64,000 bases of DNA, taken from NCBI GenBank assembly GCA_019058315.1, contig JAHPZH010000002.1, forward strand, positions 1,339,726-1,403,725. The letters are read 5' to 3'. Origin of the DNA: Candidatus Helarchaeota archaeon. Lineage in GTDB: Archaea; Asgardarchaeota; Lokiarchaeia; Helarchaeales; RDOG01. How positions within the stretch are numbered: position 1 is the stretch's first letter; every line of letters begins with the position of its first letter. Under the pieces are notes generated by a model. It was not told the origin of the DNA and ran no database searches. It saw only the letters and a program-made list of their open reading frames with translations. Both the position numbers and the translations under genes were made by a program. This document shows positions 1-64,000 of this stretch, one piece after another.

Positions 1-1055
1 GGAACGAATACATCATATCCTTTTTCAGTACCTATGGAGAGGATATCAAACTTTTTTCCTTTAACAGTCTTAGATTCCAACCTTAATAACGGAAACAGAT
101 ATATTGGGAATATAGGTGATTCAGGACCTTTCCTTTTCTCTAATTCCTTGAATAGATTCTTCGCACTACTCATTCTACTCTTAATATCGCCATCCCAATA
201 TCCTAGTTGTGCTTTTATAAATTTCTCATCCATATTATCAAGATTTTTGATGTAAATCCCATCTACATTATTAATAACTAATCCTAGTTCTTCACCTATC
301 TGTTTTTCAAATTCTGGCTTAAAAAACAAATGTGGTATATATTCTCCTTTAGGAATTGTGAAAGGTACCGACTCTATTCTATATTTATAATGTTTTCCTG
401 TGCCATTACATTCTTTACAAAATATCTTACCAAGATTTGGCTTACAATCACCACAAACCGACTTTGCACTCCCACCACAGTCACTGCATGCTATTTTTCC
501 TGATCCTAAGCATTCTCCACACTGATAATTCATGGATTTTTTGTCTTTTTTATCTGTATTTCCATCAACAACTTCTATTTCAATTTTTAATTGCCCAGTT
601 CCATCGCATTTTTTACATTTTACTGATCCCTTTCCCTCACATTTTTTACACTTAATTTCTCCTGTACCACCACATTTTTCACAATTTTTGTAACCCTTTC
701 CAACACATTTTTTGCAATTTACACTTGAAATTGAATCATACATTGGAAGTGCCTGTTCACCTTCCCAGTCTAAGGAATTCACATTTTTTTTAAATTGGTA
801 AAATTTTGTCTTTTCCAATTTTTTTAGGTCTGCATCTACTTCTTCAGAAGTTTTAGCTGCTTTTTCGGGAGAAAATTTGGATCTAAAGAAGAAAACAGCG
901 CTCTTAACAACATTCTTCACAGACTCAGCAGCTGAAATGTTGCCTTTTTCAAATTTAACTCCTTTTACTCCAAACTTTTTCTCTAATTTGTCGGCAGATG
1001 TCTTTTCTACAAATTTAGCAAACACATCGTCACTTAATGGACTTTTAACACTCAT
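1..1055 (-). CDS. DnaJ-type zinc-finger (CxxCxGxG repeat) protein without J domain, SSUH2-like; 3' end runs off the window
   Basis: Not in the ORF track (no stop in window). Manual translation from ATG 1055 gives MSVKSPLSDD...NCKKCVGKG-CEKCGGTG-CKKCEGKG-CKKCDGTG...CGECLGSG-CSDCGGSA-CGDC-CKECNGTG: 8 CxxC motifs, frame open to position 3. Confidence 0.8.
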   Translation of the reverse strand, partial: MSVKSPLSDDVFAKFVEKTSADKLEKKFGVKGVKFEKGNISAAESVKNVVKSAVFFFRSKFSPEKAAKTSEEVDADLKKLEKTKFYQFKKNVNSLDWEGEQALPMYDSISSVNCKKCVGKGYKNCEKCGGTGEIKCKKCEGKGSVKCKKCDGTGQLKIEIEVVDGNTDKKDKKSMNYQCGECLGSGKIACSDCGGSAKSVCGDCKPNLGKIFCKECNGTGKHYKYRIESVPFTIPKGEYIPHLFFKPEFEKQIGEELGLVINNVDGIYIKNLDNMDEKFIKAQLGYWDGDIKSRMSSAKNLFKELEKRKGPESPIFPIYLFPLLRLESKTVKGKKFDILSIGTEKGYDVFV

Positions 1056-1110
1056 TGTACCACCATTTAAAGTTTTTATTTTTAATTGTGTTATATAAAA
1101 GGAGTAGTAT

Positions 1111-1761
1111 TTAAAGTTCAGTCTTCATATCTTCGTCCGCTTTTAATATTTCAAATTCATATGGCATCTTTAGGTAGTTATATGTTATAAGAGTTATGAA
1201 CGAAATGGCTAACCAGATACAATAAGAAAATGCAAGAGACCAATATGGGGCAAGTTGTAACGCACCAAATTGTGTTGAAAAGAAATCCAATAATGTCCCA
1301 TATGCAGAAATGCAGAAAATAAGAAAGGGACCAAATAATTTTTCAATATGCTCAATCTTATCAAAAAATTTCCTAAAAAGAGAACTGGTTTTACGCAGGA
1401 TTTTTGGAGCTTCAGAAATAACCGAACTTGCAGCACCTATGAAAAAAACCCAAATAATCATCTCCAAAGGAACACCTAATATCTGAATTCTTCCGCCTAG
1501 AAAAAGATACCATCCTACAAAAGATCCATATGCTCCTAATATAAAAGTAGAAATGGCTGTTGCACAGCCAGCTAAAAAAGCATATTTTACTCTTTTAGTA
1601 GAAGGATTAAAGCTGATTAATATTAAAATAGTCCCCGCAATAGCTTCAATAAGCAAAAAATTTCTATATGTATCTTGATTATAAACATTATAAACTATTA
1701 GGAATAAAATCATAAATAGAATTGTTCCAATGATACCCGAAACTCGTTTTAAAGTTGGCAT
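1111..1761 (-). CDS. hypothetical multi-pass membrane protein
   Basis: 216 aa with about 6 hydrophobic segments; co-oriented with nadB. Confidence 0.7.
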   Translation of the reverse strand: MPTLKRVSGIIGTILFMILFLIVYNVYNQDTYRNFLLIEAIAGTILILISFNPSTKRVKYAFLAGCATAISTFILGAYGSFVGWYLFLGGRIQILGVPLEMIIWVFFIGAASSVISEAPKILRKTSSLFRKFFDKIEHIEKLFGPFLIFCISAYGTLLDFFSTQFGALQLAPYWSLAFSYCIWLAISFITLITYNYLKMPYEFEILKADEDMKTEL

Positions 1762-1806
1762 TGTTCCAATCCAATCTATTTTTTAATATAATCTTTTAAA
1801 TCTTAT

Positions 1807-3387
1807 TTATTTTTTTTGATTATTGCGTGCGCGAATCCTTATCAATGTATCAGATGGTTCATTCGATTTTTCGGGATAATCTAAAGTATAATGGAGTCCT
1901 CTACTTTCTTTTCTTAAAAGCGCAGAATTAATAATAATCTCAGCAACATCTGCAATGTTTCTCAGTTCAATTAAATCTGAGTTAATTTTAAAATCTCGGT
2001 AAAACTGAGCTATTTCCTCCTGCAAATTCTTTATTCGTCTTTTAGCTCTTAATAATCTTTTATCTGTTCTTACTATTCCTACATAATTCCACATAAGACG
2101 TCTAACTTCTTCCCAATTAAATGAAACTACTACCATTTCATCGCTGTCTACTGTTGAATTAGGGATCCATGAAATTACTTCACAAAAACCTATTCCTTTC
2201 TTTATTTGCTCTATACATTTATTAGCTGCATTATGTGCACAAACCAAAGCTTCAAGAAGCGAGTTTGAAGCTAATCTATTTGCACCATGAAGACCTGTAC
2301 AAGCCACTTCTCCTATTGCATATAAATTTTTAATATCTGTCTCCCCTGAAGTAGTAGTTTTAACACCTCCACATGCATAATGTGCTGCTGGAATTACCGG
2401 AATTGGTTGTTTAGTCATATCAATTCCAAAGGATAAACAAGTTTTATAAATATTGGGAAATCTTTTTCGAATAAAATCAGAATCTTTAAAGGAAAGATCC
2501 AAAAAAACACAATCATCACCGCTTTTTTTCAACTCATTATCAATTGCACGGGCAACAATATCTCGTGGAGCTAATTCTTTTAATTCATGATATTTTTCCA
2601 TGAACCGATTACCACTATTATCTAATAAAATTGCTCCCTCTCCTCTCAAAGCTTCGGAGATTAAAAAAGACTTTGCATAAGGATGATATAGGCAAGTAGG
2701 ATGAAATTGAACAAATTCCATATTAGCAATAGACGCCCCAGCTCGATAAGCCATAGCTACCCCATCACCACTTGCAATATCCGGATTAGATGTAAATAGA
2801 TAGACTTTTCCGATTCCTCCAGTTGCTAAAACAGTAATTTTAGCACAAATTTCTACTACTTCGCTGTCCTCTTTATTTAACACATAACACCCAATACATT
2901 GTCCATTTTCAGTAGCTAAATCAATAGCGATAAAATTTTCATGAATTTCAATATTCTTATTGTTAGATACTGCTGTTAATAAGGCTTGCTCAATTTCCCG
3001 TCCTGTAAAATCAGTGGCATGTAAGACTCTTCTATGAGTATGCCCTCCCTCTTTTCCAAGATCATAATCTTTTCCATCTTCACTTTTTGAGAATTGAACT
3101 CCTAATTCAATTAATTCTTTTACTCTTATAGGAGCTGTTTTAATAATTTCTTCAACGACTTCTCGTTTACACAGTCCATCTCCTGATATTAAAGTGTCTT
3201 GTATATGCGAATCAAAAGAATCAAGGGGTGACATAACAGCAGCTATCCCTCCTTGTGCATAATTTGTGTTTGACTCGGCCTTTTCCTTTTTTGTAATTAT
3301 CATCACTTTACCATGATTACTGACTTTCAATGAAAAAGTCAATCCAGCAATACCAGATCCGATAACTAGGAAATCGGTTTCTATCAA
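1807..3387 (-). CDS. nadB: L-aspartate oxidase
   Basis: GSGIAG FAD motif, NTNYAQGGIA, EGGH, QFHPT, LISEALRGEG, AHYACGG, GLHGANRLASNSLLE, ESRGLH. Confidence 0.95.
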   Translation of the reverse strand: MIETDFLVIGSGIAGLTFSLKVSNHGKVMIITKKEKAESNTNYAQGGIAAVMSPLDSFDSHIQDTLISGDGLCKREVVEEIIKTAPIRVKELIELGVQFSKSEDGKDYDLGKEGGHTHRRVLHATDFTGREIEQALLTAVSNNKNIEIHENFIAIDLATENGQCIGCYVLNKEDSEVVEICAKITVLATGGIGKVYLFTSNPDIASGDGVAMAYRAGASIANMEFVQFHPTCLYHPYAKSFLISEALRGEGAILLDNSGNRFMEKYHELKELAPRDIVARAIDNELKKSGDDCVFLDLSFKDSDFIRKRFPNIYKTCLSFGIDMTKQPIPVIPAAHYACGGVKTTTSGETDIKNLYAIGEVACTGLHGANRLASNSLLEALVCAHNAANKCIEQIKKGIGFCEVISWIPNSTVDSDEMVVVSFNWEEVRRLMWNYVGIVRTDKRLLRAKRRIKNLQEEIAQFYRDFKINSDLIELRNIADVAEIIINSALLRKESRGLHYTLDYPEKSNEPSDTLIRIRARNNQKK

Positions 3388-3412
3388 CTGAACACCTTAA
3401 ATTCATGAATCA

Positions 3413-4213
3413 TTATTTACCTTTAAACTTAGGTTTTCTTTTTTCAAAAAATGACATAACTCCTTCTCGATAATCATTTGTTTTCGCCATTTTTATTTGT
3501 GTCTGCCTTTCTTCCTCGGCTTGTGCTTCTTCAGATTGCTTAAAATAATTATAAAGCATCTTTTTCGTAGCTTGTACCGCTAATGGTGGTCCAGCAGCTA
3601 TTTTTTTTGCATATTCCATTGTCGCGGTTTCTAATTCTGCTTGAGGAACAATTTTATTTATTAAACCAAGATCTAAAGCCTCCTTTGCAGAGATGCTATC
3701 ACCAATTAGGCAAAGTTCAGCTGCTTTCTTAAGACTAACTAATTTTGGTAAAATTAATGTTGAATGTCCTGCGGCTATTAAACCTACTTTGACAAAACTC
3801 ACACTAAAATTTGAATTATCTGCAGCAATCACAATATCACATGCTAGGGCAAGAGTCATCCCTGCACCAATTGCAAATCCATGAACTGAAGCAATAACTG
3901 GCTTAGAAATCTTTTGAACTTTGGGAATTGCAGTATAAATGGCTTTTAACAAATTATTCATATAAATATCAGGATTATCATCTAAAGTATTCCTCATCTC
4001 TTTTAAATTTCCACCTGAACTAAACCCTTTTCCAGCACCTTTCAGTACTATAACTCTTACATCAGAATCTTTATCACATTCGTCTAAAGCTTTATGCAAT
4101 TCAGTTGAAATCACAACACCTAAAGCATTGCGATTTTTAGGTGCATTTAATGTGATAATTGCTATATGTCCCTCTTTCTCAACAATTAATTCTTCATAAT
4201 TCAATTTAATCAT
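3413..4213 (-). CDS. enoyl-CoA hydratase/isomerase family protein
   Basis: FSSGGNL, VHGFAIGAG, LALACD, C-terminal FFEKRKPKFKG. Confidence 0.9.
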   Translation of the reverse strand: MIKLNYEELIVEKEGHIAIITLNAPKNRNALGVVISTELHKALDECDKDSDVRVIVLKGAGKGFSSGGNLKEMRNTLDDNPDIYMNNLLKAIYTAIPKVQKISKPVIASVHGFAIGAGMTLALACDIVIAADNSNFSVSFVKVGLIAAGHSTLILPKLVSLKKAAELCLIGDSISAKEALDLGLINKIVPQAELETATMEYAKKIAAGPPLAVQATKKMLYNYFKQSEEAQAEEERQTQIKMAKTNDYREGVMSFFEKRKPKFKGK

Positions 4214-4342
4214 CTAACCTTATTGATTTGAGTTTTTTAAATATCTAATTATTTCTGTAATTATACATATTATTAATTTTAGAATTTAATAAAAAAACTT
4301 GAAATAATAAGCTTAAAATGTAAAATATTAATTTATTATTAA

Positions 4343-4624
4343 TTATTCTTCTTCTTTTCGACGATAATAAGCAACTATAGCGATTAAAACAACAACTATG
4401 CCTATTAGAACGCCTATATAAATGTACCTAGGATCTATATAAAATTCAGGTAACCAATCCTCCCAAGTACGTGGATCCCTCGGATTTGGAAGTTCAGGTA
4501 TAACCGGGGGAACATATTCAATTTTGGGATAAGGTTCTATTAAAGGGTAAAAAAAGAACCACAATATAAAGGAAAAAAATATGATTCCGAGAAAAAATAA
4601 TCTAAAAAATATAACATCTTTCAT
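4343..4624 (-). CDS. small membrane protein with Pro-rich loop
   Basis: Two hydrophobic segments flanking a Pro-rich linker; basic/acidic tail. Confidence 0.55.
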   Translation of the reverse strand: MKDVIFFRLFFLGIIFFSFILWFFFYPLIEPYPKIEYVPPVIPELPNPRDPRTWEDWLPEFYIDPRYIYIGVLIGIVVVLIAIVAYYRRKEEE

Positions 4625-4678
4625 AATCTTCAGATCTCTAAAAACCTTTAAGAATTATTTTTTAATTTTATTAAAAGT

Positions 4679-5944
4679 ATGAAGACTGATAAAAGTTATC
4701 AAAATTATATGCTCGAATTTATTGAACGAATATGCAGAGACATTGGACCTAGATTGGCAACCACAGAGAAAGAATACCAAGCCATTGATGAGATTGAGAA
4801 GGAATTAAAAGATTTTTCAGACGAAACCATTCGAGACGAATTTTATTGCACGAATAAAGCCTATCCTGGTGGATTTACTCATGTGGCAGGTGTCTTATGC
4901 ATTATAGGCTTTTGTTTCTTTCCAACCCCATTATCCATTTTAACAACAATTTTATGTGCATTAGGTATTTTAGTGCTTATATTAGAACTAATGGTTCTGG
5001 TAGAATTCATTGATTTCTTATATCCCAAGAGGAAATCATTCAATATATTTGGAAAAATTAAGCCCATATCTTCTCCTAAAAAGCTAATAATCTTTGGAGG
5101 ACACTCAGATTCGGCATATAATTTTCCATTTACAAAATATGGAACAAAAATGAATACGATGATGTATTTAGGAATTGGATTGGCAGTATATGCGATTTTA
5201 TTGTCTCCAATTAAATTTATTCTTCAATTTATTATCCAAGATTTTGTAATTTGGGAGTTAATGTTTACTGGAATACCAATTTTTACATTTACAATAATAG
5301 ATGTTATATTTTTTATTCCTTTCATAGCTTGGTTTCCATTTTTTTTATATATTATTATAAGATTTGTAGGAAAAACATTAGTTCCTGGTGCAAATGATAA
5401 CCTTTCTGGGGTTGCAGTTGCTTTAGCTATTGGAAAATATTTAGCAGCAGACCATCGCCCTCAAAACGTCGAAGTATGGATTGGGTCTTTCGGAGCAGAA
5501 GAAGTAGGACAACGAGGATCTAAAGCATTTGTAAGAAAATATGGAAAAAAGGGAATTTTAGATAATAGTTTAAGTGTAGCTCTTGAATCTGTTGGGGGTG
5601 GTGAAGGTATTGGTATTCTAACAACAGAGAAGATGTATTTTACCACTCATTATAAGGAAGTTTACGAACCAATGTATGAAGCATTTCAAAAATATGAAAG
5701 CGAAAATAAAGGAGTTGTCCCTGGTCAACTACATGAGGCGGTATTTGCAGGAACTGATGCAGTCCGATTTTCAAAAAAAGGATATCCCGCTTGTGCTGTT
5801 GTCGGCGGGGCTATTGAGACGTTATTTCTGAAAAACTGGCACTCACCAGCCGATATTCCTGAGAATTTAAATAAGAGATTAATGAGAGATGTTCTAGAAA
5901 CATGCTTACATTTCATTGAATTAATAGATCAGAGGATATCATAA
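4679..5944 (+). CDS. M28 family metallopeptidase with inserted transmembrane segments
   Basis: Zn-ligand motifs GGHSDS, GANDNLSG, GAEEVG, LESVG, WHSPAD; internal hydrophobic helices. Confidence 0.85.
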   Translation: MKTDKSYQNYMLEFIERICRDIGPRLATTEKEYQAIDEIEKELKDFSDETIRDEFYCTNKAYPGGFTHVAGVLCIIGFCFFPTPLSILTTILCALGILVLILELMVLVEFIDFLYPKRKSFNIFGKIKPISSPKKLIIFGGHSDSAYNFPFTKYGTKMNTMMYLGIGLAVYAILLSPIKFILQFIIQDFVIWELMFTGIPIFTFTIIDVIFFIPFIAWFPFFLYIIIRFVGKTLVPGANDNLSGVAVALAIGKYLAADHRPQNVEVWIGSFGAEEVGQRGSKAFVRKYGKKGILDNSLSVALESVGGGEGIGILTTEKMYFTTHYKEVYEPMYEAFQKYESENKGVVPGQLHEAVFAGTDAVRFSKKGYPACAVVGGAIETLFLKNWHSPADIPENLNKRLMRDVLETCLHFIELIDQRIS

Positions 5945-6146
5945 TTACTTTTTATTAAAAGAAGACTGATAAATTTATCAAAAGAATATTGAGATATTTC
6001 TGACCACTTATTTTAAATTTAAATTAGTATAATACAAAAGCAAAAAAGTAAGGGATTTTAATTCTTAGATATAGATTTTGGATATCATATATGAAGAGAT
6101 GAGATTCAAGTTTTTTTTTAGAAAAAAATAAAAGGAGAAGATTAAG

Positions 6147-7601
6147 TTGGATGAGTGTATTCATAAAGTCGCAAAATCGATTATGGACACGATGGGGAAA
6201 ATTACAGGTGTTAGAGTTTATGTTTCAATTGCAGATCATAAAGGAGACATAATTTATTCCGATTCTGCATTTGATAATTATAAAGATTTTATTAAAACAT
6301 TTGTCCAAGTAAACTTTAAATATCTTCAAAAAGGGGACCATTCCATCCCTCTTAGCTCAGAAAATATAATCTTTTTCAAAAGTTCCGACAATTCTATGAT
6401 AATATTATATAACCCAAAGGGAAAAATAGGGCAATTATTAACATTCAAAGGTATAATGGACAATTATACCAATTCTCTTGAAGAGTGTACCTTACAAATT
6501 GAGAGTGTTCCAATAAAAGAAATTGAACAACCTCTAGGTATACCTCTTATAGAAATAAAAGTTCCAATTTTCTCTCTCAAAGAGAAATTATATAAAAATT
6601 TAATACCTGTTCTCGAGAAAAAAGTTAAGGAACAAAAGAAATTCAGTTTAACTGAAGGTATTGTTCTTAATAAGTGTGATGGCAACCAAAATCTATTTAA
6701 TATTATAAAAAGTGTGGAACTTAAAGAAGATGAAGTTCTAAATATTCTAGATACTTTTTCAGAAAAAAACCAATTGTGTTTTAAAGAATTCGAAATTTTA
6801 AAAGTAAATTGTCCTCTTTGCAAAAATCATACAACTTTATTTTTACCTGAATTTATTTTGGATAAAGTTGAAAATAAATTACGAGTTCAACTTGATCCAG
6901 AAGACTGTGATCATACTTTTGTGGCATTGATTGATAAAAAATTAAGAATTAAAACCAAAGCAATTGAGAGCTTGTCTAACTCTAGCGATGAATTGGATAC
7001 TTCAAAATTATCCATAAAAAATTTAATTTCTTTCTTAGGTGAAGATCTATTCTTCAACATTTTTCATGCAATTTTTATCCAGTTGAAAATAGTGTTTATA
7101 GGAGAAGAACCAGTTATTAGAGATATTACTCAATTTTTTAAAAAAATTTTTCCGCAAATAAAATATGAAGAAGATATCATCTGTATTAATCAGACCGAAT
7201 TTAAAAAGAATTTCAAAAAATATAAAAAAAATCTCATTATTGACTTTAATTCTCATATAATTGTTAACCCATTTCAAGAAGATTTGTTTGATTTCGAATC
7301 AAAATTATTAAAAAACGTATTAAAAATCGAAGATGAAAATTTACAAATTTTAACAACTAATTCAGAATTTGAACACTTAATTTTATTGACTGAAAAAATT
7401 TTAAAAGATATTGAATTTTTTCAAACTATATCAGAGGATGTTTTAATAAAAAATGTAGAAACATTGCATGGAATTAAACTCAATCGTTATGAAATTCCTT
7501 TAATCAAACAAATTTCTAATATTTATTATGGTACTGATATTTCTAAAAAAATTACCAGCACAATCTCTAGTCAAGTAAGTAGCTGGTTCGATAAATGGTA
7601 A
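6147..7601 (+). CDS. Asgard-type multidomain protein: putative longin/roadblock-like N-terminus, NPRL2-like winged helix, CxxC zinc ribbon, cDENN-like C-terminus
   Basis: IPVL...CDGNQNLFNII...EDEVLNILDTF resembles the NPRL2 VPVF...IDG segment; CPLC...CDHTF; IFHAIFIQLKIVFIG...FFKKIFP resembles the cDENN core. The ORF is confident; the domain calls are by eye. Confidence 0.55.
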   Translation: MDECIHKVAKSIMDTMGKITGVRVYVSIADHKGDIIYSDSAFDNYKDFIKTFVQVNFKYLQKGDHSIPLSSENIIFFKSSDNSMIILYNPKGKIGQLLTFKGIMDNYTNSLEECTLQIESVPIKEIEQPLGIPLIEIKVPIFSLKEKLYKNLIPVLEKKVKEQKKFSLTEGIVLNKCDGNQNLFNIIKSVELKEDEVLNILDTFSEKNQLCFKEFEILKVNCPLCKNHTTLFLPEFILDKVENKLRVQLDPEDCDHTFVALIDKKLRIKTKAIESLSNSSDELDTSKLSIKNLISFLGEDLFFNIFHAIFIQLKIVFIGEEPVIRDITQFFKKIFPQIKYEEDIICINQTEFKKNFKKYKKNLIIDFNSHIIVNPFQEDLFDFESKLLKNVLKIEDENLQILTTNSEFEHLILLTEKILKDIEFFQTISEDVLIKNVETLHGIKLNRYEIPLIKQISNIYYGTDISKKITSTISSQVSSWFDKW

Positions 7602-7688
7602 ATAGTATGATAAAAAAATTATTATAATAAAATGAAAAGAGGGGATATATTAAATTCGAATATATAAGTTTTAGAAAAAATGGAATAA

Positions 7689-8087
7689 ATGAGAAAAATG
7701 GGATTTATAAAATTTCTAAATGGTATAATGAGAAGACTTTTACTTACAAATACGCAATTGGATTCCATTTCTCAAGAAAAATCTGATGGAAATGTTATAC
7801 AAGATAAAATGACTTTAAATATTCAGACTTTTACAAATATGATGTTTAATGATTTCTTTCAAATACAAGGCTATTCTGATGAAACATATCGACAGCTTTT
7901 TCAAGAAATTAACAATATTTTAAAGGAAAATCCAGTTCTTGCACCAACACTATTTGCACATTTAAAGAGATTTAGCGATTATTCAAGAGCAATGCATAAA
8001 AATTTGCGAAAATACCTAAAAGAACAATTAGGAGATCTCTTGGAAGAAAAAACAGATTTAGAGACTTCTGAAGGTTCTCTGGATTAA
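7689..8087 (+). CDS. hypothetical helical protein
   Basis: 132-aa ORF filling the gap, typical composition, no recognised motif. Confidence 0.6.
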   Translation: MRKMGFIKFLNGIMRRLLLTNTQLDSISQEKSDGNVIQDKMTLNIQTFTNMMFNDFFQIQGYSDETYRQLFQEINNILKENPVLAPTLFAHLKRFSDYSRAMHKNLRKYLKEQLGDLLEEKTDLETSEGSLD

Positions 8088-8198
8088 CTAAATAATTTAA
8101 ATAATTCGTTCTTTATGCCATCAAAACCCATTTTTAGATAAATTTTTATTATAATACATAATTTTTTATTTAATTTCTAATACTTGGGATGATATAAT

Positions 8199-9323
8199 AT
8201 GAAAGTGAAATTTGGAATTGAATTATTTTTTAGTCATAGTTATGATTTTGTAAGGAAAAAATTAAAGTCGGCGGTAAAAGAGGGTTGGGACTCGGTCTGG
8301 CTTCCTGATCATTTACGTGGAATGCCCCCTGGGTCTATCGATGATTTTCTTTGCGTATGGCCAATGTTAGGGTCATTTGCGGAGTTAGCTCCAGATATGA
8401 CATTTGGAGTCGGTGTAACTGAACCACATCGTCTTCATCCAGCGAGCCTTGCCCAAACTACAACTACACTGGATCATATAACGAATGGTAAATTTATTTT
8501 AGGAATTGGTGCGGGTGAAGCGATGAACTTAAAATGTTATGGAATTGATCATAGCTACGCAGTTTCAAAAATGAGGGAACATATGGAGATAATGCATGAA
8601 TTCTGGCATTCAGAAGGAAAAGAAATAAATTTTGATGGTCGGTTTTATCACCTAAAAAAGGCAGTCTTACTTCCTCCTCCCATACAACGATCCAAAGATG
8701 GAAAACCTCACGTACCTATTTGGGTGGCTGGTAATGGCCCTAAAACCAAACAGATGACCGGTGAATTAGCAGATGGGTGGATACCATTGCTCTCTTCTCC
8801 TAAACTTTATAAAGAAGATCTTGAAGATATTAAAAAAGCAATGGTTAAATCAAATCGAGATCCTAAAGATTTTACTGCAGGTGCCTATAGCCGAATATAC
8901 ATAAACAACGATGAAAAAAAGATTAAACAACATATAAATGGTCAAAAAATGGGTCTAATGATGGCTCCCCGCGTATTAAAATGCCATGGTTATTGGAAGG
9001 AAGAATATTGCGAGCTTTACGATGAAATTGGATTAAATCCAAATAGATTATCCATATTAGAATATGATTCGAATGATTTAAAGAAAATAAGGATAGATAA
9101 ACTATTTCCAATAATCAAAGATATTCCAGATGAAATGGTTAGAGAACAAGGATTAATAGGCAATGAGGAAGAAATAATAAAAAAATTTGAAAAATATATC
9201 CAATCTGGAGCAGAATATATTGTCTTAGAAATTTTAAACGGAGCTTCAAGAAAAAACGCACCTTTTACATACTTCGACGTCTCAAAAATATTAGCAGAAA
9301 AAATAATACCACAATTTCAGTAA
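8199..9323 (+). CDS. LLM-class (probably F420-dependent) oxidoreductase
   Basis: SVWLPDH, GKFILGIGAGEAMN (Fgd/Adf-like), IWVAGNGP, ADGW. Confidence 0.85.
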   Translation: MKVKFGIELFFSHSYDFVRKKLKSAVKEGWDSVWLPDHLRGMPPGSIDDFLCVWPMLGSFAELAPDMTFGVGVTEPHRLHPASLAQTTTTLDHITNGKFILGIGAGEAMNLKCYGIDHSYAVSKMREHMEIMHEFWHSEGKEINFDGRFYHLKKAVLLPPPIQRSKDGKPHVPIWVAGNGPKTKQMTGELADGWIPLLSSPKLYKEDLEDIKKAMVKSNRDPKDFTAGAYSRIYINNDEKKIKQHINGQKMGLMMAPRVLKCHGYWKEEYCELYDEIGLNPNRLSILEYDSNDLKKIRIDKLFPIIKDIPDEMVREQGLIGNEEEIIKKFEKYIQSGAEYIVLEILNGASRKNAPFTYFDVSKILAEKIIPQFQ

Positions 9324-9401
9324 TAACTCATTTTCAATCTTTAAAATTTAAAAATCTCTTTTGGATTGTAACTATACATAATTAAATTTGAGTTAAGTAA
9401 A

Positions 9402-10190
9402 ATGACAAACACATTAGATTTATTCAAATTAGAAGATAAAGTTGCAATAGTTACTGGTGGCGCAGCGGGGATTGGTATTGATATATGCCAAGCATTAGCA
9501 GATTTCGGTGCTAAAATAGTAGTTGTAGGGCGTGGAAAGCATGGTTCCGTGGATGATATTGCGAAAAAAATTTTAAAAAATCATAATACAGAAGCTATTG
9601 GTGTAAAATGTGATGTCGGAGACAAATCATCAGTTGAAAGTATGGTTAAGCAAGCTATAGATAAATTTGGAAAGGTGGATATATTAATAAATAATGCTGG
9701 AATAACCTGGGGCACACCTTCCGAAAAAATGGCATTAGATGATTGGGAAAAAGTAATTAGAACTAATCTAACTGGTTCATTCCTTTGTTCTCAAGCAGTT
9801 GCACAAGACATGATAGCCCGAAAACAAGGTGGGGTTATATTGAATACCTCAAGTATTTGGAGTATTAGAGGTGCAAATTGGGGTGCAGTAGGCTATGCTA
9901 GTTCAAAAGCGGGTTTAAATGGGATGACTCGCCAACTTGCTGTCGAATGGGCAAAACATAAAATCCGTGTTAATGCAATTTTATTGTCGTTTTTTCCTTC
10001 AGCTATGTCAAATTTCTTTATTGATAATTTCAAACGAATAATAAAAAGATCGACTCCATTAGGCCGAATTGGCTGTCCAGATGATTTTAAAGGGTTAGTA
10101 ATAGCATTGGTATCAGATGCGGGTGCTTTTGTAACGGGTCAAACTCTAGTAATAGATGGCGGAACAAGTATCGCAATGAGTGTAGGCTAA
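9402..10190 (+). CDS. short-chain dehydrogenase/reductase (SDR)
   Basis: TGGAAGIG, NNAG, catalytic YASSK, VTGQTLVIDGG. Confidence 0.92.
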   Translation: MTNTLDLFKLEDKVAIVTGGAAGIGIDICQALADFGAKIVVVGRGKHGSVDDIAKKILKNHNTEAIGVKCDVGDKSSVESMVKQAIDKFGKVDILINNAGITWGTPSEKMALDDWEKVIRTNLTGSFLCSQAVAQDMIARKQGGVILNTSSIWSIRGANWGAVGYASSKAGLNGMTRQLAVEWAKHKIRVNAILLSFFPSAMSNFFIDNFKRIIKRSTPLGRIGCPDDFKGLVIALVSDAGAFVTGQTLVIDGGTSIAMSVG

Positions 10191-10248
10191 TTTAACAAAT
10201 CTAAAAATTTATTTTTTATTCTAATTTGCACTTAGAACTTATTCTAAC

Positions 10249-11121
10249 TCACAAAATTTCAGTCAGATCATATTTTTCTAAACCTAACTTACCCTCAAAA
10301 GTAGCTGCAGTAATTTTTAGAACTCCTTTCATATCTTTAATTTCCTCTATACCACGATTTAGAGCTTGAAAGAGAGTCATAACATCAATACTATCAACAA
10401 CAATTTGATAACCTGCCGTTTCTGGTAACATTTCAGTATCTTTAACTTTTTTCTGCAAGTCGGGACAGAATCTATGGTCAAATGTTCCCTTTTTTTTCAT
10501 AAAATCATAATTAAGAGAGTCTAATTTAATTATAAATTTAGTCATTCCACCCGAAAAAGGACAAATTACGCCCTCTGTATCTTGAATCACCTCAGTGAAT
10601 TCCATTCCTGCCTTTAATGCAACATCCTTCTTTCCAATTATAATTATATTAGTGCTTACTCCTTCAATAATGCCAAATGTTGATTCTAAAAGCATATTTC
10701 CTTCCATTGTCGGGAGACTCCAGACTTCACGATCCTTAAAATTGCCTTTTTTTTGGAATCCATCACCAAATAAACTAATTGCTTTTCCAATTTCTAATTT
10801 TTTCACATTTGGATCTTCAATCATCGCATCATAAACAGATATAGTAGGACAAGGAAGGAGGTTTTGGAAGATTCTTCTAGCTAGTTCTTGTTCTAATAAT
10901 TTTTTATTAGGTGCACAAATCATCATTATTACTCCTGGTCGATTGTCAATTGTGTTTTCTGATCGAATATCTACTCCCGCTTCAACTCCTTTCTTATTTC
11001 CAAATCCAGAGGCTGCCCGAGCCCCTGTCAAAGCCCATTCTTGAGATATTGCAGTAATAAGTATTCTGGATATCCAAAGAGGGTACAATTCCCCTTTTCC
11101 TTCAATTTTTATTTCACTCAT
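10249..11121 (-). CDS. divergent formylmethanofuran-H4MPT formyltransferase-like paralog
   Basis: Colinear with the adjacent Ftr (RILITA, EAG, DNRPG, FGDGF, PTMEG, GKLG) but key motifs are altered. Confidence 0.75.
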   Translation of the reverse strand: MSEIKIEGKGELYPLWISRILITAISQEWALTGARAASGFGNKKGVEAGVDIRSENTIDNRPGVIMMICAPNKKLLEQELARRIFQNLLPCPTISVYDAMIEDPNVKKLEIGKAISLFGDGFQKKGNFKDREVWSLPTMEGNMLLESTFGIIEGVSTNIIIIGKKDVALKAGMEFTEVIQDTEGVICPFSGGMTKFIIKLDSLNYDFMKKKGTFDHRFCPDLQKKVKDTEMLPETAGYQIVVDSIDVMTLFQALNRGIEEIKDMKGVLKITAATFEGKLGLEKYDLTEIL

Positions 11122-11157
11122 TAAATAACTCCAAAAAATTTTTAAAAAATGAAAAAA

Positions 11158-12111
11158 TTAAAGCCCTAAGACTTCTTTTAGATGGATATTATGCTTACCA
11201 AGTTTTCCCCCATAGTTACCTGCTGAGATCTTTTTAATTCCAGGAACTTTAACAGCCGCTTTGATACCTGCTGCCGTAGCCTCCTTTAATAAATCTAAAC
11301 TCAGACCATTAAATACTAGCTCTAGAACGCAGTTAACATCAGAAGGTACACTTGAGCCCTCTACTTCGCCTTTTAGTGTAGGACAGAACAAGTGATTAGT
11401 GGAGGCGTGCAAGAATTTTGAATATTTTAAAGAACCAGTTTTTGATCCTGAACGACAAACTCCTCCTGGAAAGCTTGCTATTACTCCTTTTATTTTAATC
11501 ATTTCATCTGCTGCAGCTTTAGCCGCTTTAAGCGTATTTCCGGCATTATCACCCATTATAAAGAAATTTCCGCCTGCAATTCCCTTTTTGGCTTTGAACT
11601 TTTCTTCAATAATAAACTCACCCTCCATGACTGGGATTTTCCAGATTGTCCTTCCAGCTAATGTGTCTTTCTTTTCAAAACCATCTCCAAAGTAACGCAA
11701 CATTCCACCCGTATTAAAAACAGCAGGTGCTGGCACCTTAGTTCCATCTTTTTGTTTCTTTTGATATATGTCAGCTTCCATTCCGAGCCAATCAAAAGCA
11801 GCTGAAGTTGGTGCGGTGAGTACACATTGACCCATCCTATTCATTAAGGCTTTTCCTAAATTAGCTCTTTTAGAACAAAGCATCACAGCAATACCGGGTC
11901 TACCATCTGGTGTGTCAGACTTTGGAACAATAGAGTCAAATCCTGCTTCACAATCGCAAGCAATTGTACTAACTGCGAAACCACTAAAAGTTGATGCAAT
12001 TATTACAGCCCAATCTTCATCAATGGCAGTTATTAATGGTCTTACACACCATATATCAAAAGCCTCTGCATAAGTATCATCTATATCTACTCCATTTAAT
12101 TGTAATACCAA
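11158..12111 (-). CDS. ftr: formylmethanofuran:tetrahydromethanopterin formyltransferase
   Basis: IDDTYAEAF, CDCEAG, TPDGRPG, GQCVLTAPT, FGDGFE, GIAGGNF, SGSK, SAGNYGGKLG. Start moved to TTG 12111 behind a GGAG RBS (ORF track: 12153). Confidence 0.93.
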   Translation of the reverse strand: MVLQLNGVDIDDTYAEAFDIWCVRPLITAIDEDWAVIIASTFSGFAVSTIACDCEAGFDSIVPKSDTPDGRPGIAVMLCSKRANLGKALMNRMGQCVLTAPTSAAFDWLGMEADIYQKKQKDGTKVPAPAVFNTGGMLRYFGDGFEKKDTLAGRTIWKIPVMEGEFIIEEKFKAKKGIAGGNFFIMGDNAGNTLKAAKAAADEMIKIKGVIASFPGGVCRSGSKTGSLKYSKFLHASTNHLFCPTLKGEVEGSSVPSDVNCVLELVFNGLSLDLLKEATAAGIKAAVKVPGIKKISAGNYGGKLGKHNIHLKEVLGL

Positions 12112-12229
12112 AATATCAACTCCAAAGTAAGTAAATCGATTACTATTTCTCAATTATTTTTTAATATCTATTTTTTTAATTACAAATATAAATTATTAGT
12201 AAAATTGATTATTATAAAAAGGTGTATTA

Positions 12230-12763
12230 ATGAGAAATAGAACTCGTGTTCTTTGCTTTATTCCATTAATTCTTTTAATTAGTTTTGGAGTTTGGAATTA
12301 TTATTATGGTTGGCGTCCTCCAGAATTTTCTCCTGACTTATTTCATACTGTAAGTCCAGACTTAATAACTATAAAAAAGCCTGGATCGTATGAAATTTTT
12401 CACAATCTAATTATCAATGGTCGTATTATTTTTATGGAGTTTATAGAAGGGAAGGTACAATTATATCTTCAAGGAATAATTCCTTTAAGAGTAAATTGCT
12501 GTTTTCCACAAGCTCTTGAATATAGAATTGGAGATGACGTTTATCTCAAAGGTTGGTCATATTTTTATTTCAATACTAGTTTGGGTTTAAATTCAGACAT
12601 ATTGGATGGCTATTTCTTAGCGATTGAAGGACATAGGCTTATTTCTTATAAAGTTCCAATTTCATTTATCGGTTTAGCTTTAGTTTTGTTAGTCTTATTC
12701 ACATTATTCAAAATGAAACGAGATCTTAGCTTTGAAAGGAGAGGAGGTGGAAACATTGCCTGA
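12230..12763 (+). CDS. hypothetical membrane protein (two TM anchors, possible OB-fold ectodomain)
   Basis: N- and C-terminal hydrophobic segments; IGDDVYLKG. Confidence 0.6.
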   Translation: MRNRTRVLCFIPLILLISFGVWNYYYGWRPPEFSPDLFHTVSPDLITIKKPGSYEIFHNLIINGRIIFMEFIEGKVQLYLQGIIPLRVNCCFPQALEYRIGDDVYLKGWSYFYFNTSLGLNSDILDGYFLAIEGHRLISYKVPISFIGLALVLLVLFTLFKMKRDLSFERRGGGNIA

Positions 12764-13334
12764 TTGGTTGACTCATATTGGTGTTGCATATTTAATCATT
12801 TGGTTAATAAGTAAAATTGATAAATACGATTCAAAATGCAGAGCATATTATATTTTCTTTTTTATCGGAAGTGTAATGCCAGATCTCGAACGGATTTTAG
12901 CCTTAACAGCGGAATTATTTCAGAATTACCAACTGAAAGAGTTTTTTATAGTCGTGTTTACTACGAGTTTTCATACAATTTTAGGAGTTATTTGTGTTTC
13001 ACTAGCTATGACCTCTTTTTTCCCCAATGAAAACCATAAATTGGTTTATTTATCATTTTTATTAGGTGGATTATTACATTTATTACTAGATGGTATGATG
13101 TGGCCTTGGTCTGGTATGGGTTTGTTCTTATTCTTTCCCTTTTTAACAGGTCCAAGAGGTGCTTTTTCGTTTCATTTAGCCTGGCCTGAAAGTCTGGTTC
13201 CCTTAATTATTACATCTATTGCGGTGGGGCTGACATTAATTATTGATTTAATTCAAAAAAAATCATTAATTTCTTTAACTCCTATTAAAAATCTATTTCA
13301 AAATAATAAAATGCTTAAAAAATCAGCGGAATGA
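12756..13334 (+). CDS. membrane-bound metal-dependent hydrolase (YdjM-like)
   Basis: PDWLTH, GSVMPDL, FHT, HLLLD motifs; TTG start after GGAGGTGG RBS (ORF track: 12732). Confidence 0.8.
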   Translation: MPDWLTHIGVAYLIIWLISKIDKYDSKCRAYYIFFFIGSVMPDLERILALTAELFQNYQLKEFFIVVFTTSFHTILGVICVSLAMTSFFPNENHKLVYLSFLLGGLLHLLLDGMMWPWSGMGLFLFFPFLTGPRGAFSFHLAWPESLVPLIITSIAVGLTLIIDLIQKKSLISLTPIKNLFQNNKMLKKSAE

Positions 13335-13338
13335 CAAA

Positions 13339-13965
13339 ATGAAAAAATCTCCTTCAAAGTTAGCGGAAGAATTCTATGATAAAATTGTAAATCTTCATCA
13401 TGAAGAATTTAATTATGATTTAATTCAGTATAAAAAATGGTTAGATTTGCTAATATCTATGATGAATAAGGGAAGTAAAATCCTTGATCTAGGTTGCGGA
13501 AATGGTAGGGCAGTAAAATATTTTATTGATAGAGGATATAAGGGAGTGGGTATTGATCTATCTGATGAAATGTTGAAACTAGCTAGAGCAAATGTGAAAA
13601 ATGGAGAATTTTATAAGAAAGATTTTACAAAACTCGATTTTGGAAATGAATCCTTTGATTCAATTATCTCATTTTTCGCATTAAATCATATCGAGAAAGC
13701 AACATTTAAACAAATAATGGCAGAATGCAAAAGAATATTAAAAAAAGATGGTTTTCTACTGCTTGGCATGGTTAGAGGTTCATCTGAAGGATATTGGGTC
13801 GGATTTTATGGACAGAATATGCAACTTTATGGTGCGGGTTATACAAAAAAAGAGCTCTCTGACATATTAAACTCAGAGGGTTATAAAATTCTCAAATCTG
13901 AGATAGAACATTTTAAGGGGAAATATTTTGAAGAGGATCAAATCTTTCTTTTAGGAAAAAAATAA
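13339..13965 (+). CDS. class I SAM-dependent methyltransferase
   Basis: ILDLGCGNG, GIDLS, FDSIIS, RILKKDG. Confidence 0.9.
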   Translation: MKKSPSKLAEEFYDKIVNLHHEEFNYDLIQYKKWLDLLISMMNKGSKILDLGCGNGRAVKYFIDRGYKGVGIDLSDEMLKLARANVKNGEFYKKDFTKLDFGNESFDSIISFFALNHIEKATFKQIMAECKRILKKDGFLLLGMVRGSSEGYWVGFYGQNMQLYGAGYTKKELSDILNSEGYKILKSEIEHFKGKYFEEDQIFLLGKK

Positions 13966-13986
13966 AAAGAATCTAAAAAATTAGAG

Positions 13987-15057
13987 CTATGGTAGGCTCA
14001 TATCCGAATTATCTTCATCATCTTTTACTATTTCTAATTCAATATCTTCAGGAACATCTTCCTTTTTTTCAGGTTCCTTCTTTTCAATTGATTCAGTGAT
14101 CTTTTTAGGTTCTGGCTTTTTTAATTTCTCTTTTGCTATTAATTCCATCACTTCTTTCTTTGCATTTTCTTCTGCATCAATATATTTTTGTAGAGCCTCC
14201 ATTTTTTGTGTATACTCAATTTTTCTGATGGAATATAATTTATTTATAGTTGGAAATTTTTGTAATTTATCTGTTGTTTCAATAGATTTCTCACAATTTT
14301 TAATGGCTTGTTTAAAATCATTTTTCCTGATAGCTTTTTCAATTCTATCAACATAATTACGTAAATCGTTTTCTAACTTCGGCACAGTCTTTAATTCTGC
14401 AGCTTTACCTTTAAATTGACTCGATAGATCTGTTTCCCCTATTTCATCAAGCAATGCTGCAGCTTTTTCATAATTTTCTGCAGCCACTACATGGTTTTTC
14501 TCATCTAATAATTTTTCAGCAGCAATTAATATTGATGATAATTTACCTGGTATTTCCCCTGCTTTAGCTAATAATTTCTGTGCTGCTGCAAATTCACCCT
14601 TATCTAATAAAATTTTTGCTTTATTACTAATCTTTTCTTTAATTTTTTCTTCTGAGTAAACAAATTTCCTAGCGGATATCATTTCATCATAAGTAGTTTT
14701 TACGAGATCCCCAAGATAAGGATTGTTTAATTCACCTCTGATATCCTTTTCTACTTTTCTTAAAAAAGGGAAGAATTCTTTGCTTGATTCCTCAGGGTTC
14801 AAAATTAACAATATCATTACTCTTCGGAGGACATCCTTCTCTTTAAATTGAAAAAAATGAGATGCGATATTAGTTCCCTCTAATTGAAATGAAATATCTG
14901 TTTCTGGAGGAACCTTTCCTGAATGAATCATAAAAGTTTGCATAGATAGGTCAGATAGTGAAGATTTAAAATCGAAATCTGGATATTTTGTTTTAACAAT
15001 TGGTCCTTTTAGTTGATCCCAATCAACTATAAAAATTCCTAAAGGCATTTTACCCAC
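13987..15057 (-). CDS. longin/uDENN-like domain protein with TPR/SNAP-like helical region
   Basis: N-terminal GIFIVDWDQLKGPIVKTKYP (F/W-DxxxGP longin signature); helical repeats AAENYEKAAALL, QAIKNCEKSIE. Start may be ATG 15048. Confidence 0.65.
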   Translation of the reverse strand: MGKMPLGIFIVDWDQLKGPIVKTKYPDFDFKSSLSDLSMQTFMIHSGKVPPETDISFQLEGTNIASHFFQFKEKDVLRRVMILLILNPEESSKEFFPFLRKVEKDIRGELNNPYLGDLVKTTYDEMISARKFVYSEEKIKEKISNKAKILLDKGEFAAAQKLLAKAGEIPGKLSSILIAAEKLLDEKNHVVAAENYEKAAALLDEIGETDLSSQFKGKAAELKTVPKLENDLRNYVDRIEKAIRKNDFKQAIKNCEKSIETTDKLQKFPTINKLYSIRKIEYTQKMEALQKYIDAEENAKKEVMELIAKEKLKKPEPKKITESIEKKEPEKKEDVPEDIELEIVKDDEDNSDMSLP

Positions 15058-15601
15058 CCACCTTATTTAATATTTTTCGTGCCATTTTTTCAAAAATCTT
15101 ATTAATATTTTCTCCAGTTTTTGCTGAAGTTTCTTCAAAATCTATGTTCATGTCTTTTGCAAGTTTTTCTCCATCTTTTCTTGAGATTTCTCTTTGATCT
15201 TGTAAATCTATTTTATTTCCGATTAAAAATCCTGTAAATTCTTTTTCTTTTTTAAATGAATTAGACTTTTTCAAATCTTTAAACCATTTTGCAGTCTTGT
15301 TAAATGAATCTTCGCTTGTTATATCATAAACTAAAAAAAATCCAATAGCTCCTTCAAAGAATATCTTTCTTACTTTCATGAACTTCGACTGTCCAGCTAT
15401 ATCCCATATGTAAAGATCAACAGTCTTCCCAATATCACCAGAGTCATCGGCAAAAGCCAGCTCCTTCTTACTAACCTGACAACCAACTGTAGGAATATAT
15501 AATTCTCGGAATTTCTTTTCCGTATAATTCAACATAAGGGTAGTTTTGCCTACAGCTGGTTCTCCAACCACGACTATCTTCCACTTGTAATCAACAGACA
15601 T
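15050..15601 (-). CDS. Rab/Ras-like small GTPase
   Basis: G1 GEPAVGKT, G2 YIPTVG, G3 WDIAGQ, G4 GNKID, G5 ETSAK; no C-terminal Cys. Confidence 0.93.
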   Translation of the reverse strand: MSVDYKWKIVVVGEPAVGKTTLMLNYTEKKFRELYIPTVGCQVSKKELAFADDSGDIGKTVDLYIWDIAGQSKFMKVRKIFFEGAIGFFLVYDITSEDSFNKTAKWFKDLKKSNSFKKEKEFTGFLIGNKIDLQDQREISRKDGEKLAKDMNIDFEETSAKTGENINKIFEKMARKILNKVGG

Positions 15602-15699
15602 AGATTTTCGCTTTTTTGAAAACTTACATTTCTGTTAAAGTATTATAAAATAGAATATATAATGAGACATAAATTTATCTTTTTCTTAATTTTTTCATT

Positions 15700-15969
15700 C
15701 TATTTGATCTTTTTTTTATCTATCGGATTAAGATTGATTTTTATTGTTTTATTTCTAGATTTTAAGCCTTGGATAATCTTTATTTGGTTTTGCTGTACCT
15801 TAAAATGATCAGCAATTAACTTGATTAATTCTTTATTAGCTTTTCCCCTTTCAGGTCTTGATTTTACCCATATTTCGAACAATTTATCAGAAATTTCTTG
15901 AATTTTTTGTTGTTTTGAATTGGGTTTTACTTTTACCTCTATTATTTTTTCCATTTTTAATGTCTCCAT
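15700..15969 (-). CDS. DUF167 (UPF0235/YggU-like) protein
   Basis: VKVKPNS, PERGKANKELI, IIQGLKSRNK. Confidence 0.88.
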   Translation of the reverse strand: METLKMEKIIEVKVKPNSKQQKIQEISDKLFEIWVKSRPERGKANKELIKLIADHFKVQQNQIKIIQGLKSRNKTIKINLNPIDKKKIK

Positions 15970-15991
15970 CGAAATTGAATTATAATATTAC

Positions 15992-17341
15992 TTATTCTTT
16001 CTCAACTCTTCTTTTTAATTCCTCTTGAATTCTTTCAATATTTGGAATAATTGATTTCCTCATAGAGAGTAAGAAGAGAAAAGCGGATGGAAAACAGATT
16101 AACATAAAAAGAAAATAAGTTCCAGAATAATTTAATGGTGTGTAAAGAGCAAGTATTGTAAATATCGGTATAAATATGGCAGTTGCAGCGGTATTAGCTA
16201 ATAACATTATGGAGTTTGTTGTTGCCCTTACTTCTGGAAAATTAACATCTGCCACAATAACACCGGTATTGGGGTGTGTGCCAATGATAAAAAAGGAGCC
16301 AGTTGCTAATACAATTGCAAAAATATAAAATAATATAACACCTGCTGGATAATTAAATGTAAATGGTATTAAAAATGCAGGAATTATAAAACACATACCT
16401 ATTCCTAATATTTTTATCATCACTTTCAATCGCCCATCTTTTGTTTCACGAAATTTTCTATCTGCCACATTTCCCCAATATATTTGACCCACTAATTGGA
16501 TTCCAAATATTGAAAACATCATTAATGTTGCTAGTCCTGTTTGAACTCCATGTTGAACATTTAGAAATAAAATAAAGAGTTTTCCAAGAGTAGAATTAAC
16601 AATAATTAGTAGAAAGTAAAAAGAAAATAATTTTAGATTTATTGGCCTTCTAAAAAAATCTAATGTACCATCTAGAGTAAGGGTATAATCATAAGTTTCT
16701 CCTCGCTTACGCAATTCTTCTAATCCTTCATCTTGTGCACCTCTTTCTGGTTCCTTTAACGTTAATGTTAATCCACAATAAAAAAGACCTGCGAAAAAGT
16801 CAAATAAATATGGAAATTCTAATGGGAAATTACTTCCATATATTAAAGAGGGAATTATTCCTGATACGGTCATTCCTAATCCTATAGCAGCAGTACCAGC
16901 AATACCCATCCATCCCATGACACCTCCTCTATCTTTAGAAGGAACAAAATCTACTAATAGAGTAAAAACTGCTGGACCCAAAGCAGTATTTATAACGACT
17001 GCTAGAAATCTCATTAGTCCAAATAGCCAAAATTCAGTCCGTAAAGAAATTGTGAAGACTGTAAGGAGACTAACTATCGATCCAGATAATATCATTAAAA
17101 AAATTAAACGGACTCTATTAACTTTATCTGCAATAGCTCCCCATAAAGGTAAAAAAACAGCTCCCGCAATCGCCATTATAGAAATTAAAAACGCTATTGA
17201 GAGTTGATTGACCCCAAAAACTTCTCCCATTTTTAATAATAATGGAGCATCGAATCCTGCATCTGTAGTCATTATTACGCTTAGAAAAATGAAATATAAT
17301 AAATGATGCAAGGTAAAGATAGGTTTTTTTGAGTTTTCCAT
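15992..17341 (-). CDS. MFS transporter
   Basis: About 12 TM segments; WGAIADKVNR motif A and WGNVADRK. Confidence 0.88.
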   Translation of the reverse strand: MENSKKPIFTLHHLLYFIFLSVIMTTDAGFDAPLLLKMGEVFGVNQLSIAFLISIMAIAGAVFLPLWGAIADKVNRVRLIFLMILSGSIVSLLTVFTISLRTEFWLFGLMRFLAVVINTALGPAVFTLLVDFVPSKDRGGVMGWMGIAGTAAIGLGMTVSGIIPSLIYGSNFPLEFPYLFDFFAGLFYCGLTLTLKEPERGAQDEGLEELRKRGETYDYTLTLDGTLDFFRRPINLKLFSFYFLLIIVNSTLGKLFILFLNVQHGVQTGLATLMMFSIFGIQLVGQIYWGNVADRKFRETKDGRLKVMIKILGIGMCFIIPAFLIPFTFNYPAGVILFYIFAIVLATGSFFIIGTHPNTGVIVADVNFPEVRATTNSIMLLANTAATAIFIPIFTILALYTPLNYSGTYFLFMLICFPSAFLFLLSMRKSIIPNIERIQEELKRRVEKE

Positions 17342-17473
17342 CTAAATCAGAATTTATTTTAAATCTATAATAATTTGTAATGCAAAATTGATATAATTAA
17401 TATTAATCGTATATTTAATAACAACTTAAAATTGAAATTATTCAAATAACCAGATTTCTGTAGGTTATCTTTT

Positions 17474-18016
17474 ATGACGAAAGATAAAAAAGACTATAAG
17501 AAATTACTTAAAGCAGCCTTTGATGATAAAGTAAATCATGTAGTTTATTTATTAAAATTTCTGGATTCAAAAGGGGGTCCAGATTTAATTAGAGAATATT
17601 ATGCTGAAGCCATTCCAAATTTTGTTAAAAAATATTCTGCACCTGGAGAGACAATTAAAAAACTCTATAAATTTTGGCTTAGAAGAAATCCTGTTGATAA
17701 TTTAAAAAAAGTAATTGACTCAATTCGGGAGGGCAGCGAATTTTATCTACCTCTTGAAAATTTTAGAATTTCGCAGGAAGATGAGGGAAATGAACTAGTC
17801 TCAGATATCAAATGCAAATATCTAAAAAATATCACAAAACAAGCAAAAAAATTTCAGTGTAATTTCGATACACGAGAATATTACTGTAAAAACGCTTGTA
17901 TTCCATTACTTAACATATTATATTCCGAACTTTTTTTAGATTTGAGAGTAGAATTAACTAAAAAAGGATGTATACAAAAAGTTAGAATAAATTTGGAATT
18001 ACTAAATAAAGAATAG
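17474..18016 (+). CDS. hypothetical protein with Cys motifs (possible V4R/ATC-hydrolase-like fold)
   Basis: CKYL...C...YCKNACIP...GC pattern. Confidence 0.55.
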   Translation: MTKDKKDYKKLLKAAFDDKVNHVVYLLKFLDSKGGPDLIREYYAEAIPNFVKKYSAPGETIKKLYKFWLRRNPVDNLKKVIDSIREGSEFYLPLENFRISQEDEGNELVSDIKCKYLKNITKQAKKFQCNFDTREYYCKNACIPLLNILYSELFLDLRVELTKKGCIQKVRINLELLNKE

Positions 18017-18088
18017 AATAATATAAGATATAAAAATTTGTCAATAATAAGGTTAAATTAATTTAAAAAAGAAAAAAGAGATTTAAAA

Positions 18089-19213
18089 TTAATCTACGTA
18101 TTGGTTGACTTTTCTAATCTGATTTTCAGCTTCATCCATTATCTTTTTAATAACTTCTGCAACGGTAGGTAAACTATAGACTCCACAGACGGTCTGTCCA
18201 CAAAGAACTGCTCCGTCCTCAACATTTCCTTCGTATACTAAGTCATATGCTCTCAAATCTTTCTCAAAATCTTCTGATCTCTGTGCTATACTGCCGCCCA
18301 TCTGCTTCTCCATAGCGATTCGTTCTTCTTTGGACATTGTAAGTTTGTGACCCATAGCGTATTTATTTCTTAATAACCTAATAGGTCCAAATGCTCCATC
18401 ACACATCATTGTGTCGGCATCTTTAGCTTTTACCAAAGCATCCTTAAAATTCTGATGAAAGTCGCCATCGCTAGTTGAAATGAATCTCGTACCCATTTGA
18501 ACGGCGTCTGCCCCTAAGGCTAACGCACTTGCCAATGTCTTCCCATCCATCATTCCACCACCGGCTACAATTGGTAAATCCGGAAATTCGTCTCTTGTTT
18601 CCGGGATCAGAACTGAAGTGCACACACCCTCATACGATTGATGTCCACCACCTTCATATCCAACCGCAACTACGCCATCACATCCTGCTTTGACCGTATG
18701 TTGAACTAGGCCAAGAGAAGGACTGACATGAAAATGTAATAGGTCAGGCTTACCATCTTTATAATATTTCTCTCTATTAATTATTTTATTAGGAGGAGCT
18801 GGGTTTCCTGCAGAAGTTACAATTAATCTTAAGCTTTCCTTCAATTTTTTACTTTTTTCACGTGCTTTAATGACAGTTCTTATTATTTGAGGTGCATCTA
18901 CCTGAATCCTTGCAACACGAATATTACAACCGATTATAGCTCCATCGTTAAGGTTTTCCTCAATATAATTTAAGTCGTGTTCCATTTTAGCTTTAGGGGA
19001 TACAACTTCTCCATGTTCTCTATCAATAAGGTGAGTCTTTGGGTTCACGGGAGTAAGGATACCCCAATGACTCGTGAGACCTACTCCACCGTTATTTGAA
19101 ACTAAAACAGCAGTTCTATAAGTAGAAAATGGTCCCATACCTGCTAATACTATTGGATGTCGACAACCTAATAGTTCAGTAAATTTTGTTTTGATAACCA
19201 ATTTATTCACCAT
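18089..19213 (-). CDS. nitronate monooxygenase/FabK-like FMN oxidoreductase, paralog 1
   Basis: PIVLAGMG, TSAGNP, GYEGGGH, AGGG, LGADAVQMGTRF. Confidence 0.88.
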   Translation of the reverse strand: MVNKLVIKTKFTELLGCRHPIVLAGMGPFSTYRTAVLVSNNGGVGLTSHWGILTPVNPKTHLIDREHGEVVSPKAKMEHDLNYIEENLNDGAIIGCNIRVARIQVDAPQIIRTVIKAREKSKKLKESLRLIVTSAGNPAPPNKIINREKYYKDGKPDLLHFHVSPSLGLVQHTVKAGCDGVVAVGYEGGGHQSYEGVCTSVLIPETRDEFPDLPIVAGGGMMDGKTLASALALGADAVQMGTRFISTSDGDFHQNFKDALVKAKDADTMMCDGAFGPIRLLRNKYAMGHKLTMSKEERIAMEKQMGGSIAQRSEDFEKDLRAYDLVYEGNVEDGAVLCGQTVCGVYSLPTVAEVIKKIMDEAENQIRKVNQYVD

Positions 19214-19275
19214 TTTGCTTATATCTAAAAACTTCTTCTTTTAACTTTAATAGAAAAAGAAATTTGTTTATGTTC

Positions 19276-19304
19276 CGTTACGTAGTAAATTATAAAAATT
19301 TAAT
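19276..19304 (-). promoter_or_regulatory. putative TATA-containing promoter element conserved upstream of both FabK-like paralogs
   Basis: Plus-strand cgttacgtagtaaattataaaaatttaat matches 20571-20600; reads ATTAAATTTTTATAATT on the minus strand. Confidence 0.5.
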
Positions 19305-19363
19305 CATCCATTTCGCAAGATTGAAAAAAAGTAGTAAAAAAATAGATGCGAGGGGTTAAATGG

Positions 19364-20473
19364 TTAATCTACATATGTATTTATGAGTTTAATCCTTGCT
19401 TCAGCTTGTTTCATCATTTTATCCATCAATTCTTTTACGGTAGGTAGGTCACGAATGCCGCAAATAGTCTGTCCACACAAAACAGCACCATACTCCATAT
19501 CTCCCTCATATGTTAGTTCATATGCCCTTCCATCTTTTAATAACTGTTGCGATAAATCTTGATCTATGCCATAAGCTTTTTCCTGTTTAACCTTTTCTTC
19601 TTTTGACATAATTGATCTGTGTGATAAAGCATATTTGTTCCTTAATATGCGAATTGGACCAAATCCACCTTGGCAAATCATAGTATCAGCATCTTGTCCT
19701 TTAACAAGTGCATTTTTAAAATTAATGTGAAAGTCGCCATCAATTGTAGCTATAAATCGAGATCCCATTTGAATACCGTCAGCTCCCAAAGCCAATGCGC
19801 TAGCTAAGGTGTTTCCATCAAAGAAACCGCCTCCAGCGACAATAGGTTTATCAGGAAAGGCATCTCGCGTCTCAGGAATTAATACTGATGTACAAATTTC
19901 TTCATAAGATTGATGTCCACCACCTTCAATACCCACAGCAACAACTCCATCACACCCTGCTTTTATCGTGTTTTTAACCAATGCAAGAGAGGGGCTGACA
20001 TGAAAATGGTAAAGGTCAGGTTTTCCATCTTTGTAGTATTTTGGGTTTTTAATTATTTTATTAGGTGGTACAGGGTTTCCTGCAGATGTAACTACAATCT
20101 TAACACATTCTTTAAGCTTTTTACTTCTCTCACGCTCTTTAACAATTGTTCTTACTACTCTCGGAGCATCTACTGACATCCTAGCAACACGCACATTACA
20201 ACCAGCAATAGCACCATCATTTAAGTTTTCCTCAAAGTATTTAAGATCGTATTTCATTTTTTTAACACTTGAGATTGTGACGCCGTTTTCTCTATCGATT
20301 AAAAATCCTTTGTCCGGATTAACCGGTGAAATTACACCCCAATGAGAGGTCAGACCGACTCCTCCGGCATTCGAAACTAATGTAGCAGTTTTATAGGTTG
20401 TAAAAGGTCCCATACCTGCCAGCATTATAGGTCTTTCACATCCCAATAGTTCAGTAAATCTAGTTTTAATCAT
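19364..20473 (-). CDS. nitronate monooxygenase/FabK-like FMN oxidoreductase, paralog 2
   Basis: Same motifs as the 18089-19213 gene, with high similarity. Confidence 0.88.
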   Translation of the reverse strand: MIKTRFTELLGCERPIMLAGMGPFTTYKTATLVSNAGGVGLTSHWGVISPVNPDKGFLIDRENGVTISSVKKMKYDLKYFEENLNDGAIAGCNVRVARMSVDAPRVVRTIVKERERSKKLKECVKIVVTSAGNPVPPNKIIKNPKYYKDGKPDLYHFHVSPSLALVKNTIKAGCDGVVAVGIEGGGHQSYEEICTSVLIPETRDAFPDKPIVAGGGFFDGNTLASALALGADGIQMGSRFIATIDGDFHINFKNALVKGQDADTMICQGGFGPIRILRNKYALSHRSIMSKEEKVKQEKAYGIDQDLSQQLLKDGRAYELTYEGDMEYGAVLCGQTICGIRDLPTVKELMDKMMKQAEARIKLINTYVD

Positions 20474-20570
20474 ATATATCCCATTTCCTATTTTTCATCT
20501 TTAAATTATCGTTTTTTAAATATTAAAGCTCCCTTTTTTTCCGTTTAAGGAAAAAAAATTGATTATTTCT

Positions 20571-20600
20571 CGTTACATTAGACAATTATAAAAATTTAAT
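20571..20600 (-). promoter_or_regulatory. second copy of the conserved promoter element
   Basis: cgttacattagacaattataaaaatttaat. Confidence 0.5.
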
Positions 20601-20724
20601 TAGTAATATTTGTTAGATTTTTAAGTTAAGAAATACATATGAAGTTGTTAAATTTAGCAAATTTTTTAACTTTTTTTAGTATAATTAGGTTTAATAGGGC
20701 AAATTTAAAAATTGAGGTATTAAA

Positions 20725-22011
20725 ATGGACTATAGCCAAATCCAAGAAATTTTAGAAGGTAAATGTACAGATAAAGAAGTTAATATTCGAGGATGGGTCT
20801 GGAGAGCCAGATCTTCTAAAAAAATCTGTTTTATCATTATAAGGGACTCAACTGGTAGGATCCAAGTTACATTTGAGAAGGAAATTAACCCTGAATTATT
20901 TGAATTGGCAAAAAGTGTTACAATCGAATCATCTATTGAAATTAAAGGAGTTGTAAGAGAGGATAAAAGAAGCCCAGGTGGCTATGAAATTCATGGAAAC
21001 GATTTAAAACTAATATCTCTCGCCCAAGTTTTCCCGATAACTAAAGATCAAAGTGTAACTTTTTTAATGGATAAAAGACATTTATGGGTTCGTAGTAGGA
21101 ATATTGCTGCAATTTTAAAAATAAGAGCAGAAGTATATAAGGCATTTAGGGACTGGTTTGATAATAATAATTATATTGAAGTCCACGGACCAATGTTTAC
21201 AGGGTCCGCTGTAGAAGGTGGCAGCACTCTTTTTGATCTAAAATATTTTGATAAAAAAGCCTATTTAACTCAATCATCTCAATTTTATTTAGAAGCAATG
21301 ATTTTTACGTTTGAAAAGGTTTGGACTGTAGCACCATCTTTTAGAGCAGAAAAGTCCCGTACAACTAGACATTTAACGGAATTTTGGATGTTAGAAGCCG
21401 AAAAAGCCTATTCGGATCTGGAAGATATTATGAAAGTTGAGGAAGAATTAGTAGGGTATGTATGCAAAAGAGTTGCTGAAAGAAAAGAAGAATTAAAGGA
21501 TTTAAATGTTAAGCCCAATACTATTGCTAAAATTGTTCCTCCGTTTGAAAGAATTAGCTATGATAAAGCAATTGAAATTCTACAAGGAGATGGTGTTAAA
21601 GCTGAATGGGGAGAGGATCTTGGCACAGAAGAAGAAAGAATTCTAACATTAAAATATGATAAACCAATTTTTGTTTATGATTATCCCAAAAAAGCTAAAG
21701 CGTTTTATCATTATCCTGATCCTCAAAATCCAGAAAAAGTAAAATGTGCAGATTTATTAGCACCAGGTGGATATGGCGAAATCATAGGTGGGGGTCAAAG
21801 AATTGATGATGAAGAAATTTTACTTCAAAGAATAGAAGAAGAGCAATTGCCAGGAGATTATGAATGGTATATCGATTTGCGAAGATATGGCTCAGTTCCA
21901 CATTCTGGGTTTGGACTTGGTGTAGAACGAGTTATTAGATGGCTATTAAAATTAGACAATATTAGAGATACAATTCCCTTTCCAAGAACTATTAATAGAA
22001 TTTATCCTTAA
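20725..22011 (+). CDS. asnS: asparagine--tRNA ligase
   Basis: N-terminal OB fold (IRGWV, RDSTG), EGGSTLF, YLTQSSQFY, FRAEKSRTTRHLTEFW, GEIIGGGQR, PHSGFGLGVER. Confidence 0.93.
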   Translation: MDYSQIQEILEGKCTDKEVNIRGWVWRARSSKKICFIIIRDSTGRIQVTFEKEINPELFELAKSVTIESSIEIKGVVREDKRSPGGYEIHGNDLKLISLAQVFPITKDQSVTFLMDKRHLWVRSRNIAAILKIRAEVYKAFRDWFDNNNYIEVHGPMFTGSAVEGGSTLFDLKYFDKKAYLTQSSQFYLEAMIFTFEKVWTVAPSFRAEKSRTTRHLTEFWMLEAEKAYSDLEDIMKVEEELVGYVCKRVAERKEELKDLNVKPNTIAKIVPPFERISYDKAIEILQGDGVKAEWGEDLGTEEERILTLKYDKPIFVYDYPKKAKAFYHYPDPQNPEKVKCADLLAPGGYGEIIGGGQRIDDEEILLQRIEEEQLPGDYEWYIDLRRYGSVPHSGFGLGVERVIRWLLKLDNIRDTIPFPRTINRIYP

Positions 22012-22058
22012 TATAAAAATAAGGAAAAAATGAAAGGTTAAAAAAATTATTCATCTAT

Positions 22059-22727
22059 TTATTTTTCAACTTCGAATTCAGCTTTTTTTGTTGTTTCTTC
22101 GCCGTCTTTTCCTAATGATACAACTTCAAACTCGACTATTTTCTTCTTAGGTTCTTCAGGTTCGGGTTCTTTAACTTCTATTTCTGGTTCTTTAACCTCA
22201 GGTTCTGGTTCTTTAATTTCAGGTTTAGGTTCTTTAACCTCAGGTTCTTGTACTTCTATTGTCTTTGCTAAACCGGAAATCCCGGTCACATCTGGAAAAT
22301 CACTTGGCTCTTCTCCCTCATCAACCATTATGGTTTGTGCGCCATACATTTTCTCGCTGGTTTTCAAACGTGTTGCAGCCGTTCCTGCTCTATAAACTTC
22401 TCCAGGAGAAGTATATTTTCCTTTCCATATATAGATTTTAGTTTGGATCTTATCAGCGACGAGACAAACACGATCACTATCAAGACAATCTGTTGAGACC
22501 ATATTATCTTGTACCATATAGAAAATTTTCAATTTCGCTTCTTGGTCTTCTTTTACAGGTTTAAATATGACTTCTTGAGAAATTTTTATTTCAGTTTTGG
22601 GTTTTTCACCAGATCTTTCAGTATAATGACATGCTGGACAACTTTTAATGCCCTCTGACTCTATCATCGGAGAAGCACATCGAGGGCATAGTTTCTTAGG
22701 TGGGGGAACTCTTCTTCTAAGCACCAT
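22059..22727 (-). CDS. zinc-ribbon + gelsolin-like domain protein with KEPE-rich tail
   Basis: CPRC...CPAC; LDSDRVCLV...IYIWKGK...VDEGEEPSDF gelsolin/villin motif; acidic Pro-rich repeats. Confidence 0.75.
   Translation of the reverse strand: MVLRRRVPPPKKLCPRCASPMIESEGIKSCPACHYTERSGEKPKTEIKISQEVIFKPVKEDQEAKLKIFYMVQDNMVSTDCLDSDRVCLVADKIQTKIYIWKGKYTSPGEVYRAGTAATRLKTSEKMYGAQTIMVDEGEEPSDFPDVTGISGLAKTIEVQEPEVKEPKPEIKEPEPEVKEPEIEVKEPEPEEPKKKIVEFEVVSLGKDGEETTKKAEFEVEK
22150..22255 (-). repeat. low-complexity coding repeat (E-V/I-K-E-P-E)
   Basis: Repeated ggttctttaa/caggttct units encoding EVQEPEVKEPKPEIKEPEPEVKEPEIEVKEPEPEEP; boundaries approximate. Confidence 0.7.
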
Positions 22728-22858
22728 CTTAAATACCTCAAATTGAGTTTTTTGCCTTAAAAATTTGGTTTTTAATAATTATAAAATAATCATCCATTTT
22801 ATTTTAATATTAACTAATTCAAAATATGCATTTTAGATGTTGAAAAACTAGAAAAAAT

Positions 22859-23299
22859 TTAATCTAACTCTTGTTCCATTACAATAAAACTTTCTGAAAA
22901 GCCAAATTTTTCATATAATTTAATGGCTTCTTTTACATCTCTTCTTGCATTAACTCTAACAATGGATACCTTTTTCTTCTTACAAAAACTCAGTGCGCTT
23001 TCAATTAATTTTGAACCAATTCCTTTTGTTCTGTAATCTGATTCAATGATAAAATTATAAATTTGACCAAGAATTTGCCCAGAATACGGATCTCGTCCAA
23101 TATCTACCAAAACCATACCGATAATGTCCCCACCATCATCTGCTATAATAACACTATCTGGGGAAGATTCTAACTTATATTTGAGATCTAATTTCCAAGG
23201 TTTTTCGTAAAATACTACTTTAAATCTCTCACACAAACCTTTCATGAGTTTAGTTAAATGATCCATGTCATCCAATTTGGCTTTTCTTATTGTAATCAA
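22859..23299 (-). CDS. GNAT family N-acetyltransferase
   Basis: IRKA, YRTKGIGSKL, AIKLYEKFGF; probable TTG start at 23299 (ORF track: 23338). Confidence 0.88.
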   Translation of the reverse strand: MITIRKAKLDDMDHLTKLMKGLCERFKVVFYEKPWKLDLKYKLESSPDSVIIADDGGDIIGMVLVDIGRDPYSGQILGQIYNFIIESDYRTKGIGSKLIESALSFCKKKKVSIVRVNARRDVKEAIKLYEKFGFSESFIVMEQELD

Positions 23300-23578
23300 A
23301 AAGAACACCCAATCCTTTTTTTTAAGATTCCAAATCACAAATTTTACCAGTGTATGAATATATTATCATTGCTATTTAAAATAATACTCTAAAATTGAGA
23401 ATTTAATCTCATAAGGAGGATTTTAGTTGGATTTACTTTAGGAAAAGAAAATTATTATTTTCCCTTTAAATTGACAAAAAATCCAAAGATTTTAAGGATT
23501 TAATATATTAAATTGAAATAGAAAAAATCAAATTAAAATTTAATCTTTGGCAACATAATTAAAAGAGCGATCTTTTAA

Positions 23579-24781
23579 ATGCAAGATAAAAGTAATGACC
23601 TAAATAAAGAATATTTGTCAATAAATATTGATATTAAAAGAACCTTACATAATAAAGAATTAGAAATTATAGCTGCTTTGGAGAAAAAATTTTCTAATAA
23701 AGATTTCTTTTTTAAATTAGAGGATTCTAAGGTCAATTTTTTCCTAAAATCAATTAATTTACAAGATTTCAAAGAATTTGTAAATCATCTATTAAAAAAA
23801 TATGACACCGAAAGTAAACATTCCAAATTATTTCATGATATTATATCAAAAATCGAAAATATAAAGAGTTATGGGATTAAATCCGGAAAAAGAATTTATG
23901 TTACATATAATCAAGAGAGAAAAGTTCAAAATAGAAAGAAAAAAATTTTACAAAGAGGCTCATTCTTTTATGCTCAAGATAATGAATTTACTAAAGAGGT
24001 AAATGTCCTCCCAGATAAATTTTTGAATAAAATTATATGTGCGGATAGTCTTGAAATTCTAAAACAATTACCAAATAATTGCATCGATTTAGTTTTTACC
24101 TCACCACCTTATAATTTCGGATTAGGTTATGATACAACCGAAGATGGAATTGATTGGGAGAAATATTTTGAAAAATTATTCGATATTTTTAAGGAATGTA
24201 TAAGAGTTGTTAAATTTGGTGGCAGAATAATAGTAAACATCCAACCTTTATATTCAGATTATATTCCTAGCCACCATATTATCTCAAACTTTTTTATAAA
24301 GAATAAATTAATCTGGAAAGCGGAAATTTTATGGGAAAAGCATAATTATAACTGTAAATACACTGCCTGGGGAAGTTGGAAGAGCCCTTCAAATCCTTAT
24401 ATGAAATATACTTGGGAATATTTGGAAGTTTTTTGTAAAGGAGAGATGAAAAAGGAGGGTAAAAAAGAAAATATCGATATAACAGGCGATGAATTTAAAA
24501 AATGGGTAGTAGCTCAATGGTCTATAGCACCAGAACGAAATATGAAAAAATATGGTCATCCTGCGATGTTTCCAGAGGAATTAGTTAGAAGAACACTTAA
24601 GCTTTTTAGTTATAAAAATGATATTATATTGGATCCTTTTAATGGGGCTGGAACTACTACATTAGTTGCAAAAAAATTAGGCAGGAACTTTTTAGGAATT
24701 GACATTTCTAAAAAATATTGCGAAATTGCAAAAAAAAGATTAAAACTACCCAAAACGCTTGAAAAATTTTACAGCAATTAG
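23579..24781 (+). CDS. site-specific DNA methyltransferase (amino-MTase, beta class; m4C or m6A)
   Basis: TSPPY motif IV precedes HPAMFP and motif I DPFNGAGTT; about 140-aa N-terminal extension. Confidence 0.9.
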   Translation: MQDKSNDLNKEYLSINIDIKRTLHNKELEIIAALEKKFSNKDFFFKLEDSKVNFFLKSINLQDFKEFVNHLLKKYDTESKHSKLFHDIISKIENIKSYGIKSGKRIYVTYNQERKVQNRKKKILQRGSFFYAQDNEFTKEVNVLPDKFLNKIICADSLEILKQLPNNCIDLVFTSPPYNFGLGYDTTEDGIDWEKYFEKLFDIFKECIRVVKFGGRIIVNIQPLYSDYIPSHHIISNFFIKNKLIWKAEILWEKHNYNCKYTAWGSWKSPSNPYMKYTWEYLEVFCKGEMKKEGKKENIDITGDEFKKWVVAQWSIAPERNMKKYGHPAMFPEELVRRTLKLFSYKNDIILDPFNGAGTTTLVAKKLGRNFLGIDISKKYCEIAKKRLKLPKTLEKFYSN

Positions 24782-24879
24782 ATTAATTATGAAAACTTTT
24801 TTTTACATAATAAGTATATTTACTAAAAGTATAATTTCAATTATAAAGAATTAACATATTAGAATATAAGGCGATCTAA

Positions 24880-26058
24880 TTGGCACAACCATATCTAAGC
24901 CCAAGAATATTTTATGGCTATGGAAAATTAAAACAATTAAAGTATATTAGAGGAAATAAAATTCTTATTGTTACTGATAAAGTAATAGTTGATTTAGGTT
25001 TTATTGATAAAGTGACAAAACAGTTAAAAAAATCAAAGACCCCTATGGAATACAAAATATTTGATGAAGTAGAACCCGATCCCAGTGATACTACTGTATT
25101 AAAAGGAGCTGAAATAGCACAAGAGTTTAAACCTGATTGGATTATCGCGATAGGTGGTGGAAGTTCAATGGATGTTGCAAAGATGATCTGGGTTTTATAT
25201 GAGAATCCGGAAATCCAAATAATCGAAATTAATCCATTACAAAGAATAAAATTGGGAAAAAAATCAAAATTAGTTACAATTCCTACAACTAGCGGAACGG
25301 GGGCAGAAATTACATTTGGTTGCGTTATAACAAATGCCAAAACTCATAATAAAATGACTTTAGCAAATTTTGCCATTACACCAAATTGGGCTATAATAGA
25401 TCCCAATTTAGCCTTAACTATGCCACCAAAACTAACTTTAGCCACGGGTATTGATGCATTAACTCATGCAGTCGAGGCATATGTAAGCCCTTTAAAAAAT
25501 GATTTTTCAGATGGACATTGCTTAAAAGCAATTCAATTGGTTTTTAAGTGGCTTCAAAGGTCTTATGAAAGTGGTAAATCAGGGACACCTGATAAAGAAG
25601 CAAGAGAAAAAATGCATTATGCAGGTACAATAGCCGGTCTTGGTTTTGGTAATTCATCTGGTGGAATAGCACATGGAATAGGTCATAGTATTGGAGCTGT
25701 TCTTGATCTGCAGCATGGATTTTGTGTGGGTATTTTACTTCCTTATACTATAGAATATTTAGACTCTACATCTAGAATGAATTTTGAAGAAATTGTAAAT
25801 TTATTACAATTACAAAATGGTAAAAATGCCACTGAAATATTAGCAAATAACATAAGGAAATTATTAACGAGTTTAAATGTCCCCCTAAATTTCAAGGATT
25901 TCGGAGTCAAAGAAGAAGATTTTAAAAGTAAATTTGAAAAAATTCTACAATTTTCAAAAATTGATTTATCAACTAAAACTTGTCCACGAAAAGCCACAGA
26001 TGATGAATTAAAAAAATTAATTGAATATTCTTATTATGGAAAATCAATAGATTTTTAA
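24880..26058 (+). CDS. iron-containing alcohol dehydrogenase
   Basis: GGGSSMD, PTTSGTGAE, DALTHAVE, AHGIGH, QHG. Confidence 0.92.
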   Translation: MAQPYLSPRIFYGYGKLKQLKYIRGNKILIVTDKVIVDLGFIDKVTKQLKKSKTPMEYKIFDEVEPDPSDTTVLKGAEIAQEFKPDWIIAIGGGSSMDVAKMIWVLYENPEIQIIEINPLQRIKLGKKSKLVTIPTTSGTGAEITFGCVITNAKTHNKMTLANFAITPNWAIIDPNLALTMPPKLTLATGIDALTHAVEAYVSPLKNDFSDGHCLKAIQLVFKWLQRSYESGKSGTPDKEAREKMHYAGTIAGLGFGNSSGGIAHGIGHSIGAVLDLQHGFCVGILLPYTIEYLDSTSRMNFEEIVNLLQLQNGKNATEILANNIRKLLTSLNVPLNFKDFGVKEEDFKSKFEKILQFSKIDLSTKTCPRKATDDELKKLIEYSYYGKSIDF

Positions 26059-26146
26059 AAATCTTAAAAGGAAATCCTCTTTTTTATCATTTTTTTAAAT
26101 AACAATTTTTAATAATATAAATGAGGATTTTTTATCATTAACGAAG

Positions 26147-26992
26147 GTGAATAAAATGGTAAAAATTGGCATAATTAAATGCGGAAATATAGGTATATCA
26201 CCAGTTCTCGATCTATTATTTGATGAGATAGCAGAAAGAGAAGATATAACTTTTAGAGTGGTCGGATCAGGACCAAAACTGACCCCAGAACACTGTGAAG
26301 AGGTCACAAAGCTAATGTTAGACATCAAACCAGACTTGATAATGTTTACAAGTCCAAATACATCCTTACCTGGACCAAAAAAATCGAGAGATATGATTCA
26401 AACTACTGGAATTCCTGCAATTTACTTTTCAGATCAGCCTGGAAGAAAAGCAAAAGAGGTTAAAGAGGAAATAGCTGGAAGAGGTATGGGATATTTCATT
26501 ATAAAACCCGATGCAATGATAGGTGCTAAGAGACCATTCCTAGATCCTGTTGAAATGTGCCTCTATAATACCGACGTGTTGAAGGTATTAGCAATTTGTG
26601 GTGTAGTTAATTTAATTATAGCTGAAGTAGAAAAAGTGATTGACCAATTGAAAGCTGGTTCTAAACCCGAACTACCACAGATAGTAATTAATCGGAATAA
26701 GGCGTTGGAAGCTGCACGATTTTCAAATCAATATGCAAAATGTAAAGCTTCTGCTGCTTTAGACGCGGCTGAAACAGTGTCAGGCATCAATGTTGAAGGC
26801 TGTTTTATGGTAAAAGGAAGAGAAAATTACTTGCCAGTTGTAGGATCAGCTCATGAATTGATGCGTGCTGCTGCAAAATTAGCAGATGAAGCAAGAGAGA
26901 TTGAAAAAGCAAACGACTCGGTTCTTAGAAGACCACACGCGAAAGATGGTAAAATTTTAGAAAAAAGAGAATTTCTGGCAAAGCCAATCTAA
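26147..26992 (+). CDS. mtd: F420-dependent methylene-H4MPT dehydrogenase
   Basis: VKIGIIKCGNIG, DEIAERED, GSGPKL, SPN, DAMIGAKRPFLDPVEM, SAHELMR, EIEKANDSVLRRPH. Start may be ATG 26156. Confidence 0.93.
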   Translation: MNKMVKIGIIKCGNIGISPVLDLLFDEIAEREDITFRVVGSGPKLTPEHCEEVTKLMLDIKPDLIMFTSPNTSLPGPKKSRDMIQTTGIPAIYFSDQPGRKAKEVKEEIAGRGMGYFIIKPDAMIGAKRPFLDPVEMCLYNTDVLKVLAICGVVNLIIAEVEKVIDQLKAGSKPELPQIVINRNKALEAARFSNQYAKCKASAALDAAETVSGINVEGCFMVKGRENYLPVVGSAHELMRAAAKLADEAREIEKANDSVLRRPHAKDGKILEKREFLAKPI

Positions 26993-27011
26993 TTATTTAT
27001 TTTTTTATTTT

Positions 27012-27698
27012 TTATTTTATTGGGGATTTTAAGGGTTTTTTCAATTTTTCAACGATTTCTGGCCAGAAGGGTTCGGTAAATTCACCCTTATATTTAATTT
27101 TAGTACGTTTCAATTCAATTGCACCTTCACCTGGACAAGCATGTACACATGCTCCACAATAAATGCACTTATCTTTATCCACCTCAACCTTTTGAGCTTT
27201 CTCCCAACCTTTTTCAGCTTTTGGAATTGTTATAGCTCCCGTGGGACAAACCACATAACAAGTGCTGCAGCCACCAGGACAATACTCAGTGTGAAATTCA
27301 ATTTCCCCCTCAAAATAAGATTTTGCTTTTCTACCCTCCTCTTTAAGATCAACCAATTCCATATCTAGCTTAGGAAGTGCCTTTTGATCAACTAATTGAA
27401 GCTTTTTTTCACCATCGATCTTAAGCGATAATGCTCCAAATGGACATAGATGATCGCAGGTACCACAAAGTGAACATTTTTCTTTATCAATTATCACTGA
27501 GGGTACTATTGTTTGGTGCCTTGAATGAGCACCGACTGGTCCACGGAAAATTGCCTCCTTTGGACAAACAATTCTGCAAGTATTGCATCCTGTACACTGA
27601 TTTAAATCGTGAATAAGTTCAATATTCATTGTTAATAATCTAAGTTTTACTTTTTGTTCATTTTCGTCGATTATTCGGGTTAATTTAGGAACACTCAT
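27012..27698 (-). CDS. polyferredoxin with four 4Fe-4S motifs, FwdF-like (short)
   Basis: CTGCNTC..CP, CSLCGTC..CP, CPGGCSTC..CP, CIYCGAC..CP; near fwdDB. Confidence 0.8.
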   Translation of the reverse strand: MSVPKLTRIIDENEQKVKLRLLTMNIELIHDLNQCTGCNTCRIVCPKEAIFRGPVGAHSRHQTIVPSVIIDKEKCSLCGTCDHLCPFGALSLKIDGEKKLQLVDQKALPKLDMELVDLKEEGRKAKSYFEGEIEFHTEYCPGGCSTCYVVCPTGAITIPKAEKGWEKAQKVEVDKDKCIYCGACVHACPGEGAIELKRTKIKYKGEFTEPFWPEIVEKLKKPLKSPIK

Positions 27699-27958
27699 TC
27701 TTTCTCCTCCTTTATTTCAATGTGGATTGCGTCTTGTGAACACGCCTCTAAACACACACCGCAACCATCGCAAAGGTCGGGATTTTCGATAACTGCATGC
27801 CCATTTTTAATTACAATAATAAGATCTTTCTCACCCTTTTCGATAGCTTGCGCATTAATAGGACATGCGGTGTGACAGTCCCCACATCCGGTGCATTTCC
27901 GAAGTAAGATAATTGGTTTATAAATTCGGATTATTTCTGTCTCCGACATAGTAATCAC
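27695..27958 (-). CDS. 2x[4Fe-4S] ferredoxin, FwdG-like
   Basis: CTGCGDCHTACP and CDGCGVCLEAC; probable ATG 27949. Confidence 0.85.
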   Translation of the reverse strand: MITMSETEIIRIYKPIILLRKCTGCGDCHTACPINAQAIEKGEKDLIIVIKNGHAVIENPDLCDGCGVCLEACSQDAIHIEIKEEKE

Positions 27959-28169
27959 CTAAAATTTGACTCAATTAAACAATTTCAAATAATTATATAA
28001 TTATTTTTATTAGCTGTATTTTTCATTCATTTTAAAATAATAAAGATTTCTCTCTTTCCAATCTTAAAATAAGGAAAACGAATAGGACGTAGTCTTACTT
28101 CTAACCAGACCTCTTTTTTGATTTTTTCGCGTTATTTTAGTCTATTAAAAAAATAGAGAAATATTGATA

Positions 28170-28316
28170 TTAACCCGTATTCCAAGCTTCACTTTTTAAT
28201 AAATCTCTTACTGCTACCCTAATTGCTTCACTACGATTCGGATATCTTTTTTGCTGGACTAATTTCTCGAGGTCTTGAATATATGTATCTGGCAAATGTA
28301 GAGTTACTAATTTCAT
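28170..28316 (-). CDS. ribbon-helix-helix (CopG/CdrS-like) transcription regulator, 48 aa
   Basis: Below the ORF-track cutoff. Manual translation MKLVTLHLPDTYIQDLEKLVQQKRYPNRSEAIRVAVRDLLKSEAWNTG contains the YPNRSEAIRxAVRDLL RHH signature. Confidence 0.88.
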   Translation of the reverse strand: MKLVTLHLPDTYIQDLEKLVQQKRYPNRSEAIRVAVRDLLKSEAWNTG

Positions 28317-28553
28317 TCATATCGCCTTTTTCTAATTGCATTATTATCTTAATTCTGTATTACTGACAGACTTTTTCTTATATTTTTGTAAGGAATATCC
28401 GGATATCATCGAAATAATTTATGCCTTTTCTATATACATTAGAATTTTAAGAAATGAAAACATTAAAATAAAAAATTTTCATGTTTATTTAGAATCTAAC
28501 TATAAAATGGTTATTGCAAAGAGGAAATTTTTGTAATATCAAGAGGTTATGAC

Positions 28554-28808
28554 TTGTCGACATTTGAGATTAAAGTAGATAATAGTAAATGCACTGGCTG
28601 CTCTCTTTGCATAAATACATGTCCAATTAACCTCGAAATTGAACCTCAGTTAAAATATGGTGAATCACCTAAAACAGACAAAGTAATCTTCAGATTAATC
28701 AACGGGAAATGTAGAGTCCTAAATCCCCAATTATGTGAAAATAAACAGTTTAAGTGTAACCTTTGTGAAGTGATTTGTACAGGTAAAGCTATAACTCTTA
28801 TTACATAA
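28554..28808 (+). CDS. 2x[4Fe-4S] ferredoxin, FwdG-like
   Basis: CTGCSLCINTCPIN; second motif C-x6-CNLCEVIC; GAGG RBS before TTG. Confidence 0.8.
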   Translation: MSTFEIKVDNSKCTGCSLCINTCPINLEIEPQLKYGESPKTDKVIFRLINGKCRVLNPQLCENKQFKCNLCEVICTGKAITLIT

Positions 28809-28986
28809 TTAAAAATTTTATATAAACCTAAAAATAGTAATTGTGGTTTTAAACTGCTATTAAGTTAATTAAAATTAATTGTTTTTTTTTTAAATTTAAT
28901 TAAAAATTAATCTGATATTTTAGATAGTTTTATTAAGCGAAGTTTTTAATATAAAGTTACAACTCAGAAAAATATTTGATAATTGA

Positions 28987-29277
28987 ATGGAGGTATGGTT
29001 TATGGCTTCTAAAGCAGCAGTTGTTGCTCTTTCATGGGTAGCTTTCGGATGCATCGCACTAGGTATGGCTCTAACAGCAGTTGGAAATATGATGAACAGA
29101 AACCGAATTGACGATGTTATATTTTTCCAGTTTTGGATAAGCTATTTTATTGGATTTATTTTGCTATTATCAATGCCAGGTGCTCCTTTGGTTTCATTGG
29201 GATTATTTGTTTTAGGTGCTGGGCTTGTAATCTTACTAGTTGGGGCAATATTAGCTAGTACATCAGAGTCGATTTAA
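28987..29277 (+). CDS. small 3-TM membrane protein
   Basis: Three hydrophobic segments; GGAGGT RBS suggests ATG 29002. Confidence 0.65.
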   Translation: MEVWFMASKAAVVALSWVAFGCIALGMALTAVGNMMNRNRIDDVIFFQFWISYFIGFILLLSMPGAPLVSLGLFVLGAGLVILLVGAILASTSESI

Positions 29278-29547
29278 AAAAAGCAATATTCTTTTTTTTT
29301 TATTTCTTAAAAAAATAGTTAAATTTTATATTTAATTAGTATATTTATCTATTTTTTATTCGATTTCATTTGTATCTTTATAATCTTATTTTTTATTATT
29401 GGGATTAATTTTTAAAATATACAATCGTATAAAAAAATTGACAAAAAATTAAAAAGAAAATTCGTAAATTGGATATTAATTTATAGTTTTAACCCAATGA
29501 CCAAAAAATTTGAGTTTGGGTTTAAAAATCATTTTGGAGTTTATAAT

Positions 29548-29937
29548 ATGCTTGATGTAATCTTAATGTCGGGCAGAACAATAAATCAAGGCAGATCTCT
29601 AGAAGGTGGTAAACTTGGTGATGAAGCAATCATTGCCACCGGTTCAGTTTTCATGGATCAAGAAGATATGAAAGCTATGAAAATTTTAACGGGAACTTTA
29701 GTAAAAGTAAAGACCGAATTTGGGGAAATAGTTGTTCGTGCTCGAACTAGTCCTGAACAACCTCACAAAGGTATTATTTTTATCCCTATGGGGATTTATG
29801 CTAATGCTGTAATAGATCCAGAAACAAATTCTACAGGAATGCCGACATTTAAAGGAATAAAAGCAACTGTAGAGCGAGTTGTTGGGGAAAAAGTTTTAAC
29901 CCCTGCTGAGATTATTGCAAATTATAAAGCGGAGTGA
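29548..29937 (+). CDS. fwdD: formylmethanofuran dehydrogenase subunit D
   Basis: SGRTINQG, GIIFIPMG, T..TGMPTFKG; overlaps fwdB (ORF track start: 29497). Confidence 0.92.
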   Translation: MLDVILMSGRTINQGRSLEGGKLGDEAIIATGSVFMDQEDMKAMKILTGTLVKVKTEFGEIVVRARTSPEQPHKGIIFIPMGIYANAVIDPETNSTGMPTFKGIKATVERVVGEKVLTPAEIIANYKAE

Positions 29938-31253
29938 GTAAAATGGCTGAAAAAATCATATCCGATGTGACTTGTGCCTTTTGTGGTGCATTGTGTGATG
30001 ATTTAGAAGTAGTAATTAAGGATAATAAGATTATAGAAACTCGAAATGCTTGCACGATAAGTACAGCAAAATTATTTGCATGTAATAATTGGGAACACCG
30101 TATTACCAAACCATCTGAAAGGGTAAATGGAGAAATCAAAGAAATTAAGCTTGAAGAAGCCATAAATAAAACAGCTAAAATTTTAGTCGATGCAGAAAGA
30201 CCGCTCCTGTATGGGTGGGCCAACACTGACAATGTTGCCATTGGTCTAGGTGTTGAGCTTGCGGAATTAGTTGGTGGAGTTTTTGACAATACTGCTACGG
30301 TATGTCATGGACCAAGTATTTTAGCAGAACAAGATGTAGGTGTTTCGACTACAACTCTTGGAGATGTAAAAAGTAGAGCCGATATGATTCTATTCTGGGG
30401 TTGCAACCCTATGGCAGCTCATCCAAGACATTTAGCACGTTATTCCATTTTTCCCCGTGGATTTTTTAGAGATAAAGGAGTCAAAGAAAGAGAAATGATT
30501 GTCATTGATCCACGATATACCGATACAGCTAAAATTGCAGATAAATTTATAAAAGTCGAGCCCAACAAAGATTATGAATTAATGAGTGCAATTAGAGCTG
30601 TCTTAAACGGATTAGAACTAAAAGAGGAAGTAATCGCTGGGGTAACTAAAGAAGATATTATTGAACTTGCTGAAAAACTTAAAAAATGTAGTTTTGGAAT
30701 AATTTTCTTCGGATTAGGACTTACTATGAGTAGTGCAAAGCATAGAAATATAGATATTGCTATTTCTCTTACTAGACAATTAAATAAATATACCAAATGG
30801 CTTATTATGCCAATGCGGGGACATTGGAATGTAACAGGCTCCAATACTGTTCCAACATGGCATATTGGGTATCCATTTTGTATTGATTTTTCATTAGGTT
30901 ATCCACGATATGGTCCTGGAGAATATTCTTCAAATGATCTATTATATAAAGGGGAATGCGATGCAGCATTAGTTGTAGCCTCAGATCCTGCTGGAAATTT
31001 CCCAAAAAAGTCCGTTAAGAACCTTGCAAAAATCCCTGTAGTAACTATTGACCCTCATCATACTCCAACAACTGAATTAGCACAAATTCTAATTCCCGCA
31101 GCAGTAGTTGGAATAGAAACAAGTGGTACTGGGTATCGTATGGATCATGTTCCACTTCATTTGAAAAAGTTGATTGAACCCCCTGAAGGAAATCTACCAG
31201 ATGCTGAAATTCTGCGAAAAATCATAGATGCAGTTAAAAAACTGCAAAAATAA
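29934..31253 (+). CDS. fwdB: formylmethanofuran dehydrogenase subunit B (Mo/W-bisPGD, Cys ligand)
   Basis: CAFCGALCDD, DNTATVCHGPS, WGCNPMAAHPRH, PMRGHWNV, GTGYRMD. Confidence 0.95.
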   Translation: MSKMAEKIISDVTCAFCGALCDDLEVVIKDNKIIETRNACTISTAKLFACNNWEHRITKPSERVNGEIKEIKLEEAINKTAKILVDAERPLLYGWANTDNVAIGLGVELAELVGGVFDNTATVCHGPSILAEQDVGVSTTTLGDVKSRADMILFWGCNPMAAHPRHLARYSIFPRGFFRDKGVKEREMIVIDPRYTDTAKIADKFIKVEPNKDYELMSAIRAVLNGLELKEEVIAGVTKEDIIELAEKLKKCSFGIIFFGLGLTMSSAKHRNIDIAISLTRQLNKYTKWLIMPMRGHWNVTGSNTVPTWHIGYPFCIDFSLGYPRYGPGEYSSNDLLYKGECDAALVVASDPAGNFPKKSVKNLAKIPVVTIDPHHTPTTELAQILIPAAVVGIETSGTGYRMDHVPLHLKKLIEPPEGNLPDAEILRKIIDAVKKLQK

Positions 31254-31315
31254 ATCTTATAAACTCAAATTTCTCTATCTTTTTATTGAATTATAAATAA
31301 ATAGTGTTAGAATTA

Positions 31316-32101
31316 TTATGATTGATATTTCTCTATAAATTTCTTTGTTCCTATTTTTTTCTCCGTAGTTCCTGCTGCATTAATTTCTGATGCTTCGTTT
31401 TCTATAATCATTCCATCTTTTAATGTGGAATCTTGACATTTTTTAAAACAAGCTTTAATCATTGACATTGTAGGAGGGTTTTTTTTCGATAAAGTCGTAG
31501 CAAAGTCTAGTCCTTCTTTATACATTTCCTCTTTTGTCTCAAATGTTTTAGTAACCAAACCAAATTTATCAGCTAACTCCCATTTAATATGTTCACCGGT
31601 CATTAAAATATATCTTGCATCAGAATCACGACAAATTTTTGTAGTAATTGTCATACCTCCATGTGTTGGAAACATAAAATTATAGTTAATTTCTGGAAGA
31701 CAAAAGGCAACATCTTTTAGAACAAATCTAAAATCACATGCAAAGGGTACGAGACAACCAATCCCTATGGCATATTTTTGAACCAAACAAATTGTTGGTA
31801 TGGTCATATAATATATGAGTCTAATGAACTCTTGTCCAACACTTCTATAAATATTCAAAACTTCCATGCCTGAACTCATTTCTTTTAAATGAAATCCTGC
31901 GGAAAATGTGTCTCCATTTGCTTGAATAAGTAGCGCACGAATATTCGAGTCATTTTTGACTTTAAGTAGAGCATCTCGAAGCGCTACGACTTGTTCTTTA
32001 TCGAATAAATTCATTTTTCCGTTATTGAGCGTAATTCGAGCAACTTTACGAATTTTTTCATAAATTACTTTTTCAGAACTTTTTTCACTCATAATTTTCA
32101 C
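31316..32101 (-). CDS. enoyl-CoA hydratase/isomerase family protein
   Basis: FSAGFHL, AIGIG, ACDFR, LPEI, FGLV; probable ATG 32092. Confidence 0.85.
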   Translation of the reverse strand: MKIMSEKSSEKVIYEKIRKVARITLNNGKMNLFDKEQVVALRDALLKVKNDSNIRALLIQANGDTFSAGFHLKEMSSGMEVLNIYRSVGQEFIRLIYYMTIPTICLVQKYAIGIGCLVPFACDFRFVLKDVAFCLPEINYNFMFPTHGGMTITTKICRDSDARYILMTGEHIKWELADKFGLVTKTFETKEEMYKEGLDFATTLSKKNPPTMSMIKACFKKCQDSTLKDGMIIENEASEINAAGTTEKKIGTKKFIEKYQS

Positions 32102-32188
32102 TTCAATAGGTAAAATAATATTAATTATAAATAAAGAAACAGTAATTTAATTCTAATTTTAAATTTTTTTAATAACTAGAAATGAGGT

Positions 32189-32752
32189 TTGTTTTTGGCA
32201 AGAGAATACTACATGATGATTGAATTACGAGAACACGCAGAACCAATAACACAAGACGAACTTGATAGTATTCTTGAAAAACATTATGAATTTATAAATT
32301 CGGGTGGAGCTGGGGGTAGATGGGAAACATTTGTAACTGAACCCGATCTAAAAAAGGGATTAATTCTTGGAGTCTATGTTGGGGCTAAAGGTTCTAATGG
32401 TGAACAATTAAAATTAAGCCACAAAAATCTCGAAAAAGTAAATTTAGAAAACATATTCTTACAATATGGGGATTTAGTCGGTGTTCTTTGCAGAAAACAA
32501 AGTTTAAAAGATAGTAGTCTTGAAGGAAGCTTACTTACGGATTCAGACTTTTCAGGATCTAATTTTGAAAATGCAAATTTAACTAATGCAGATTTCTCAA
32601 GATCTAGAATGGTTCATTGTAACTTTAAAAATGCCAATCTCACTGGAACAGACCTTGAAGATGTAGATTTAACAGGTTCTGACCTTCGTGGCGCAATGAT
32701 TGATGGTACTAGTTTTAAGAATACAATAATGAAAGATATTTTAAAGGATTAA
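32189..32752 (+). CDS. pentapeptide repeat protein
   Basis: C-terminal A(N/D)L/Fxx repeats (SDFSG SNFEN ANLTN ADFSR...); probable ATG 32213. Confidence 0.85.
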   Translation: MFLAREYYMMIELREHAEPITQDELDSILEKHYEFINSGGAGGRWETFVTEPDLKKGLILGVYVGAKGSNGEQLKLSHKNLEKVNLENIFLQYGDLVGVLCRKQSLKDSSLEGSLLTDSDFSGSNFENANLTNADFSRSRMVHCNFKNANLTGTDLEDVDLTGSDLRGAMIDGTSFKNTIMKDILKD

Positions 32753-32786
32753 ATAGAGAAATTTTATTTTTAATTGGACAAATTGA

Positions 32787-33803
32787 TTAAACATTTGCTC
32801 GTTCAAAAAATTTTATTAATTCTTCTTGTAACTGAGCAAATTTTGGATATTTAACCTTAATTTTGTAAATATTCATCCCGACTAAATTTTTAATATCTTT
32901 ATCATGATTTGAAATCTTAATTTTATTAATAATTTCATCTACTATTAGAAAATCAGCTTGAAATTGCGTATAATGAATTATACAAGTTCCTTTTTTAATT
33001 TTTATAAAATTACGAAATACATTATTTGCATCCCTTTTTCTAAAATTCCATGTTTTTTGGCGATACTCATTTTCAATCTCTTTCAAAGCCTCTATTTCCG
33101 AATCTTTAAGGTCATCTTCAACTAATTTAGTTTTCAAAGTGGTTTCATAAGCGTTTTTCAATCCTGATATTGCTTCATCAACAGCTATTTGACGATTTAA
33201 CTCTTTATTGAGTGTTGTAATATTTTTTTCTAATTGGTTTTCCACTAAATCTTTAAATTTATTGCTAGGAACGTTTAAAATTTTGGAAAATTTTTCATAA
33301 TCAAAATCTAGAAGTATATTACCAACCATTACGCCTGCATTTTCAATCGAAACTGCGCCATTTCCTGAAATTTTTTTGTTATTTATTTGAATTTCATTAA
33401 AAACTATTTTGGAATTCAGATTTAAATCCTTTAAGAATTGGTTTGGCCCTTTTAGAGCAATTGAGTATAAATTTTTAATAGGCGATGGGAATCCAAATCC
33501 GTTAAGAATTACATTATAAAATACTTGATCTTTTTCTAAAAGGACTAGTCCTCCCCCTGCCAATCGTCTTACTAATGCAATTTTATTTTTTCCACAAAAA
33601 TCTAAATTTACTTCTTGATAAAAATTCTGATGATATCCACAACTTATTGAACTTTTATTTGTTGTAGTTAAAAGAATAATATTAGTTTGTGGAGTCTTGG
33701 AAATTTCCAAAGCTAACGCATGATATATAGCTTGAACTCGAATAGGTTCTAAATTCTTTAATATAACTAAACGCCACTTTGCTTTTTCAGAAAGCATTTT
33801 CAA
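32787..33803 (-). CDS. lplA: lipoate-protein ligase A family
   Basis: GYHQ, VRRLAGGGLV, NEIQINNKKISGNG, GNILLDFD; short degenerate C-terminal domain. Confidence 0.85.
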   Translation of the reverse strand: MKMLSEKAKWRLVILKNLEPIRVQAIYHALALEISKTPQTNIILLTTTNKSSISCGYHQNFYQEVNLDFCGKNKIALVRRLAGGGLVLLEKDQVFYNVILNGFGFPSPIKNLYSIALKGPNQFLKDLNLNSKIVFNEIQINNKKISGNGAVSIENAGVMVGNILLDFDYEKFSKILNVPSNKFKDLVENQLEKNITTLNKELNRQIAVDEAISGLKNAYETTLKTKLVEDDLKDSEIEALKEIENEYRQKTWNFRKRDANNVFRNFIKIKKGTCIIHYTQFQADFLIVDEIINKIKISNHDKDIKNLVGMNIYKIKVKYPKFAQLQEELIKFFERANV

Positions 33804-33868
33804 GTCAGATTATTTTTTTTAAATTAGTACAAAATTTTAAAAAATAAAAAAAAAGCGATAGTTTTTAG

Positions 33869-34297
33869 TTATTCTTTTTTGACATTTTTGGCAATTTCTT
33901 CTTTTACCCAAGCTTGAAAATCCGGATTGTTCACTCGAAATAAATCATTTAACTCATCTTTATTATCTGGTTTTATTTTACAAATCCAACCTTCACCATA
34001 GGGTGAACTATTCATAATAGTTGCATCATCATCAAGTTCTTCATTTGCTTCTGTAACTATGCCATTGACTGGGCCATAAATTCTACCTACCCATTTTCCA
34101 GATTCAAGACTTGCGAATGGTTTTCCTTTTTTAACTTTTGTATCCTCATCCGGGAGTTCTACATAAATAAACTCCCCTGCAAGCTGTTGGGCATAATCGG
34201 TTACACCTAAAGTTAAAACATCTCCATCATCTCTTACCCAAAAATGATGCTCTGTATAATAAAGATCGTCTGGAAAATCAAATTCATCAATTTTCAT
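33869..34297 (-). CDS. gcvH: GcvH-family lipoyl-carrier protein (LbpA-like)
   Basis: PDDLYY..HFWV, GVTDYAQ, lipoyl Lys in LESGKWVG, NSSPYGEGWI; ATG 34297 after GGAGGAG RBS. Confidence 0.9.
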   Translation of the reverse strand: MKIDEFDFPDDLYYTEHHFWVRDDGDVLTLGVTDYAQQLAGEFIYVELPDEDTKVKKGKPFASLESGKWVGRIYGPVNGIVTEANEELDDDATIMNSSPYGEGWICKIKPDNKDELNDLFRVNNPDFQAWVKEEIAKNVKKE

Positions 34298-34308
34298 TAC
34301 TTCTCCTC

Positions 34309-34608
34309 CTACATACATGATACAATTTTATTTTCAACTACTAAATCTACAAATCCATCATAATCTATGAGCTTAACATAATCATTGAGATCTTTTATAG
34401 CTCGTGCTTCTAAGTCTGCTTTTAAAGCATAGACCGCAATTCCATTTTTTTTAAATTTATCTATAATGTCTTCTGTAACTATTCCTTTTTTCGCTGCAAT
34501 TACTGCATCTTCGATTAATATAACTTTTGAATCACTTGCTTTTTTTAAATTTGAGCACTGTTCCAAATCTCTCGTATTTAAGGGGGATTTACCCATTACA
34601 TATAACAT
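34309..34608 (-). CDS. dsrH: sulfurtransferase complex subunit DsrH/TusB
   Basis: KSP..LEQC, LIEDAV, YALKADLEAR, IDYDGFVDLV. Confidence 0.88.
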   Translation of the reverse strand: MLYVMGKSPLNTRDLEQCSNLKKASDSKVILIEDAVIAAKKGIVTEDIIDKFKKNGIAVYALKADLEARAIKDLNDYVKLIDYDGFVDLVVENKIVSCM

Positions 34609-34617
34609 TTTATCACC

Positions 34618-34977
34618 TCAAAACGGAATTATATGATCGAATTGGCTTAAAACTTTTTCAAAATTATCTGGTGTGCACACTTGAGCATCGATTGTTAATT
34701 GATCCACTGTAATATTACGCTCTTTGAGAGATTGTCCGCATACATAGAACTTTTCGATATCCATCTCTTTCAAATCGGGTAATACTTGTCCCAATGCTTT
34801 CATTTCTATTGCATCAGGTTTCTGATCCTTTAATGCAACAAAAACTCCATCATGTATAAATAAGACTTCAACATCTACTTCAAATGAAGCAAGCCCCATA
34901 ATAGCCCTAATTGCTTCTGCTGCATATACCGTTCCATAAGGGGATTTTCTTATCATAATCAGTACTTTTTTTGGCAT
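34618..34977 (-). CDS. dsrF: sulfurtransferase complex subunit DsrF/TusC
   Basis: RKSPYGT..AAEAIR, LFIHDGVF, SLKERNI. Confidence 0.88.
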   Translation of the reverse strand: MPKKVLIMIRKSPYGTVYAAEAIRAIMGLASFEVDVEVLFIHDGVFVALKDQKPDAIEMKALGQVLPDLKEMDIEKFYVCGQSLKERNITVDQLTIDAQVCTPDNFEKVLSQFDHIIPF

Positions 34978-34980
34978 ACT

Positions 34981-35349
34981 TTAACCTCCAAATGTAATAA
35001 ATCTGTCAGACTCCTCTACAAAATCAGCTAATTTTCCTAAACCAACAATTTTCGTATTTTCTATTGCTGCATCTTTTGTTAAACCTCTGAATTTAGAGCA
35101 CGCCACACAAGCATAGACTTTAACACCTTGAGCTCCAATTTCCGAAAACATTTTTGCAATATTTCTTTCCCCAGGTGGAACAATCTTCTTATTAATATTA
35201 TTTACTCCATCTGTGTAAAAGAAGACCCCTGTTATTTCATGACCTTTTTTAAGAGCTGCTTTAATGAAATGATATGCAGTATCACTTGCTTGATGCTGAT
35301 AAGGACCCGTTAATACCATTATTCCTATTTTCATTTTTTTCATTTCCAT
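34981..35349 (-). CDS. dsrE: sulfurtransferase complex subunit DsrE/TusD
   Basis: TGPYQHQASDTAYHF..AAL.KGH..GVFFY.DGV, active-site ACVAC..RG, GLG.L, DRFITFG. Confidence 0.9.
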   Translation of the reverse strand: MEMKKMKIGIMVLTGPYQHQASDTAYHFIKAALKKGHEITGVFFYTDGVNNINKKIVPPGERNIAKMFSEIGAQGVKVYACVACSKFRGLTKDAAIENTKIVGLGKLADFVEESDRFITFGG

Positions 35350-35376
35350 AAGTTTGTTATTTTTTCAATTTTTAAT

Positions 35377-35886
35377 CTATAATGATAAACAAGTAGGCGA
35401 TTCAGCAAGATTAAAACGAATATCTTCTTTAAAAGTTCTCAAGATAGCGTGAGAAACTATCTTTTGAATTCCCTCAATTTGTGCAATTCTTCTTGATAAT
35501 TTAGCTGCACTTTCTGCATCTACACATCTAGCCAAGCAAGCAAGTTGAAAATCGCCTGCAACCTGGTGAATATAGAGTAATTCGGGTACACAAGTTATAA
35601 GTTCTTTAGCAATTTTATTAATATCTGTTTTAGGATTTGTTTCTATAAAAAAACAAATCGGATAATTAAGGTTCAAAAAAGATGGATCAACAATTGTTGT
35701 ATACCCTATGATAATATTTTTACTCTCTAACTCCTTGATCCTTCTTCTGACTGTTGAAAAAGAAATATCTATATTCATTCTCTTTTTTAACAATCTAGCT
35801 ATTTCCCTTGGAGAATATCGCGAATCTTCTTGTAATAATTGAATAATTGCTGTATTCGTTTCATCCATCATTGAAAAATCTCTCAC
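35377..35886 (-). CDS. Lrp/AsnC family transcriptional regulator
   Basis: IIQLLQEDSR...STVRRRIKELE..IIIGYT HTH; VAGDFQ RAM domain. Confidence 0.9.
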   Translation of the reverse strand: MRDFSMMDETNTAIIQLLQEDSRYSPREIARLLKKRMNIDISFSTVRRRIKELESKNIIIGYTTIVDPSFLNLNYPICFFIETNPKTDINKIAKELITCVPELLYIHQVAGDFQLACLARCVDAESAAKLSRRIAQIEGIQKIVSHAILRTFKEDIRFNLAESPTCLSL

Positions 35887-35912
35887 TTTTTTTTATAGAT
35901 AAAGTTAACTTG

Positions 35913-35936
35913 ATTTATCATTATTTTTTGATAAAT
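35913..35936. promoter_or_regulatory. inverted repeat ATTTATCA-N8-TGATAAAT in the divergent promoter region (candidate operator)
   Basis: Perfect 8-bp inverted repeat next to the AAGTTAACTT palindrome (35902-35911). The AT-rich background lowers its significance. Confidence 0.4.
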
Positions 35937-36066
35937 AGTTTTTCTTGGTACAAACAATGTTTTTTAACTATAAAAAGTATTTCATTTGAAACAAAACCTT
36001 ATAAATAAAAAATCGATTGATTCGATAGTAACATAATTTTGGATCAAAAAATTTAGTGGTGATAAA

Positions 36067-36495
36067 ATGTTAAAAAAAATGGCTTTCATTGTTGGTAGCA
36101 AATCTTTTGAAAAAATGATGATGCCCTTAATAATTTCACAAACAGCTGATGCAATGGATGTAGAGGTTGATATATTTTTTACATTCTGGGGATTACAATT
36201 ATTGAAGAAAGGAGCCGCTGACAAAGCAAAAGTAGAAGGTATGCCATTTCCTATGAAAGGGATGGCTGCTTGGATGTTTAAAAAGAAATTGAAAAAATTT
36301 GGAACTGACAATCCCAGTGAAGTAATAAAAGAACTTGCTAGTAACGGTAACATTCATCTATACGCATGTAATATGACTATGGAATTGATGGGCGTTAAAA
36401 AGGAAGATTTAATTCCTGAAGTCGAGAAAGTATTAGGAGCAGCTAAATTCTTGGAAATTTGTGAGGACGCAGATCAAGTTCTAGTCTTCGCATAA
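36067..36495 (+). CDS. DsrE2/DsrE3-like sulfurtransferase (DsrE/DsrF/DrsH-like family)
   Basis: FFTFWGL, YACNMTMELMG, GAAKFL. Confidence 0.85.
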   Translation: MLKKMAFIVGSKSFEKMMMPLIISQTADAMDVEVDIFFTFWGLQLLKKGAADKAKVEGMPFPMKGMAAWMFKKKLKKFGTDNPSEVIKELASNGNIHLYACNMTMELMGVKKEDLIPEVEKVLGAAKFLEICEDADQVLVFA

Positions 36496-36523
36496 ACTTT
36501 TTTTATATTAGAGGTGTTAAATC

Positions 36524-37048
36524 GTGAGTCAAACAGATAACTCAAAAATAATTCAATCTGAAGAATTAGATCCAAATTTTAAATATGAGGTGGCTAAAGA
36601 ACATGGAGGAGAACAAATTAAATTTTGTTTTCAATGTGGAACATGTGCAGCAGGTTGTCCTATTCGCACAATAAATGGGGATTTTAATCCTCGCACCATA
36701 ATACGTAAAGTTCTATTAGGTATGAGAAAAGAAGTTTTGTCAGGGAAAGAAATTTGGATGTGTAGTAATTGTTATATCTGTTATGAAAGATGCCCCCAAA
36801 ACGTTAAATTTACTGATATTATTTTTGCACTCCGTAATATTGCGGCTAGGGAAGGTTATACTCACCCCTCATTTGTAAAACAAGCTGACCTTATTCGTAA
36901 TATGGGGAGATTATACGAAGTTACAGAGTTGGAATTAGATAAAAGAGAGGATTATAATCTACCTCCAATTAATCCAACCAATGATGATTTAGATAAAGTT
37001 TTTGAAAAAACCAAAATTGAGGATAAATTAAAGAAAAGTAGGGATTGA
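36524..37048 (+). CDS. hdrC: heterodisulfide reductase subunit C
   Basis: CFQCGTCAAGCP and WMCSNCYICYERCPQ. Confidence 0.92.
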   Translation: MSQTDNSKIIQSEELDPNFKYEVAKEHGGEQIKFCFQCGTCAAGCPIRTINGDFNPRTIIRKVLLGMRKEVLSGKEIWMCSNCYICYERCPQNVKFTDIIFALRNIAAREGYTHPSFVKQADLIRNMGRLYEVTELELDKREDYNLPPINPTNDDLDKVFEKTKIEDKLKKSRD

Positions 37049-37049
37049 A

Positions 37050-37943
37050 ATGAAGAAATATTCAATATTTATTGGTTGTACTATTCCTGTAAGAGCAATG
37101 AATTATGAAATCTCTTCTAGAAAAATATTAGAACATTTAAAAGTTCCAATTCAGGAAATCGAAGAATTTACTTGTTGTGGTTATCCTGTCGAATCGGTTG
37201 ATGAAATTAGTGCTTTAACTGCTTCCGCTAAAAATTTAGCACTTGCAGAAAAATATGATACTACAATAATAACTTTATGTAGTGCTTGTACAGGAACATT
37301 AACTAAAGCAAAGACAATCCTTGATGAAAATGAAGAATTGAGAAAAAAAGTAAATGAGAATCTTGAAGTTTTAGGATTAAAATATACTAAAAAGGCTGAA
37401 ATTAAACATATTGGTAAATTTATACTCGAAGATATTGGTCCAGAAAAATTAAAAGAATTAGTAGTTACTCCATTAACTGATTTAAGAATCGCTCCTCATT
37501 ATGGTTGTCATTTTAATAAACCATCAAATATTTTTAACAATTTTGACGATACAGAATATCCTACTTCTCTGAAAATAATAATAGAGGCTCTTGGAGCCAC
37601 TTATGTTGAATATGAAAATTTAATGCAATGTTGTGGTGGAGCTGTATTAGGAGTTGATGAGAGTCTTTCATTAACTCTAGCAAGAAATAAACTACAACAT
37701 ATTAAAGATGCTGAAGCTGATGCAATCACCTTAATTTGTCCTTTTTGTTACCTAATGTATGATGTTAATCAAAAAAGAATAGAAAAAGATAGTGAAGAGA
37801 AATTTAAAATTCCCGTCTTATTTTTACCACAATTAATTGGATTAGCATTTGGAATTGATCCCAAAGAATTGGGATTAAAATTGAATCGAGTAAAGCCCAA
37901 GGAAATTCTAGCAAAGATAGAAATGTTAAGTGGAGGTAAATAA
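37050..37943 (+). CDS. hdrB: heterodisulfide reductase subunit B
   Basis: GCTIP, TCCG, CSAC, HYGCH, QCCGG, CPFC: two intact CCG domains. Confidence 0.93.
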   Translation: MKKYSIFIGCTIPVRAMNYEISSRKILEHLKVPIQEIEEFTCCGYPVESVDEISALTASAKNLALAEKYDTTIITLCSACTGTLTKAKTILDENEELRKKVNENLEVLGLKYTKKAEIKHIGKFILEDIGPEKLKELVVTPLTDLRIAPHYGCHFNKPSNIFNNFDDTEYPTSLKIIIEALGATYVEYENLMQCCGGAVLGVDESLSLTLARNKLQHIKDAEADAITLICPFCYLMYDVNQKRIEKDSEEKFKIPVLFLPQLIGLAFGIDPKELGLKLNRVKPKEILAKIEMLSGGK

Positions 37944-37944
37944 T

Positions 37945-40900
37945 TTGAAAGATTTAGTTGGTGCTGTATTAGTTGTAGGAGGCGGTATAGCCGGAATTCA
38001 ATCATCATTGGACCTAGCCGATTCTGGATTTAAAGTATATCTGGCAGAATCATTACCAAGTATTGGAGGTAAAATGGCCCAATTAGATAAAACGTTTCCC
38101 ACTAATGATTGTAGCATGTGTATCTTGGCCCCTAAAATGGTAGCTTGTTCTAGGCATCCTAATATTGAAATTATGACTTATTCTGATATAGTTGATTTCA
38201 AGGGTGAACCTGGAAATTTTAGTGTAACCGTCAATAAGAGGGCAAGGTTTATTGATGAGTCAAAATGTATTGGCTGTGGAACATGTGCAGAAAAATGTCC
38301 TGTGAGAAAAAAGGTTTTTAATAAATTTAATGAAAATTTGGAATATAGAAGAGCAGCATACAGATTATTTCCTCAAGCAATACCTTCTACCTTTTTAATA
38401 GATAAAAATAATTGTATTTTTTTCAAAACGGGGAAATGTAAAGCATGTGAAAAATTCTGTCCTGCAGATGCAGTCGATTTTGAGCAGAAAGATGAATTAA
38501 TTACTTTAAATGTTGGATCTGTAATTATTTCTTCTGGTATGGGAGTATTTAACCCTTCAAAATTATCTAATTTTGGATATGGAATTGTTCCAGATGTCGT
38601 TACAAGCATAGAATTTGAAAGAATTTTAAGCGCTTCTGGACCTTATGGAGGACATATTTTACGACCTTCGGATAAAGTACCGCCTAAAAAGATAGCCTTC
38701 ATTCAGTGTGTTGGCTCACGAGATAGATCTATTAACAGAAATTTCTGTTCAGCAGCCTGTTGTATGTATGCGATTAAAGAAGCAATAATTGCTAAAGAAC
38801 ATGAACCCGATTTAGATATAACTATATATTACATGGATATAAGAGCATTTGGTAAAGATTTCGAAAAATATTATGAAAATGCTAAAAATATTGGAATAAA
38901 GTTTATAAGATCCCGCCCTACATCTGCTCAGAAACATGGAAACCAAATTAAAATAATATATGAGGATGATACAGAAGAACTTAAAGATGATTTATTTGAT
39001 TTAGTAGTCTTATCAGTAGGGTTTCAACATAATGAAAAAATACAAGAAATTGATAATATATTTAATTTACAAACAAATGAGTTTGGTTTTACAAAGACTG
39101 ATTCATTTAATCAAATGAAAACAAATACTAAAGGCGTATTCGCTTGTGGAATTAACTCAGGACCTAAAGACATTCCAGAAACTGTAACCCAAGCTTCCGC
39201 CGCTGCTGGTTGTGCAAGTGCTCTTTTAGCACCAACGAGAGGCAAATTAGTTAAACCTAAAGAATTACCTGAAGAAATTGATGTAAGAGGGCAACCTCCT
39301 CGAATAGGCGTCTTTATTTGTCACTGTGGAATTAATATCGGCAGTGTTGTAGACGTACCAAATGTTGTGGAATATGCAAAGACTCTACCAAATGTAGTCA
39401 TTGCTGATGAGAGCCTTTATACTTGCTCCGCAGATTCACAAAATTCAATTAAAGAGAAAATCAAAGAGTATAATCTAAATCGTGTTGTCATTGCTAGCTG
39501 CACGCCCCGTACTCATGAGCCACTGTTCCAAGAGACTATAAGAGAAGCGGGTTTAAATCGACACCTATTTGAAATGTGTAACATCCGGGAGCAAGATTCA
39601 TGGGTGCATATGAAGGAGCCAGAAAAAGCGACTCAGAAAGCAAAGGAATTAGTCCGAATGGCTACCTTAAAAGCAAATAAGATTGAACAATTACAAAAAA
39701 TCTCTCTTGATATTGTTAAAAAAGTCCTTGTAATCGGGGGAGGTATTGCCGGAATCACTGCAGCATTAGAAGCCGAAAAACAAGGATACCCAGTTTATTT
39801 GATTGAAAAAAAGGAAAAATTGGGTGGTTTACTTAATCAAATTCATATATTGCTAGATGATGAAGACCCTCAGAAATATCTAGCAGATAGAGTCGAAGAA
39901 TTAAACTCTAGCAAAAATATACAAGTTTTTCTAAATTCAGAATTAATTGAACTAGGAGGATTTGTAGGAAATTTCAAAGCTAAAATAAAAACAGGAGATA
40001 AAATTGAAGAATTAGATGCAGGAGCAGTTATTATCGCTACTGGAGGCGAACTATATAAGCCTATTGAATATTTCTATGGAAAAGATGAGCGTATAGTTAC
40101 TGGTCTAGAATTTGAAAAACTTATGTATGATAATCAAATAAAAGGGAAAACTTTCTGTTTTATTCAATGCGTAGGTTCACGAAATGACCAAAATCCTTAT
40201 TGTAATAGGATTTGTTGCTCGGAGGCAGTGAAAAATGCTATAAAAATTAAAGAAAAGATACCTGATTCAAACGTATTCATCCTTTACCGAGACTTACGTG
40301 TATATGGTTTAAATGAAAAATATTATGGAAAAGCAAGAGATATGGGTGTTTTTTTCATAAATTACGAACAAGAAAATCCTCCTGAAGCTAAACTTGAAAA
40401 TGGAGTATTAACTGTCGAAGTGTATGATAAAATATTGAAGAAATATATCAATATTAAACCCGATAATCTGATCTTGAGCGTTGGTATTGATCAGAGAACG
40501 AATTCTAAACCAAATTTTGCAGAACTTTCACAAAAATTGAAGGTTCCTTTAAATAAAGAAGGATTTTTCTTGGAAGCACATATGAAACTAAGACCGGTGG
40601 ATTTTGCAACAGATGGAATTTTTCTGTGTGGAACGGCCCATTGGCCAAAGCTGATACCTGAAACAATTTCACAAGCTATTGCTGCAGTGTCTAGAGCAAG
40701 TACAATCTTAAGTAAGGATTCAATCGAAACAGAAGGTATAGTTGCAAGAGTAAATCCTGTTCGATGCACGGCTTGTGGACTTTGTGTTGAAAATTGTCCT
40801 TATAATGCAATTGAATTACAAGAAGTAAGAGGAAAAAAGATCGCTGTTGTTAATGAAGCTCTTTGTAAGGGTTGTGGAACTTGCTCCGCAAATTGCAGAT

Positions 40901-40974
40901 GTTCTGCGGTTGATCTACTCGGTTTTACGGACGAACAAATATCATTAATTATAAATTCACGAGCTATAGCTTGA
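37945..40974 (+). CDS. hdrA: heterodisulfide reductase subunit A, large two-FAD-module type
   Basis: GGGIAG twice, LDKTFPTNDCSMC, QCVGSR twice, CHCG, ASCTPRTHE, ferredoxin motifs; TTG after GGAGGT RBS (ORF track: 37930). Confidence 0.93.
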   Translation: MKDLVGAVLVVGGGIAGIQSSLDLADSGFKVYLAESLPSIGGKMAQLDKTFPTNDCSMCILAPKMVACSRHPNIEIMTYSDIVDFKGEPGNFSVTVNKRARFIDESKCIGCGTCAEKCPVRKKVFNKFNENLEYRRAAYRLFPQAIPSTFLIDKNNCIFFKTGKCKACEKFCPADAVDFEQKDELITLNVGSVIISSGMGVFNPSKLSNFGYGIVPDVVTSIEFERILSASGPYGGHILRPSDKVPPKKIAFIQCVGSRDRSINRNFCSAACCMYAIKEAIIAKEHEPDLDITIYYMDIRAFGKDFEKYYENAKNIGIKFIRSRPTSAQKHGNQIKIIYEDDTEELKDDLFDLVVLSVGFQHNEKIQEIDNIFNLQTNEFGFTKTDSFNQMKTNTKGVFACGINSGPKDIPETVTQASAAAGCASALLAPTRGKLVKPKELPEEIDVRGQPPRIGVFICHCGINIGSVVDVPNVVEYAKTLPNVVIADESLYTCSADSQNSIKEKIKEYNLNRVVIASCTPRTHEPLFQETIREAGLNRHLFEMCNIREQDSWVHMKEPEKATQKAKELVRMATLKANKIEQLQKISLDIVKKVLVIGGGIAGITAALEAEKQGYPVYLIEKKEKLGGLLNQIHILLDDEDPQKYLADRVEELNSSKNIQVFLNSELIELGGFVGNFKAKIKTGDKIEELDAGAVIIATGGELYKPIEYFYGKDERIVTGLEFEKLMYDNQIKGKTFCFIQCVGSRNDQNPYCNRICCSEAVKNAIKIKEKIPDSNVFILYRDLRVYGLNEKYYGKARDMGVFFINYEQENPPEAKLENGVLTVEVYDKILKKYINIKPDNLILSVGIDQRTNSKPNFAELSQKLKVPLNKEGFFLEAHMKLRPVDFATDGIFLCGTAHWPKLIPETISQAIAAVSRASTILSKDSIETEGIVARVNPVRCTACGLCVENCPYNAIELQEVRGKKIAVVNEALCKGCGTCSANCRCSAVDLLGFTDEQISLIINSRAIA

Positions 40975-41062
40975 TATGATTTATTAAAATGTATTAAAAT
41001 GAATAATAATATTAAAAATTTCATGGGTTTTATCCCAGATTTAAAATATGAGGTGATTTTAA

Positions 41063-41293
41063 ATGGTTGAAAAAGATGAAACATTAGATTGTTTAGGGCT
41101 ATTATGTCCGGCACCTATAGTTAAATTATCTAAAAAAGTTAAAAAAATGGAATCTGGAAAAATATTAGAACTTATCGCAGATGATGAGGGTGCTCTAGAA
41201 GACGTACCTGCCTGGTGCCGAAAAACAGGAAATGAACTAGTGGAAAGTAAAACTGAAAATGGTGTCTATAAGTTCTATGTCAAAAAAACATAA
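41063..41293 (+). CDS. tusA: sulfur carrier TusA
   Basis: LDCLGLLCPAP, ADDEGA..DVPAWC..TGN. Confidence 0.92.
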   Translation: MVEKDETLDCLGLLCPAPIVKLSKKVKKMESGKILELIADDEGALEDVPAWCRKTGNELVESKTENGVYKFYVKKT

Positions 41294-41543
41294 TTTCCTT
41301 TTTTTTATTTTTTTATGTCAATAAATTAGATGCCTTCTTAGAGTTTTACAAAGACATTTCCAATAATTTAATCATTTTTTGAAATTAATTTTTTTAAATA
41401 TATTCTAAAATTAGAGCTAATTATTATTAATTTTCTATATTTCTACTAATGAAAATTAAATAATCAAATAATAATTAAAGATAGTTTACTTTGTTAATTC
41501 AAGAAAATTTTATTAGATTCTTATTTTCAAAAAGTGGCTATCT

Positions 41544-44500
41544 TTGGCGAATAATATTCTTGTGCTAGGTGGTGGAATAAGCGGAATACAAGCTTCACTC
41601 GACCTAGCTGAAATGGGGCTGCGCGTTTTCTTAGTTGAATCTTCTCCAAGTATTGGAGGTAGAATGGCTCAGCTAGACAAGACATTTCCGACCAATGACT
41701 GCTCTATATGCATTCTTGCGCCAAAAATGGTCGAATGTGCACGCCATCCAAATATAACCATCTTATCCTATAGTGAGCTTAAAGAAGTTAATAAAAAAAA
41801 TGATGTTTTTACAGTTAAAATATTAAAGAAGCCACGTTATGTTGATGAAATTAAATGTACTGGTTGTAGAGACTGTTTCACTGTATGCCCCATAGAAGTA
41901 CCAAATGAATTTGACCAAAATCTTAGAAATAGAAATGCAATTTATATTCCTTTTCCACAAGCAGTCCCTAACATCGCCACAATTGACAAAGAAAATTGTA
42001 TTAATTGTGAGGCATGTTCAAAAAAATGTAAAACTGATGCCATTAATTATGATCAAAAACCTGAATTGATTGAACTAGAGGTTCAATCCATAATTGTTTC
42101 TATTGGCTTTGATTTATTTGATCCGAGTAAAATTTTACAATATGGTTATAAAAAATTTAAAAATGTTCTAACTTCTCTTGAATTTGAACGATTATTAAGT
42201 GCTTCTGGACCAACTCAAGGTGAAATATTAAAACTTTCAGATGGAAAATCACCTAAACACATTACTTTTATTCAATGTGTAGGTTCAAGAAGCACTAAAT
42301 ACCAACCTTATTGTTCGAAAATATGTTGTGTCTATACAACGAAAGAATCCATTGTAGCCAAGGAACATAATCCAAACATTCAGATTTCCATTTTATATAA
42401 TGATTTACGTGCATTAGGGAAGGGTTTCCGGGAATTTATTAATCGTGGAGAAATAGAATACGGTATAAATTATATTAAAGCACTTCCTGGGGAAATTTCA
42501 GAGGATCCTATAACTAAAAAATTATACGTGTCTTATGAAAACATGGATACGGGAGAATTTGAGATTCTAGAAACTGATATTGTTGTATTAGCTCCCGCAA
42601 TGGTTCCAAAAAAAGATATTGAGCAAATATCTAATATTTTAGGTATTAAACTTGATAAATATGGGTTTTTTAAATGTGAACCATATTCTCCATTAGTTAC
42701 AGATATTCCAGGTATCTATGTGACTGGGACCTGTTCTGGTCCTAAGGATATTCCGGAATCTGTAGGAGAAGGAAGTGGTGGGGCAGCAAGTGCTTTAGTT
42801 CCAAATGAACAAGAACATCAACCAATCCCTGAAAAACAACCAAAGCTGGAAAATACCTCACCAGCCCAACCAAGGATAGGTGTATTTATCTGTCATTGTG
42901 GAGTAAATATCGGTGGAATTGTTGATATAAAAGAAGTGGCGGATTATATCAGATCTTTAAATAATGTCGTTTTTGTTGCTGAAAACTTATATACTTGCTC
43001 AGAAGATACTCAAAAAATAATTAAAGATAAGATTAAGGAATTAAATCTTAATAGAGTGATTGTTGCTTCTTGTACCCCAAGCACCCATGAACCTTTATTT
43101 AGAAAAACTTGTGAAGAAGCTGGACTAAACCCATACTTATTTGATCTAGCAAATATTCGTGAGCAAAATTCATGGGTTCATCAAAGAGAACCAGAAAAGG
43201 CAACTGAAAAGGCCAAAGATATAATTCGAATGTATGTTAAACGATCACAATATTCTAGTCCTTTAACTAAAATTAAAACAGAAGTCACTTCATCGGCATT
43301 GGTAATTGGGGGTGGGATTTCAGGCTTAATTGCTTCAAAAACCATTGCTAATAAAGGATTTAAAGTATTTTTAATTGAAAAAGAGGATAAATTGGGAGGT
43401 TTAATAAAAGATCTTTATAAATTATATCCAAATGAGAAAAATCCTGAAGATATATTAAACCCTATTATATCTGATGTGATAAAAAATAAAAATATAGAGG
43501 TTTTAACGTCTACTCGAATTGAAAATATAACAGGATCAATTGGTAATTTTGAAATTTTAGCGTTTAAAAATAATAAAGAATTCAATTTCAATGTAGGTAC
43601 AATTATCGTTGCGATTGGTGCAAATGAATCAAAACCAGATGGATTGTATGGTTACAAAAAAAATGCTAACGTTTATACACAGTCTGAATTTGAACAAATT
43701 CTAAGTTCAAATAAAGTAAAAAATGATGAAAAAATTGTTATGATTCTTTGTGCTGGAGTTGGGAAAGGAGAGAAAATTGCATATTGTTCCTCCATCTGCT
43801 GCATGGAAGCATTTAAAAATGCCTTAATTCTAAAAAAACAAGCTCCTAATTCAGAAATCATTATTTTATATAAGGATATTTGTGTATTTGGAGATGGTGA
43901 AGAAGTATATAGAACAGTTAGGGAAGAAGGTATTCAATTTATAAAATATAATGCGAAAGAGGATATAAAAATTCTCGAATCTAAAGGAATTAAGATAAAT
44001 ATTTCAGTTTTTAATAGTTTTCTGAATAAAGATGTAAAAATTGTAGCGGATCGAATTGTTTTATCTACTCCAATGATACCAGCAACAGATACTGAAGATT
44101 TATCAAAATTACTGAGAGTACCTTTAGCTTACAATGGATTCTTTTTAGAGGCACATGTAAAACATAGACCACTCGATTTTACAAATGATGGAATTTATCT
44201 TTGTGGATCTTGTCAAAGTCCAAAATCTATCTCCGAATGTATCGCACAAGCTAAAGGAGCAGCAGCTAGAGCTCTAATACCTTTAATTAAGGGCGAGGTT
44301 GAAAGTGAAGCAATAATATCAGAGGTGAATCCCGAAATTTGTGTGGGTTGTGAAATTTGTGAATTACATTGTCCTTATGGTGCAATTACTGTCCAAAAAG
44401 ATGAAAATGAAGATCTTAAAGCTCAAGTTAATCCAAGTTTATGTAAAGGCTGCGGAATTTGTGCAGCAAGCTGTCCTGTAGATGCAATAACAATGAAAAA

Positions 44501-44981
44501 TTTCACAAATGAGCAAATTCTCTCTATGGTTCAAACTGCAAAACAAGATTCTTCATTAAAAGATGAGACTATAATCATAGCTTTTTTATGTAATTGGTGT
44601 TCTTATCAAGGAGCTGATAATGCGGGAGTAAGTAGATTTCAATATCCAACATCAATAAGACCTATTAGGGTAATGTGCACGGGAAGAATAAGTATAAGCC
44701 ATATTTTAAATGCTTTTAAAGCAGGTGCTGATGGTGTACTTATCGCAGGCTGCCATCCGGGAGATTGCCATTATGTGGACGGTAATTTAAGTGCAGAGAG
44801 AAAAGTAAACTTAGCGAAACAGTTATTAAATAAAATAGGAATTAACGAGCGAAGACTTCGCCTAGAATGGATATCTGCAAGTGAAGGTAAAAAATATGCA
44901 TCTGTTGTAAAAGACTTTCTTAACGAGTTAGAAGAATTAAAGACCAAAAAGGAAATGGTTGTGAGGGTTAAAGACTATTGA
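41544..44981 (+). CDS. hdrA: large HdrA fused to C-terminal MvhD
   Basis: Two FAD modules as in the first HdrA; C-terminal FLCNWCSY..CTGR..GCHPGDCHY..WISASEG MvhD [2Fe-2S] domain. Confidence 0.92.
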   Translation: MANNILVLGGGISGIQASLDLAEMGLRVFLVESSPSIGGRMAQLDKTFPTNDCSICILAPKMVECARHPNITILSYSELKEVNKKNDVFTVKILKKPRYVDEIKCTGCRDCFTVCPIEVPNEFDQNLRNRNAIYIPFPQAVPNIATIDKENCINCEACSKKCKTDAINYDQKPELIELEVQSIIVSIGFDLFDPSKILQYGYKKFKNVLTSLEFERLLSASGPTQGEILKLSDGKSPKHITFIQCVGSRSTKYQPYCSKICCVYTTKESIVAKEHNPNIQISILYNDLRALGKGFREFINRGEIEYGINYIKALPGEISEDPITKKLYVSYENMDTGEFEILETDIVVLAPAMVPKKDIEQISNILGIKLDKYGFFKCEPYSPLVTDIPGIYVTGTCSGPKDIPESVGEGSGGAASALVPNEQEHQPIPEKQPKLENTSPAQPRIGVFICHCGVNIGGIVDIKEVADYIRSLNNVVFVAENLYTCSEDTQKIIKDKIKELNLNRVIVASCTPSTHEPLFRKTCEEAGLNPYLFDLANIREQNSWVHQREPEKATEKAKDIIRMYVKRSQYSSPLTKIKTEVTSSALVIGGGISGLIASKTIANKGFKVFLIEKEDKLGGLIKDLYKLYPNEKNPEDILNPIISDVIKNKNIEVLTSTRIENITGSIGNFEILAFKNNKEFNFNVGTIIVAIGANESKPDGLYGYKKNANVYTQSEFEQILSSNKVKNDEKIVMILCAGVGKGEKIAYCSSICCMEAFKNALILKKQAPNSEIIILYKDICVFGDGEEVYRTVREEGIQFIKYNAKEDIKILESKGIKINISVFNSFLNKDVKIVADRIVLSTPMIPATDTEDLSKLLRVPLAYNGFFLEAHVKHRPLDFTNDGIYLCGSCQSPKSISECIAQAKGAAARALIPLIKGEVESEAIISEVNPEICVGCEICELHCPYGAITVQKDENEDLKAQVNPSLCKGCGICAASCPVDAITMKNFTNEQILSMVQTAKQDSSLKDETIIIAFLCNWCSYQGADNAGVSRFQYPTSIRPIRVMCTGRISISHILNAFKAGADGVLIAGCHPGDCHYVDGNLSAERKVNLAKQLLNKIGINERRLRLEWISASEGKKYASVVKDFLNELEELKTKKEMVVRVKDY

Positions 44982-47900
44982 CAAACAATGAGATAATTAA
45001 AAAATACAATAACCTATTAATTATAGGCGCAGGACTTGCAGGCATGGAATGTGCCCTCGATCTCGCCGATGCGGGCTATAAAGTCTATTTGGTTGAAAAC
45101 AAGTCCTCTATTGGGGGAAAATATGCACAAATATATAAAATATTTCCTTATGACGAATGCGGTGCCTGTATTTTAACACCTAAAATGAATCAAGTTGGTA
45201 AACACCCCAATATTGAAAATATTACTCTTGCAGAAATAAAAGGTGTGAAAGGGTCTCTAGGAAATTTTGAAGTTACTATTTTAAAACATCCAAGGTATGT
45301 GGATGAAGATAAATGCACAGGATGTGGGAAATGTATAGAAACCTGTCCTGTGGAAGTTTCAAACGAATATGATCTGGGATTATCTAAAAGAAAAGCAATT
45401 TATCTAGATTTTGCACAACAAATACCATTCGTAGTTACTATTGATAAAGATAATTGCATAGATTGTAGAATGTGTGTTCAAAGATGTAAAGCTGAAGCAA
45501 TAGACCATGATATGAAGGAAAAAGAAATTATATTACAAGTTGGGGCAATTATTATCAGTACAGGTTTTGAAGAATTTGATCCCTCTATAAAAGAAGAATA
45601 CGGGTTTAAACGTTATAAAAACGTAATTACAAGTTTAATGTATGAAAGAATGACTCATCCGGCAGGTCTGGACAATATATCACGTCTATCTGATGGTAGA
45701 AAACCAAGAAGGGTAGTCTTTGTTAATTGTGTAGGAGCAAGAGACGAAAGTATTGGAAACTTATATTGTAATAAAGTATGTTGTATGTTCTCAATGAAAA
45801 ATGCAAGGAATTTACGATTGCATGAACCAGATGCGGAAATTATTATTTGCTATATTGATATAAGGGCTGCTGGCAAATTATTCGAAAGATATTATCGCTC
45901 TACTTTAGAACAATATGGAATCAAATTTATTAGGGGTAGAGTTAGTGAAATTTTAGAAGATCCTAATACAAAAGATCTGACAGTTCGTCTAGAAGACACA
46001 GAAGGAGCTGAACCGATCTCTCTTGAGAATGTAGACTATGTAATTTTAAATTGCTCATTTGTACCTTCCGAAGGAACTAAAAAAATGGCAGAATTCTTTA
46101 ATTTAGAACTCGGCTCTGATGGATTTATCCAAGATTTTCATTCTAATATAGGAGCTATTGAAACAAAAATACCTGGAGTTTATGTAATCGGAACTGCTCA
46201 TGGTCCAAAGGATGGTACGGATGTAATTGCCGAATCAAAGGCTGCAGCTTCAGCTTGTACTGCAGATCTTCCTCCATTGTCAAGAGATTTAAAGGAAAAA
46301 ATAATCGAAAAGAAAGAAATTGATGAATCTAAACTAAGAGTGGGTGTATTTGTTTGTCATTGTGGAGGGATTATTTCACATACTGTTGATGTTAAAGAAT
46401 TGGTTGAGAAATTAAAAGAAGATCCTGATATTGAATTTGTTCAAGATTACATATTCATGTGTTCTAGTCCTGGTCAAGATTTAATAAGAGAAAGTATAAA
46501 GAAATATAATTTAAATCGAATTATTGTAGCATCTTGCAGTCCACTTATCCATGAGCCTACATTTCGCGGTTGTGTAGAATCAACTGGGCTTTCACGCTTT
46601 TATTTCGAGGGTCCTATAAATATTAGAGAACAATGCGCCATGGTACATAAGGACTACCCCGAAGATGCCACCACGAAGGCTTTGGCTTTAATTAAAGGTG
46701 GGGTAGCGAGAGTTTCACGCTTAAGAGAGGTCCCTATAGAAAAATTGGATGTAAAAAAATCAGTTTTAATTTTAGGTGGAGGGGCTTCAGGGATAACTGC
46801 TGGAATTGATTTAGCCAAAAAAGGATTAACTGTTTATATAATCGAGAAAGAAGAGGAAATTGGAGGTAGATTAAATAAATTATATAAATTATTTCCCCAT
46901 AAAGATGATGCACAAGAAATTTTGAAAGAATTAAAAACCAAAATAAAGCTTTATAAAAATATAATTATACACACATCAAGTAGAATTACAAATTTTTCCG
47001 GTCGCATTGGGGATTATAATGTTAAAATTAATAAAAATGGAAAAGAAATAGAATTAAATGTTGGTTCTATAATCGTTTCTATTGGTACTAAGGTTTATAC
47101 GCCGGAAATTGGCGAATATTGCTTTGGAGAAACTAAAAATGTTATCACCTCTTTAGATCTTGAAGAAATGCTCAAAAATGACTCTTTAAAAGACCCTGTA
47201 TCTATAGCTTTTATTCAATGTGTTGGTTCAAGAGCGTATCCTGGGGAAAAAGGGCACATTCATTGCTCTAGAGTGTGCTGTAATTCAGCTATTAAAAATG
47301 CTGAAATTATTAAAGAGAAATTTCCAAATTCTAACGTATTTATTTTATACAAAGAGTTTTTGAGAGTATATGGCCGTTTTATGGAAGAAAAATATATCGA
47401 TACGCAGATGAAGGGTGTTAATTTTATCAGATGGCTTAAAGATAAACCACCCCAAGTAGAAGTTGATTCGAAATCGAATAAGATTATGATATCTGTATAT
47501 GATTCACTATTGCAAGATGAGATAAAAATTACGGCAGACTACCTCGTTTTATCAGTGGGTCAAGAATCTCCAGAAGATTTAGATAATTTATGCAACATTC
47601 TTGGGATAACAAAATCCATTGATGGGTTCGTTGAAGAAATGCATATTAAATTTCGCCCAGTTGAAACTAAGGTTCCTGGAATTTATTCTTCATCCTCATT
47701 TCCCAAAGACATAGCTGATTCTATCGCTCTTGCTCGTGGTGCAGCAAGCAAAGTCGCGATACAACAGAAGGGTATTGAATTAGAATTAACAACTGCTGAA
47801 GTGGATGAGTCAGTTTGTGTTGGTTGTGGATTATGTGAGGCTGTTTGTCCATATGAGGCGATAAAAATGGTCGCAATAAAACCTGGCAAAATAATCTCGG

Positions 47901-48028
47901 TAACTGATACAATAAAATGTCAAGGATGTGGTACATGCGTAGCATCTTGCCCCATAGGTGCAAGAGATCACAGATGGTGGCGTGATTCTCAATATCTTGC
48001 TCAAATAGACGCAATATTAAATGAATAA
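44978..48028 (+). CDS. hdrA: large HdrA paralog (divergent)
   Basis: GAGLAG, PYDECGACILTP, NCVGAR, CHCG, GGGASG, QCVGSR, terminal 2x[4Fe-4S]. Confidence 0.9.
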   Translation: MTNNEIIKKYNNLLIIGAGLAGMECALDLADAGYKVYLVENKSSIGGKYAQIYKIFPYDECGACILTPKMNQVGKHPNIENITLAEIKGVKGSLGNFEVTILKHPRYVDEDKCTGCGKCIETCPVEVSNEYDLGLSKRKAIYLDFAQQIPFVVTIDKDNCIDCRMCVQRCKAEAIDHDMKEKEIILQVGAIIISTGFEEFDPSIKEEYGFKRYKNVITSLMYERMTHPAGLDNISRLSDGRKPRRVVFVNCVGARDESIGNLYCNKVCCMFSMKNARNLRLHEPDAEIIICYIDIRAAGKLFERYYRSTLEQYGIKFIRGRVSEILEDPNTKDLTVRLEDTEGAEPISLENVDYVILNCSFVPSEGTKKMAEFFNLELGSDGFIQDFHSNIGAIETKIPGVYVIGTAHGPKDGTDVIAESKAAASACTADLPPLSRDLKEKIIEKKEIDESKLRVGVFVCHCGGIISHTVDVKELVEKLKEDPDIEFVQDYIFMCSSPGQDLIRESIKKYNLNRIIVASCSPLIHEPTFRGCVESTGLSRFYFEGPINIREQCAMVHKDYPEDATTKALALIKGGVARVSRLREVPIEKLDVKKSVLILGGGASGITAGIDLAKKGLTVYIIEKEEEIGGRLNKLYKLFPHKDDAQEILKELKTKIKLYKNIIIHTSSRITNFSGRIGDYNVKINKNGKEIELNVGSIIVSIGTKVYTPEIGEYCFGETKNVITSLDLEEMLKNDSLKDPVSIAFIQCVGSRAYPGEKGHIHCSRVCCNSAIKNAEIIKEKFPNSNVFILYKEFLRVYGRFMEEKYIDTQMKGVNFIRWLKDKPPQVEVDSKSNKIMISVYDSLLQDEIKITADYLVLSVGQESPEDLDNLCNILGITKSIDGFVEEMHIKFRPVETKVPGIYSSSSFPKDIADSIALARGAASKVAIQQKGIELELTTAEVDESVCVGCGLCEAVCPYEAIKMVAIKPGKIISVTDTIKCQGCGTCVASCPIGARDHRWWRDSQYLAQIDAILNE

Positions 48029-48034
48029 AAATAT

Positions 48035-48460
48035 ATGGTGTTAAAATTTCCCCCTAAACAACCAGTAATTTTAATGTTTGCCTGTATGAGATGCAGTTAT
48101 ACTGCTTCAGACCTAGCGGGAACATTAAAAATTCAATACAATCCAATAGTTCGTATTATAAGGGTTCCTTGTACGGGAAGAGTTGATATTATTCATATAT
48201 TGCGAGGAATAGTTGATGGTGCTGATGCAGTTCTCGTAGTTGGTTGTCATAAAGGGGATTGCGGATTTATTTCAGGAAATCTAGCTGCTGAAAGACGAGT
48301 GAAATTTGTAAGAAACTTATTAAAACAGATGAATATTAATCCTGATCGCGTTCAAATGCACTATGTTTCAGCCGCAGAAGCAAATGAAGTAGTCGAAATT
48401 ATAGAAAAAGTAGCTAAACAGGTTGCAAAAATGGGTCCCTCACCGTTTAGAACAAAATGA
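48035..48460 (+). CDS. mvhD: MvhD-like [2Fe-2S] subunit
   Basis: FACMRCSY..DLAG, VPCTGRV, GCHKGDC, VSAAE. Confidence 0.9.
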   Translation: MVLKFPPKQPVILMFACMRCSYTASDLAGTLKIQYNPIVRIIRVPCTGRVDIIHILRGIVDGADAVLVVGCHKGDCGFISGNLAAERRVKFVRNLLKQMNINPDRVQMHYVSAAEANEVVEIIEKVAKQVAKMGPSPFRTK

Positions 48461-48476
48461 AATGGAATTGATTTGA

Positions 48477-48764
48477 TTGGACGAAGAGAAAGAAAAATTA
48501 AACAAAATCATAAAACAATTGGAAAAAACAAAGGACAAGGATAGTAATGATTGGAAAAAAATCACTACAGAACACAAAGAAGAATTTGAAGTAATAAAGA
48601 AATCATATCGTGAAAAGCAAAATGAGTTGAGACAACTAATCCAAGATAAAAAAACAGGAATTGTAATGGGAGAAGAATTTGATAAAAGACTTGATGAATT
48701 ACAGAACGAATTAACTGAACTTGAATTCAAAATTTATAAATTAAGAATAGGCAGAGGCAGTTAA
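48477..48764 (+). CDS. small coiled-coil protein within the hdr operon
   Basis: 95 aa, highly charged heptad pattern, tight spacing on both sides. Confidence 0.65.
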   Translation: MDEEKEKLNKIIKQLEKTKDKDSNDWKKITTEHKEEFEVIKKSYREKQNELRQLIQDKKTGIVMGEEFDKRLDELQNELTELEFKIYKLRIGRGS

Positions 48765-48769
48765 AAATT

Positions 48770-50065
48770 ATGCAAAATAAAGCAATTATTATCGGAAATG
48801 GACTTGCTGCATTACAAGCAGCAATTGAATTAGCTGATTTAGGGGTCAAAGTAAGTCTCATTTCCAATCAAGACTCTTTAGGAGGTAATGCCAAGAATTT
48901 ATACAAGGCATTTCCAACAGATGATTGTTTTTACTGTATTAGTTCGATAAAGGAAAAATGTGGTATTAGAAAATGCTTTTATCGTGCAGGAATATGGGAA
49001 CATCCAAATATTGTAGTTTATTTAGATTCACAAATTTCAAAAATTGAAGGTGAAATAGGAAATTTTAAAATTGCCCTTAAACAAAACCCCCAGTATATTG
49101 ACCATAATAAATGCATTCAATGTGGGGAATGTGAACGTATATGCCCAATATTAATGGATATTGATGATGAATTGGGAATTAGAAAAAGAAAAGCAATTTA
49201 TCATAGATTACAAAATATTCCATATTCTTATTTCATTCAGAGAGAATATTGCGATTCAAATTGTACAAAATGTGAAGAAATCTGCCCTATAAATGCTATT
49301 AATTTAAATTCCTCATCTGAAAATCATAATTTAACAGCTAGTATAATCATAATCGCCAGTTCTTATTCCGAATATAACCCTTCTGAATTAAAAGAATATC
49401 ATTACGGTGAGTTTCCTAATGTTATTACTCAAGTTCAATTAGCTAGAATGTTAGATCCTACTGGTCCGACTCAAGGAAAATTAGTAAGAATGACCGATTT
49501 AAAACCAGCAAAGAAGATTTTAATGTTACAATGCGTCGGATCACGGGATGACAATACAAATAAATATTGTAGTGAGATATGTTGCACTTTTGCGTGCAAA
49601 CATGCCGAAATTATAAAAAAAGAACGTGAAAATCAAGCGCAAATAACTATTGTATACAAAGATATTAGAACAGATGGATTTTATGAGATAAATTATAGAA
49701 ATTGTAGAGAATTGGGAATTGATTTCTTAAAAGGTCACATATCTGATATTGTAGAAAAAGACAATACATTACAAATTTTAGTTTTTGATGTTATTTTAAA
49801 TAGGCATATCGAATTTGAAGTGGATTTATTAATTTTAACTTGTGCTTTAGTTCCCTCCGATCTTTCTAAATCGATTATGAACCAATTTAATATCGAATTA
49901 AAGGAAAATGGATTTCCCAATACGAGTTTTGATCTAATTGAAAGTTCAAGAAAGGGAATATTTCTATGCGGTTCTTCAATTAAGCCAATTTCAATTCCAG
50001 AATCAATTAATCTGGCAAAGGCAGCTGCATTTAAAGCATTTCAAAGTTTAAGGAGTGATAGTTGA
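48770..50065 (+). CDS. HdrA N-terminal module (QmoA-like), degenerate FAD motif
   Basis: GNGLAA, FPTDDCFYC, CIQCGEC..CP, QCVGSRD, CSEICC. Confidence 0.85.
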   Translation: MQNKAIIIGNGLAALQAAIELADLGVKVSLISNQDSLGGNAKNLYKAFPTDDCFYCISSIKEKCGIRKCFYRAGIWEHPNIVVYLDSQISKIEGEIGNFKIALKQNPQYIDHNKCIQCGECERICPILMDIDDELGIRKRKAIYHRLQNIPYSYFIQREYCDSNCTKCEEICPINAINLNSSSENHNLTASIIIIASSYSEYNPSELKEYHYGEFPNVITQVQLARMLDPTGPTQGKLVRMTDLKPAKKILMLQCVGSRDDNTNKYCSEICCTFACKHAEIIKKERENQAQITIVYKDIRTDGFYEINYRNCRELGIDFLKGHISDIVEKDNTLQILVFDVILNRHIEFEVDLLILTCALVPSDLSKSIMNQFNIELKENGFPNTSFDLIESSRKGIFLCGSSIKPISIPESINLAKAAAFKAFQSLRSDS

Positions 50066-52208
50066 AAAAATGGATAGAGATTCTAGCAAAATTCCGGTTT
50101 TTATTTGTACTTGCGGAGACAAATTAAAAGAAAAATTAGATTATGAAAAAATAAGAAAAGAAATTCAGGAATTTCATTCTCCCAACCCGGTTAAAATACT
50201 TAAATTTCTGTGTATTGAGGAAGATAAAAATAAAATTCTCGAGACTTTAGATAAATCTACAAATAAATTTGTTGTTGCAGCTTGTACACCACAGAAATTA
50301 GAATATGAATTAAGAACATTTTTAAGAACTCATGGAAAAGACCCATTTTCATTTGATATTGCAAATATTCGTGAGCATTGTGCTTGGGTGCATGAAAATA
50401 AAGCCCTTGCAACCGAAAAAGCAATTGCTTTAATTAAATCTTCAATAGAAAGAATAAAATATGCTCCAAAAATTAATGAAGATAAAATCAAGATTCAAAA
50501 ACATGTCCTAATTATTGGAGCAGGCATTTCTGGACTACAAACTGCTATAAACCTAAAATCTTTGGGTTATAAAGTTGTAGTATTGGAAAAAGAATCTTCA
50601 GCAGGTGGACATGTTGGTAAATTATCTAAAATTTATCCATTTGGCATAAAAGGTAAGGTATTAATTGATGAGAAATTGGATTTAATTGAAAAAAATAATA
50701 TTAATATCATATACAATTGTCAAGTCAATTGGATTAGCGGTTCATTTGGTAATTTTAAATGCAATATAACAATAGATTCAGGGGAAGAACAAATTAAAAA
50801 CACCTCTGCAATTGTTATAGCTACTGGTCATAAAGTATTTGAACCTAATAACCTTTTACAATATAAATATGGAATATCACCTGATATTATAACACTTTTC
50901 GAACTATCAAATATTTTAAATAATAATAGTTCGTCAAAAAAAGAATTAATTAGATTAAGTAACGGAAAACCAGTTAAAAATATTCTTATGGTTCAATGTG
51001 TAGGCTCTAGAGATGTTAACAATTTTGAATACTGCAGTAAATATTGTTGTACCTCAGCTATAGATCATGCCATTGAAGTAAAGGAGAAATTTAAAGATGT
51101 TAATATTACCATAAATTACTTCGATATCCGCACACCATTTGAACAAGAGGCAATATATCGTGAAGCTAGGGGACTGGGAATTGATTTTTTCAGGGGTAAA
51201 ATCGGGGAGATAAGTATTGATGATAACAATCAATTAATTACTCAAGCTATGGATACTATAATTGGAAATTTAGTAGAATTAAAAAGTGATTTAGTAGTTT
51301 TGTCTACTGCATTAATACCTAATCTAGAAAATAATCAATTATTCGAATTATTAAATTTAGAATTCAGAAATGGAGGGTTTATTAAAGAATATTATGATAA
51401 ATTGAAAAAACTAGAAACAAAAAGAAAAGGAATCTATGTCTGTGGAACAGTTTCTGGTCCAAAAACAATTCCACAGTGCATTTATGAAGCTCATGCTGTT
51501 AGTTTAAAAGTTTTTCAAGAAATAGGGGATGGAGAAATAACAAAAAATCTAACGGTTACCACCATAGATGAAGATTTATGTAATGGTTGCGAACTTTGTG
51601 CGAGAATTTGCCCTTTTAACATTCCAATCATGAAAGAAGTGGGGAACGAATTAAAAGCTGAAATAGATCCCTTTAGTTGCAAGGGCTGTGGAATTTGTGC
51701 TAGTATTTGTCCAACAGGAGCAGCACAATTACAGACAAACTTAAGGGATCAATTAATTATACAAATAAAAGCCATTTTAAAAGATATAAAGGAATCAAAA
51801 GATTCCATAATCTTGGGATTTGTTTGTGATGAATGTGGGTACGCTACAATAGATGCAGCTGGTATATTGAATACACCATATTCAGAAAAGGTGAGATTCA
51901 TTAGATTACCTTGTATTGGGCGTCTTTCCCTACTGGATATATTTACTGCATTTGCAGAAGGTGCAAGTGGAGTTCTACTTATTGGATGTGCAAAAGAAAG
52001 ATGCCATTATCTTAAAGGAAGTTCAAAAACTGAAATTGAAGTCGCAATTACAAAGGAGATTTTGAAGGAAATAGGCTGGGAGCCTGAAAGAATTGAATAT
52101 CATGGTATGTTTCATGCAGAACCAGAGAAATTTCTTAATGCAGTGAAAGAAATGGTTGAAAAGATGAATAAATTGGGTATTACCAAGATTTTAAAAAATA
52201 AGGAATGA
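50055..52208 (+). CDS. HdrA C-terminal module fused to MvhD (QmoB-like)
   Basis: CTCG, ACTP, NIREHCAWVH, GAGISG, QCVGSRD, 2x[4Fe-4S], FVCDECGY..LPCIGR..GC..RCHY; probable ATG 50070. Confidence 0.88.
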   Translation: MIVEKMDRDSSKIPVFICTCGDKLKEKLDYEKIRKEIQEFHSPNPVKILKFLCIEEDKNKILETLDKSTNKFVVAACTPQKLEYELRTFLRTHGKDPFSFDIANIREHCAWVHENKALATEKAIALIKSSIERIKYAPKINEDKIKIQKHVLIIGAGISGLQTAINLKSLGYKVVVLEKESSAGGHVGKLSKIYPFGIKGKVLIDEKLDLIEKNNINIIYNCQVNWISGSFGNFKCNITIDSGEEQIKNTSAIVIATGHKVFEPNNLLQYKYGISPDIITLFELSNILNNNSSSKKELIRLSNGKPVKNILMVQCVGSRDVNNFEYCSKYCCTSAIDHAIEVKEKFKDVNITINYFDIRTPFEQEAIYREARGLGIDFFRGKIGEISIDDNNQLITQAMDTIIGNLVELKSDLVVLSTALIPNLENNQLFELLNLEFRNGGFIKEYYDKLKKLETKRKGIYVCGTVSGPKTIPQCIYEAHAVSLKVFQEIGDGEITKNLTVTTIDEDLCNGCELCARICPFNIPIMKEVGNELKAEIDPFSCKGCGICASICPTGAAQLQTNLRDQLIIQIKAILKDIKESKDSIILGFVCDECGYATIDAAGILNTPYSEKVRFIRLPCIGRLSLLDIFTAFAEGASGVLLIGCAKERCHYLKGSSKTEIEVAITKEILKEIGWEPERIEYHGMFHAEPEKFLNAVKEMVEKMNKLGITKILKNKE

Positions 52209-54442
52209 TGGATGATATGGGTATTCCAGTTGACATTGCACCAAAAAGAAAGATTTTTTATGAATTACTCATAAAAATTCTGAAATTACAACAAAAAGAA
52301 GAAATTGAGATCGAATTCGAAGACCTAAAAACACTCGAATCGAATTTAAAAGAATTCAAAAATGAATTTCCAAAATTTAATTCCAATTTATTATCAAAAA
52401 TTGAAGATTTTCTACATAAATTAAACGTTTTAGAAAAAGTTAACAATCAACTATTTTTAAAAGAAACAATAGAGAAATTAAATCAAGTCGAAATTAAAAC
52501 AGATATTGAAAAAAACGCAATTTTTAAATTAAAAGAATTAATTGAAACAAGAATTAATACTATTGAGGGAACAGTTGCCCAAATTTCAATAGATAAAAAA
52601 GTAATTTCATTGTTGCTTAAAGATATTAAAAATATTACAGATTTATTAAATTCAAAAATTAAACCTGTTTATGAGCATTTTCTTAAAAAACAAAGCATAA
52701 AAGAAGACGAATTAAATAAAATTTTAGATAATTATATTCAAATTAAAGAAATTACGGAATTTAAAGAATTTCAAGAGAAATTTAAATTAATTTCAAGAAT
52801 AATGCGTGATAAAGGACTAATTTATTCTGTTTCTCAAATAAATAAATCGTTAAATGAAAGTAAAATCGATGATAAACGTGCAAATGTTCTACTTCATAAA
52901 AATATATTCCCTAAATTGGATCAAGCGATAATTTTATTCATCATTAATACACTCGGTCCTCAAACAATAGAGGATCTATACCAAAAAACAGGAATTGCAA
53001 AAGATAGATTATTTCAAGGAATTCTTAGAATTCTAGATAGAAAAGAAATTGAAATCTTAAAGGAAAAAGAAGGACAACCTGTTTATACTAAAATTAAATT
53101 AAAATCAAATATACTTGAATCAATAGATAAGAATTTGAAAATAATTATTAATATTAGAGACAAAATCGATCAAGATTCTGAATTATTTAACAAAATCATA
53201 GAAAATTTAAATGAATTTAGACAATATTTGGATTCAATTGATGAATTTGATGAAAAAATCTTCCAAGATTCTATTTTTAAATTAAAATCTAGTGTTCAAA
53301 AATTAATAAACTTGATTCCTCAATTTTCTCTTGACAAGAAAGAGGAAAAGATAATAGATAGAATTGATGGTATGATTGAAGCCCTCAAGCTTTATCGCCT
53401 TAATTTAACATTTGAGAAAAGAGAAAATTTAAAGGAAATCAGTACAGAACTAAAATATAAAGTATCTAAATTAATTTTAGATTCTATGGATCAAGATTTC
53501 GAAAGGGGACAAATAATAGCTACTATAAAAAAGAAAGGTCCATTAAATATAATTGACCTTTCTAAAGCTACCGGTCTACAAAGAGATAAGATATATTCTC
53601 ATATGATTCAATTAAAAACTGATAATAGAATTAAAATAATAGGTTCTAAAGAAGGATATGATTTATACGATGTTTCTAGAGTTAAAACTGAAGAAGAAAA
53701 ACTAATTGAAGATTTTTTAAATATCATTCTCGAATTCAAAATCATTCAAACAAACTATGAAAATGCGATATTAGATGTTAAATTTAATCTTGATAAAATT
53801 AACCTTTATTTGGAACAATTCCTTCAAAAATTAAATAATATAGTAAATATAAAATTCTTAAATCAACAATTTAGCGAAGAAATCTATAAAGAATACTCAA
53901 AAAGAGTTAAGGGAGTAATAGATACACTTACCAGTATTAAAGGGAAGGTCAAGGTTAAAAAAGCCGAAATTAATTTTGACGAATTAGTTCCTATTTTAGT
54001 GCCTTCAACAGAAGATGAATTTTCACATTTAATAGAACCAAAGCAACTGATAGGCTTTGGTACTATAAAAAGTAATGAAAAGAGATGCTTATCTTGCCGC
54101 AGTTGCCAAGATATATGTGAAGAATCAGCTGTAACCTTAAAAAATGTCTGGAATTTACCGCTTATTTTTGAGCTTTCAGAAGAAGAATTGAATGATCTTC
54201 CAGGATCAAAAAAGATGTTATTTAATATCATAAAAAAAATTGCCCAAAAGAAACCTTCGAATATAATCAATATACCTGATGGGGCAATAGGATATGGAAG
54301 ACCCGAATTTGAGCCGATTAAATGCATCGCTTGTAAAAAATGTGTTGAAAGATGCCCAAATGAGGCAATAGAATTTGAAGAAGTGTGGAATTTTCCAGAA
54401 ATTATCAAATCAGCCTCTAAATCCTTAACTATGGAGGATTAA
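52205..54442 (+). CDS. coiled-coil protein with two winged-helix-like segments and a C-terminal 2x[4Fe-4S] domain
   Basis: GPQTIEDLYQKTGI and GPLNIIDLSKATGL HTH-like segments; CLSCRSCQDIC and CIACKKCVERCP. Confidence 0.75.
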   Translation: MMDDMGIPVDIAPKRKIFYELLIKILKLQQKEEIEIEFEDLKTLESNLKEFKNEFPKFNSNLLSKIEDFLHKLNVLEKVNNQLFLKETIEKLNQVEIKTDIEKNAIFKLKELIETRINTIEGTVAQISIDKKVISLLLKDIKNITDLLNSKIKPVYEHFLKKQSIKEDELNKILDNYIQIKEITEFKEFQEKFKLISRIMRDKGLIYSVSQINKSLNESKIDDKRANVLLHKNIFPKLDQAIILFIINTLGPQTIEDLYQKTGIAKDRLFQGILRILDRKEIEILKEKEGQPVYTKIKLKSNILESIDKNLKIIINIRDKIDQDSELFNKIIENLNEFRQYLDSIDEFDEKIFQDSIFKLKSSVQKLINLIPQFSLDKKEEKIIDRIDGMIEALKLYRLNLTFEKRENLKEISTELKYKVSKLILDSMDQDFERGQIIATIKKKGPLNIIDLSKATGLQRDKIYSHMIQLKTDNRIKIIGSKEGYDLYDVSRVKTEEEKLIEDFLNIILEFKIIQTNYENAILDVKFNLDKINLYLEQFLQKLNNIVNIKFLNQQFSEEIYKEYSKRVKGVIDTLTSIKGKVKVKKAEINFDELVPILVPSTEDEFSHLIEPKQLIGFGTIKSNEKRCLSCRSCQDICEESAVTLKNVWNLPLIFELSEEELNDLPGSKKMLFNIIKKIAQKKPSNIINIPDGAIGYGRPEFEPIKCIACKKCVERCPNEAIEFEEVWNFPEIIKSASKSLTMED

Positions 54443-54443
54443 A

Positions 54444-54980
54444 ATGACAGATATTAATTCAGATATAGAATTAAAAGAACCAATAAAAATGGAAGATGTA
54501 GATCCTGAATTTAAGTATGAAATTGCCGACACTGATGAAGGTAAAACTATCTTATATTGCTATCAATGTGGTACCTGTTCAAGTAGTTGCCAGAGTGCAT
54601 GTGCTGATTTATATCCTCATCAAATAATTCGAATGGCATTACTTGGACTAAAAAAAGAAGTGTTGAATTCAAAATCCATATGGATATGTACAACCTGCTA
54701 TGATTGCATAGAACGCTGTCCACAAGGAGTTGAAGTTGCAAATGTGCTTTTTGCGATTAAAAATATTGCCGTAAAAGAAAACATTATCCCTAAAGGTTTT
54801 AAATTATTTGCAAAAAATATTTTCAGGATGGGTAGGGGCGCTGAAATTACAGATATGCAAGAAGATGAAAGAGATGATTTGGATCTGCCACCAGTTCCAA
54901 AAGTCGATAAAGAAGCCATTAAAAAAATGTTAAAAAAAGTAAATTTTGAGGAAATGATTGAATCTAAAGAAGGAAAATAA
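54444..54980 (+). CDS. hdrC: heterodisulfide reductase subunit C (second copy)
   Basis: CYQCGTCSSSC and WICTTCYDCIERCPQ. Confidence 0.92.
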   Translation: MTDINSDIELKEPIKMEDVDPEFKYEIADTDEGKTILYCYQCGTCSSSCQSACADLYPHQIIRMALLGLKKEVLNSKSIWICTTCYDCIERCPQGVEVANVLFAIKNIAVKENIIPKGFKLFAKNIFRMGRGAEITDMQEDERDDLDLPPVPKVDKEAIKKMLKKVNFEEMIESKEGK

Positions 54981-54982
54981 AA

Positions 54983-55861
54983 ATGAAATATGCTTATTAC
55001 TTAGGTTGCACTGTTCCTGCAAGAGTTAATCAATATGACGCAGCAGTTCGTAAATCTTCTGAAAAATTAGATATTGAGTTAATTGATATAGAAGGGGCAG
55101 GTTGTTGTGGTCCAGTTAACATTAAATCTGTAAATTATAAAGCTTGGATACTATTAGGTGCAAGAAATATCGCCTTAGCTGAAAAAATGGGTTTGGATAT
55201 CGTTACTCTATGTAATGGATGCTATTCAACTATGAAAGAAGTTGATCATTATTTAAAGAATAATGGAACCTTATTAAAAGAAGTTAATGAAATTTTAAAA
55301 GAAGAAAATCTATCATTTTCTGGAAAAATTAAAATTAAACAATATATAGAAATTATTTTGGATTTTGGGCTCGATAAAATCAAACAAAAATTCGTAAAAT
55401 CTTGTGATGGACTTAAAACTGCCGTACATTATGGCTGTCATTTGTTAAAACCCTCTAATGTGGCACAACTAGATAATCCAGAAAGTCCACAAATATTAGA
55501 TCAATTAACAGAGCTTACTGGAGCAAAAAGCATCGACTGGCAATATAAAAATAAATGCTGCGGTGCTCCAGTTTTAGCAATAAATGAAAAACTCGCTTTA
55601 AAAATGATGCATGAAAAATTAATTGGTGCAAAAAACGCTGGAGTAGATTGCTTCGTAACTGTATGCCCCTTTTGTTTTATCGAATTAGATTTAATGCAAC
55701 TTAAGGTGCAAACAGAATTTAAAGAAAAATTTGACATTCCTGTAATTCTATTGCCACAATTGTTTGGATTGGCTATGGGGCTTGAATCTGATGCATTGGG
55801 GCTTGATCTACACCGAATTGAAACTGATATTATTTTAGGATTTTTTAAAAATAAGGATTGA
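54983..55861 (+). CDS. hdrB: heterodisulfide reductase subunit B (second copy)
   Basis: YLGCTVP, GCCG, CNGC, HYGCH, KCCG, CPFC. Confidence 0.93.
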   Translation: MKYAYYLGCTVPARVNQYDAAVRKSSEKLDIELIDIEGAGCCGPVNIKSVNYKAWILLGARNIALAEKMGLDIVTLCNGCYSTMKEVDHYLKNNGTLLKEVNEILKEENLSFSGKIKIKQYIEIILDFGLDKIKQKFVKSCDGLKTAVHYGCHLLKPSNVAQLDNPESPQILDQLTELTGAKSIDWQYKNKCCGAPVLAINEKLALKMMHEKLIGAKNAGVDCFVTVCPFCFIELDLMQLKVQTEFKEKFDIPVILLPQLFGLAMGLESDALGLDLHRIETDIILGFFKNKD

Positions 55862-55918
55862 ATTTGGAATAAATTTATTTAGAATTAATTTCGTTGACCA
55901 GATGTTTCTCGGTTCTAA

Positions 55919-57052
55919 TCAACGCCAAAGACCGTCAACAAGATTACCATAAATTTGCTGTTCTTTTTCCACTCCATCAATAGAACGAATTCGATTACGA
56001 ACTTTTTTCATCTTAATCGCATTTTCTGGACAATTTGTAGCACAAACGCCACATCCAAGACACAAATCATTGTTTACTATGATTTTTTCGTCATGTTTAG
56101 AAACAGCTTCCATTTGACATTTTTTTACACAAGTTTCACATAAAATACACCGCTCTTGGTCATGTATAGGTGCAAAATTACTTGGGTTAACGTTTTTGAC
56201 ACGAACTTCTTTGGTTGGAATTAAAATACCGCAATGACAAGTACAACAATTACAAAAACCTAGAATTTCGTCATCTCCGCCGGGGATGTTGTGAATTAAA
56301 CCTGCTTCCTCGGTTTTTTTCAGATATTGTATGGTTTCCTCTTTAGTTAAAGGTCTCCCCCAACCTAACTCTAGAAATAATTGTGCTGCTATACCCATAA
56401 AAATGCAGCCCATCTCAGCTGGAGCTTTACTACAAGGATCTCCAGATAATTCTCCCACTAAACGACATGGGCAAGTTACTACAACAAATTTTTCATTTTT
56501 ATTAATAACATTCTCTAAAATTTCATAGGGAAGGACTTGAGATCCGACTTCAACCGATTCATTTATTTCAATAAGTCTATCTTTAGCTTCATACGAAAGT
56601 ATAGTAGTGAAATTCAAATTTTCCCAATCTTTTGCTCTTTGTTTTAACACTTCTTTTGTTTGAAATGCAACTGGGTGCTTGAGTATATATCGGAAAGCTT
56701 TAGCAGCATTTCTAAGATTCTCTTCTGTGTCTTGTTTTGCCCAAAAATAAGCTTCTAATAAATGCGGGAATAAAGGCACTAATCCATATTTAGCACCAAA
56801 TTTTGCTATAGTTTTCTTTTTTGCAGCTTTTAACAAAATTTCTTTTATATGACTTTTAGGTTTTCCTGTTATTTTAACTAATTCTTTTACAGAAATGGAT
56901 TGCCCAACATCTGGAAAATGAGCAAGAATCTCTATATCCTCTTTATTCCAAAAAAGTTTCATTAATTCATAAGTTTTTTCGTGTTTATCTGCGCTATATG
57001 GTCCCAGAGTTAGCTTTTGTCTCACAATTTCGTAAGGATCAGTTTCAGACAT
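55919..57052 (-). CDS. 4Fe-4S dicluster protein with N-terminal HTH-like domain, paralog A
   Basis: CPCR..C..C, GLIH, CNCCTCHC, CILCETC, CLGCGVCATNCP. Confidence 0.85.
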   Translation of the reverse strand: MSETDPYEIVRQKLTLGPYSADKHEKTYELMKLFWNKEDIEILAHFPDVGQSISVKELVKITGKPKSHIKEILLKAAKKKTIAKFGAKYGLVPLFPHLLEAYFWAKQDTEENLRNAAKAFRYILKHPVAFQTKEVLKQRAKDWENLNFTTILSYEAKDRLIEINESVEVGSQVLPYEILENVINKNEKFVVVTCPCRLVGELSGDPCSKAPAEMGCIFMGIAAQLFLELGWGRPLTKEETIQYLKKTEEAGLIHNIPGGDDEILGFCNCCTCHCGILIPTKEVRVKNVNPSNFAPIHDQERCILCETCVKKCQMEAVSKHDEKIIVNNDLCLGCGVCATNCPENAIKMKKVRNRIRSIDGVEKEQQIYGNLVDGLWR

Positions 57053-57126
57053 ATAAAAACCAACATCATTTATTAATTTTTAAAATTCTCAATTTAAAAA
57101 AGCATCTGATCTTCAAGAGTAACTAA

Positions 57127-58260
57127 TTAACTCATAAGGCCTCCAACAAGGCGATCAAAAATTTTTTCCTCTTCTTTCACATTCTTTACAGATCGGGGTT
57201 TATTTCGGACTTTTTGCATCTTAATAGCATTTTCTGGACAGTTTATAGCACAAACACCACAACCAAGACATAAATCGTAATTTACTATGATTTTTCCATT
57301 TTGTTGAGAAATAGCTTCCATTGGACATATTTTTATACAGTTCTTACATAAAGCACATCGCTCTTGGTTATGTATAGGTGTAAAATTGCTTGGATTGACG
57401 TTCTTGATTCCAAATTCTTTGGTCGGATGTAAAAGACCGCAATGACAAGAACAACAATTACAAAAACCCAGGATTTCAGGACTGTTGCTTGGAAGGTTGT
57501 GAACTAAACCTGCTTCCTCGGTTTTTTTCAGATATTCTAGTGCCTCTTCTCTATTTAAAGGTCTTCCCCAACCTAATTCTACAAATAATTGTGCTGCTAT
57601 TCCTATAATAAAGCAACCCATCTCTGATGTAGCTTTACTACAGGGCTCCCCTGATAATTCTCCTACTAAACGACATGGACAAGTGACTACAGCAAACTTA
57701 TCATTTTTATCAATAACATTTTTTAAGGTTTCATAGGGAAGGACTCGAGATTGGACATTAACCGATTCATTTATTTCAATAAGCCTATCTTTAGCTTCAT
57801 ATGGAAGGATAGGAGTTAAATTCATATCTTCATATCCTTCTGCTCTTTTTTCTAATACTTCTTTTGTTTGAAATGCAAATGGGTTTGTAAACATATAACG
57901 GAAAATTTTGGCAGCGTTTTTAAGATTTTCTTTAGTATCTTTTCTTGCCCATACATAAACTTCTAATAAACCTGGGAATAAAGGAATAAATCCATATTTA
58001 TTTCCAACTCTTGTTATGGTTTTCTTTTCTGCTGCATTCTTTAAAATTTTTTTAATGTGACTTTTTGATTTTCCTGTTTTTTCTATTAATTTTTTTATAG
58101 AAATAGTTTTACCTATATTCGGGAAGTGAGTAAGAATTTCTATATCCTCTTCATTCCAAAAAATTTTAAGTAGTTCATATGTTTTTTCGTGTTTATCTGC
58201 AGCATATGGTCCATAAGTTAGTTTTTGCCGTACAATTTCATAATAATCATTATCAGTCAT
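57127..58260 (-). CDS. 4Fe-4S dicluster protein, paralog B
   Basis: Same length (377 aa) and motifs as paralog A. Confidence 0.85.
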   Translation of the reverse strand: MTDNDYYEIVRQKLTYGPYAADKHEKTYELLKIFWNEEDIEILTHFPNIGKTISIKKLIEKTGKSKSHIKKILKNAAEKKTITRVGNKYGFIPLFPGLLEVYVWARKDTKENLKNAAKIFRYMFTNPFAFQTKEVLEKRAEGYEDMNLTPILPYEAKDRLIEINESVNVQSRVLPYETLKNVIDKNDKFAVVTCPCRLVGELSGEPCSKATSEMGCFIIGIAAQLFVELGWGRPLNREEALEYLKKTEEAGLVHNLPSNSPEILGFCNCCSCHCGLLHPTKEFGIKNVNPSNFTPIHNQERCALCKNCIKICPMEAISQQNGKIIVNYDLCLGCGVCAINCPENAIKMQKVRNKPRSVKNVKEEEKIFDRLVGGLMS

Positions 58261-58337
58261 ATAAAACCATCATATCAAATATGATATTTTTAGATTTTTT
58301 AACAAATTTAGGATAATTCGCTTCTTTGGTTGGTATT

Positions 58338-59801
58338 TCAATCCTCATTAATTTGCGCTAATGATTTAGCCAATTTTTTCTTCTCTTCTAAGTTAGCTAA
58401 ACGACTAATCATAATTCTCTGAGCTTGGGGAGAACCAGCACCATGCATTGATTCAGTCAAGTAACCAACTGCTGCTCGACCAATAACCAAATTCTCAACT
58501 AAACGCATTATCTTTATTCGGTTTACAGTATCAATCCCTTCTGCTCCAGCTAAATACTTTTCAATAATTTTTCTAGTTTCGGGATTCTTTAATTCCTTTG
58601 CGCTTGGACAAGTAACAAACAATCCACCCGCAATATCCTGAAGAAGTCTGGCGATTTCAAATGGAAATCGAGTTACATTCTGTTTGCAAACATTTGCTAA
58701 CATTATATCTATTAGATAATTTCCTGACGGTGTTTTTTCTCCACAAGCAGAACAAGCCATACCGCAAGAGTACAGTGTTTCATTTAAATGAATCATTTCT
58801 GTTATTTTATCTCTAATATGTGAAGCTTTTTCAACTCCATTATATTCTGCAGCCGTTGCAGCGGCACCAATCAAGACATCCCCAACACCAACTTTACATC
58901 CTCCATAACTCTGGCGATGATAACCTGCAAAAGATGCAACTAGCCTTCCACAGAAATCAGTTTCTCCATTCATAAATACTCGTTCATTTGGAACAAAAAC
59001 ATCATCAAAAACTACTAAACATTCTTGTCCCCCAAATTGATTACCACAATCAATCCTTCCTTCTTCACACTGATCTAGCCAGCGTAAATCACAAGATTGT
59101 CTACCATAATAATAAGAAACTCCTTCAGCATCTGCAGAAATTGCACAGCAAATGGTAAAACTCTTTTCTTCGTTTCTCATTGTTAAAGTTGGCATAACTA
59201 GGTGTTCATGAGAATTGACTGCACCCGTCTGGTGGGCCTTGGCTCCTCGAACAATAACTCCATCTTCTTTTCTTTCCACTAAATGAAAAAAAACATCTTT
59301 ATCCTTTTGTTGGGACGGCCGTTTTCCTCGATCACCTTTAGGATCCGTCATGCAACCGTCAATAACAAAATCTTTGTCTTGTACCATTTTAACATATTCT
59401 TTGAACCGTTGGTGATAGTTTGTATTGTATTTCTTATCAATATCAAAAGAAGTCAAGTAAACTGCATTTAATGCATCCATACCAACACAGCGTTGGAAAC
59501 AAGTTCCGCATTTTTGTCCTAAAAGCCTAAGCATTTTTACCTTTTTCATGAGATCTTCTGTACTTTGATGAATATGACAAAATCTATTAATTGTGTTTCC
59601 AGTTAATGAGGATTTGGTTGTCATTAAATCCTTATATTTTGGATCTTGTGCCAACTCATAGGTAAGAGCCACTGAATTAATTGATGACCTGATAATTGGA
59701 TGTTCCACGGGATTTTCAATTTTTTCACCCAGTAAATAAATTTTAAGTGGTTTTCTTTCGCTTAAACTTTCTCGATATTCTTTACCCGTCATTAATGTCA
59801 T
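58338..59801 (-). CDS. abfD: 4-hydroxybutyryl-CoA dehydratase / vinylacetyl-CoA isomerase
   Basis: CFQRCVGMD, MTDPKGDR, GAKAHQTG, YHRQSYGGCK, ESMHGAGSPQAQ: Fe-S ligands intact. Confidence 0.92.
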   Translation of the reverse strand: MTLMTGKEYRESLSERKPLKIYLLGEKIENPVEHPIIRSSINSVALTYELAQDPKYKDLMTTKSSLTGNTINRFCHIHQSTEDLMKKVKMLRLLGQKCGTCFQRCVGMDALNAVYLTSFDIDKKYNTNYHQRFKEYVKMVQDKDFVIDGCMTDPKGDRGKRPSQQKDKDVFFHLVERKEDGVIVRGAKAHQTGAVNSHEHLVMPTLTMRNEEKSFTICCAISADAEGVSYYYGRQSCDLRWLDQCEEGRIDCGNQFGGQECLVVFDDVFVPNERVFMNGETDFCGRLVASFAGYHRQSYGGCKVGVGDVLIGAAATAAEYNGVEKASHIRDKITEMIHLNETLYSCGMACSACGEKTPSGNYLIDIMLANVCKQNVTRFPFEIARLLQDIAGGLFVTCPSAKELKNPETRKIIEKYLAGAEGIDTVNRIKIMRLVENLVIGRAAVGYLTESMHGAGSPQAQRIMISRLANLEEKKKLAKSLAQINED

Positions 59802-59967
59802 TTATTATTACATCCTTTCAAATTATATCCTAAAAAAAGTAAAGTTGTTAATCAGAATTAAAATAATATTATATAATAATAAATACTGTTTAATTAACAT
59901 AAAAATTACTGGATTGAAATTGAGGAGCGTTAAATACTTAAAAAAATATTAAATGGAGTTAAATTAA

Positions 59968-60141
59968 ATGGAATCAGAGTATTTGGAAGAAATTAAAGAC
60001 AAAATCGAGAAGTTAGAGGATAATCAGAATAAAATCAAAAATGCTTTAAATAAATTGAATTCAAACTTGAATGTAATTTTCAAGGATGTAAGATGGCTCT
60101 GCCGTAATGTCCGTACTTCATTGGAGAGAAGTTATCCTTAA
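59968..60141 (+). CDS. 57-aa coiled-coil micro-protein, family copy 1
   Basis: Below the ORF-track cutoff. MESEYLEEIKDKIEKLEDNQNKIKNALNKLNSNLNVIFKDVRWLCRNVRTSLERSYP; GGAG RBS; homologous to the 61.8 kb and 62.0 kb ORFs. Confidence 0.8.
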   Translation: MESEYLEEIKDKIEKLEDNQNKIKNALNKLNSNLNVIFKDVRWLCRNVRTSLERSYP

Positions 60142-60174
60142 AATTAATTTGAGATTTTTATTTTAAAAATTATT

Positions 60175-61677
60175 TTAAGCGATTTTCAACTTCCTAATCT
60201 TAATCATATGTTTTTCAACGCGATCCCCTGTTTTTTGCCTCCAATTCTTTAGACGAGTCTTCATATCCGAAAGTATTTGTGCATGGCTATTATCAAATAT
60301 CAAATTTTTCAATTCATAAGGGTCTTCTTTCAGATCATAAAGTTCATCCATATCACCGTCGTTCCAAACATATTTATAACGATCTGTAACTATCAAACGC
60401 CCTAAATGACTAACTACGTGTCCATGGGTTTCACACATCAAATCCTCACGCCATTTATTTACTTGCTGTGAACATAATGGAAGCAAACTTTGACCATCAA
60501 TTGGTTCATTAAAAGCGGTTCCAGCAACATCAAGAAACGTCGGAGCTAAATCAATATTGCTCACAAGTTCTTCGGACTTTTGACCCGCAGGTATTCTACC
60601 TGGATATCGGATCGCCATAGGAACTCGAACCATCTCCTCAGGCATATAGTAAGCTTTATCAAAATGCCCCCCATGACAAGCAAGAGCATCGCCATGATCA
60701 GACGCCCAAACTATTAAAGTATTTTCCGCTAATCCTAGCTCTTCTAGCGTATTGAGAATCTTCCCACCCGCCTGATCAATTAATGTTATTTGTGCATAAT
60801 TATAGGCTAATACTTTCTGCCATTCAGACCAAGGCAAGGGGTTTGGATGAATTAATTTACCATTTTTACTTATGGGATAATTAATATCAACTTTGTAAAT
60901 ATCGGGTTTATTTTTTAAATCATCTTGAAAACTGGGATACTCAGGAATGTCTGTTGGCTTATACATATCTAGAAACTCCTGAGTGGCATAATAAGGCTGG
61001 TGTGGACCCCAAAAATCTACTCGTAAATGAAATGGATGATTATTTTCCGTATTCGCTAGTTCCTTTAATTTATCGCAAGCTAAATTTGCTAGAAAAAAGG
61101 CTTCGTGGGTTTCTTTTGGTGTGGTCATAATACCAGTTGCATGCTCATTACACCAATCACCTTTTGGGCTAAAAAGTTCTCCCTCTTTTAAATTAAGCAT
61201 TTTTGCCCACGGTTTAATCATAAAATTACGCTGAATTCGTACCTGAAAATGAGGTAGATTATTCTTTTTTATATACTCCTTATATTCCGGTTTTGTATAA
61301 GGATTATTATAACTGGGATAACTGAATCCTTCACAATATTGCTCTTTAGCTGTTTTCGGTCCAGCATGCCACTTTCCAAAATAATAATTCTTATATCCTG
61401 CCTCTGCAAGTTTGGCTAGATAAGTTTCCCTATCAAAACGGTGTTTTGTATCATTTTTTATCTCACGATGATTATGTGGGAATAAACCCGTAAGCATGGT
61501 ACGCCTTGCAGGACTACAGAGAGGACAAGCAGTATATGAACGAACAAATTCTATTCCTCCAGCGGCAAGCTTTTCAAAATTAGGGCGCTGAATTTTTGGA
61601 CCACCTGCCATTTCTCCATGCCCATAATAGGATTGATGGTCATTCAACAAAAAAATAATATTAGGTTTTTCAGTCAT
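60175..61677 (-). CDS. Cys-type sulfatase family protein
   Basis: PNIIF..NDH, CSPAR formylglycine motif, GKWH, GPHQP, SDHG, DK, RVPM, ELYDL..DPYE..NL. Confidence 0.92.
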   Translation of the reverse strand: MTEKPNIIFLLNDHQSYYGHGEMAGGPKIQRPNFEKLAAGGIEFVRSYTACPLCSPARRTMLTGLFPHNHREIKNDTKHRFDRETYLAKLAEAGYKNYYFGKWHAGPKTAKEQYCEGFSYPSYNNPYTKPEYKEYIKKNNLPHFQVRIQRNFMIKPWAKMLNLKEGELFSPKGDWCNEHATGIMTTPKETHEAFFLANLACDKLKELANTENNHPFHLRVDFWGPHQPYYATQEFLDMYKPTDIPEYPSFQDDLKNKPDIYKVDINYPISKNGKLIHPNPLPWSEWQKVLAYNYAQITLIDQAGGKILNTLEELGLAENTLIVWASDHGDALACHGGHFDKAYYMPEEMVRVPMAIRYPGRIPAGQKSEELVSNIDLAPTFLDVAGTAFNEPIDGQSLLPLCSQQVNKWREDLMCETHGHVVSHLGRLIVTDRYKYVWNDGDMDELYDLKEDPYELKNLIFDNSHAQILSDMKTRLKNWRQKTGDRVEKHMIKIRKLKIA

Positions 61678-61764
61678 AATATCTACCTCATAAAATAGTC
61701 AGAGTCATAAATAATTAATAATATATCATATCAATTTGTTTTTCATTAAATGGAGTTAAATAAA

Positions 61765-61941
61765 ATGGAATTAAATATGGAAGAAATTAATAACAAATTT
61801 AAAAAATTAGAGGAAAACCAAATAAAAATCAAAAATGCTCTTGAAAAATTAAACTCAAACTTGAATATAATTTTTAAAGATGTAAGATGGCTCTGTAGCT
61901 GTGTGCAAATTAATAGAAAAGCGAGGAAATATCCTCCTTAA
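61765..61941 (+). CDS. coiled-coil micro-protein, family copy 2
   Basis: ...NQIKIKNALEKLNSNLNIIFKDVRWLCSCVQINRKARKYPP. Start chosen by alignment of the upstream DNA with copy 1 (ORF track: 61750). Confidence 0.8.
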   Translation: MELNMEEINNKFKKLEENQIKIKNALEKLNSNLNIIFKDVRWLCSCVQINRKARKYPP

Positions 61942-61997
61942 AATTTTTCAAATGTGAGATTCTTAATATTAAAATTAATAGAAAGGGGTAAAATAAA

Positions 61998-62198
61998 ATG
62001 GAACTTGAAATTTTGAAAGAAATTGAAAATAAAATTCTAAAATTAGAAGAGAATGAAAAAGAATTATTTAATAATCAAAATAAAATCAAAAAAGCTCTTG
62101 AAAAATTAAATTCAAACTTGAATATAGTTTTTAAAGATGTAAGATGGCTTTGTCATGTTTATAGTATGGCTCATGGAAGTAAATATGTCCCGAAATAA
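61998..62198 (+). CDS. coiled-coil micro-protein, family copy 3
   Basis: ...NQNKIKKALEKLNSNLNIVFKDVRWLCHVYSMAHGSKYVPK; AAGGGGT RBS. Confidence 0.8.
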   Translation: MELEILKEIENKILKLEENEKELFNNQNKIKKALEKLNSNLNIVFKDVRWLCHVYSMAHGSKYVPK

Positions 62199-62625
62199 AA
62201 TAAAAAAAGAATTTTTTTTAAAATAAAAAATAACAAATTTTAATATTCCTTTGGCATGTCCTTAAGTTACGATTGAGTAAAGACCATCTATACAAACATA
62301 TTTTTCTCCGATAATCAGTACCAGCTTAATGAAATATCTAAAGACTCAAAACATTGAAATCTTCCAAACCAAAATTAAAGAATTCTATCAAAAAGAAATA
62401 ATGTAAGAGATTTATTCTCAATTCTCTATTTTTATTTATTGGACAATACCTTTTTTTTGCTATAAATTTAAAGTCATGATCCGGTAAGTAATAATAGAAT
62501 ATTTAAAGAACTACTATCTATTTAAAAAATAATCGAAAAATACTTAATCTGGATATTTAATATCTATTTTTTAAAGGTATTAATAAACTGGATTTTTATA
62601 GAAAAATTCAAAGCTGGGAATATAA

Positions 62626-64000
62626 ATGAGGTTTAAAAAGCGAAATAAAATTCAAATCACGACCTTATTAACTTTACTTGCTGTATCTTTTATATTATCT
62701 ACCTCTTTCATTGATACTGATATATTACCAAGTTGGGTTAATAACGAGCCGACCCAAGAGACCATTGTGCCGTCAATTCCCACAGAGCTTCAAACTGCAG
62801 AGGCAGAGCTCGGGTATTGCGACACTCCAGGAGACGCATGGATGGTGGCAATATCGGGAGACATTGCATACGTCGCTGATGATACCTCTGGCTTACGATG
62901 CATTAACATAAGCGAGCCGACTAGCCCCTCCGAAATAGGTAATTGTTCTTTATCAGGACAAGCATTGGGTGTGGCAGTTTCGGGAGATGTTGCATACGTT
63001 GCCGCTTATGGTGATGGCTTACGGTGCGTTGATATAAGCGACCCGACCACCCCCTCCGAAATCGGCTCTTGTGCTCTCACAGGAAATGCACGGGACGTGG
63101 CAGTTTCGGGAGATGTTGCATACGTTGCCGCTCAAACTGGAGACTTGCGGTGTGTAAGTATTAGCGACCCGACCACCCCCTCGGAAATTGGCTCTTGTGC
63201 TCTCTCAGGATTTTCATACGGCGTGGCAGTTTCGGGAGATGTTGCATACGTTGCCGCTCAAGCTGGAGGCTTGCGGTGTGTAAATATTAGCGAACCGAAC
63301 ACTCCCTCGGAAATTGGCTCTTGTTCTTTCACAGGAAATGCAGTGGGCGTGGCAGTTTCGGGAGATGTTGCATACGTTGCCGCTTATGATGGAAGCTTGC
63401 GGTGTATTAATATAAGCGACCCGACCACCCCCTCTGAAATCGGCAATTGTTCTTTCACAGGACTTGCATGGGACGTGGCCGTTTCGGGAGATGTTGCATA
63501 CGTTGCCGCTGAAGCTGGAGGCTTGCGGTGTATAGACATTAGTGACCCGACCAGCCCCTCTTTAATAGCCTCATATGATACCCCTGGATCTGCATATGGC
63601 GTGGCAGTCTCGGGAGACGTGGCTTACGTTGTAGATGGTTCTGAAGGATTACGGTGCATCGATATAAGCGACCCGACCACTCCCTCCGAAATCGGCTCTT
63701 GTTCTCTATCAGGAAATGCATTGGGCGTGGCAGTTTCGGGAGACGTGGCATACATTGCAGCTCGTTATCAAGGATTACGGTGCATTGACATAAGCGACCC
63801 GACCGACCCCTCTGAAATCGGCTCTTGTCCTACTCCAGGAGCTGCATTCGGCGTGGCAGTTTCGGGAGATATTGCATACGTTGCCGATTTTGATGGAGAC
63901 TTGCGGTGTGTAAATATTAGCGACCCGACCACCCCCTCCGAAATCGGCTCTTGTGCTCTCTCAGGATTTTCATACGGCGTGGCAGTTTCGGGAGATGTTG
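62626..64000 (+). CDS. secreted LVIVD-repeat beta-propeller protein, 3' end runs off the window
   Basis: Not in the ORF track (no stop in window). MRFKKRNKIQITTLLTLLAVSFILS signal/anchor, then 42-aa repeats GVAVSGDVAYVAAxxxGLRCxDISDPTTPSEIGSC; frame open to the edge. Confidence 0.88.
   Translation, partial: MRFKKRNKIQITTLLTLLAVSFILSTSFIDTDILPSWVNNEPTQETIVPSIPTELQTAEAELGYCDTPGDAWMVAISGDIAYVADDTSGLRCINISEPTSPSEIGNCSLSGQALGVAVSGDVAYVAAYGDGLRCVDISDPTTPSEIGSCALTGNARDVAVSGDVAYVAAQTGDLRCVSISDPTTPSEIGSCALSGFSYGVAVSGDVAYVAAQAGGLRCVNISEPNTPSEIGSCSFTGNAVGVAVSGDVAYVAAYDGSLRCINISDPTTPSEIGNCSFTGLAWDVAVSGDVAYVAAEAGGLRCIDISDPTSPSLIASYDTPGSAYGVAVSGDVAYVVDGSEGLRCIDISDPTTPSEIGSCSLSGNALGVAVSGDVAYIAARYQGLRCIDISDPTDPSEIGSCPTPGAAFGVAVSGDIAYVADFDGDLRCVNISDPTTPSEIGSCALSGFSYGVAVSGDV
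62845..64000 (+). repeat. 126-bp coding tandem repeat, at least 10 units (last one partial)
   Basis: A gtggcagtttcgggagatgttgcatacgttgccg-like core starts at 62845, 62971, 63097, 63223, 63349, 63475, 63601, 63727, 63853 and 63979. Confidence 0.93.

Follow-up and report, generated by a model that had tools for sequence, protein, structure and literature searches.

We find that a divergent gene cluster in a 64,000-nucleotide stretch of DNA (the window) from an archaeon of an Asgard order that has alkyl-coenzyme-M reductases places a methanogen-type Hdr array beside a dedicated lipoyl protein, its ligase and a persulfide relay. On balance we lean towards a reading in which lipoyl-GcvH would be the dithiol/disulfide partner of HdrBC, coupled to the persulfide relay and probably working in the reductive direction. 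Distant anaerobic bacteria have the same gene set, so that protein-bound lipoate becomes a testable proposal for the ‘unknown disulfide’ that has long been sought for the Hdr enzymes of non-methanogens. A link between GcvH and HdrB had previously been raised as speculation only, in Culexarchaeia (PMC9723716).

Gene calls were based on an open reading frame (ORF) listing combined with Pfam and NCBIfam profile searches. Every gene named in the first-pass annotation proved to be present and intact, the two divergent runs it described are separated by exactly 180 bp (35887..36066), and its counts of two HdrBC pairs, three large HdrA proteins plus a split pair, and three MvhD modules were correct. 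Its assignment to an Asgard host agrees with the relatives of DsrE2 and HdrB, which are titled Promethearchaeota, Hodarchaeota, Hermodarchaeota and Harpocratesius. Its list did not include an Lrp/AsnC-type regulator, a 95-aa ORF and a 745-aa Fe-S protein. The regulator (35377..35886, minus strand; HTH_24, HTH_AsnC-type and AsnC_trans_reg matches) is the first gene of the minus run and borders the AT-rich divergent promoter region, where TATA-like boxes lie near 35890-35903 and 35997-36012 and a palindrome, ATTTATCA-N8-TGATAAAT, spans 35913-35936; these elements presumably have a regulatory role. Many Asgard loci carry an Lrp gene divergent from a tusA-dsrEFH-dsrE2-hdrCB operon, and the gene holds the same position in L169, a relative with 80% identity in HdrB. 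Contigs of ~97% identity from other sediment metagenomes span 33060-34611, 34711-36401 and 35807-38303; given these bridging contigs and the same layout in L169, the gene order does not stem from misassembly.

The proposed partner of HdrBC is a Gly-Lys-type GcvH-like lipoyl carrier encoded on the minus strand by a 149-aa ORF (33869..34318; PF01597 GCV_H, E = 6e-40), which likely starts at 34297 (142 aa) because its homologues start at Met8. Its Lys75, which we take to be the lipoyl lysine, lines up with the lysine of ESVK, the lipoylation motif in GcvH from Thermus and pea, and across an alignment of 26 Hdr-linked homologues Gly74-Lys75 is invariant and the C-terminal helix is kept. A tree places the protein apart from canonical GcvH. 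Gly-Lys is found at the lipoyl site of each of the 32 H-proteins that adjoin hdr genes, and no canonical H-protein, of 35 examined, adjoins them. Gly-Lys-type H-proteins without an adjoining hdr gene (21 of 53) belong mostly to the Asgard family f31, where they adjoin Rad51-like and AAA genes. The minus run ends with an LplA-type lipoate-protein ligase of 338 aa (32787..33803; PF21948 LplA-B_cat, E = 5e-30), whose KKISGNGA sequence presumably contributes the catalytic Lys. The ligase scores 104 bits against TIGR00545, under the cut-off, and no Lip_prot_lig_C domain was detected in it; this domain is present in the paralogue at C5:1203019. Pairs of lplA and gcvH adjoining hdr also occur at six other loci, among them the Clostridia operon described below.

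On the same strand lie the genes for DsrE/TusD (34981..35349; PF02635, E = 5.6e-31; TIGR03012, 89.9 bits, cut-off 89.25), the likely persulfide-carrying subunit, whose Cys81 is kept in 60 of 61 relatives; DsrF/TusC (34618..34977; PF02635; TIGR03010, 96.7 bits, cut-off 94.15); and DsrH/TusB (34309..34608; PF04077, E = 2.8e-21; TIGR03011, 83.2 bits, cut-off 49.2), whose Cys18 is present at the locus and unconserved in Asgard relatives. The plus run begins with a DsrE2-like sulfur carrier (36067..36495; PF13686, E = 3e-31; Cys101 kept in 44/44 relatives) and also encodes the sulfur carrier TusA (41063..41293; PF01206, E = 1.3e-26), whose Cys15, in a CPAP motif, is kept in all 58 relatives. The H-protein scores above the NCBIfam GcvH cut-offs, and DsrE, DsrF and DsrH exceed those for TusD, TusC and TusB, as would be expected if these genes had housekeeping roles only, with GcvH serving glycine cleavage or the reductive glycine pathway and TusA-DsrEFH (TusABCD) serving tRNA 2-thiolation or cofactor sulfur. 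We regard this as extremely improbable. The host genome (5.79 Mb, 94% complete) gave no match to GcvP, GcvT, DsrC/TusE or NIR_SIR (the DsrAB family), which extends these absences, first noted for the window, to the assembled genome; a separate canonical-type GcvH is encoded at C5:1073782; GcvP-bearing genomes hold a canonical GcvH besides the Gly-Lys-type copy; and synteny with hdr is kept across relatives. As a member of a Gly-Lys-type paralogue group in a genome without GcvP or GcvT matches, the H-protein is most likely no glycine-cleavage component, in line with the role outside that system that the first-pass annotation had given it. The genome also encodes one NiFe hydrogenase large subunit, outside the locus.

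Most of the plus run is an Hdr array. HdrC1 (36524..37048), a 2x[4Fe-4S] ferredoxin subunit matching Fer4 families, scores 122.8 bits against TIGR03290, under the cut-off of 160, and its identity to gcvH-linked HdrC is 43-51% in most bacterial loci and 28-32% in L007-L010. The catalytic CCG subunit HdrB1 (37050..37943) has two CCG domains, with ten cysteines (10, 42, 43, 77, 80, 153, 194, 195, 230 and 233) that are all invariant among 36 aligned homologues. HdrA1 (37930..40974), a tandem double HdrA of 1014 aa with Fe-S motifs and Rossmann motifs at residues 17 and 603, matches methanogen HdrA (5odc_A) at E = 1.8e-205 versus E = 1.1e-42 for sHdrA (6tjr_A). Beyond tusA lie an HdrA2-MvhD fusion of 1145 aa (41544..44981; FAD motifs at residues 9 and 589; FlpD at residues 1011-1132, E = 3.9e-52), a further tandem double HdrA, HdrA3, of 1016 aa (44978..48028), a stand-alone MvhD (48035..48460; PF02662, E = 1e-44), and a charged, family-less 95-aa ORF (48477..48764), which has no Pfam match and no paralogue in the genome and whose part in the system is uncertain. 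HdrA4 is split, as it also is in L166 and L168, into a QmoA-like N-half of 431 aa (48770..50065; one FAD motif and an inserted ferredoxin) and a QmoB-like C-half fused to MvhD (717 aa, 50055..52208; FAD motif at residue 155; FlpD at residues 586-708, E = 3.5e-39). Downstream on the same strand are the 745-aa protein (orf745; 52205..54442), HdrC2 (54444..54980; Fer4 families), which shares 43-57% identity with its counterparts in relatives from this order, and HdrB2 (54983..55861; two CCG domains), which in the tree forms a clade with relatives from this order (SH-aLRT 97) that joins the gcvH-linked HdrB of the Asgard family f28 (SH-aLRT 95). The orf745 product combines a long helical N-terminal part with a C-terminal split 2x[4Fe-4S] domain; its Pfam matches are to Fer4 families only, at residues 627-736, and the atlas cluster closest to it is an Asgard Fer4 protein.

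The best solved relatives of HdrB1 are methanogen HdrB (E = 3.6e-62), which HdrB2 likewise resembles (E ~1e-62). Like the match of HdrA to the methanogen enzyme, this favors an alternative in which the array would be the ordinary CoM-S-S-CoB machinery of an alkane-oxidising Asgard archaeon bearing alkyl-CoM reductases, regenerating the heterodisulfide from CoM-SH and CoB-SH or reducing it, with the relay, H-protein and ligase as separate neighbors. The host has three McrA-like genes (602-612 aa), McrA-like genes also occur in two tested relatives of the same order, and HdrABC has been described as necessary for CoM and CoB recycling in Helarchaeota (PMC6478937). The orf745-hdrC2-hdrB2 triad is kept by four relatives of the order; a weaker point is that the triad was not seen in the best loci of G128, a genome without an McrA match. 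Against this, HdrB1 lies in a clade made up of non-methanogens, grouping with 17 gcvH-linked bacterial HdrB (SH-aLRT 99); bacteria, which are without MCR, hold the same set as single operons; gcvH-hdr linkage occurs in two Asgard genomes, G307 and G399, that both have no McrA match; L169 keeps the layout; and both HdrB1 and HdrB2 fall under the TIGR03288 equivalog cut-off (298 vs 345 bits for HdrB2). We judge it rather unlikely that the heterodisulfide explains the array. The three McrA-like genes do imply that CoM-S-S-CoB is made or used in the host and that some of its HdrB paralogues, of which there are ten or more, must serve it, and CoM-S-S-CoB is a live possibility as the substrate of part of the array, above all orf745-hdrC2-hdrB2. 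The first-pass annotation, which had proposed a hybrid system with lipoylated GcvH in place of DsrC or CoM-S-S-CoB, overlooked these McrA-like genes and must be qualified to that extent, while its view of the parts as one functional unit, which proves to be conserved, is supported. ‘Hybrid’ also fits in a second sense, DsrE2 being of the common Asgard operon type and HdrB1 of a different HdrB clade common to bacteria.

Conservation of the linkage extends well beyond this genome. In L169, gcvH-dsrH-dsrF-dsrE-lrp is divergent from dsrE2-hdrC-hdrB-hdrA-mvhD-hdrA-mvhD-tusA, and the same gene set, whose linkage the first-pass annotation had described here, is found again in another Asgard family (L119), in WOR-3-type bacteria and in a Clostridia MAG; the close relative L166 has neither gcvH nor relay. 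Two WOR-3 MAGs and one further bacterial MAG hold the full set in a single operon, ordered hdrA-hdrC-hdrB-tusA-dsrE-like-dsrE2-dsrE-dsrF-dsrH-gcvH, and the Clostridia operon contains hdrA/mvhD, a NiFe hydrogenase large subunit, hycI, hdrB, dsrE2, tusA, dsrEFH, gcvH and lplA. When the best 80 genome loci were picked by HdrB1 alone, all were from non-methanogens, with a GcvH-like gene within 4 kb in 28 and not in the other 52. The 23 closest genome homologues of GcvH all came from Deltaproteobacteria/Thermodesulfobacteriota, and 22 adjoin hdrCB or HdrD-like CCG genes, the last lying at a contig end. Adjacency of gcvH and hdrCB appears in at least four HdrB clades of the tree; arrangements include gcvH-gcvH-hdrB-hdrC-hdrA in a sister genus and hdrA-mvhD-gcvH-hdrC-hdrB in family f28, of which G307 has eight GCV_H copies and no GcvP match.

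Most bacterial gcvH-hdr loci are without sulfur carriers and hold GlcD-like FAD oxidases (CCG-fused or adjacent) or MetV-like genes, and at a second locus of the host, hdrC-hdrB-gcvH-gcvH, the gcvH pair adjoins the ACS beta subunit gene cdhC. Such settings would suit a lipoyl-GcvH that acts as a pure two-electron shuttle, its arm free of sulfur chemistry, and connects HdrBC-type enzymes with other dehydrogenases or with the Wood-Ljungdahl pathway, one such role being that of ‘second acceptor’ for methylene-THF-reductase-like complexes that contain Hdr; DsrEFH/TusA would then serve Hdr independently. GcvH has been considered as a redox partner in the acetogen literature (PMC8760232), and the common Asgard operon tusA-dsrEFH-dsrE2-hdrCB-hdrA-mvhD, whose DsrE2 is 53-60% identical to that of the locus, has no gcvH, so the relay can apparently serve Hdr without a lipoyl protein. 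However, gcvH comes right after dsrH, or dsrH and tusA, in the same operon as hdr in four independent lineages (the host's own family, Asgard family f33, WOR-3-type bacteria and Clostridia), an order that is hard to explain if gcvH and the relay were unrelated. A pure shuttle therefore seems quite improbable to us.

If lipoyl-GcvH does couple HdrBC to the relay, as we favor, the locus would form one cytoplasmic redox system of three modules with an Lrp-type regulator. The methanogen-type Hdr module would consist of tandem HdrA flavoproteins and MvhD modules connected to the catalytic HdrB1C1, and perhaps also to HdrB2C2; the Gly-Lys-type GcvH paralogue, as dedicated lipoyl protein, and its own LplA ligase would form the second; and TusA, the DsrE2-like protein and DsrEFH would make up the persulfide relay. 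The non-cubane clusters of HdrB would reduce or oxidise the dithiol/disulfide of protein-bound lipoamide in place of CoM-S-S-CoB, and the reduced lipoyl arm would attack the sulfane sulfur of the relay's Cys-persulfide, releasing H2S as the lipoyl disulfide is re-formed. In net terms, sulfane sulfur would receive electrons from donors linked to Hdr, such as ferredoxin or H2, possibly with flavin-based bifurcation or confurcation. The midpoint potential of lipoamide, ~−290 to −325 mV, is far below that of CoM-S-S-CoB, so classical bifurcation from H2 to ferredoxin would be harder. From sequence we infer three things: lipoyl-GcvH is acted on by HdrB, it is fed by the relay, and the direction is reductive, the last because of the hydrogenase in the Clostridia operon, the methanogen-type HdrA and the lack of any sulfite-reductase-family enzyme among the genome matches.

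The closest parallel is sHdr, which requires LbpA, a dedicated ligase and TusA/DsrE carriers, and whose type I clusters comprise two HdrCB pairs, HdrA, a lipoate-binding protein, a dedicated ligase, TusA and DsrE-type carriers (PMC6067878, PMC11094781). These shared parts would fit an oxidative pathway in which sulfane sulfur delivered by TusA/DsrE is converted to sulfite on an Hdr/lipoyl-protein complex. We consider this very unlikely here, since the HdrA proteins are of the large methanogen type with MvhD, unlike the ~340-aa sHdrA; the H-protein is without the two conserved cysteines that define LbpA (PMC6067878); the genome gave no sulfite-reductase-family match; the host lineages are strict anaerobes, with a hydrogenase within one homologous operon; and sHdr surveys list no Asgard genomes (PMC11094781). 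In Dsr systems it is DsrC that plays the part proposed here for lipoyl-GcvH. We would read the locus as an anaerobic variant, with Hdr of the methanogen type, of the sHdr-LbpA principle.

An ORF map and domain scans (Pfam, NCBIfam) bear out the gene list that the first-pass annotation had given for positions 32787–55861. On the minus strand, a run extending from 35886 down to 32787 comprises lrp/asnC, dsrE, dsrF, dsrH, gcvH and lplA. On the plus strand, a second run starts at 36067 with a dsrE2-like gene, hdrC1, hdrB1, hdrA1 (1014 aa), tusA and hdrA2-mvhD (1145 aa), continues with hdrA3 (1016 aa), mvhD, a 95-aa ORF and an hdrA split in two (431 aa, followed by 717 aa fused to MvhD), and ends at 55861 with a 745-aa protein, in which only a C-terminal ferredoxin domain is recognized, hdrC2 and hdrB2. 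The gap between the runs (35887–36066) is AT-rich, carries TATA-like boxes and one palindrome, and measures exactly the 180 bp previously reported. Because contigs of ~97% identity from other sediment metagenomes span the junctions lplA-gcvH-dsrH, dsrF-lrp-dsrE2 and dsrE2-hdrA1, the gene order is no assembly artefact. Many short "joints" among the paralogous hdrA genes had sides of 20–30 nt and were taken as cross-mapping noise.

The components of the persulfide relay (TusA, the DsrE2-like protein and DsrEFH) appear intact. DsrE, DsrF and DsrH score above the equivalog cut-offs for TusD, TusC and TusB (TIGR03012, TIGR03010 and TIGR03011), and the active-site cysteines are kept in nearly all relatives (DsrE Cys81, 60/61; DsrE2 Cys101, 44/44; TusA Cys15, 58/58). 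HdrB1 has all ten cysteines of its two CCG motifs, and these are invariant across 36 homologues. Each large HdrA (1014–1145 aa) contains two FAD-binding motifs, which makes these proteins tandem fusions of the QmoA-like and QmoB-like units that are separate in the split pair. The ligase adjoining gcvH is of the LplA-B_cat type, with only a partial match to the LplAB profile. The locus yielded neither mvhAG nor radical-SAM lipS genes, and the scanned window ORFs included no apr-like gene. Just beyond the plus run, at 55919–57052 and 57127–58260 on the minus strand, lie two tandem 377-aa paralogues, each with a Cys-rich middle followed by a 2x[4Fe-4S] domain at the C-terminus; in many hdr operons of Asgard archaea and Anaerolineae, a gene for a short relative of this ferredoxin part separates hdrA from mvhD. 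The wider flanks (27012–31253 and 58338–61677) encode a polyferredoxin, a Molydop_binding protein and Molybdopterin oxidoreductase pair in FwdD/FwdB-like order, an enoyl-CoA hydratase, an HpaB/4-hydroxybutyryl-CoA-dehydratase-family protein and a sulfatase.

We then asked what kind of protein the GcvH-like carrier is. It passes the NCBIfam cut-offs for GcvH, and its Lys75 aligns with the lysine of the ESVK motif in solved GcvH structures, which we take to be the lipoyl lysine of the Thermus and pea proteins. Where those structures read ESVKA, however, the window protein reads ESGKW, and it has an additional C-terminal helix; both features are common to 26 Hdr-linked homologues, and we refer to proteins with this Gly74-Lys75 pair as Gly-Lys type. 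Canonical H-proteins form one clade (SH-aLRT 100; not rejected in a one-clade test, p-AU 0.39) that includes another copy from the same genome (C5:1073782) and leaves the window copy outside. Within an 88-row set, Gly-Lys was found at the lipoyl site of all 32 Hdr-adjacent H-proteins, and none of the 35 canonical ones was Hdr-adjacent; 21 of the 53 Gly-Lys-type proteins had no adjoining hdr. Asgard genomes that bear GcvP keep a canonical GcvH besides the Gly-Lys-type copy. The host genome (5.79 Mb, 12 contigs, 94% complete) contains six GCV_H matches and no match to GcvP (PF02347) or GcvT (PF01571), and this, together with the position outside the canonical clade, agrees with the first-pass view that the window protein stands apart from glycine cleavage; it appears to be no component of that system. 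LbpA proteins, for their part, are defined by a conserved lipoyl lysine and two conserved cysteines near the N- and C-termini (PMC6067878). The sole cysteine of the window protein is internal (WICKIK) and the two LbpA-defining cysteines are missing, so that the protein appears to be a third kind of H-protein, distinct from LbpA by these residues and placed here in a tree built without LbpA sequences. At 11 loci of Asgard family f31, conserved synteny places an ESGKWTG-type H-protein with an AAA_22 ATPase on one side and a Rad51-like gene on the other, hdr not adjoining; the f31 genomes encode GcvP and a canonical GcvH as well.

Linkage of gcvH to hdr, whose absence elsewhere would by the first-pass account have told against the proposed system, is conserved in other genomes. 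The 23 closest genome homologues of the window GcvH all came from Deltaproteobacteria/Thermodesulfobacteriota MAGs; 22 lay either right beside hdrCB, with QmoA/QmoB-like hdrA genes in front, or amid HdrD-like CCG proteins (the latter with a GlcD-like FAD oxidase and at times lplA), and the remaining one lay at a contig end. A second sample, drawn with HdrB1 only, comprised the 80 best genome loci, all from non-methanogens such as Anaerolineae, Atribacterota, Sumerlaeota, WOR-3, Syntrophaceae, Aerophobetes, Bacillota, Thermoplasmata, Theionarchaea and Bathyarchaeia. A GcvH-like gene, nearly always of the E[ST]GKW type, lay within 4 kb at 28 of these loci and was lacking at 52, counts that are descriptive because the kin are not independent. 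Adjacency of gcvH and hdr is frequent, not universal, and it spans at least four HdrB clades and both domains. Four of the 80 loci carried the whole window gene set in a single operon. Two WOR-3 MAGs and one bacterial MAG had the order hdrA-hdrC-hdrB-tusA-dsrE-like-dsrE2-dsrE-dsrF-dsrH-gcvH, and a Clostridia MAG operon contained hdrA/mvhD, a NiFe hydrogenase large subunit, hycI, hdrB, dsrE2, tusA, dsrE, dsrF, dsrH, gcvH and lplA. MetV-like genes were present at a minority of the bacterial gcvH-hdr loci. At many Deltaproteobacterial hdrCB-gcvH loci, an 874-aa fusion of GlcD-like FAD oxidase, ferredoxin and CCG domains directly follows gcvH (L011:3535–6159, with homologues at 12 loci in all).

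Asgard relatives kept the arrangement to differing extents. A metagenome relative with 80% identical HdrB1 repeated the divergent layout of the window, gcvH after dsrH included; a 70% relative lacked the relay and had hdrB-hdrC-gcvH oriented divergently to that hdrCB-hdrA array; and a 73% relative had neither gcvH nor relay. The sister genus carried gcvH-gcvH-hdrB-hdrC-hdrA, Asgard family f28 hdrA-mvhD-gcvH-hdrC-hdrB, and Asgard family f33 dsrE-dsrF-dsrH-tusA-tusA-gcvH-hdrC. One f28 genome (8 contigs, 100% complete) had eight GCV_H-like genes, one of them inside the hdrA-mvhD-gcvH-hdrC-hdrB operon, and gave no match to GcvP or McrA. A further locus of the host genome (C5:633464–643585) contains a 2033-aa ORF without Pfam family, then hdrC, hdrB and two divergent gcvH genes of the Gly-Lys type (motifs QAGKG and EAGKG), with the ACS beta subunit gene cdhC on the opposite strand and a TtuA-like PP-loop protein close by.

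The locus has a mosaic origin, combining an Asgard relay module, a gcvH-associated Hdr module and an order-specific module made of the 745-aa protein with hdrC2-hdrB2. The clade of HdrB1 (SH-aLRT 99) holds 17 gcvH-linked bacterial HdrB proteins along with matches from Thermoplasmata, Theionarchaea and BRC1. HdrB2 groups with same-order relatives, in which a homologue of the 745-aa protein always precedes (four loci), and this group joins the gcvH-linked HdrB of family f28 (SH-aLRT 95). As for the relay, the window DsrE2 is 53–60% identical to that of a gcvH-less Asgard operon whose HdrB forms a separate clade (SH-aLRT 100). This widespread operon (~20 loci) has the order lrp <> tusA-dsrE-dsrF-dsrH-dsrE2-hdrC-hdrB-x-hdrA-x-mvhD, often with another tusA downstream; it combines a persulfide relay and Hdr with no lipoyl protein (L114–L118 and L127–L146, from Promethearchaeota, Hodarchaeota, Hermodarchaeota and Harpocratesius), and we found no description of it in the open-access literature searched. 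The order-specific module (52205–55861), in which the helical 745-aa protein has a split C-terminal ferredoxin domain, is conserved as three genes in relatives of the same taxonomic order, and an atlas search with the 745-aa protein returned an Asgard Fer4 cluster only. Since the HdrB trees were built without sHdrB and methanogen HdrB sequences, how HdrB1 and HdrB2 relate to sHdrB1/B2 and true CoM-S-S-CoB reductases is read from PDB E-values and nearest-relative taxa only.

The remainder of the host genome bears on which disulfides this array may serve. It has LipA at C3:395050 and, unforeseen in the first-pass annotation, which had left lipA and mcr to a genome-wide check, three McrA-like ORFs of 602–612 aa outside the window (PF02249, E 8e-25 to 3e-19; matches at C5:377506–377883, C3:198869–199246 and C11:316902–317273). 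Both same-order relatives tested have McrA-like genes too, and the host is a Helarchaeales-like lineage bearing an alkyl/methyl-CoM reductase. Its Asgard assignment stands: the DsrE2 and HdrB1 relatives are titled Promethearchaeota, Hodarchaeota, Hermodarchaeota and Harpocratesius, and another H-protein copy has a ribosomal L15e gene in its vicinity. The McrA-like ORFs imply that the organism makes or uses CoM-S-S-CoB, and part of the array, above all the 745-aa protein with HdrC2 and HdrB2, may serve that heterodisulfide. There is a hint, from the best loci per genome only, that the HdrB2 clade follows the presence of MCR; the genome encodes ten or more HdrB paralogues, and the clade of HdrB1 is populated by non-methanogens. 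The conventional client of lipoate is present as one E2 with a lipoyl domain. The lack of DsrC noted for the window holds for the whole 94%-complete genome, which gave no match to PF04358 (DsrC/TusE) and none to PF01077 (DsrAB family). Elsewhere in the genome (C5:1203019–1207471), an LplA paralogue of the standard two-domain form is encoded 2 kb upstream of a NiFe hydrogenase large subunit, the only one found there, with two small SCP2/alkyl-sulfatase-C-like genes in between.

HdrB, HdrD, DsrK and other proteins with CCG domains use non-cubane clusters to reduce disulfides or trisulfides. Among thiol/disulfide carriers, the lipoyl protein with its own ligase is alone in being encoded time and again alongside the HdrB1 clade, and in four lineages (the host's own family, Asgard f33, WOR-3-type bacteria and Clostridia) the lipoyl carrier directly follows the persulfide relay. 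From this carrier linkage, the relay adjacency and the conserved relay cysteines we derive a two-step proposal. HdrB would first reduce the lipoyl disulfide of the GcvH-like protein; the dihydrolipoyl arm would then attack cysteine persulfides on DsrE, DsrE2 or TusA, releasing H2S and re-forming the disulfide. Lipoyl-GcvH would thereby take the role of CoM-S-S-CoB towards HdrB and that of DsrC towards DsrEFH. The Clostridia operon with its hydrogenase, an HdrA of the methanogen and not the sHdr type, and the missing sulfite-reductase-family match all favour a reductive direction. A predicted complex of HdrB1 with the H-protein scored 0.15 and is counted neither for nor against the proposal. 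The relay is absent from most bacterial gcvH-hdr loci, which makes it a serious rival reading that the lipoyl protein acts as a pure redox shuttle, and most Asgard archaea have the relay-Hdr operon without gcvH. We advance only tentatively, as a possibility we consider rather doubtful in its full breadth, that this HdrBC clade of non-methanogenic anaerobes (Asgard archaea, Thermoplasmata, WOR-3, Deltaproteobacteria and Clostridia) generally has the Gly-Lys-type lipoyl H-protein as its physiological dithiol/disulfide substrate, and that this protein joins TusA, DsrE2 and DsrEFH in a cytoplasmic persulfide (sulfane sulfur) reductase driven by H2 or ferredoxin.

Among the energy genes of Asgard archaea and many uncultured anaerobes, those for HdrABC and MvhD rank with the most abundant and most strongly expressed. 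The module described here is real and conserved, and the lipoyl protein with its own ligase beside HdrBC offers a concrete, cloneable candidate for the heterodisulfide of Asgard and other non-methanogen Hdr, the Asgard substrate having been termed 'unidentified' (PMC11291895). Several lineages encode the lipoyl protein and the whole persulfide relay as parts of a single operon, which in one case also includes a hydrogenase. If the proposal is true, the lipoate-Hdr principle would reach strictly anaerobic, bifurcation-type enzymes beyond sHdr-LbpA, sediment sulfur cycling would gain a cytoplasmic sulfur-reduction route, and Helarchaeales-like alkane oxidisers would gain an internal sink for their electrons, something that published analyses of Helarchaeota genomes did not recognise (PMC6478937). 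A lipoyl-Hdr link could be relevant, too, to the second acceptor used by methylene-THF reductases that contain Hdr, for which acetogen work considers GcvH as a redox partner (PMC8760232). Our searches of the open-access literature turned up no account of the Gly-Lys-type H-protein group, of a link between that group and an HdrB clade across domains, or of the full relay-lipoyl-Hdr operon, nor any account of the module in Asgard archaea, WOR-3 or Clostridia.

Among characterized systems, the best solved matches are to methanogen MvhADG-HdrABC (PDB 5odc), with which the window shares a two-CCG HdrB, HdrC, the HdrA flavoprotein and MvhD. In contrast to that complex, it lacks mvhAG, carries HdrA as tandem fusions plus a QmoA/QmoB-like split pair, includes a sulfur relay as well as a lipoyl protein, and has an HdrB1 of a non-methanogen clade; both HdrB proteins (TIGR03288, 263.5 and 298.1 bits against a cut-off of 345) and HdrC1 (TIGR03290, 122.8 against 160) fall below the equivalog cut-offs. 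The full DsrE/F/H triplet, the DsrE active-site cysteine and TusA recall DsrEFH-DsrC of sulfur oxidisers and TusBCD-TusE of E. coli, but here the DsrC/TusE and DsrAB families are unmatched in the genome and a lipoyl carrier follows dsrH. Paired HdrA-like proteins, one fused to MvhD, with HdrCB and an unknown second substrate are also found in QmoAB-HdrBC arrangements, whose role is unsettled in PMC10504309, and in type IV MetFV-HdrCBA-MvhD complexes (PMC8760232); the window differs in lacking AprAB, QmoC and MetF, with HdrC1 reaching 72.7 bits on the qmoC model against a cut-off of 300. The gcvH-less Asgard operon has the same regulator, relay proteins and Hdr/MvhD partners, but lacks gcvH and lplA and has a single-unit HdrA of ~400 aa.

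A connection between GcvH and HdrB has been speculated upon once before, for an Ehe/HdrA2B2C2 cluster of Culexarchaeia, in which GcvH was suggested to carry a disulfide for HdrB (Kohtz et al. 2022, PMC9723716). There, too, the archaeon is non-methanogenic and gcvH forms part of a cluster with Hdr genes; that cluster, however, comprises a membrane hydrogenase with SdhA and CdhA, lacks DsrEFH, TusA and LplA, and was reported without subfamily or cross-domain conservation (PMC9723716).

The established precedent is sHdr of sulfur oxidisers, in which an Hdr-like enzyme works together with TusA/DsrE carriers and with a lipoate-binding protein that has a ligase dedicated to it (PMC6067878, PMC11094781). 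Its type I cluster consists of shdrC1B1AHC2B2 with lbpA, sLpl(AB), lipS1/S2, tusA and dsrE3 (Cao et al. 2018, PMC6067878; Tanabe et al. 2024, PMC11094781), and the window likewise unites two HdrCB pairs (compared by presence, the tree holding no sHdrB references), a GcvH-like lipoate-binding protein, an adjoining lipoate ligase, TusA and DsrE-family carriers in one locus. Membership of the window locus in sHdr is nevertheless ruled out by the HdrA type and the missing LbpA cysteines. Whereas a small sHdrA (~340 aa) is the only HdrA of sHdr, the window has large, tandem HdrA of the methanogen/bifurcating type with three MvhD modules, and HdrA1 matches methanogen HdrA (5odc_A, E 1.8e-205) far better than sHdrA (6tjr_A, E 1.1e-42). 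The carriers are DsrEFH and a DsrE2-like protein instead of DsrE3, and the lipS1/S2 genes of sHdr clusters are missing from the locus, LipA being encoded elsewhere. Finally, sHdr hosts are aerobic or microaerobic sulfur oxidisers, whereas hosts of the window type are strict anaerobes in which the direction is likely reductive.

Follow-up and report, generated by a model that had tools for sequence, protein, structure and literature searches.

Results

Gene organization of the locus

The window analysed here is a stretch of 64,000 nt from the uncultured Candidatus Helarchaeota archaeon (GTDB lineage Archaea; Asgardarchaeota; Lokiarchaeia; Helarchaeales; RDOG01), assembly GCA_019058315.1, contig JAHPZH010000002.1, positions 1,339,726-1,403,725 of the forward strand. 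Open reading frames and sequence define a minus-strand unit with the order asnC-dsrE-dsrF-dsrH-gcvH-like, in which the genes from dsrE to the gcvH-like gene are separated by 3, 9 and 11 nt, in agreement with the 3-11 bp given in a preliminary description of this DNA. The product of the gcvH-like gene is called the carrier (GcvHx) below. A divergent plus-strand unit contains genes for sulfurtransferases and Hdr subunits (Table 1).

Table 1. Features of the locus (positions refer to the window).
Feature	Position	Strand	Evidence
Lipoate-protein ligase homologue (LplA-B catalytic domain)	32787..33803	-	Pfam LplA-B_cat 105.4 bits
gcvH-like lipoyl carrier (GcvHx), 142 aa	33869..34297	-	Pfam GCV_H 136.3 bits
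dsrH, 99 aa	34309..34608	-	Pfam DsrH 75.9; TIGR03011 83.2 (cut-off 49.2)
dsrF, 119 aa	34618..34977	-	Pfam DsrE family 86.5 bits; TIGR03010 96.7 (cut-off 94.15)
dsrE, 122 aa	34981..35349	-	Pfam DsrE 107.6 bits; TIGR03012 89.9 (cut-off 89.25)
Lrp/AsnC-type regulator; heads the minus-strand unit	35377..35886	-	Pfam HTH_AsnC and AsnC_trans_reg
DsrE2-like sulfurtransferase; heads the divergent plus-strand unit	36067..36495	+	Pfam DrsE_2 108.9 bits
hdrC	36524..37048	+	two 4Fe-4S ferredoxin motifs
hdrB, two CCG domains	37050..37943	+	HdrB tree: clade linked to the GcvHx family
hdrA, double-module, 1014 aa	37930..40974	+	
tusA, 76 aa, CPAP motif	41063..41293	+	Pfam TusA 92.6 bits
hdrA-mvhD fusion, second double hdrA, free mvhD	41544..48460	+	

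The ATG at 34297 is preceded at a distance of 5-6 nt by GGAGGAG (TAGGAGGAG), and this ribosome binding site overlaps the dsrH stop codon, as had been reported before. Another in-frame ATG lies upstream at 34318 and would overlap dsrH. Since the orthologues of the carrier begin with MKI(D/E), 34297 is the likelier start. The start of the dsrE orthologues is the Met of MKIG.

A spacer of 65 nt with a T-rich stretch separates the carrier gene from the downstream gene for the lipoate-protein ligase (LplA) homologue, which is missing at this place on one related contig (L010). The homologue reaches only 104 against TIGR00545 (cut-off 280), and compared with solved ligases, for typing as sLpl(AB) or Lpl(AB), its best E-value is 3e-15; the homologue is diverged. 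No gene for Etf, EMO or a short sHdrA was found beside the carrier, the neighbours being hdrC-hdrB, the 1000-aa HdrA and MvhD modules. Scanning for sigma-70 promoters and intrinsic terminators, with models ill-suited to an archaeon, gave no more sites than shuffled sequences.

The carrier is distinct from glycine-cleavage GcvH

The putative lipoyl lysine is K68 in the motif ESGKWVGR, matching the ESGKWVG noticed earlier, and is invariant in 43 members of the family. The carrier passes the GcvH models NF002270 (138.5, cut-off 117) and, barely, TIGR00527 (119.1, cut-off 115.85), and all of its 13 sequence matches in the PDB are GcvH. Because LbpA is absent from the PDB by sequence, LbpA references were chosen by signature and gene context. 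One of them, P0259, is encoded in a type II sHdr cluster and carries ESGKWVGPVP, which bears out the statement in the preliminary description that ESGKW is an LbpA variant. The LbpA references, P0259 included, have Cys7 and Cys144; the sole cysteine of the carrier is Cys106, and hence the terminal cysteines of typical LbpA are indeed lacking. The acidity of LbpA has been described as lower than that of GcvH, its pI being above about 4.5 and its surface basic where it faces the ligase (preprint 10.64898/2026.10.01.755906). The LbpA references have a pI of 5.03, whereas the acidic carrier has one of 4.42, below the value of about 4.5 given for LbpA.

In the own genome, which is 94.29% complete, no match was obtained for GcvP (PF02347) or GcvT (PF01571). 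A separate canonical GcvH paralogue with the motif ESTKAVSD is encoded there, and such a canonical paralogue is present in all Lokiarchaeia searched. In the carrier tree the 47 canonical GcvH rows, including the own ESTKAVSD paralogue, are split from the carrier with an SH-aLRT of 97, and the carrier groups with ESGKW-type proteins, true LbpA among them. This is a quick tree of 142 columns in which the deep branching between LbpA and the ESGKWVGR family carries no resolution, and a sister relationship to LbpA is not claimed. Because GcvP and GcvT gave no match, the canonical paralogue is separate and the canonical clade excludes the carrier, the gene behind dsrH is, as judged from sequence, not a glycine-cleavage component but an Hdr-associated, LbpA-like lipoyl carrier of a distinct ESGKWVGR subfamily. 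The preliminary description had named nesting within canonical GcvH, together with a dsrC/tusE gene elsewhere in the genome, as findings that would speak against its reading; what was found is the split described above and no DsrC/TusE match.

A lipoyl carrier in the position of DsrC

DsrE, DsrF and DsrH pass the TusD/C/B-DsrE/F/H models, and their genes are ordered E-F-H. The active-site cysteine of DsrE (CVAC) and the conserved cysteine of DsrH (LEQC), both pointed out before, could be placed by alignment: Cys81 of DsrE, invariant in 20 Lokiarchaeial DsrE, aligns with Cys78 of Allochromatium vinosum DsrE (PDB 2hy5 chain A), and Cys18 of DsrH aligns with Cys20 of A. vinosum DsrH (PDB 2hy5 chain C). 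Among the metagenome loci with room downstream, dsrC follows dsrH in 44 of 63, so that the lipoyl carrier does occupy the position of DsrC; an H-protein gene in this place was seen in this lineage only. Neither DsrC/TusE (PF04358) nor the sulfite reductase domain NIR_SIR (PF01077), and thus no DsrAB, gave a match in the own genome (94% complete), and no YeeE-type sulfur importer was found.

The equivalent of DsrH Cys18 is present in 43 of 44 DsrC-linked DsrH and in all five carrier-linked rows (4 distinct contigs); it was found in 2 of 8 TusA-linked DsrH and in 0 of 10 Lokiarchaeial Hdr-linked ones. A penultimate cysteine, Cys98, occurs in carrier-linked DsrH only and is lineage-specific.

A predicted complex of DsrE, DsrF and DsrH with the carrier gave a score of 0.37 (best control 0.00), with a contact agreement of at least 86% between runs and a partner pLDDT of at least 88. 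This is a weak pass. Of 80 solved complexes 58 reach the pass mark, as do 2 of 110 mismatched pairs; the passes at scores up to 0.60 comprise only 7 of the 80 solved complexes plus both mismatches. At a score such as 0.37, wrong passes are more frequent than right ones.

Conservation of the dsrEFH-carrier unit

The order asnC-dsrE-dsrF-dsrH-gcvH-like is repeated on three further contigs, L010, L011 (identical to L193) and L158. As the DNA identity among the four contigs is only 72-75%, the order is not a matter of chance, and the 11-nt gap between dsrH and the carrier gene is kept on all four, together with the ribosome binding site over the dsrH stop codon. The AsnC-type regulator stands beside dsrEFH on the three further contigs as well, and in other Lokiarchaeia it is found in divergent orientation.

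Outside this group the arrangement was not seen. In 40 related species genomes there was no close carrier orthologue (best identity 46-50%) and no dsrEFH-carrier adjacency. A profile search of 400 Asgard species genomes returned other GKW-type carriers adjoining Hdr genes, with dsrEFH in front of none of the best 29 H-protein loci. A single evolutionary event, confined to a narrow lineage, appears to lie behind the adjacency.

The contig L007 carries an hdrABC<>gcvHx divergon without dsrEFH; therefore, the relay cassette was probably inserted into an older hdr/carrier divergon. The window DsrE is 59-69% identical to DsrE of Anaerolineae/Chloroflexi MAGs, where it is part of dsrEFH-tusA-dsrE2 cassettes. 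With the DsrE of other Lokiarchaeia it shares only 30-39% identity, an indication that the relay originated separately. The tusA and dsrE2 genes of the cassette are dispersed within the hdr operon, and this suggests integration.

HdrCB is the constant partner of the carrier

In named bacterial species genomes, genes for an hdrA-like protein, Fer4/MvhD, hdrC and hdrB lie immediately upstream of the ESGKWVGR carrier gene on the same strand at 18 of 19 loci, the nineteenth being a contig edge. At the other, non-ESGKWVGR loci, hdrC-hdrB never directly precedes the H-protein gene (0 of 61). In Desulfomonilaceae the operon reads hdrA-hdrC-hdrB-carrier. The same hdrCB-carrier synteny is repeated on metagenome contigs, and the window HdrC is 44-49% identical to the HdrC of the bacterial hdrCB-gcvHx clusters. 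In the HdrB tree the window HdrB joins the carrier-linked HdrB in a clade with an SH-aLRT of 98. Outside this clade are the HdrB that other Lokiarchaeia have linked to DsrE2, and also the ten further HdrB paralogues of the own genome that the tree includes. Across phyla, the ESGKWVGR carriers and their HdrB clade travel together, and the oldest and most constant partner of the carrier is HdrCB, not DsrEFH.

Other Lokiarchaeia have the order asnC<>tusA-dsrEFH-dsrE2-hdrCB-hdrA-mvhD without an H-protein gene; sulfur relay and Hdr form one unit. For the carrier-linked Hdr clusters of Desulfobacterota, neither DsrE nor TusA was found in a range of 8 kb. Carrier and Hdr without the relay in the one group, and relay and Hdr without the carrier in the other, indicate that each half can work without the other.

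Discussion

Proposed function of the carrier

We tentatively propose, with a confidence somewhat short of even, that the carrier is coupled as a lipoyl protein to HdrCBA/MvhD and, in a DsrC-like manner, takes up or reduces the sulfane sulfur that TusA, DsrEFH and DsrE2 relay. Gene order and its conservation, the family placement of the carrier, the genes missing from the genome and the shared phylogeny of HdrB and carrier are direct observations; the steps of the mechanism are predictions. The carrier would be lipoylated at Lys68, probably by the adjoining LplA homologue, LipA being encoded elsewhere. Its dithiol/disulfide arm would be the substrate of the adjacent HdrCB, wired to the HdrA/MvhD modules, and TusA, DsrEFH and DsrE2 would form a persulfide relay that supplies sulfane sulfur to the carrier-Hdr couple. 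The reduced lipoyl arm may take or reduce the sulfur on DsrE Cys81, the same two-thiol role that DsrC has for DsrEFH, and Hdr would regenerate the arm. For this anaerobe without sulfite reductase, a reductive net direction is the most likely one: bound S0 would be converted to H2S and so serve as a sink for electrons. With a textbook potential of about -290 mV, the lipoyl couple is ill-suited as the high-potential acceptor of a bifurcation, which speaks against the mechanism. The preliminary description had offered GcvH as the direct sulfur acceptor of DsrEFH as one of two readings. Cys18 and Cys98 of DsrH and the weak pass of the complex prediction lend circumstantial support to this idea, in which the direct transfer to the lipoyl arm is the putative part.

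To our knowledge, the substrate of HdrABC in organisms without CoM-S-S-CoB, such as Asgard archaea, syntrophs and many Desulfobacterota, is a long-standing question, and the ESGKWVGR lipoyl carrier is a concrete, expressible candidate for it. In its widest form, which we regard as rather unlikely, the proposal would make a lipoylated H-protein the physiological 'heterodisulfide' of methanogen-type HdrABC/MvhD in non-methanogenic archaea and Desulfobacterota; in this Asgard lineage it would also be a DsrC analogue, accepting sulfane sulfur from DsrEFH in the form of a lipoyl persulfide or trisulfide that Hdr reduces to H2S. The locus offers a natural system in which the carrier takes the place of DsrC at the end of a persulfide relay that is complete. 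If the proposal holds, the cell would have a sulfur-reducing electron sink in its cytoplasm of a kind not described before, and the idea of lipoate in sulfur metabolism would extend from the aerobic sulfur oxidisers with sHdr-LbpA to anaerobes, with a bearing on models of hydrogen-sulfur syntrophy for Asgard archaea.

Alternative explanations

The locus might also combine two co-regulated but separate functions. The carrier would then be a dithiol/disulfide redox partner of HdrCB only, as it is in Desulfobacterota, and never touch the sulfur of DsrEFH. TusA, DsrEFH and DsrE2 would pass persulfide sulfur straight to Hdr or another sink, in the way of other Lokiarchaeia, and the place of the carrier gene behind dsrH would follow from the insertion site of the relay. 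The occurrence of relay-Hdr and carrier-Hdr modules each alone elsewhere, the L007 divergon and the DsrE identities that point to a separate relay origin all fit this reading, and the position of the carrier could be an insertion accident. However, the spacing on four diverged contigs resembles translational coupling, tusA and dsrE2 are dispersed in the hdr operon as if integrated, carrier-linked DsrH keeps Cys18 and gains Cys98, and the complex prediction gave its weak pass; taken together, we consider separate functions a serious but rather unlikely explanation.

It is improbable that the locus serves lipoate metabolism, either with DsrEFH/TusA providing sulfur for the lipoyl group of the carrier, as the preliminary description had also offered, or with carrier and LplA together as the scaffold from which lipoyl groups are relayed to the single E2 protein. 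In Bacillus subtilis GcvH is such a scaffold, and both the LplA homologue close behind the carrier gene and a genome that encodes a single E2-type lipoyl protein and gave no GcvPT match would suit this role. However, a canonical LipA (375 bits, cut-off 310) is encoded on another contig, next to the region with the E2 gene, LipA draws its sulfur from its own auxiliary cluster, and the Desulfobacterota carriers have no sulfurtransferase nearby; the suggestion of sulfur supply for lipoyl assembly is not supported. The canonical GcvH paralogue is the better relay candidate, LplA is missing in L010, and the strict hdrCB synteny of the carrier family would be left without explanation. Chance neighbourhood of housekeeping genes, namely TusBCD for tRNA 2-thiouridine and a glycine-cleavage H protein, is very improbable. 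Annotation pipelines do use these names (JGI labels DsrE relatives 'tRNA 2-thiouridine synthesizing protein D'), and the NCBIfam GcvH models are narrowly passed, but TusE/DsrC, GcvP and GcvT were not found in the own genome, the tree keeps the carrier outside canonical GcvH and the synteny with Hdr is conserved. The matches to the MnmA Pfam model (PF03054) are PP-loop matches of at most 30 bits and unspecific, as they also occur in 14 of 14 control genomes.

Comparison with known systems

The locus is a variant of the sHdr-LbpA and DsrEFH-DsrC systems and new in its combination; no paper that treats DsrEFH, GcvH and lipoate together was found. sHdr-LbpA sulfur oxidation, types I and II, works with TusA/DsrE3 sulfurtransferases, sLpl(AB) and LipS1/S2 (Cao et al. 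2018, PMC6067878; Tanabe et al. 2024, PMC11094781). Shared with it are an ESGKW GcvH-like lipoyl carrier beside HdrB/HdrC-type CCG proteins, TusA and DsrE-family sulfurtransferases, a neighbouring lipoate ligase homologue and the lack of a glycine-cleavage role. However, the sHdr systems have a short sHdrA, sHdrH and HdrC2B2 or EtfAB-EMO, in gene sets shdrC1B1AHC2B2 or C1B1AHB3-etfAB-emo, whereas the window carrier is beside neither set and stands with a methanogen-type Hdr of 1000-aa double HdrA and MvhD. Their carrier has N- and C-terminal cysteines, both lacking in the acidic carrier of the window; a heterotrimeric DsrEFH set replaces DsrE3, and LipS1/S2 are not among the genes identified next to the carrier. 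Their hosts are sulfur oxidisers, in contrast to the anaerobic Asgard archaeon, where the direction is probably reductive.

With the DsrEFH-DsrC relay of Dsr-type sulfur oxidisers such as Allochromatium vinosum (PMC3397948), and with type II DsrEFH in cable bacteria and sulfate reducers (PMC13293266), the locus has in common the gene order dsrE-dsrF-dsrH with the gene for a small carrier of two thiols behind it, the equivalents of DsrE Cys78 and DsrH Cys20, and TusA in the locus. It differs in that the carrier is a lipoyl protein instead of DsrC, in the extra penultimate cysteine of DsrH, and in that DsrAB, DsrMK or any NIR_SIR protein were not found in the own genome.

Both elements have been suggested before in non-methanogenic archaea with Hdr but without CoM/CoB. 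In Ca. Culexarchaeia, GcvH occurs alongside HdrA2B2C2/HdrBC in a cluster with the Ehe hydrogenase and was proposed as disulfide carrier (PMC9723716), and for the Asgard archaeon Nerearchaeum, Hdr-TusA/DsrE persulfide reduction was proposed with TusA/DsrE-bound persulfides as Hdr substrate (bioRxiv 10.1101/2025.07.22.663070). These were brief genome-based suggestions with the two ideas apart, whereas the window holds both elements in one divergon, and the carrier subfamily and the HdrB clade with which it travels across phyla are now defined.

Organization of the dsrEFH-carrier locus

The window forms the end of contig C5 in a genome of 5.8 Mb with ~31% G+C (completeness 94.29%, contamination 6.61%), and its proteins have their closest named relatives in Promethearchaeota MAGs. 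The preliminary description had reported the order dsrE-dsrF-dsrH-gcvH with short gaps and a ribosome binding site over the dsrH end, which is correct in every detail: the gaps measure 3, 9 and 11 nt, and a GGAGGAG box and the dsrH stop codon overlap.

Features of the locus in the window
Feature	Position	Strand	Remark
Lrp/AsnC regulator	35886-35377	-	head of minus-strand unit
dsrE	35349-34981	-
dsrF	34977-34618	-
dsrH	34608-34309	-
DsrH codons 98-99	34312-34317	-	include Cys98
GCV_H-family gene (carrier)	34297-33869	-
Carrier-LplA spacer	33804-33868
LplA homologue	33803-32787	-	65 nt beyond carrier gene
dsrE2-like, hdrC, hdrB, hdrA (1014 aa), tusA, in this order		+	180-bp gap from minus-strand unit
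hdrB adjoining the carrier locus	37050-37943	+
Hdr supercluster	41544-55861

Within the spacer behind the carrier gene, T9 and T6 runs precede a TATA-like stretch rich in A/T, so the LplA homologue may be a transcription unit of its own; on the related contig L010 a peptidase gene takes its place. The regulator gene is kept beside dsrEFH in this lineage and is divergent to tusA-dsrEFH in other Lokiarchaeia. Downstream of the plus-strand tusA follow more hdrA modules, mvhD modules and another hdrCB. The large supercluster comprises an hdrA-mvhD fusion, a second hdrA (1016 aa), a stand-alone mvhD, an hdrA-like pair that is split and carries a fused MvhD, a Fer4 protein of 745 aa and the second hdrC-hdrB. 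Mtd and Fwd-type genes are also present, and neither a hydrogenase nor another evident enzyme for electron input was found in the window.

The carrier belongs to an ESGKWVGR subfamily

The carrier has its lipoyl Lys68 within ESGKWVGR and a pI of 4.42. The resemblance of the lysine context to that of LbpA, proposed earlier, was confirmed by three relatives that combine ESGKWVGPVP with Cys7 and Cys144, the published LbpA signature; their close relative P0259 is encoded in a type II sHdr cluster of textbook composition (CCG, HdrA, hyp, HdrB3, EtfBA, EMO, two lbpA, lplA, dsrE). The terminal LbpA cysteines are indeed absent from the carrier, whose single cysteine is Cys106. ESGKWVGR is common to 65 of 120 database relatives, which are ~142 aa long, have Cys106 in most cases and show a pI of 4.1-4.6. 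In a maximum-likelihood tree, the phylogenetic check suggested beforehand, one branch (SH-aLRT 97, length 0.58) separates 47 canonical GcvH from all ESGKW-type proteins, the carrier among them; relations among the ESGKW groups are not resolved.

The carrier does not belong to a glycine-cleavage system. Searches of the genome for GcvP, GcvT and sulfite-reductase-type proteins found nothing, and neither did that for DsrC/TusE, which had been considered as a rival sulfur acceptor. Six GCV_H matches, the carrier among them, are present, and the canonical paralogue (ESTKAVSD) lies beside a SerA-like gene. Two divergently oriented paralogues whose lysine lies in a GKG-type context (LQAGKGW, AEAGKGV; contig C5, about 639700-643600) are flanked by an hdrC-hdrB pair and cdhC (acetyl-CoA synthase beta), and a similar pair stands beside hdrB-hdrC in a genome of the same family. 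In two further proteins of 320-330 aa (C5, 39328-40320; C1, 48309-49271) a GCV_H-like N-terminal domain without lipoyl lysine (AIESEHGM, SIAIVNGM) is fused to a Ras-family small GTPase (Ras match 170 bits).

The carrier travels with HdrCB

In a scan of one genome per species, hdrA-like, Fer4/MvhD, hdrC and hdrB genes were found directly upstream on the same strand in 18 of the 19 ESGKWVGR loci, the remaining one beginning at a contig edge, and an Hdr neighbour in 0/61 other loci; metagenome contigs agree. The hosts are Desulfomonilaceae, Syntrophaceae, Desulfarculaceae and other Thermodesulfobacteriota or 'delta' MAGs. Their operon (L074-L092: short hdrA-like, Fer4/MvhD fusion, hdrC, hdrB, carrier), which has no DsrE or TusA within 8 kb, seems to represent a not yet described kind of Hdr that comes with a lipoyl carrier. 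In the HdrB tree the window's HdrB, together with those of L011 and of the Promethearchaeota contig L007, is sister to the bacterial carrier-linked HdrB; neither the HdrB linked to DsrE2 in other Lokiarchaeia nor any of the genome's ten other HdrB paralogues that entered the tree falls within this joint clade (SH-aLRT 98). Synteny and tree together indicate that carrier and HdrB travel together. Further GKW-type carriers in Asgard archaea likewise lie beside HdrA/MvhD/HdrCB or LplA.

Origin of the relay genes

Other Lokiarchaeia possess an operon asnC<>tusA-dsrE-dsrF-dsrH-dsrE2-hdrC-hdrB-hdrA-mvhD (<>, divergent) without an H-protein. The window's DsrE shares only 30-39% identity with other Lokiarchaeial DsrE, but 59-69% with that of Anaerolineae/Chloroflexi MAGs, where a cassette dsrE-dsrF-dsrH-tusA-dsrE2 follows a Nitro_FeMo-Co-domain gene and is accompanied by neither Hdr, DsrC nor GcvH. 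On two contigs labelled Anaerolineae/Chloroflexi (L159, L160; DsrE 63-64% identical to the window's) the cassette is also preceded by an ArsR-type regulator. L007 carries hdrA-hdrB-hdrC<>carrier-hdrC-hdrB without dsrEFH. L158 shows the whole layout once more, while L010 and L011 (the latter identical to L193) share the minus-strand unit; DNA identity to the window is 72-75% on these contigs. The simplest history would be that a relay cassette entered an older divergon of hdr and carrier and was then dispersed: dsrEFH came to lie before the carrier, dsrE2 before hdrC and tusA behind hdrA.

The carrier in the position of DsrC

Among 80 metagenome dsrH loci, 63 had room downstream and were counted. 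The gene directly after dsrH was dsrC in 44, tusA in 6, dsrE2 in 1 and the carrier in 1 (own lineage only), and was not resolved in 11; dsrC was called by its Cys-x10-PxGC[VI] tail, with three confirmed by Pfam (140-162 bits). As described before, the conserved cysteines are present, DsrE Cys81 and DsrH Cys18 aligning with A. vinosum Cys78 and Cys20. A cysteine at the latter position occurs in 43/44 DsrC-linked, 5/5 carrier-linked (rows from 4 distinct contigs), 2/8 TusA-linked and 0/10 Lokiarchaeial Hdr-linked DsrH. The window's DsrH ends in VSCM, with penultimate Cys98, found only in carrier-linked DsrH, replacing a Trp present in 90/90 others compared. Both cysteine patterns are suggestive only, because related sequences are not independent.

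When DsrE+DsrF+DsrH and the carrier were predicted as a complex, the score was 0.37 (best control 0.00); the runs shared 86% of contacts or more, and partner pLDDT was at least 88. The mark was reached by 58/80 solved complexes and 2/110 mismatched pairs, at scores up to 0.60 by only 7 of the 80 and both mismatches. The predicted complex weakly supports the carrier in the DsrC slot.

Proposed function and alternatives

The most likely reading, to which we give slightly less than an even chance, is that the adjacent HdrCB(A)/MvhD uses the carrier as its dithiol/disulfide substrate. In this lineage the carrier would be coupled to the TusA/DsrEFH/DsrE2 persulfide relay and would do for DsrEFH what DsrC does elsewhere. 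Bound sulfane sulfur would leave as H2S and Hdr would re-reduce the lipoyl disulfide. The reductive direction is favoured since a sulfite reductase is missing and the organism, an anaerobe, has numerous Hdr and MvhD modules. The main rival, that carrier and relay serve Hdr separately and their order is an accident of insertion, seems less likely.

Sulfur supply by DsrEFH/TusA for lipoyl assembly, also put forward in the preliminary description, is unlikely because a canonical LipA is encoded elsewhere and the hdrCB synteny of the carrier family would be left without explanation. A housekeeping TusBCD plus GcvH fails, as the partners are missing from the genome.

Comparison with known systems

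Systems of the sHdr-LbpA kind (PMC6067878, PMC11094781) are already known to combine lipoyl carriers with Hdr-like enzymes and sulfurtransferases, and a passage of PMC6067878 cites the old chemistry in which thiosulfate sulfur is reduced by dihydrolipoate via a sulfurtransferase. Two related ideas are already in print: GcvH as a possible disulfide carrier for HdrB in Culexarchaeia (PMC9723716) and, in a 2025 preprint, Asgard Hdr reducing TusA- or DsrE-bound persulfides (bioRxiv 10.1101/2025.07.22.663070). LbpA has the lysine context in common with the carrier but differs in cysteines, charge and sHdr context. New are an ESGKWVGR subfamily of acidic, cysteine-poor carriers, accompanied by one HdrB clade in both Desulfobacterota and Asgard archaea, and a lineage where such a carrier takes the place of DsrC after a DsrC-type DsrEFH.
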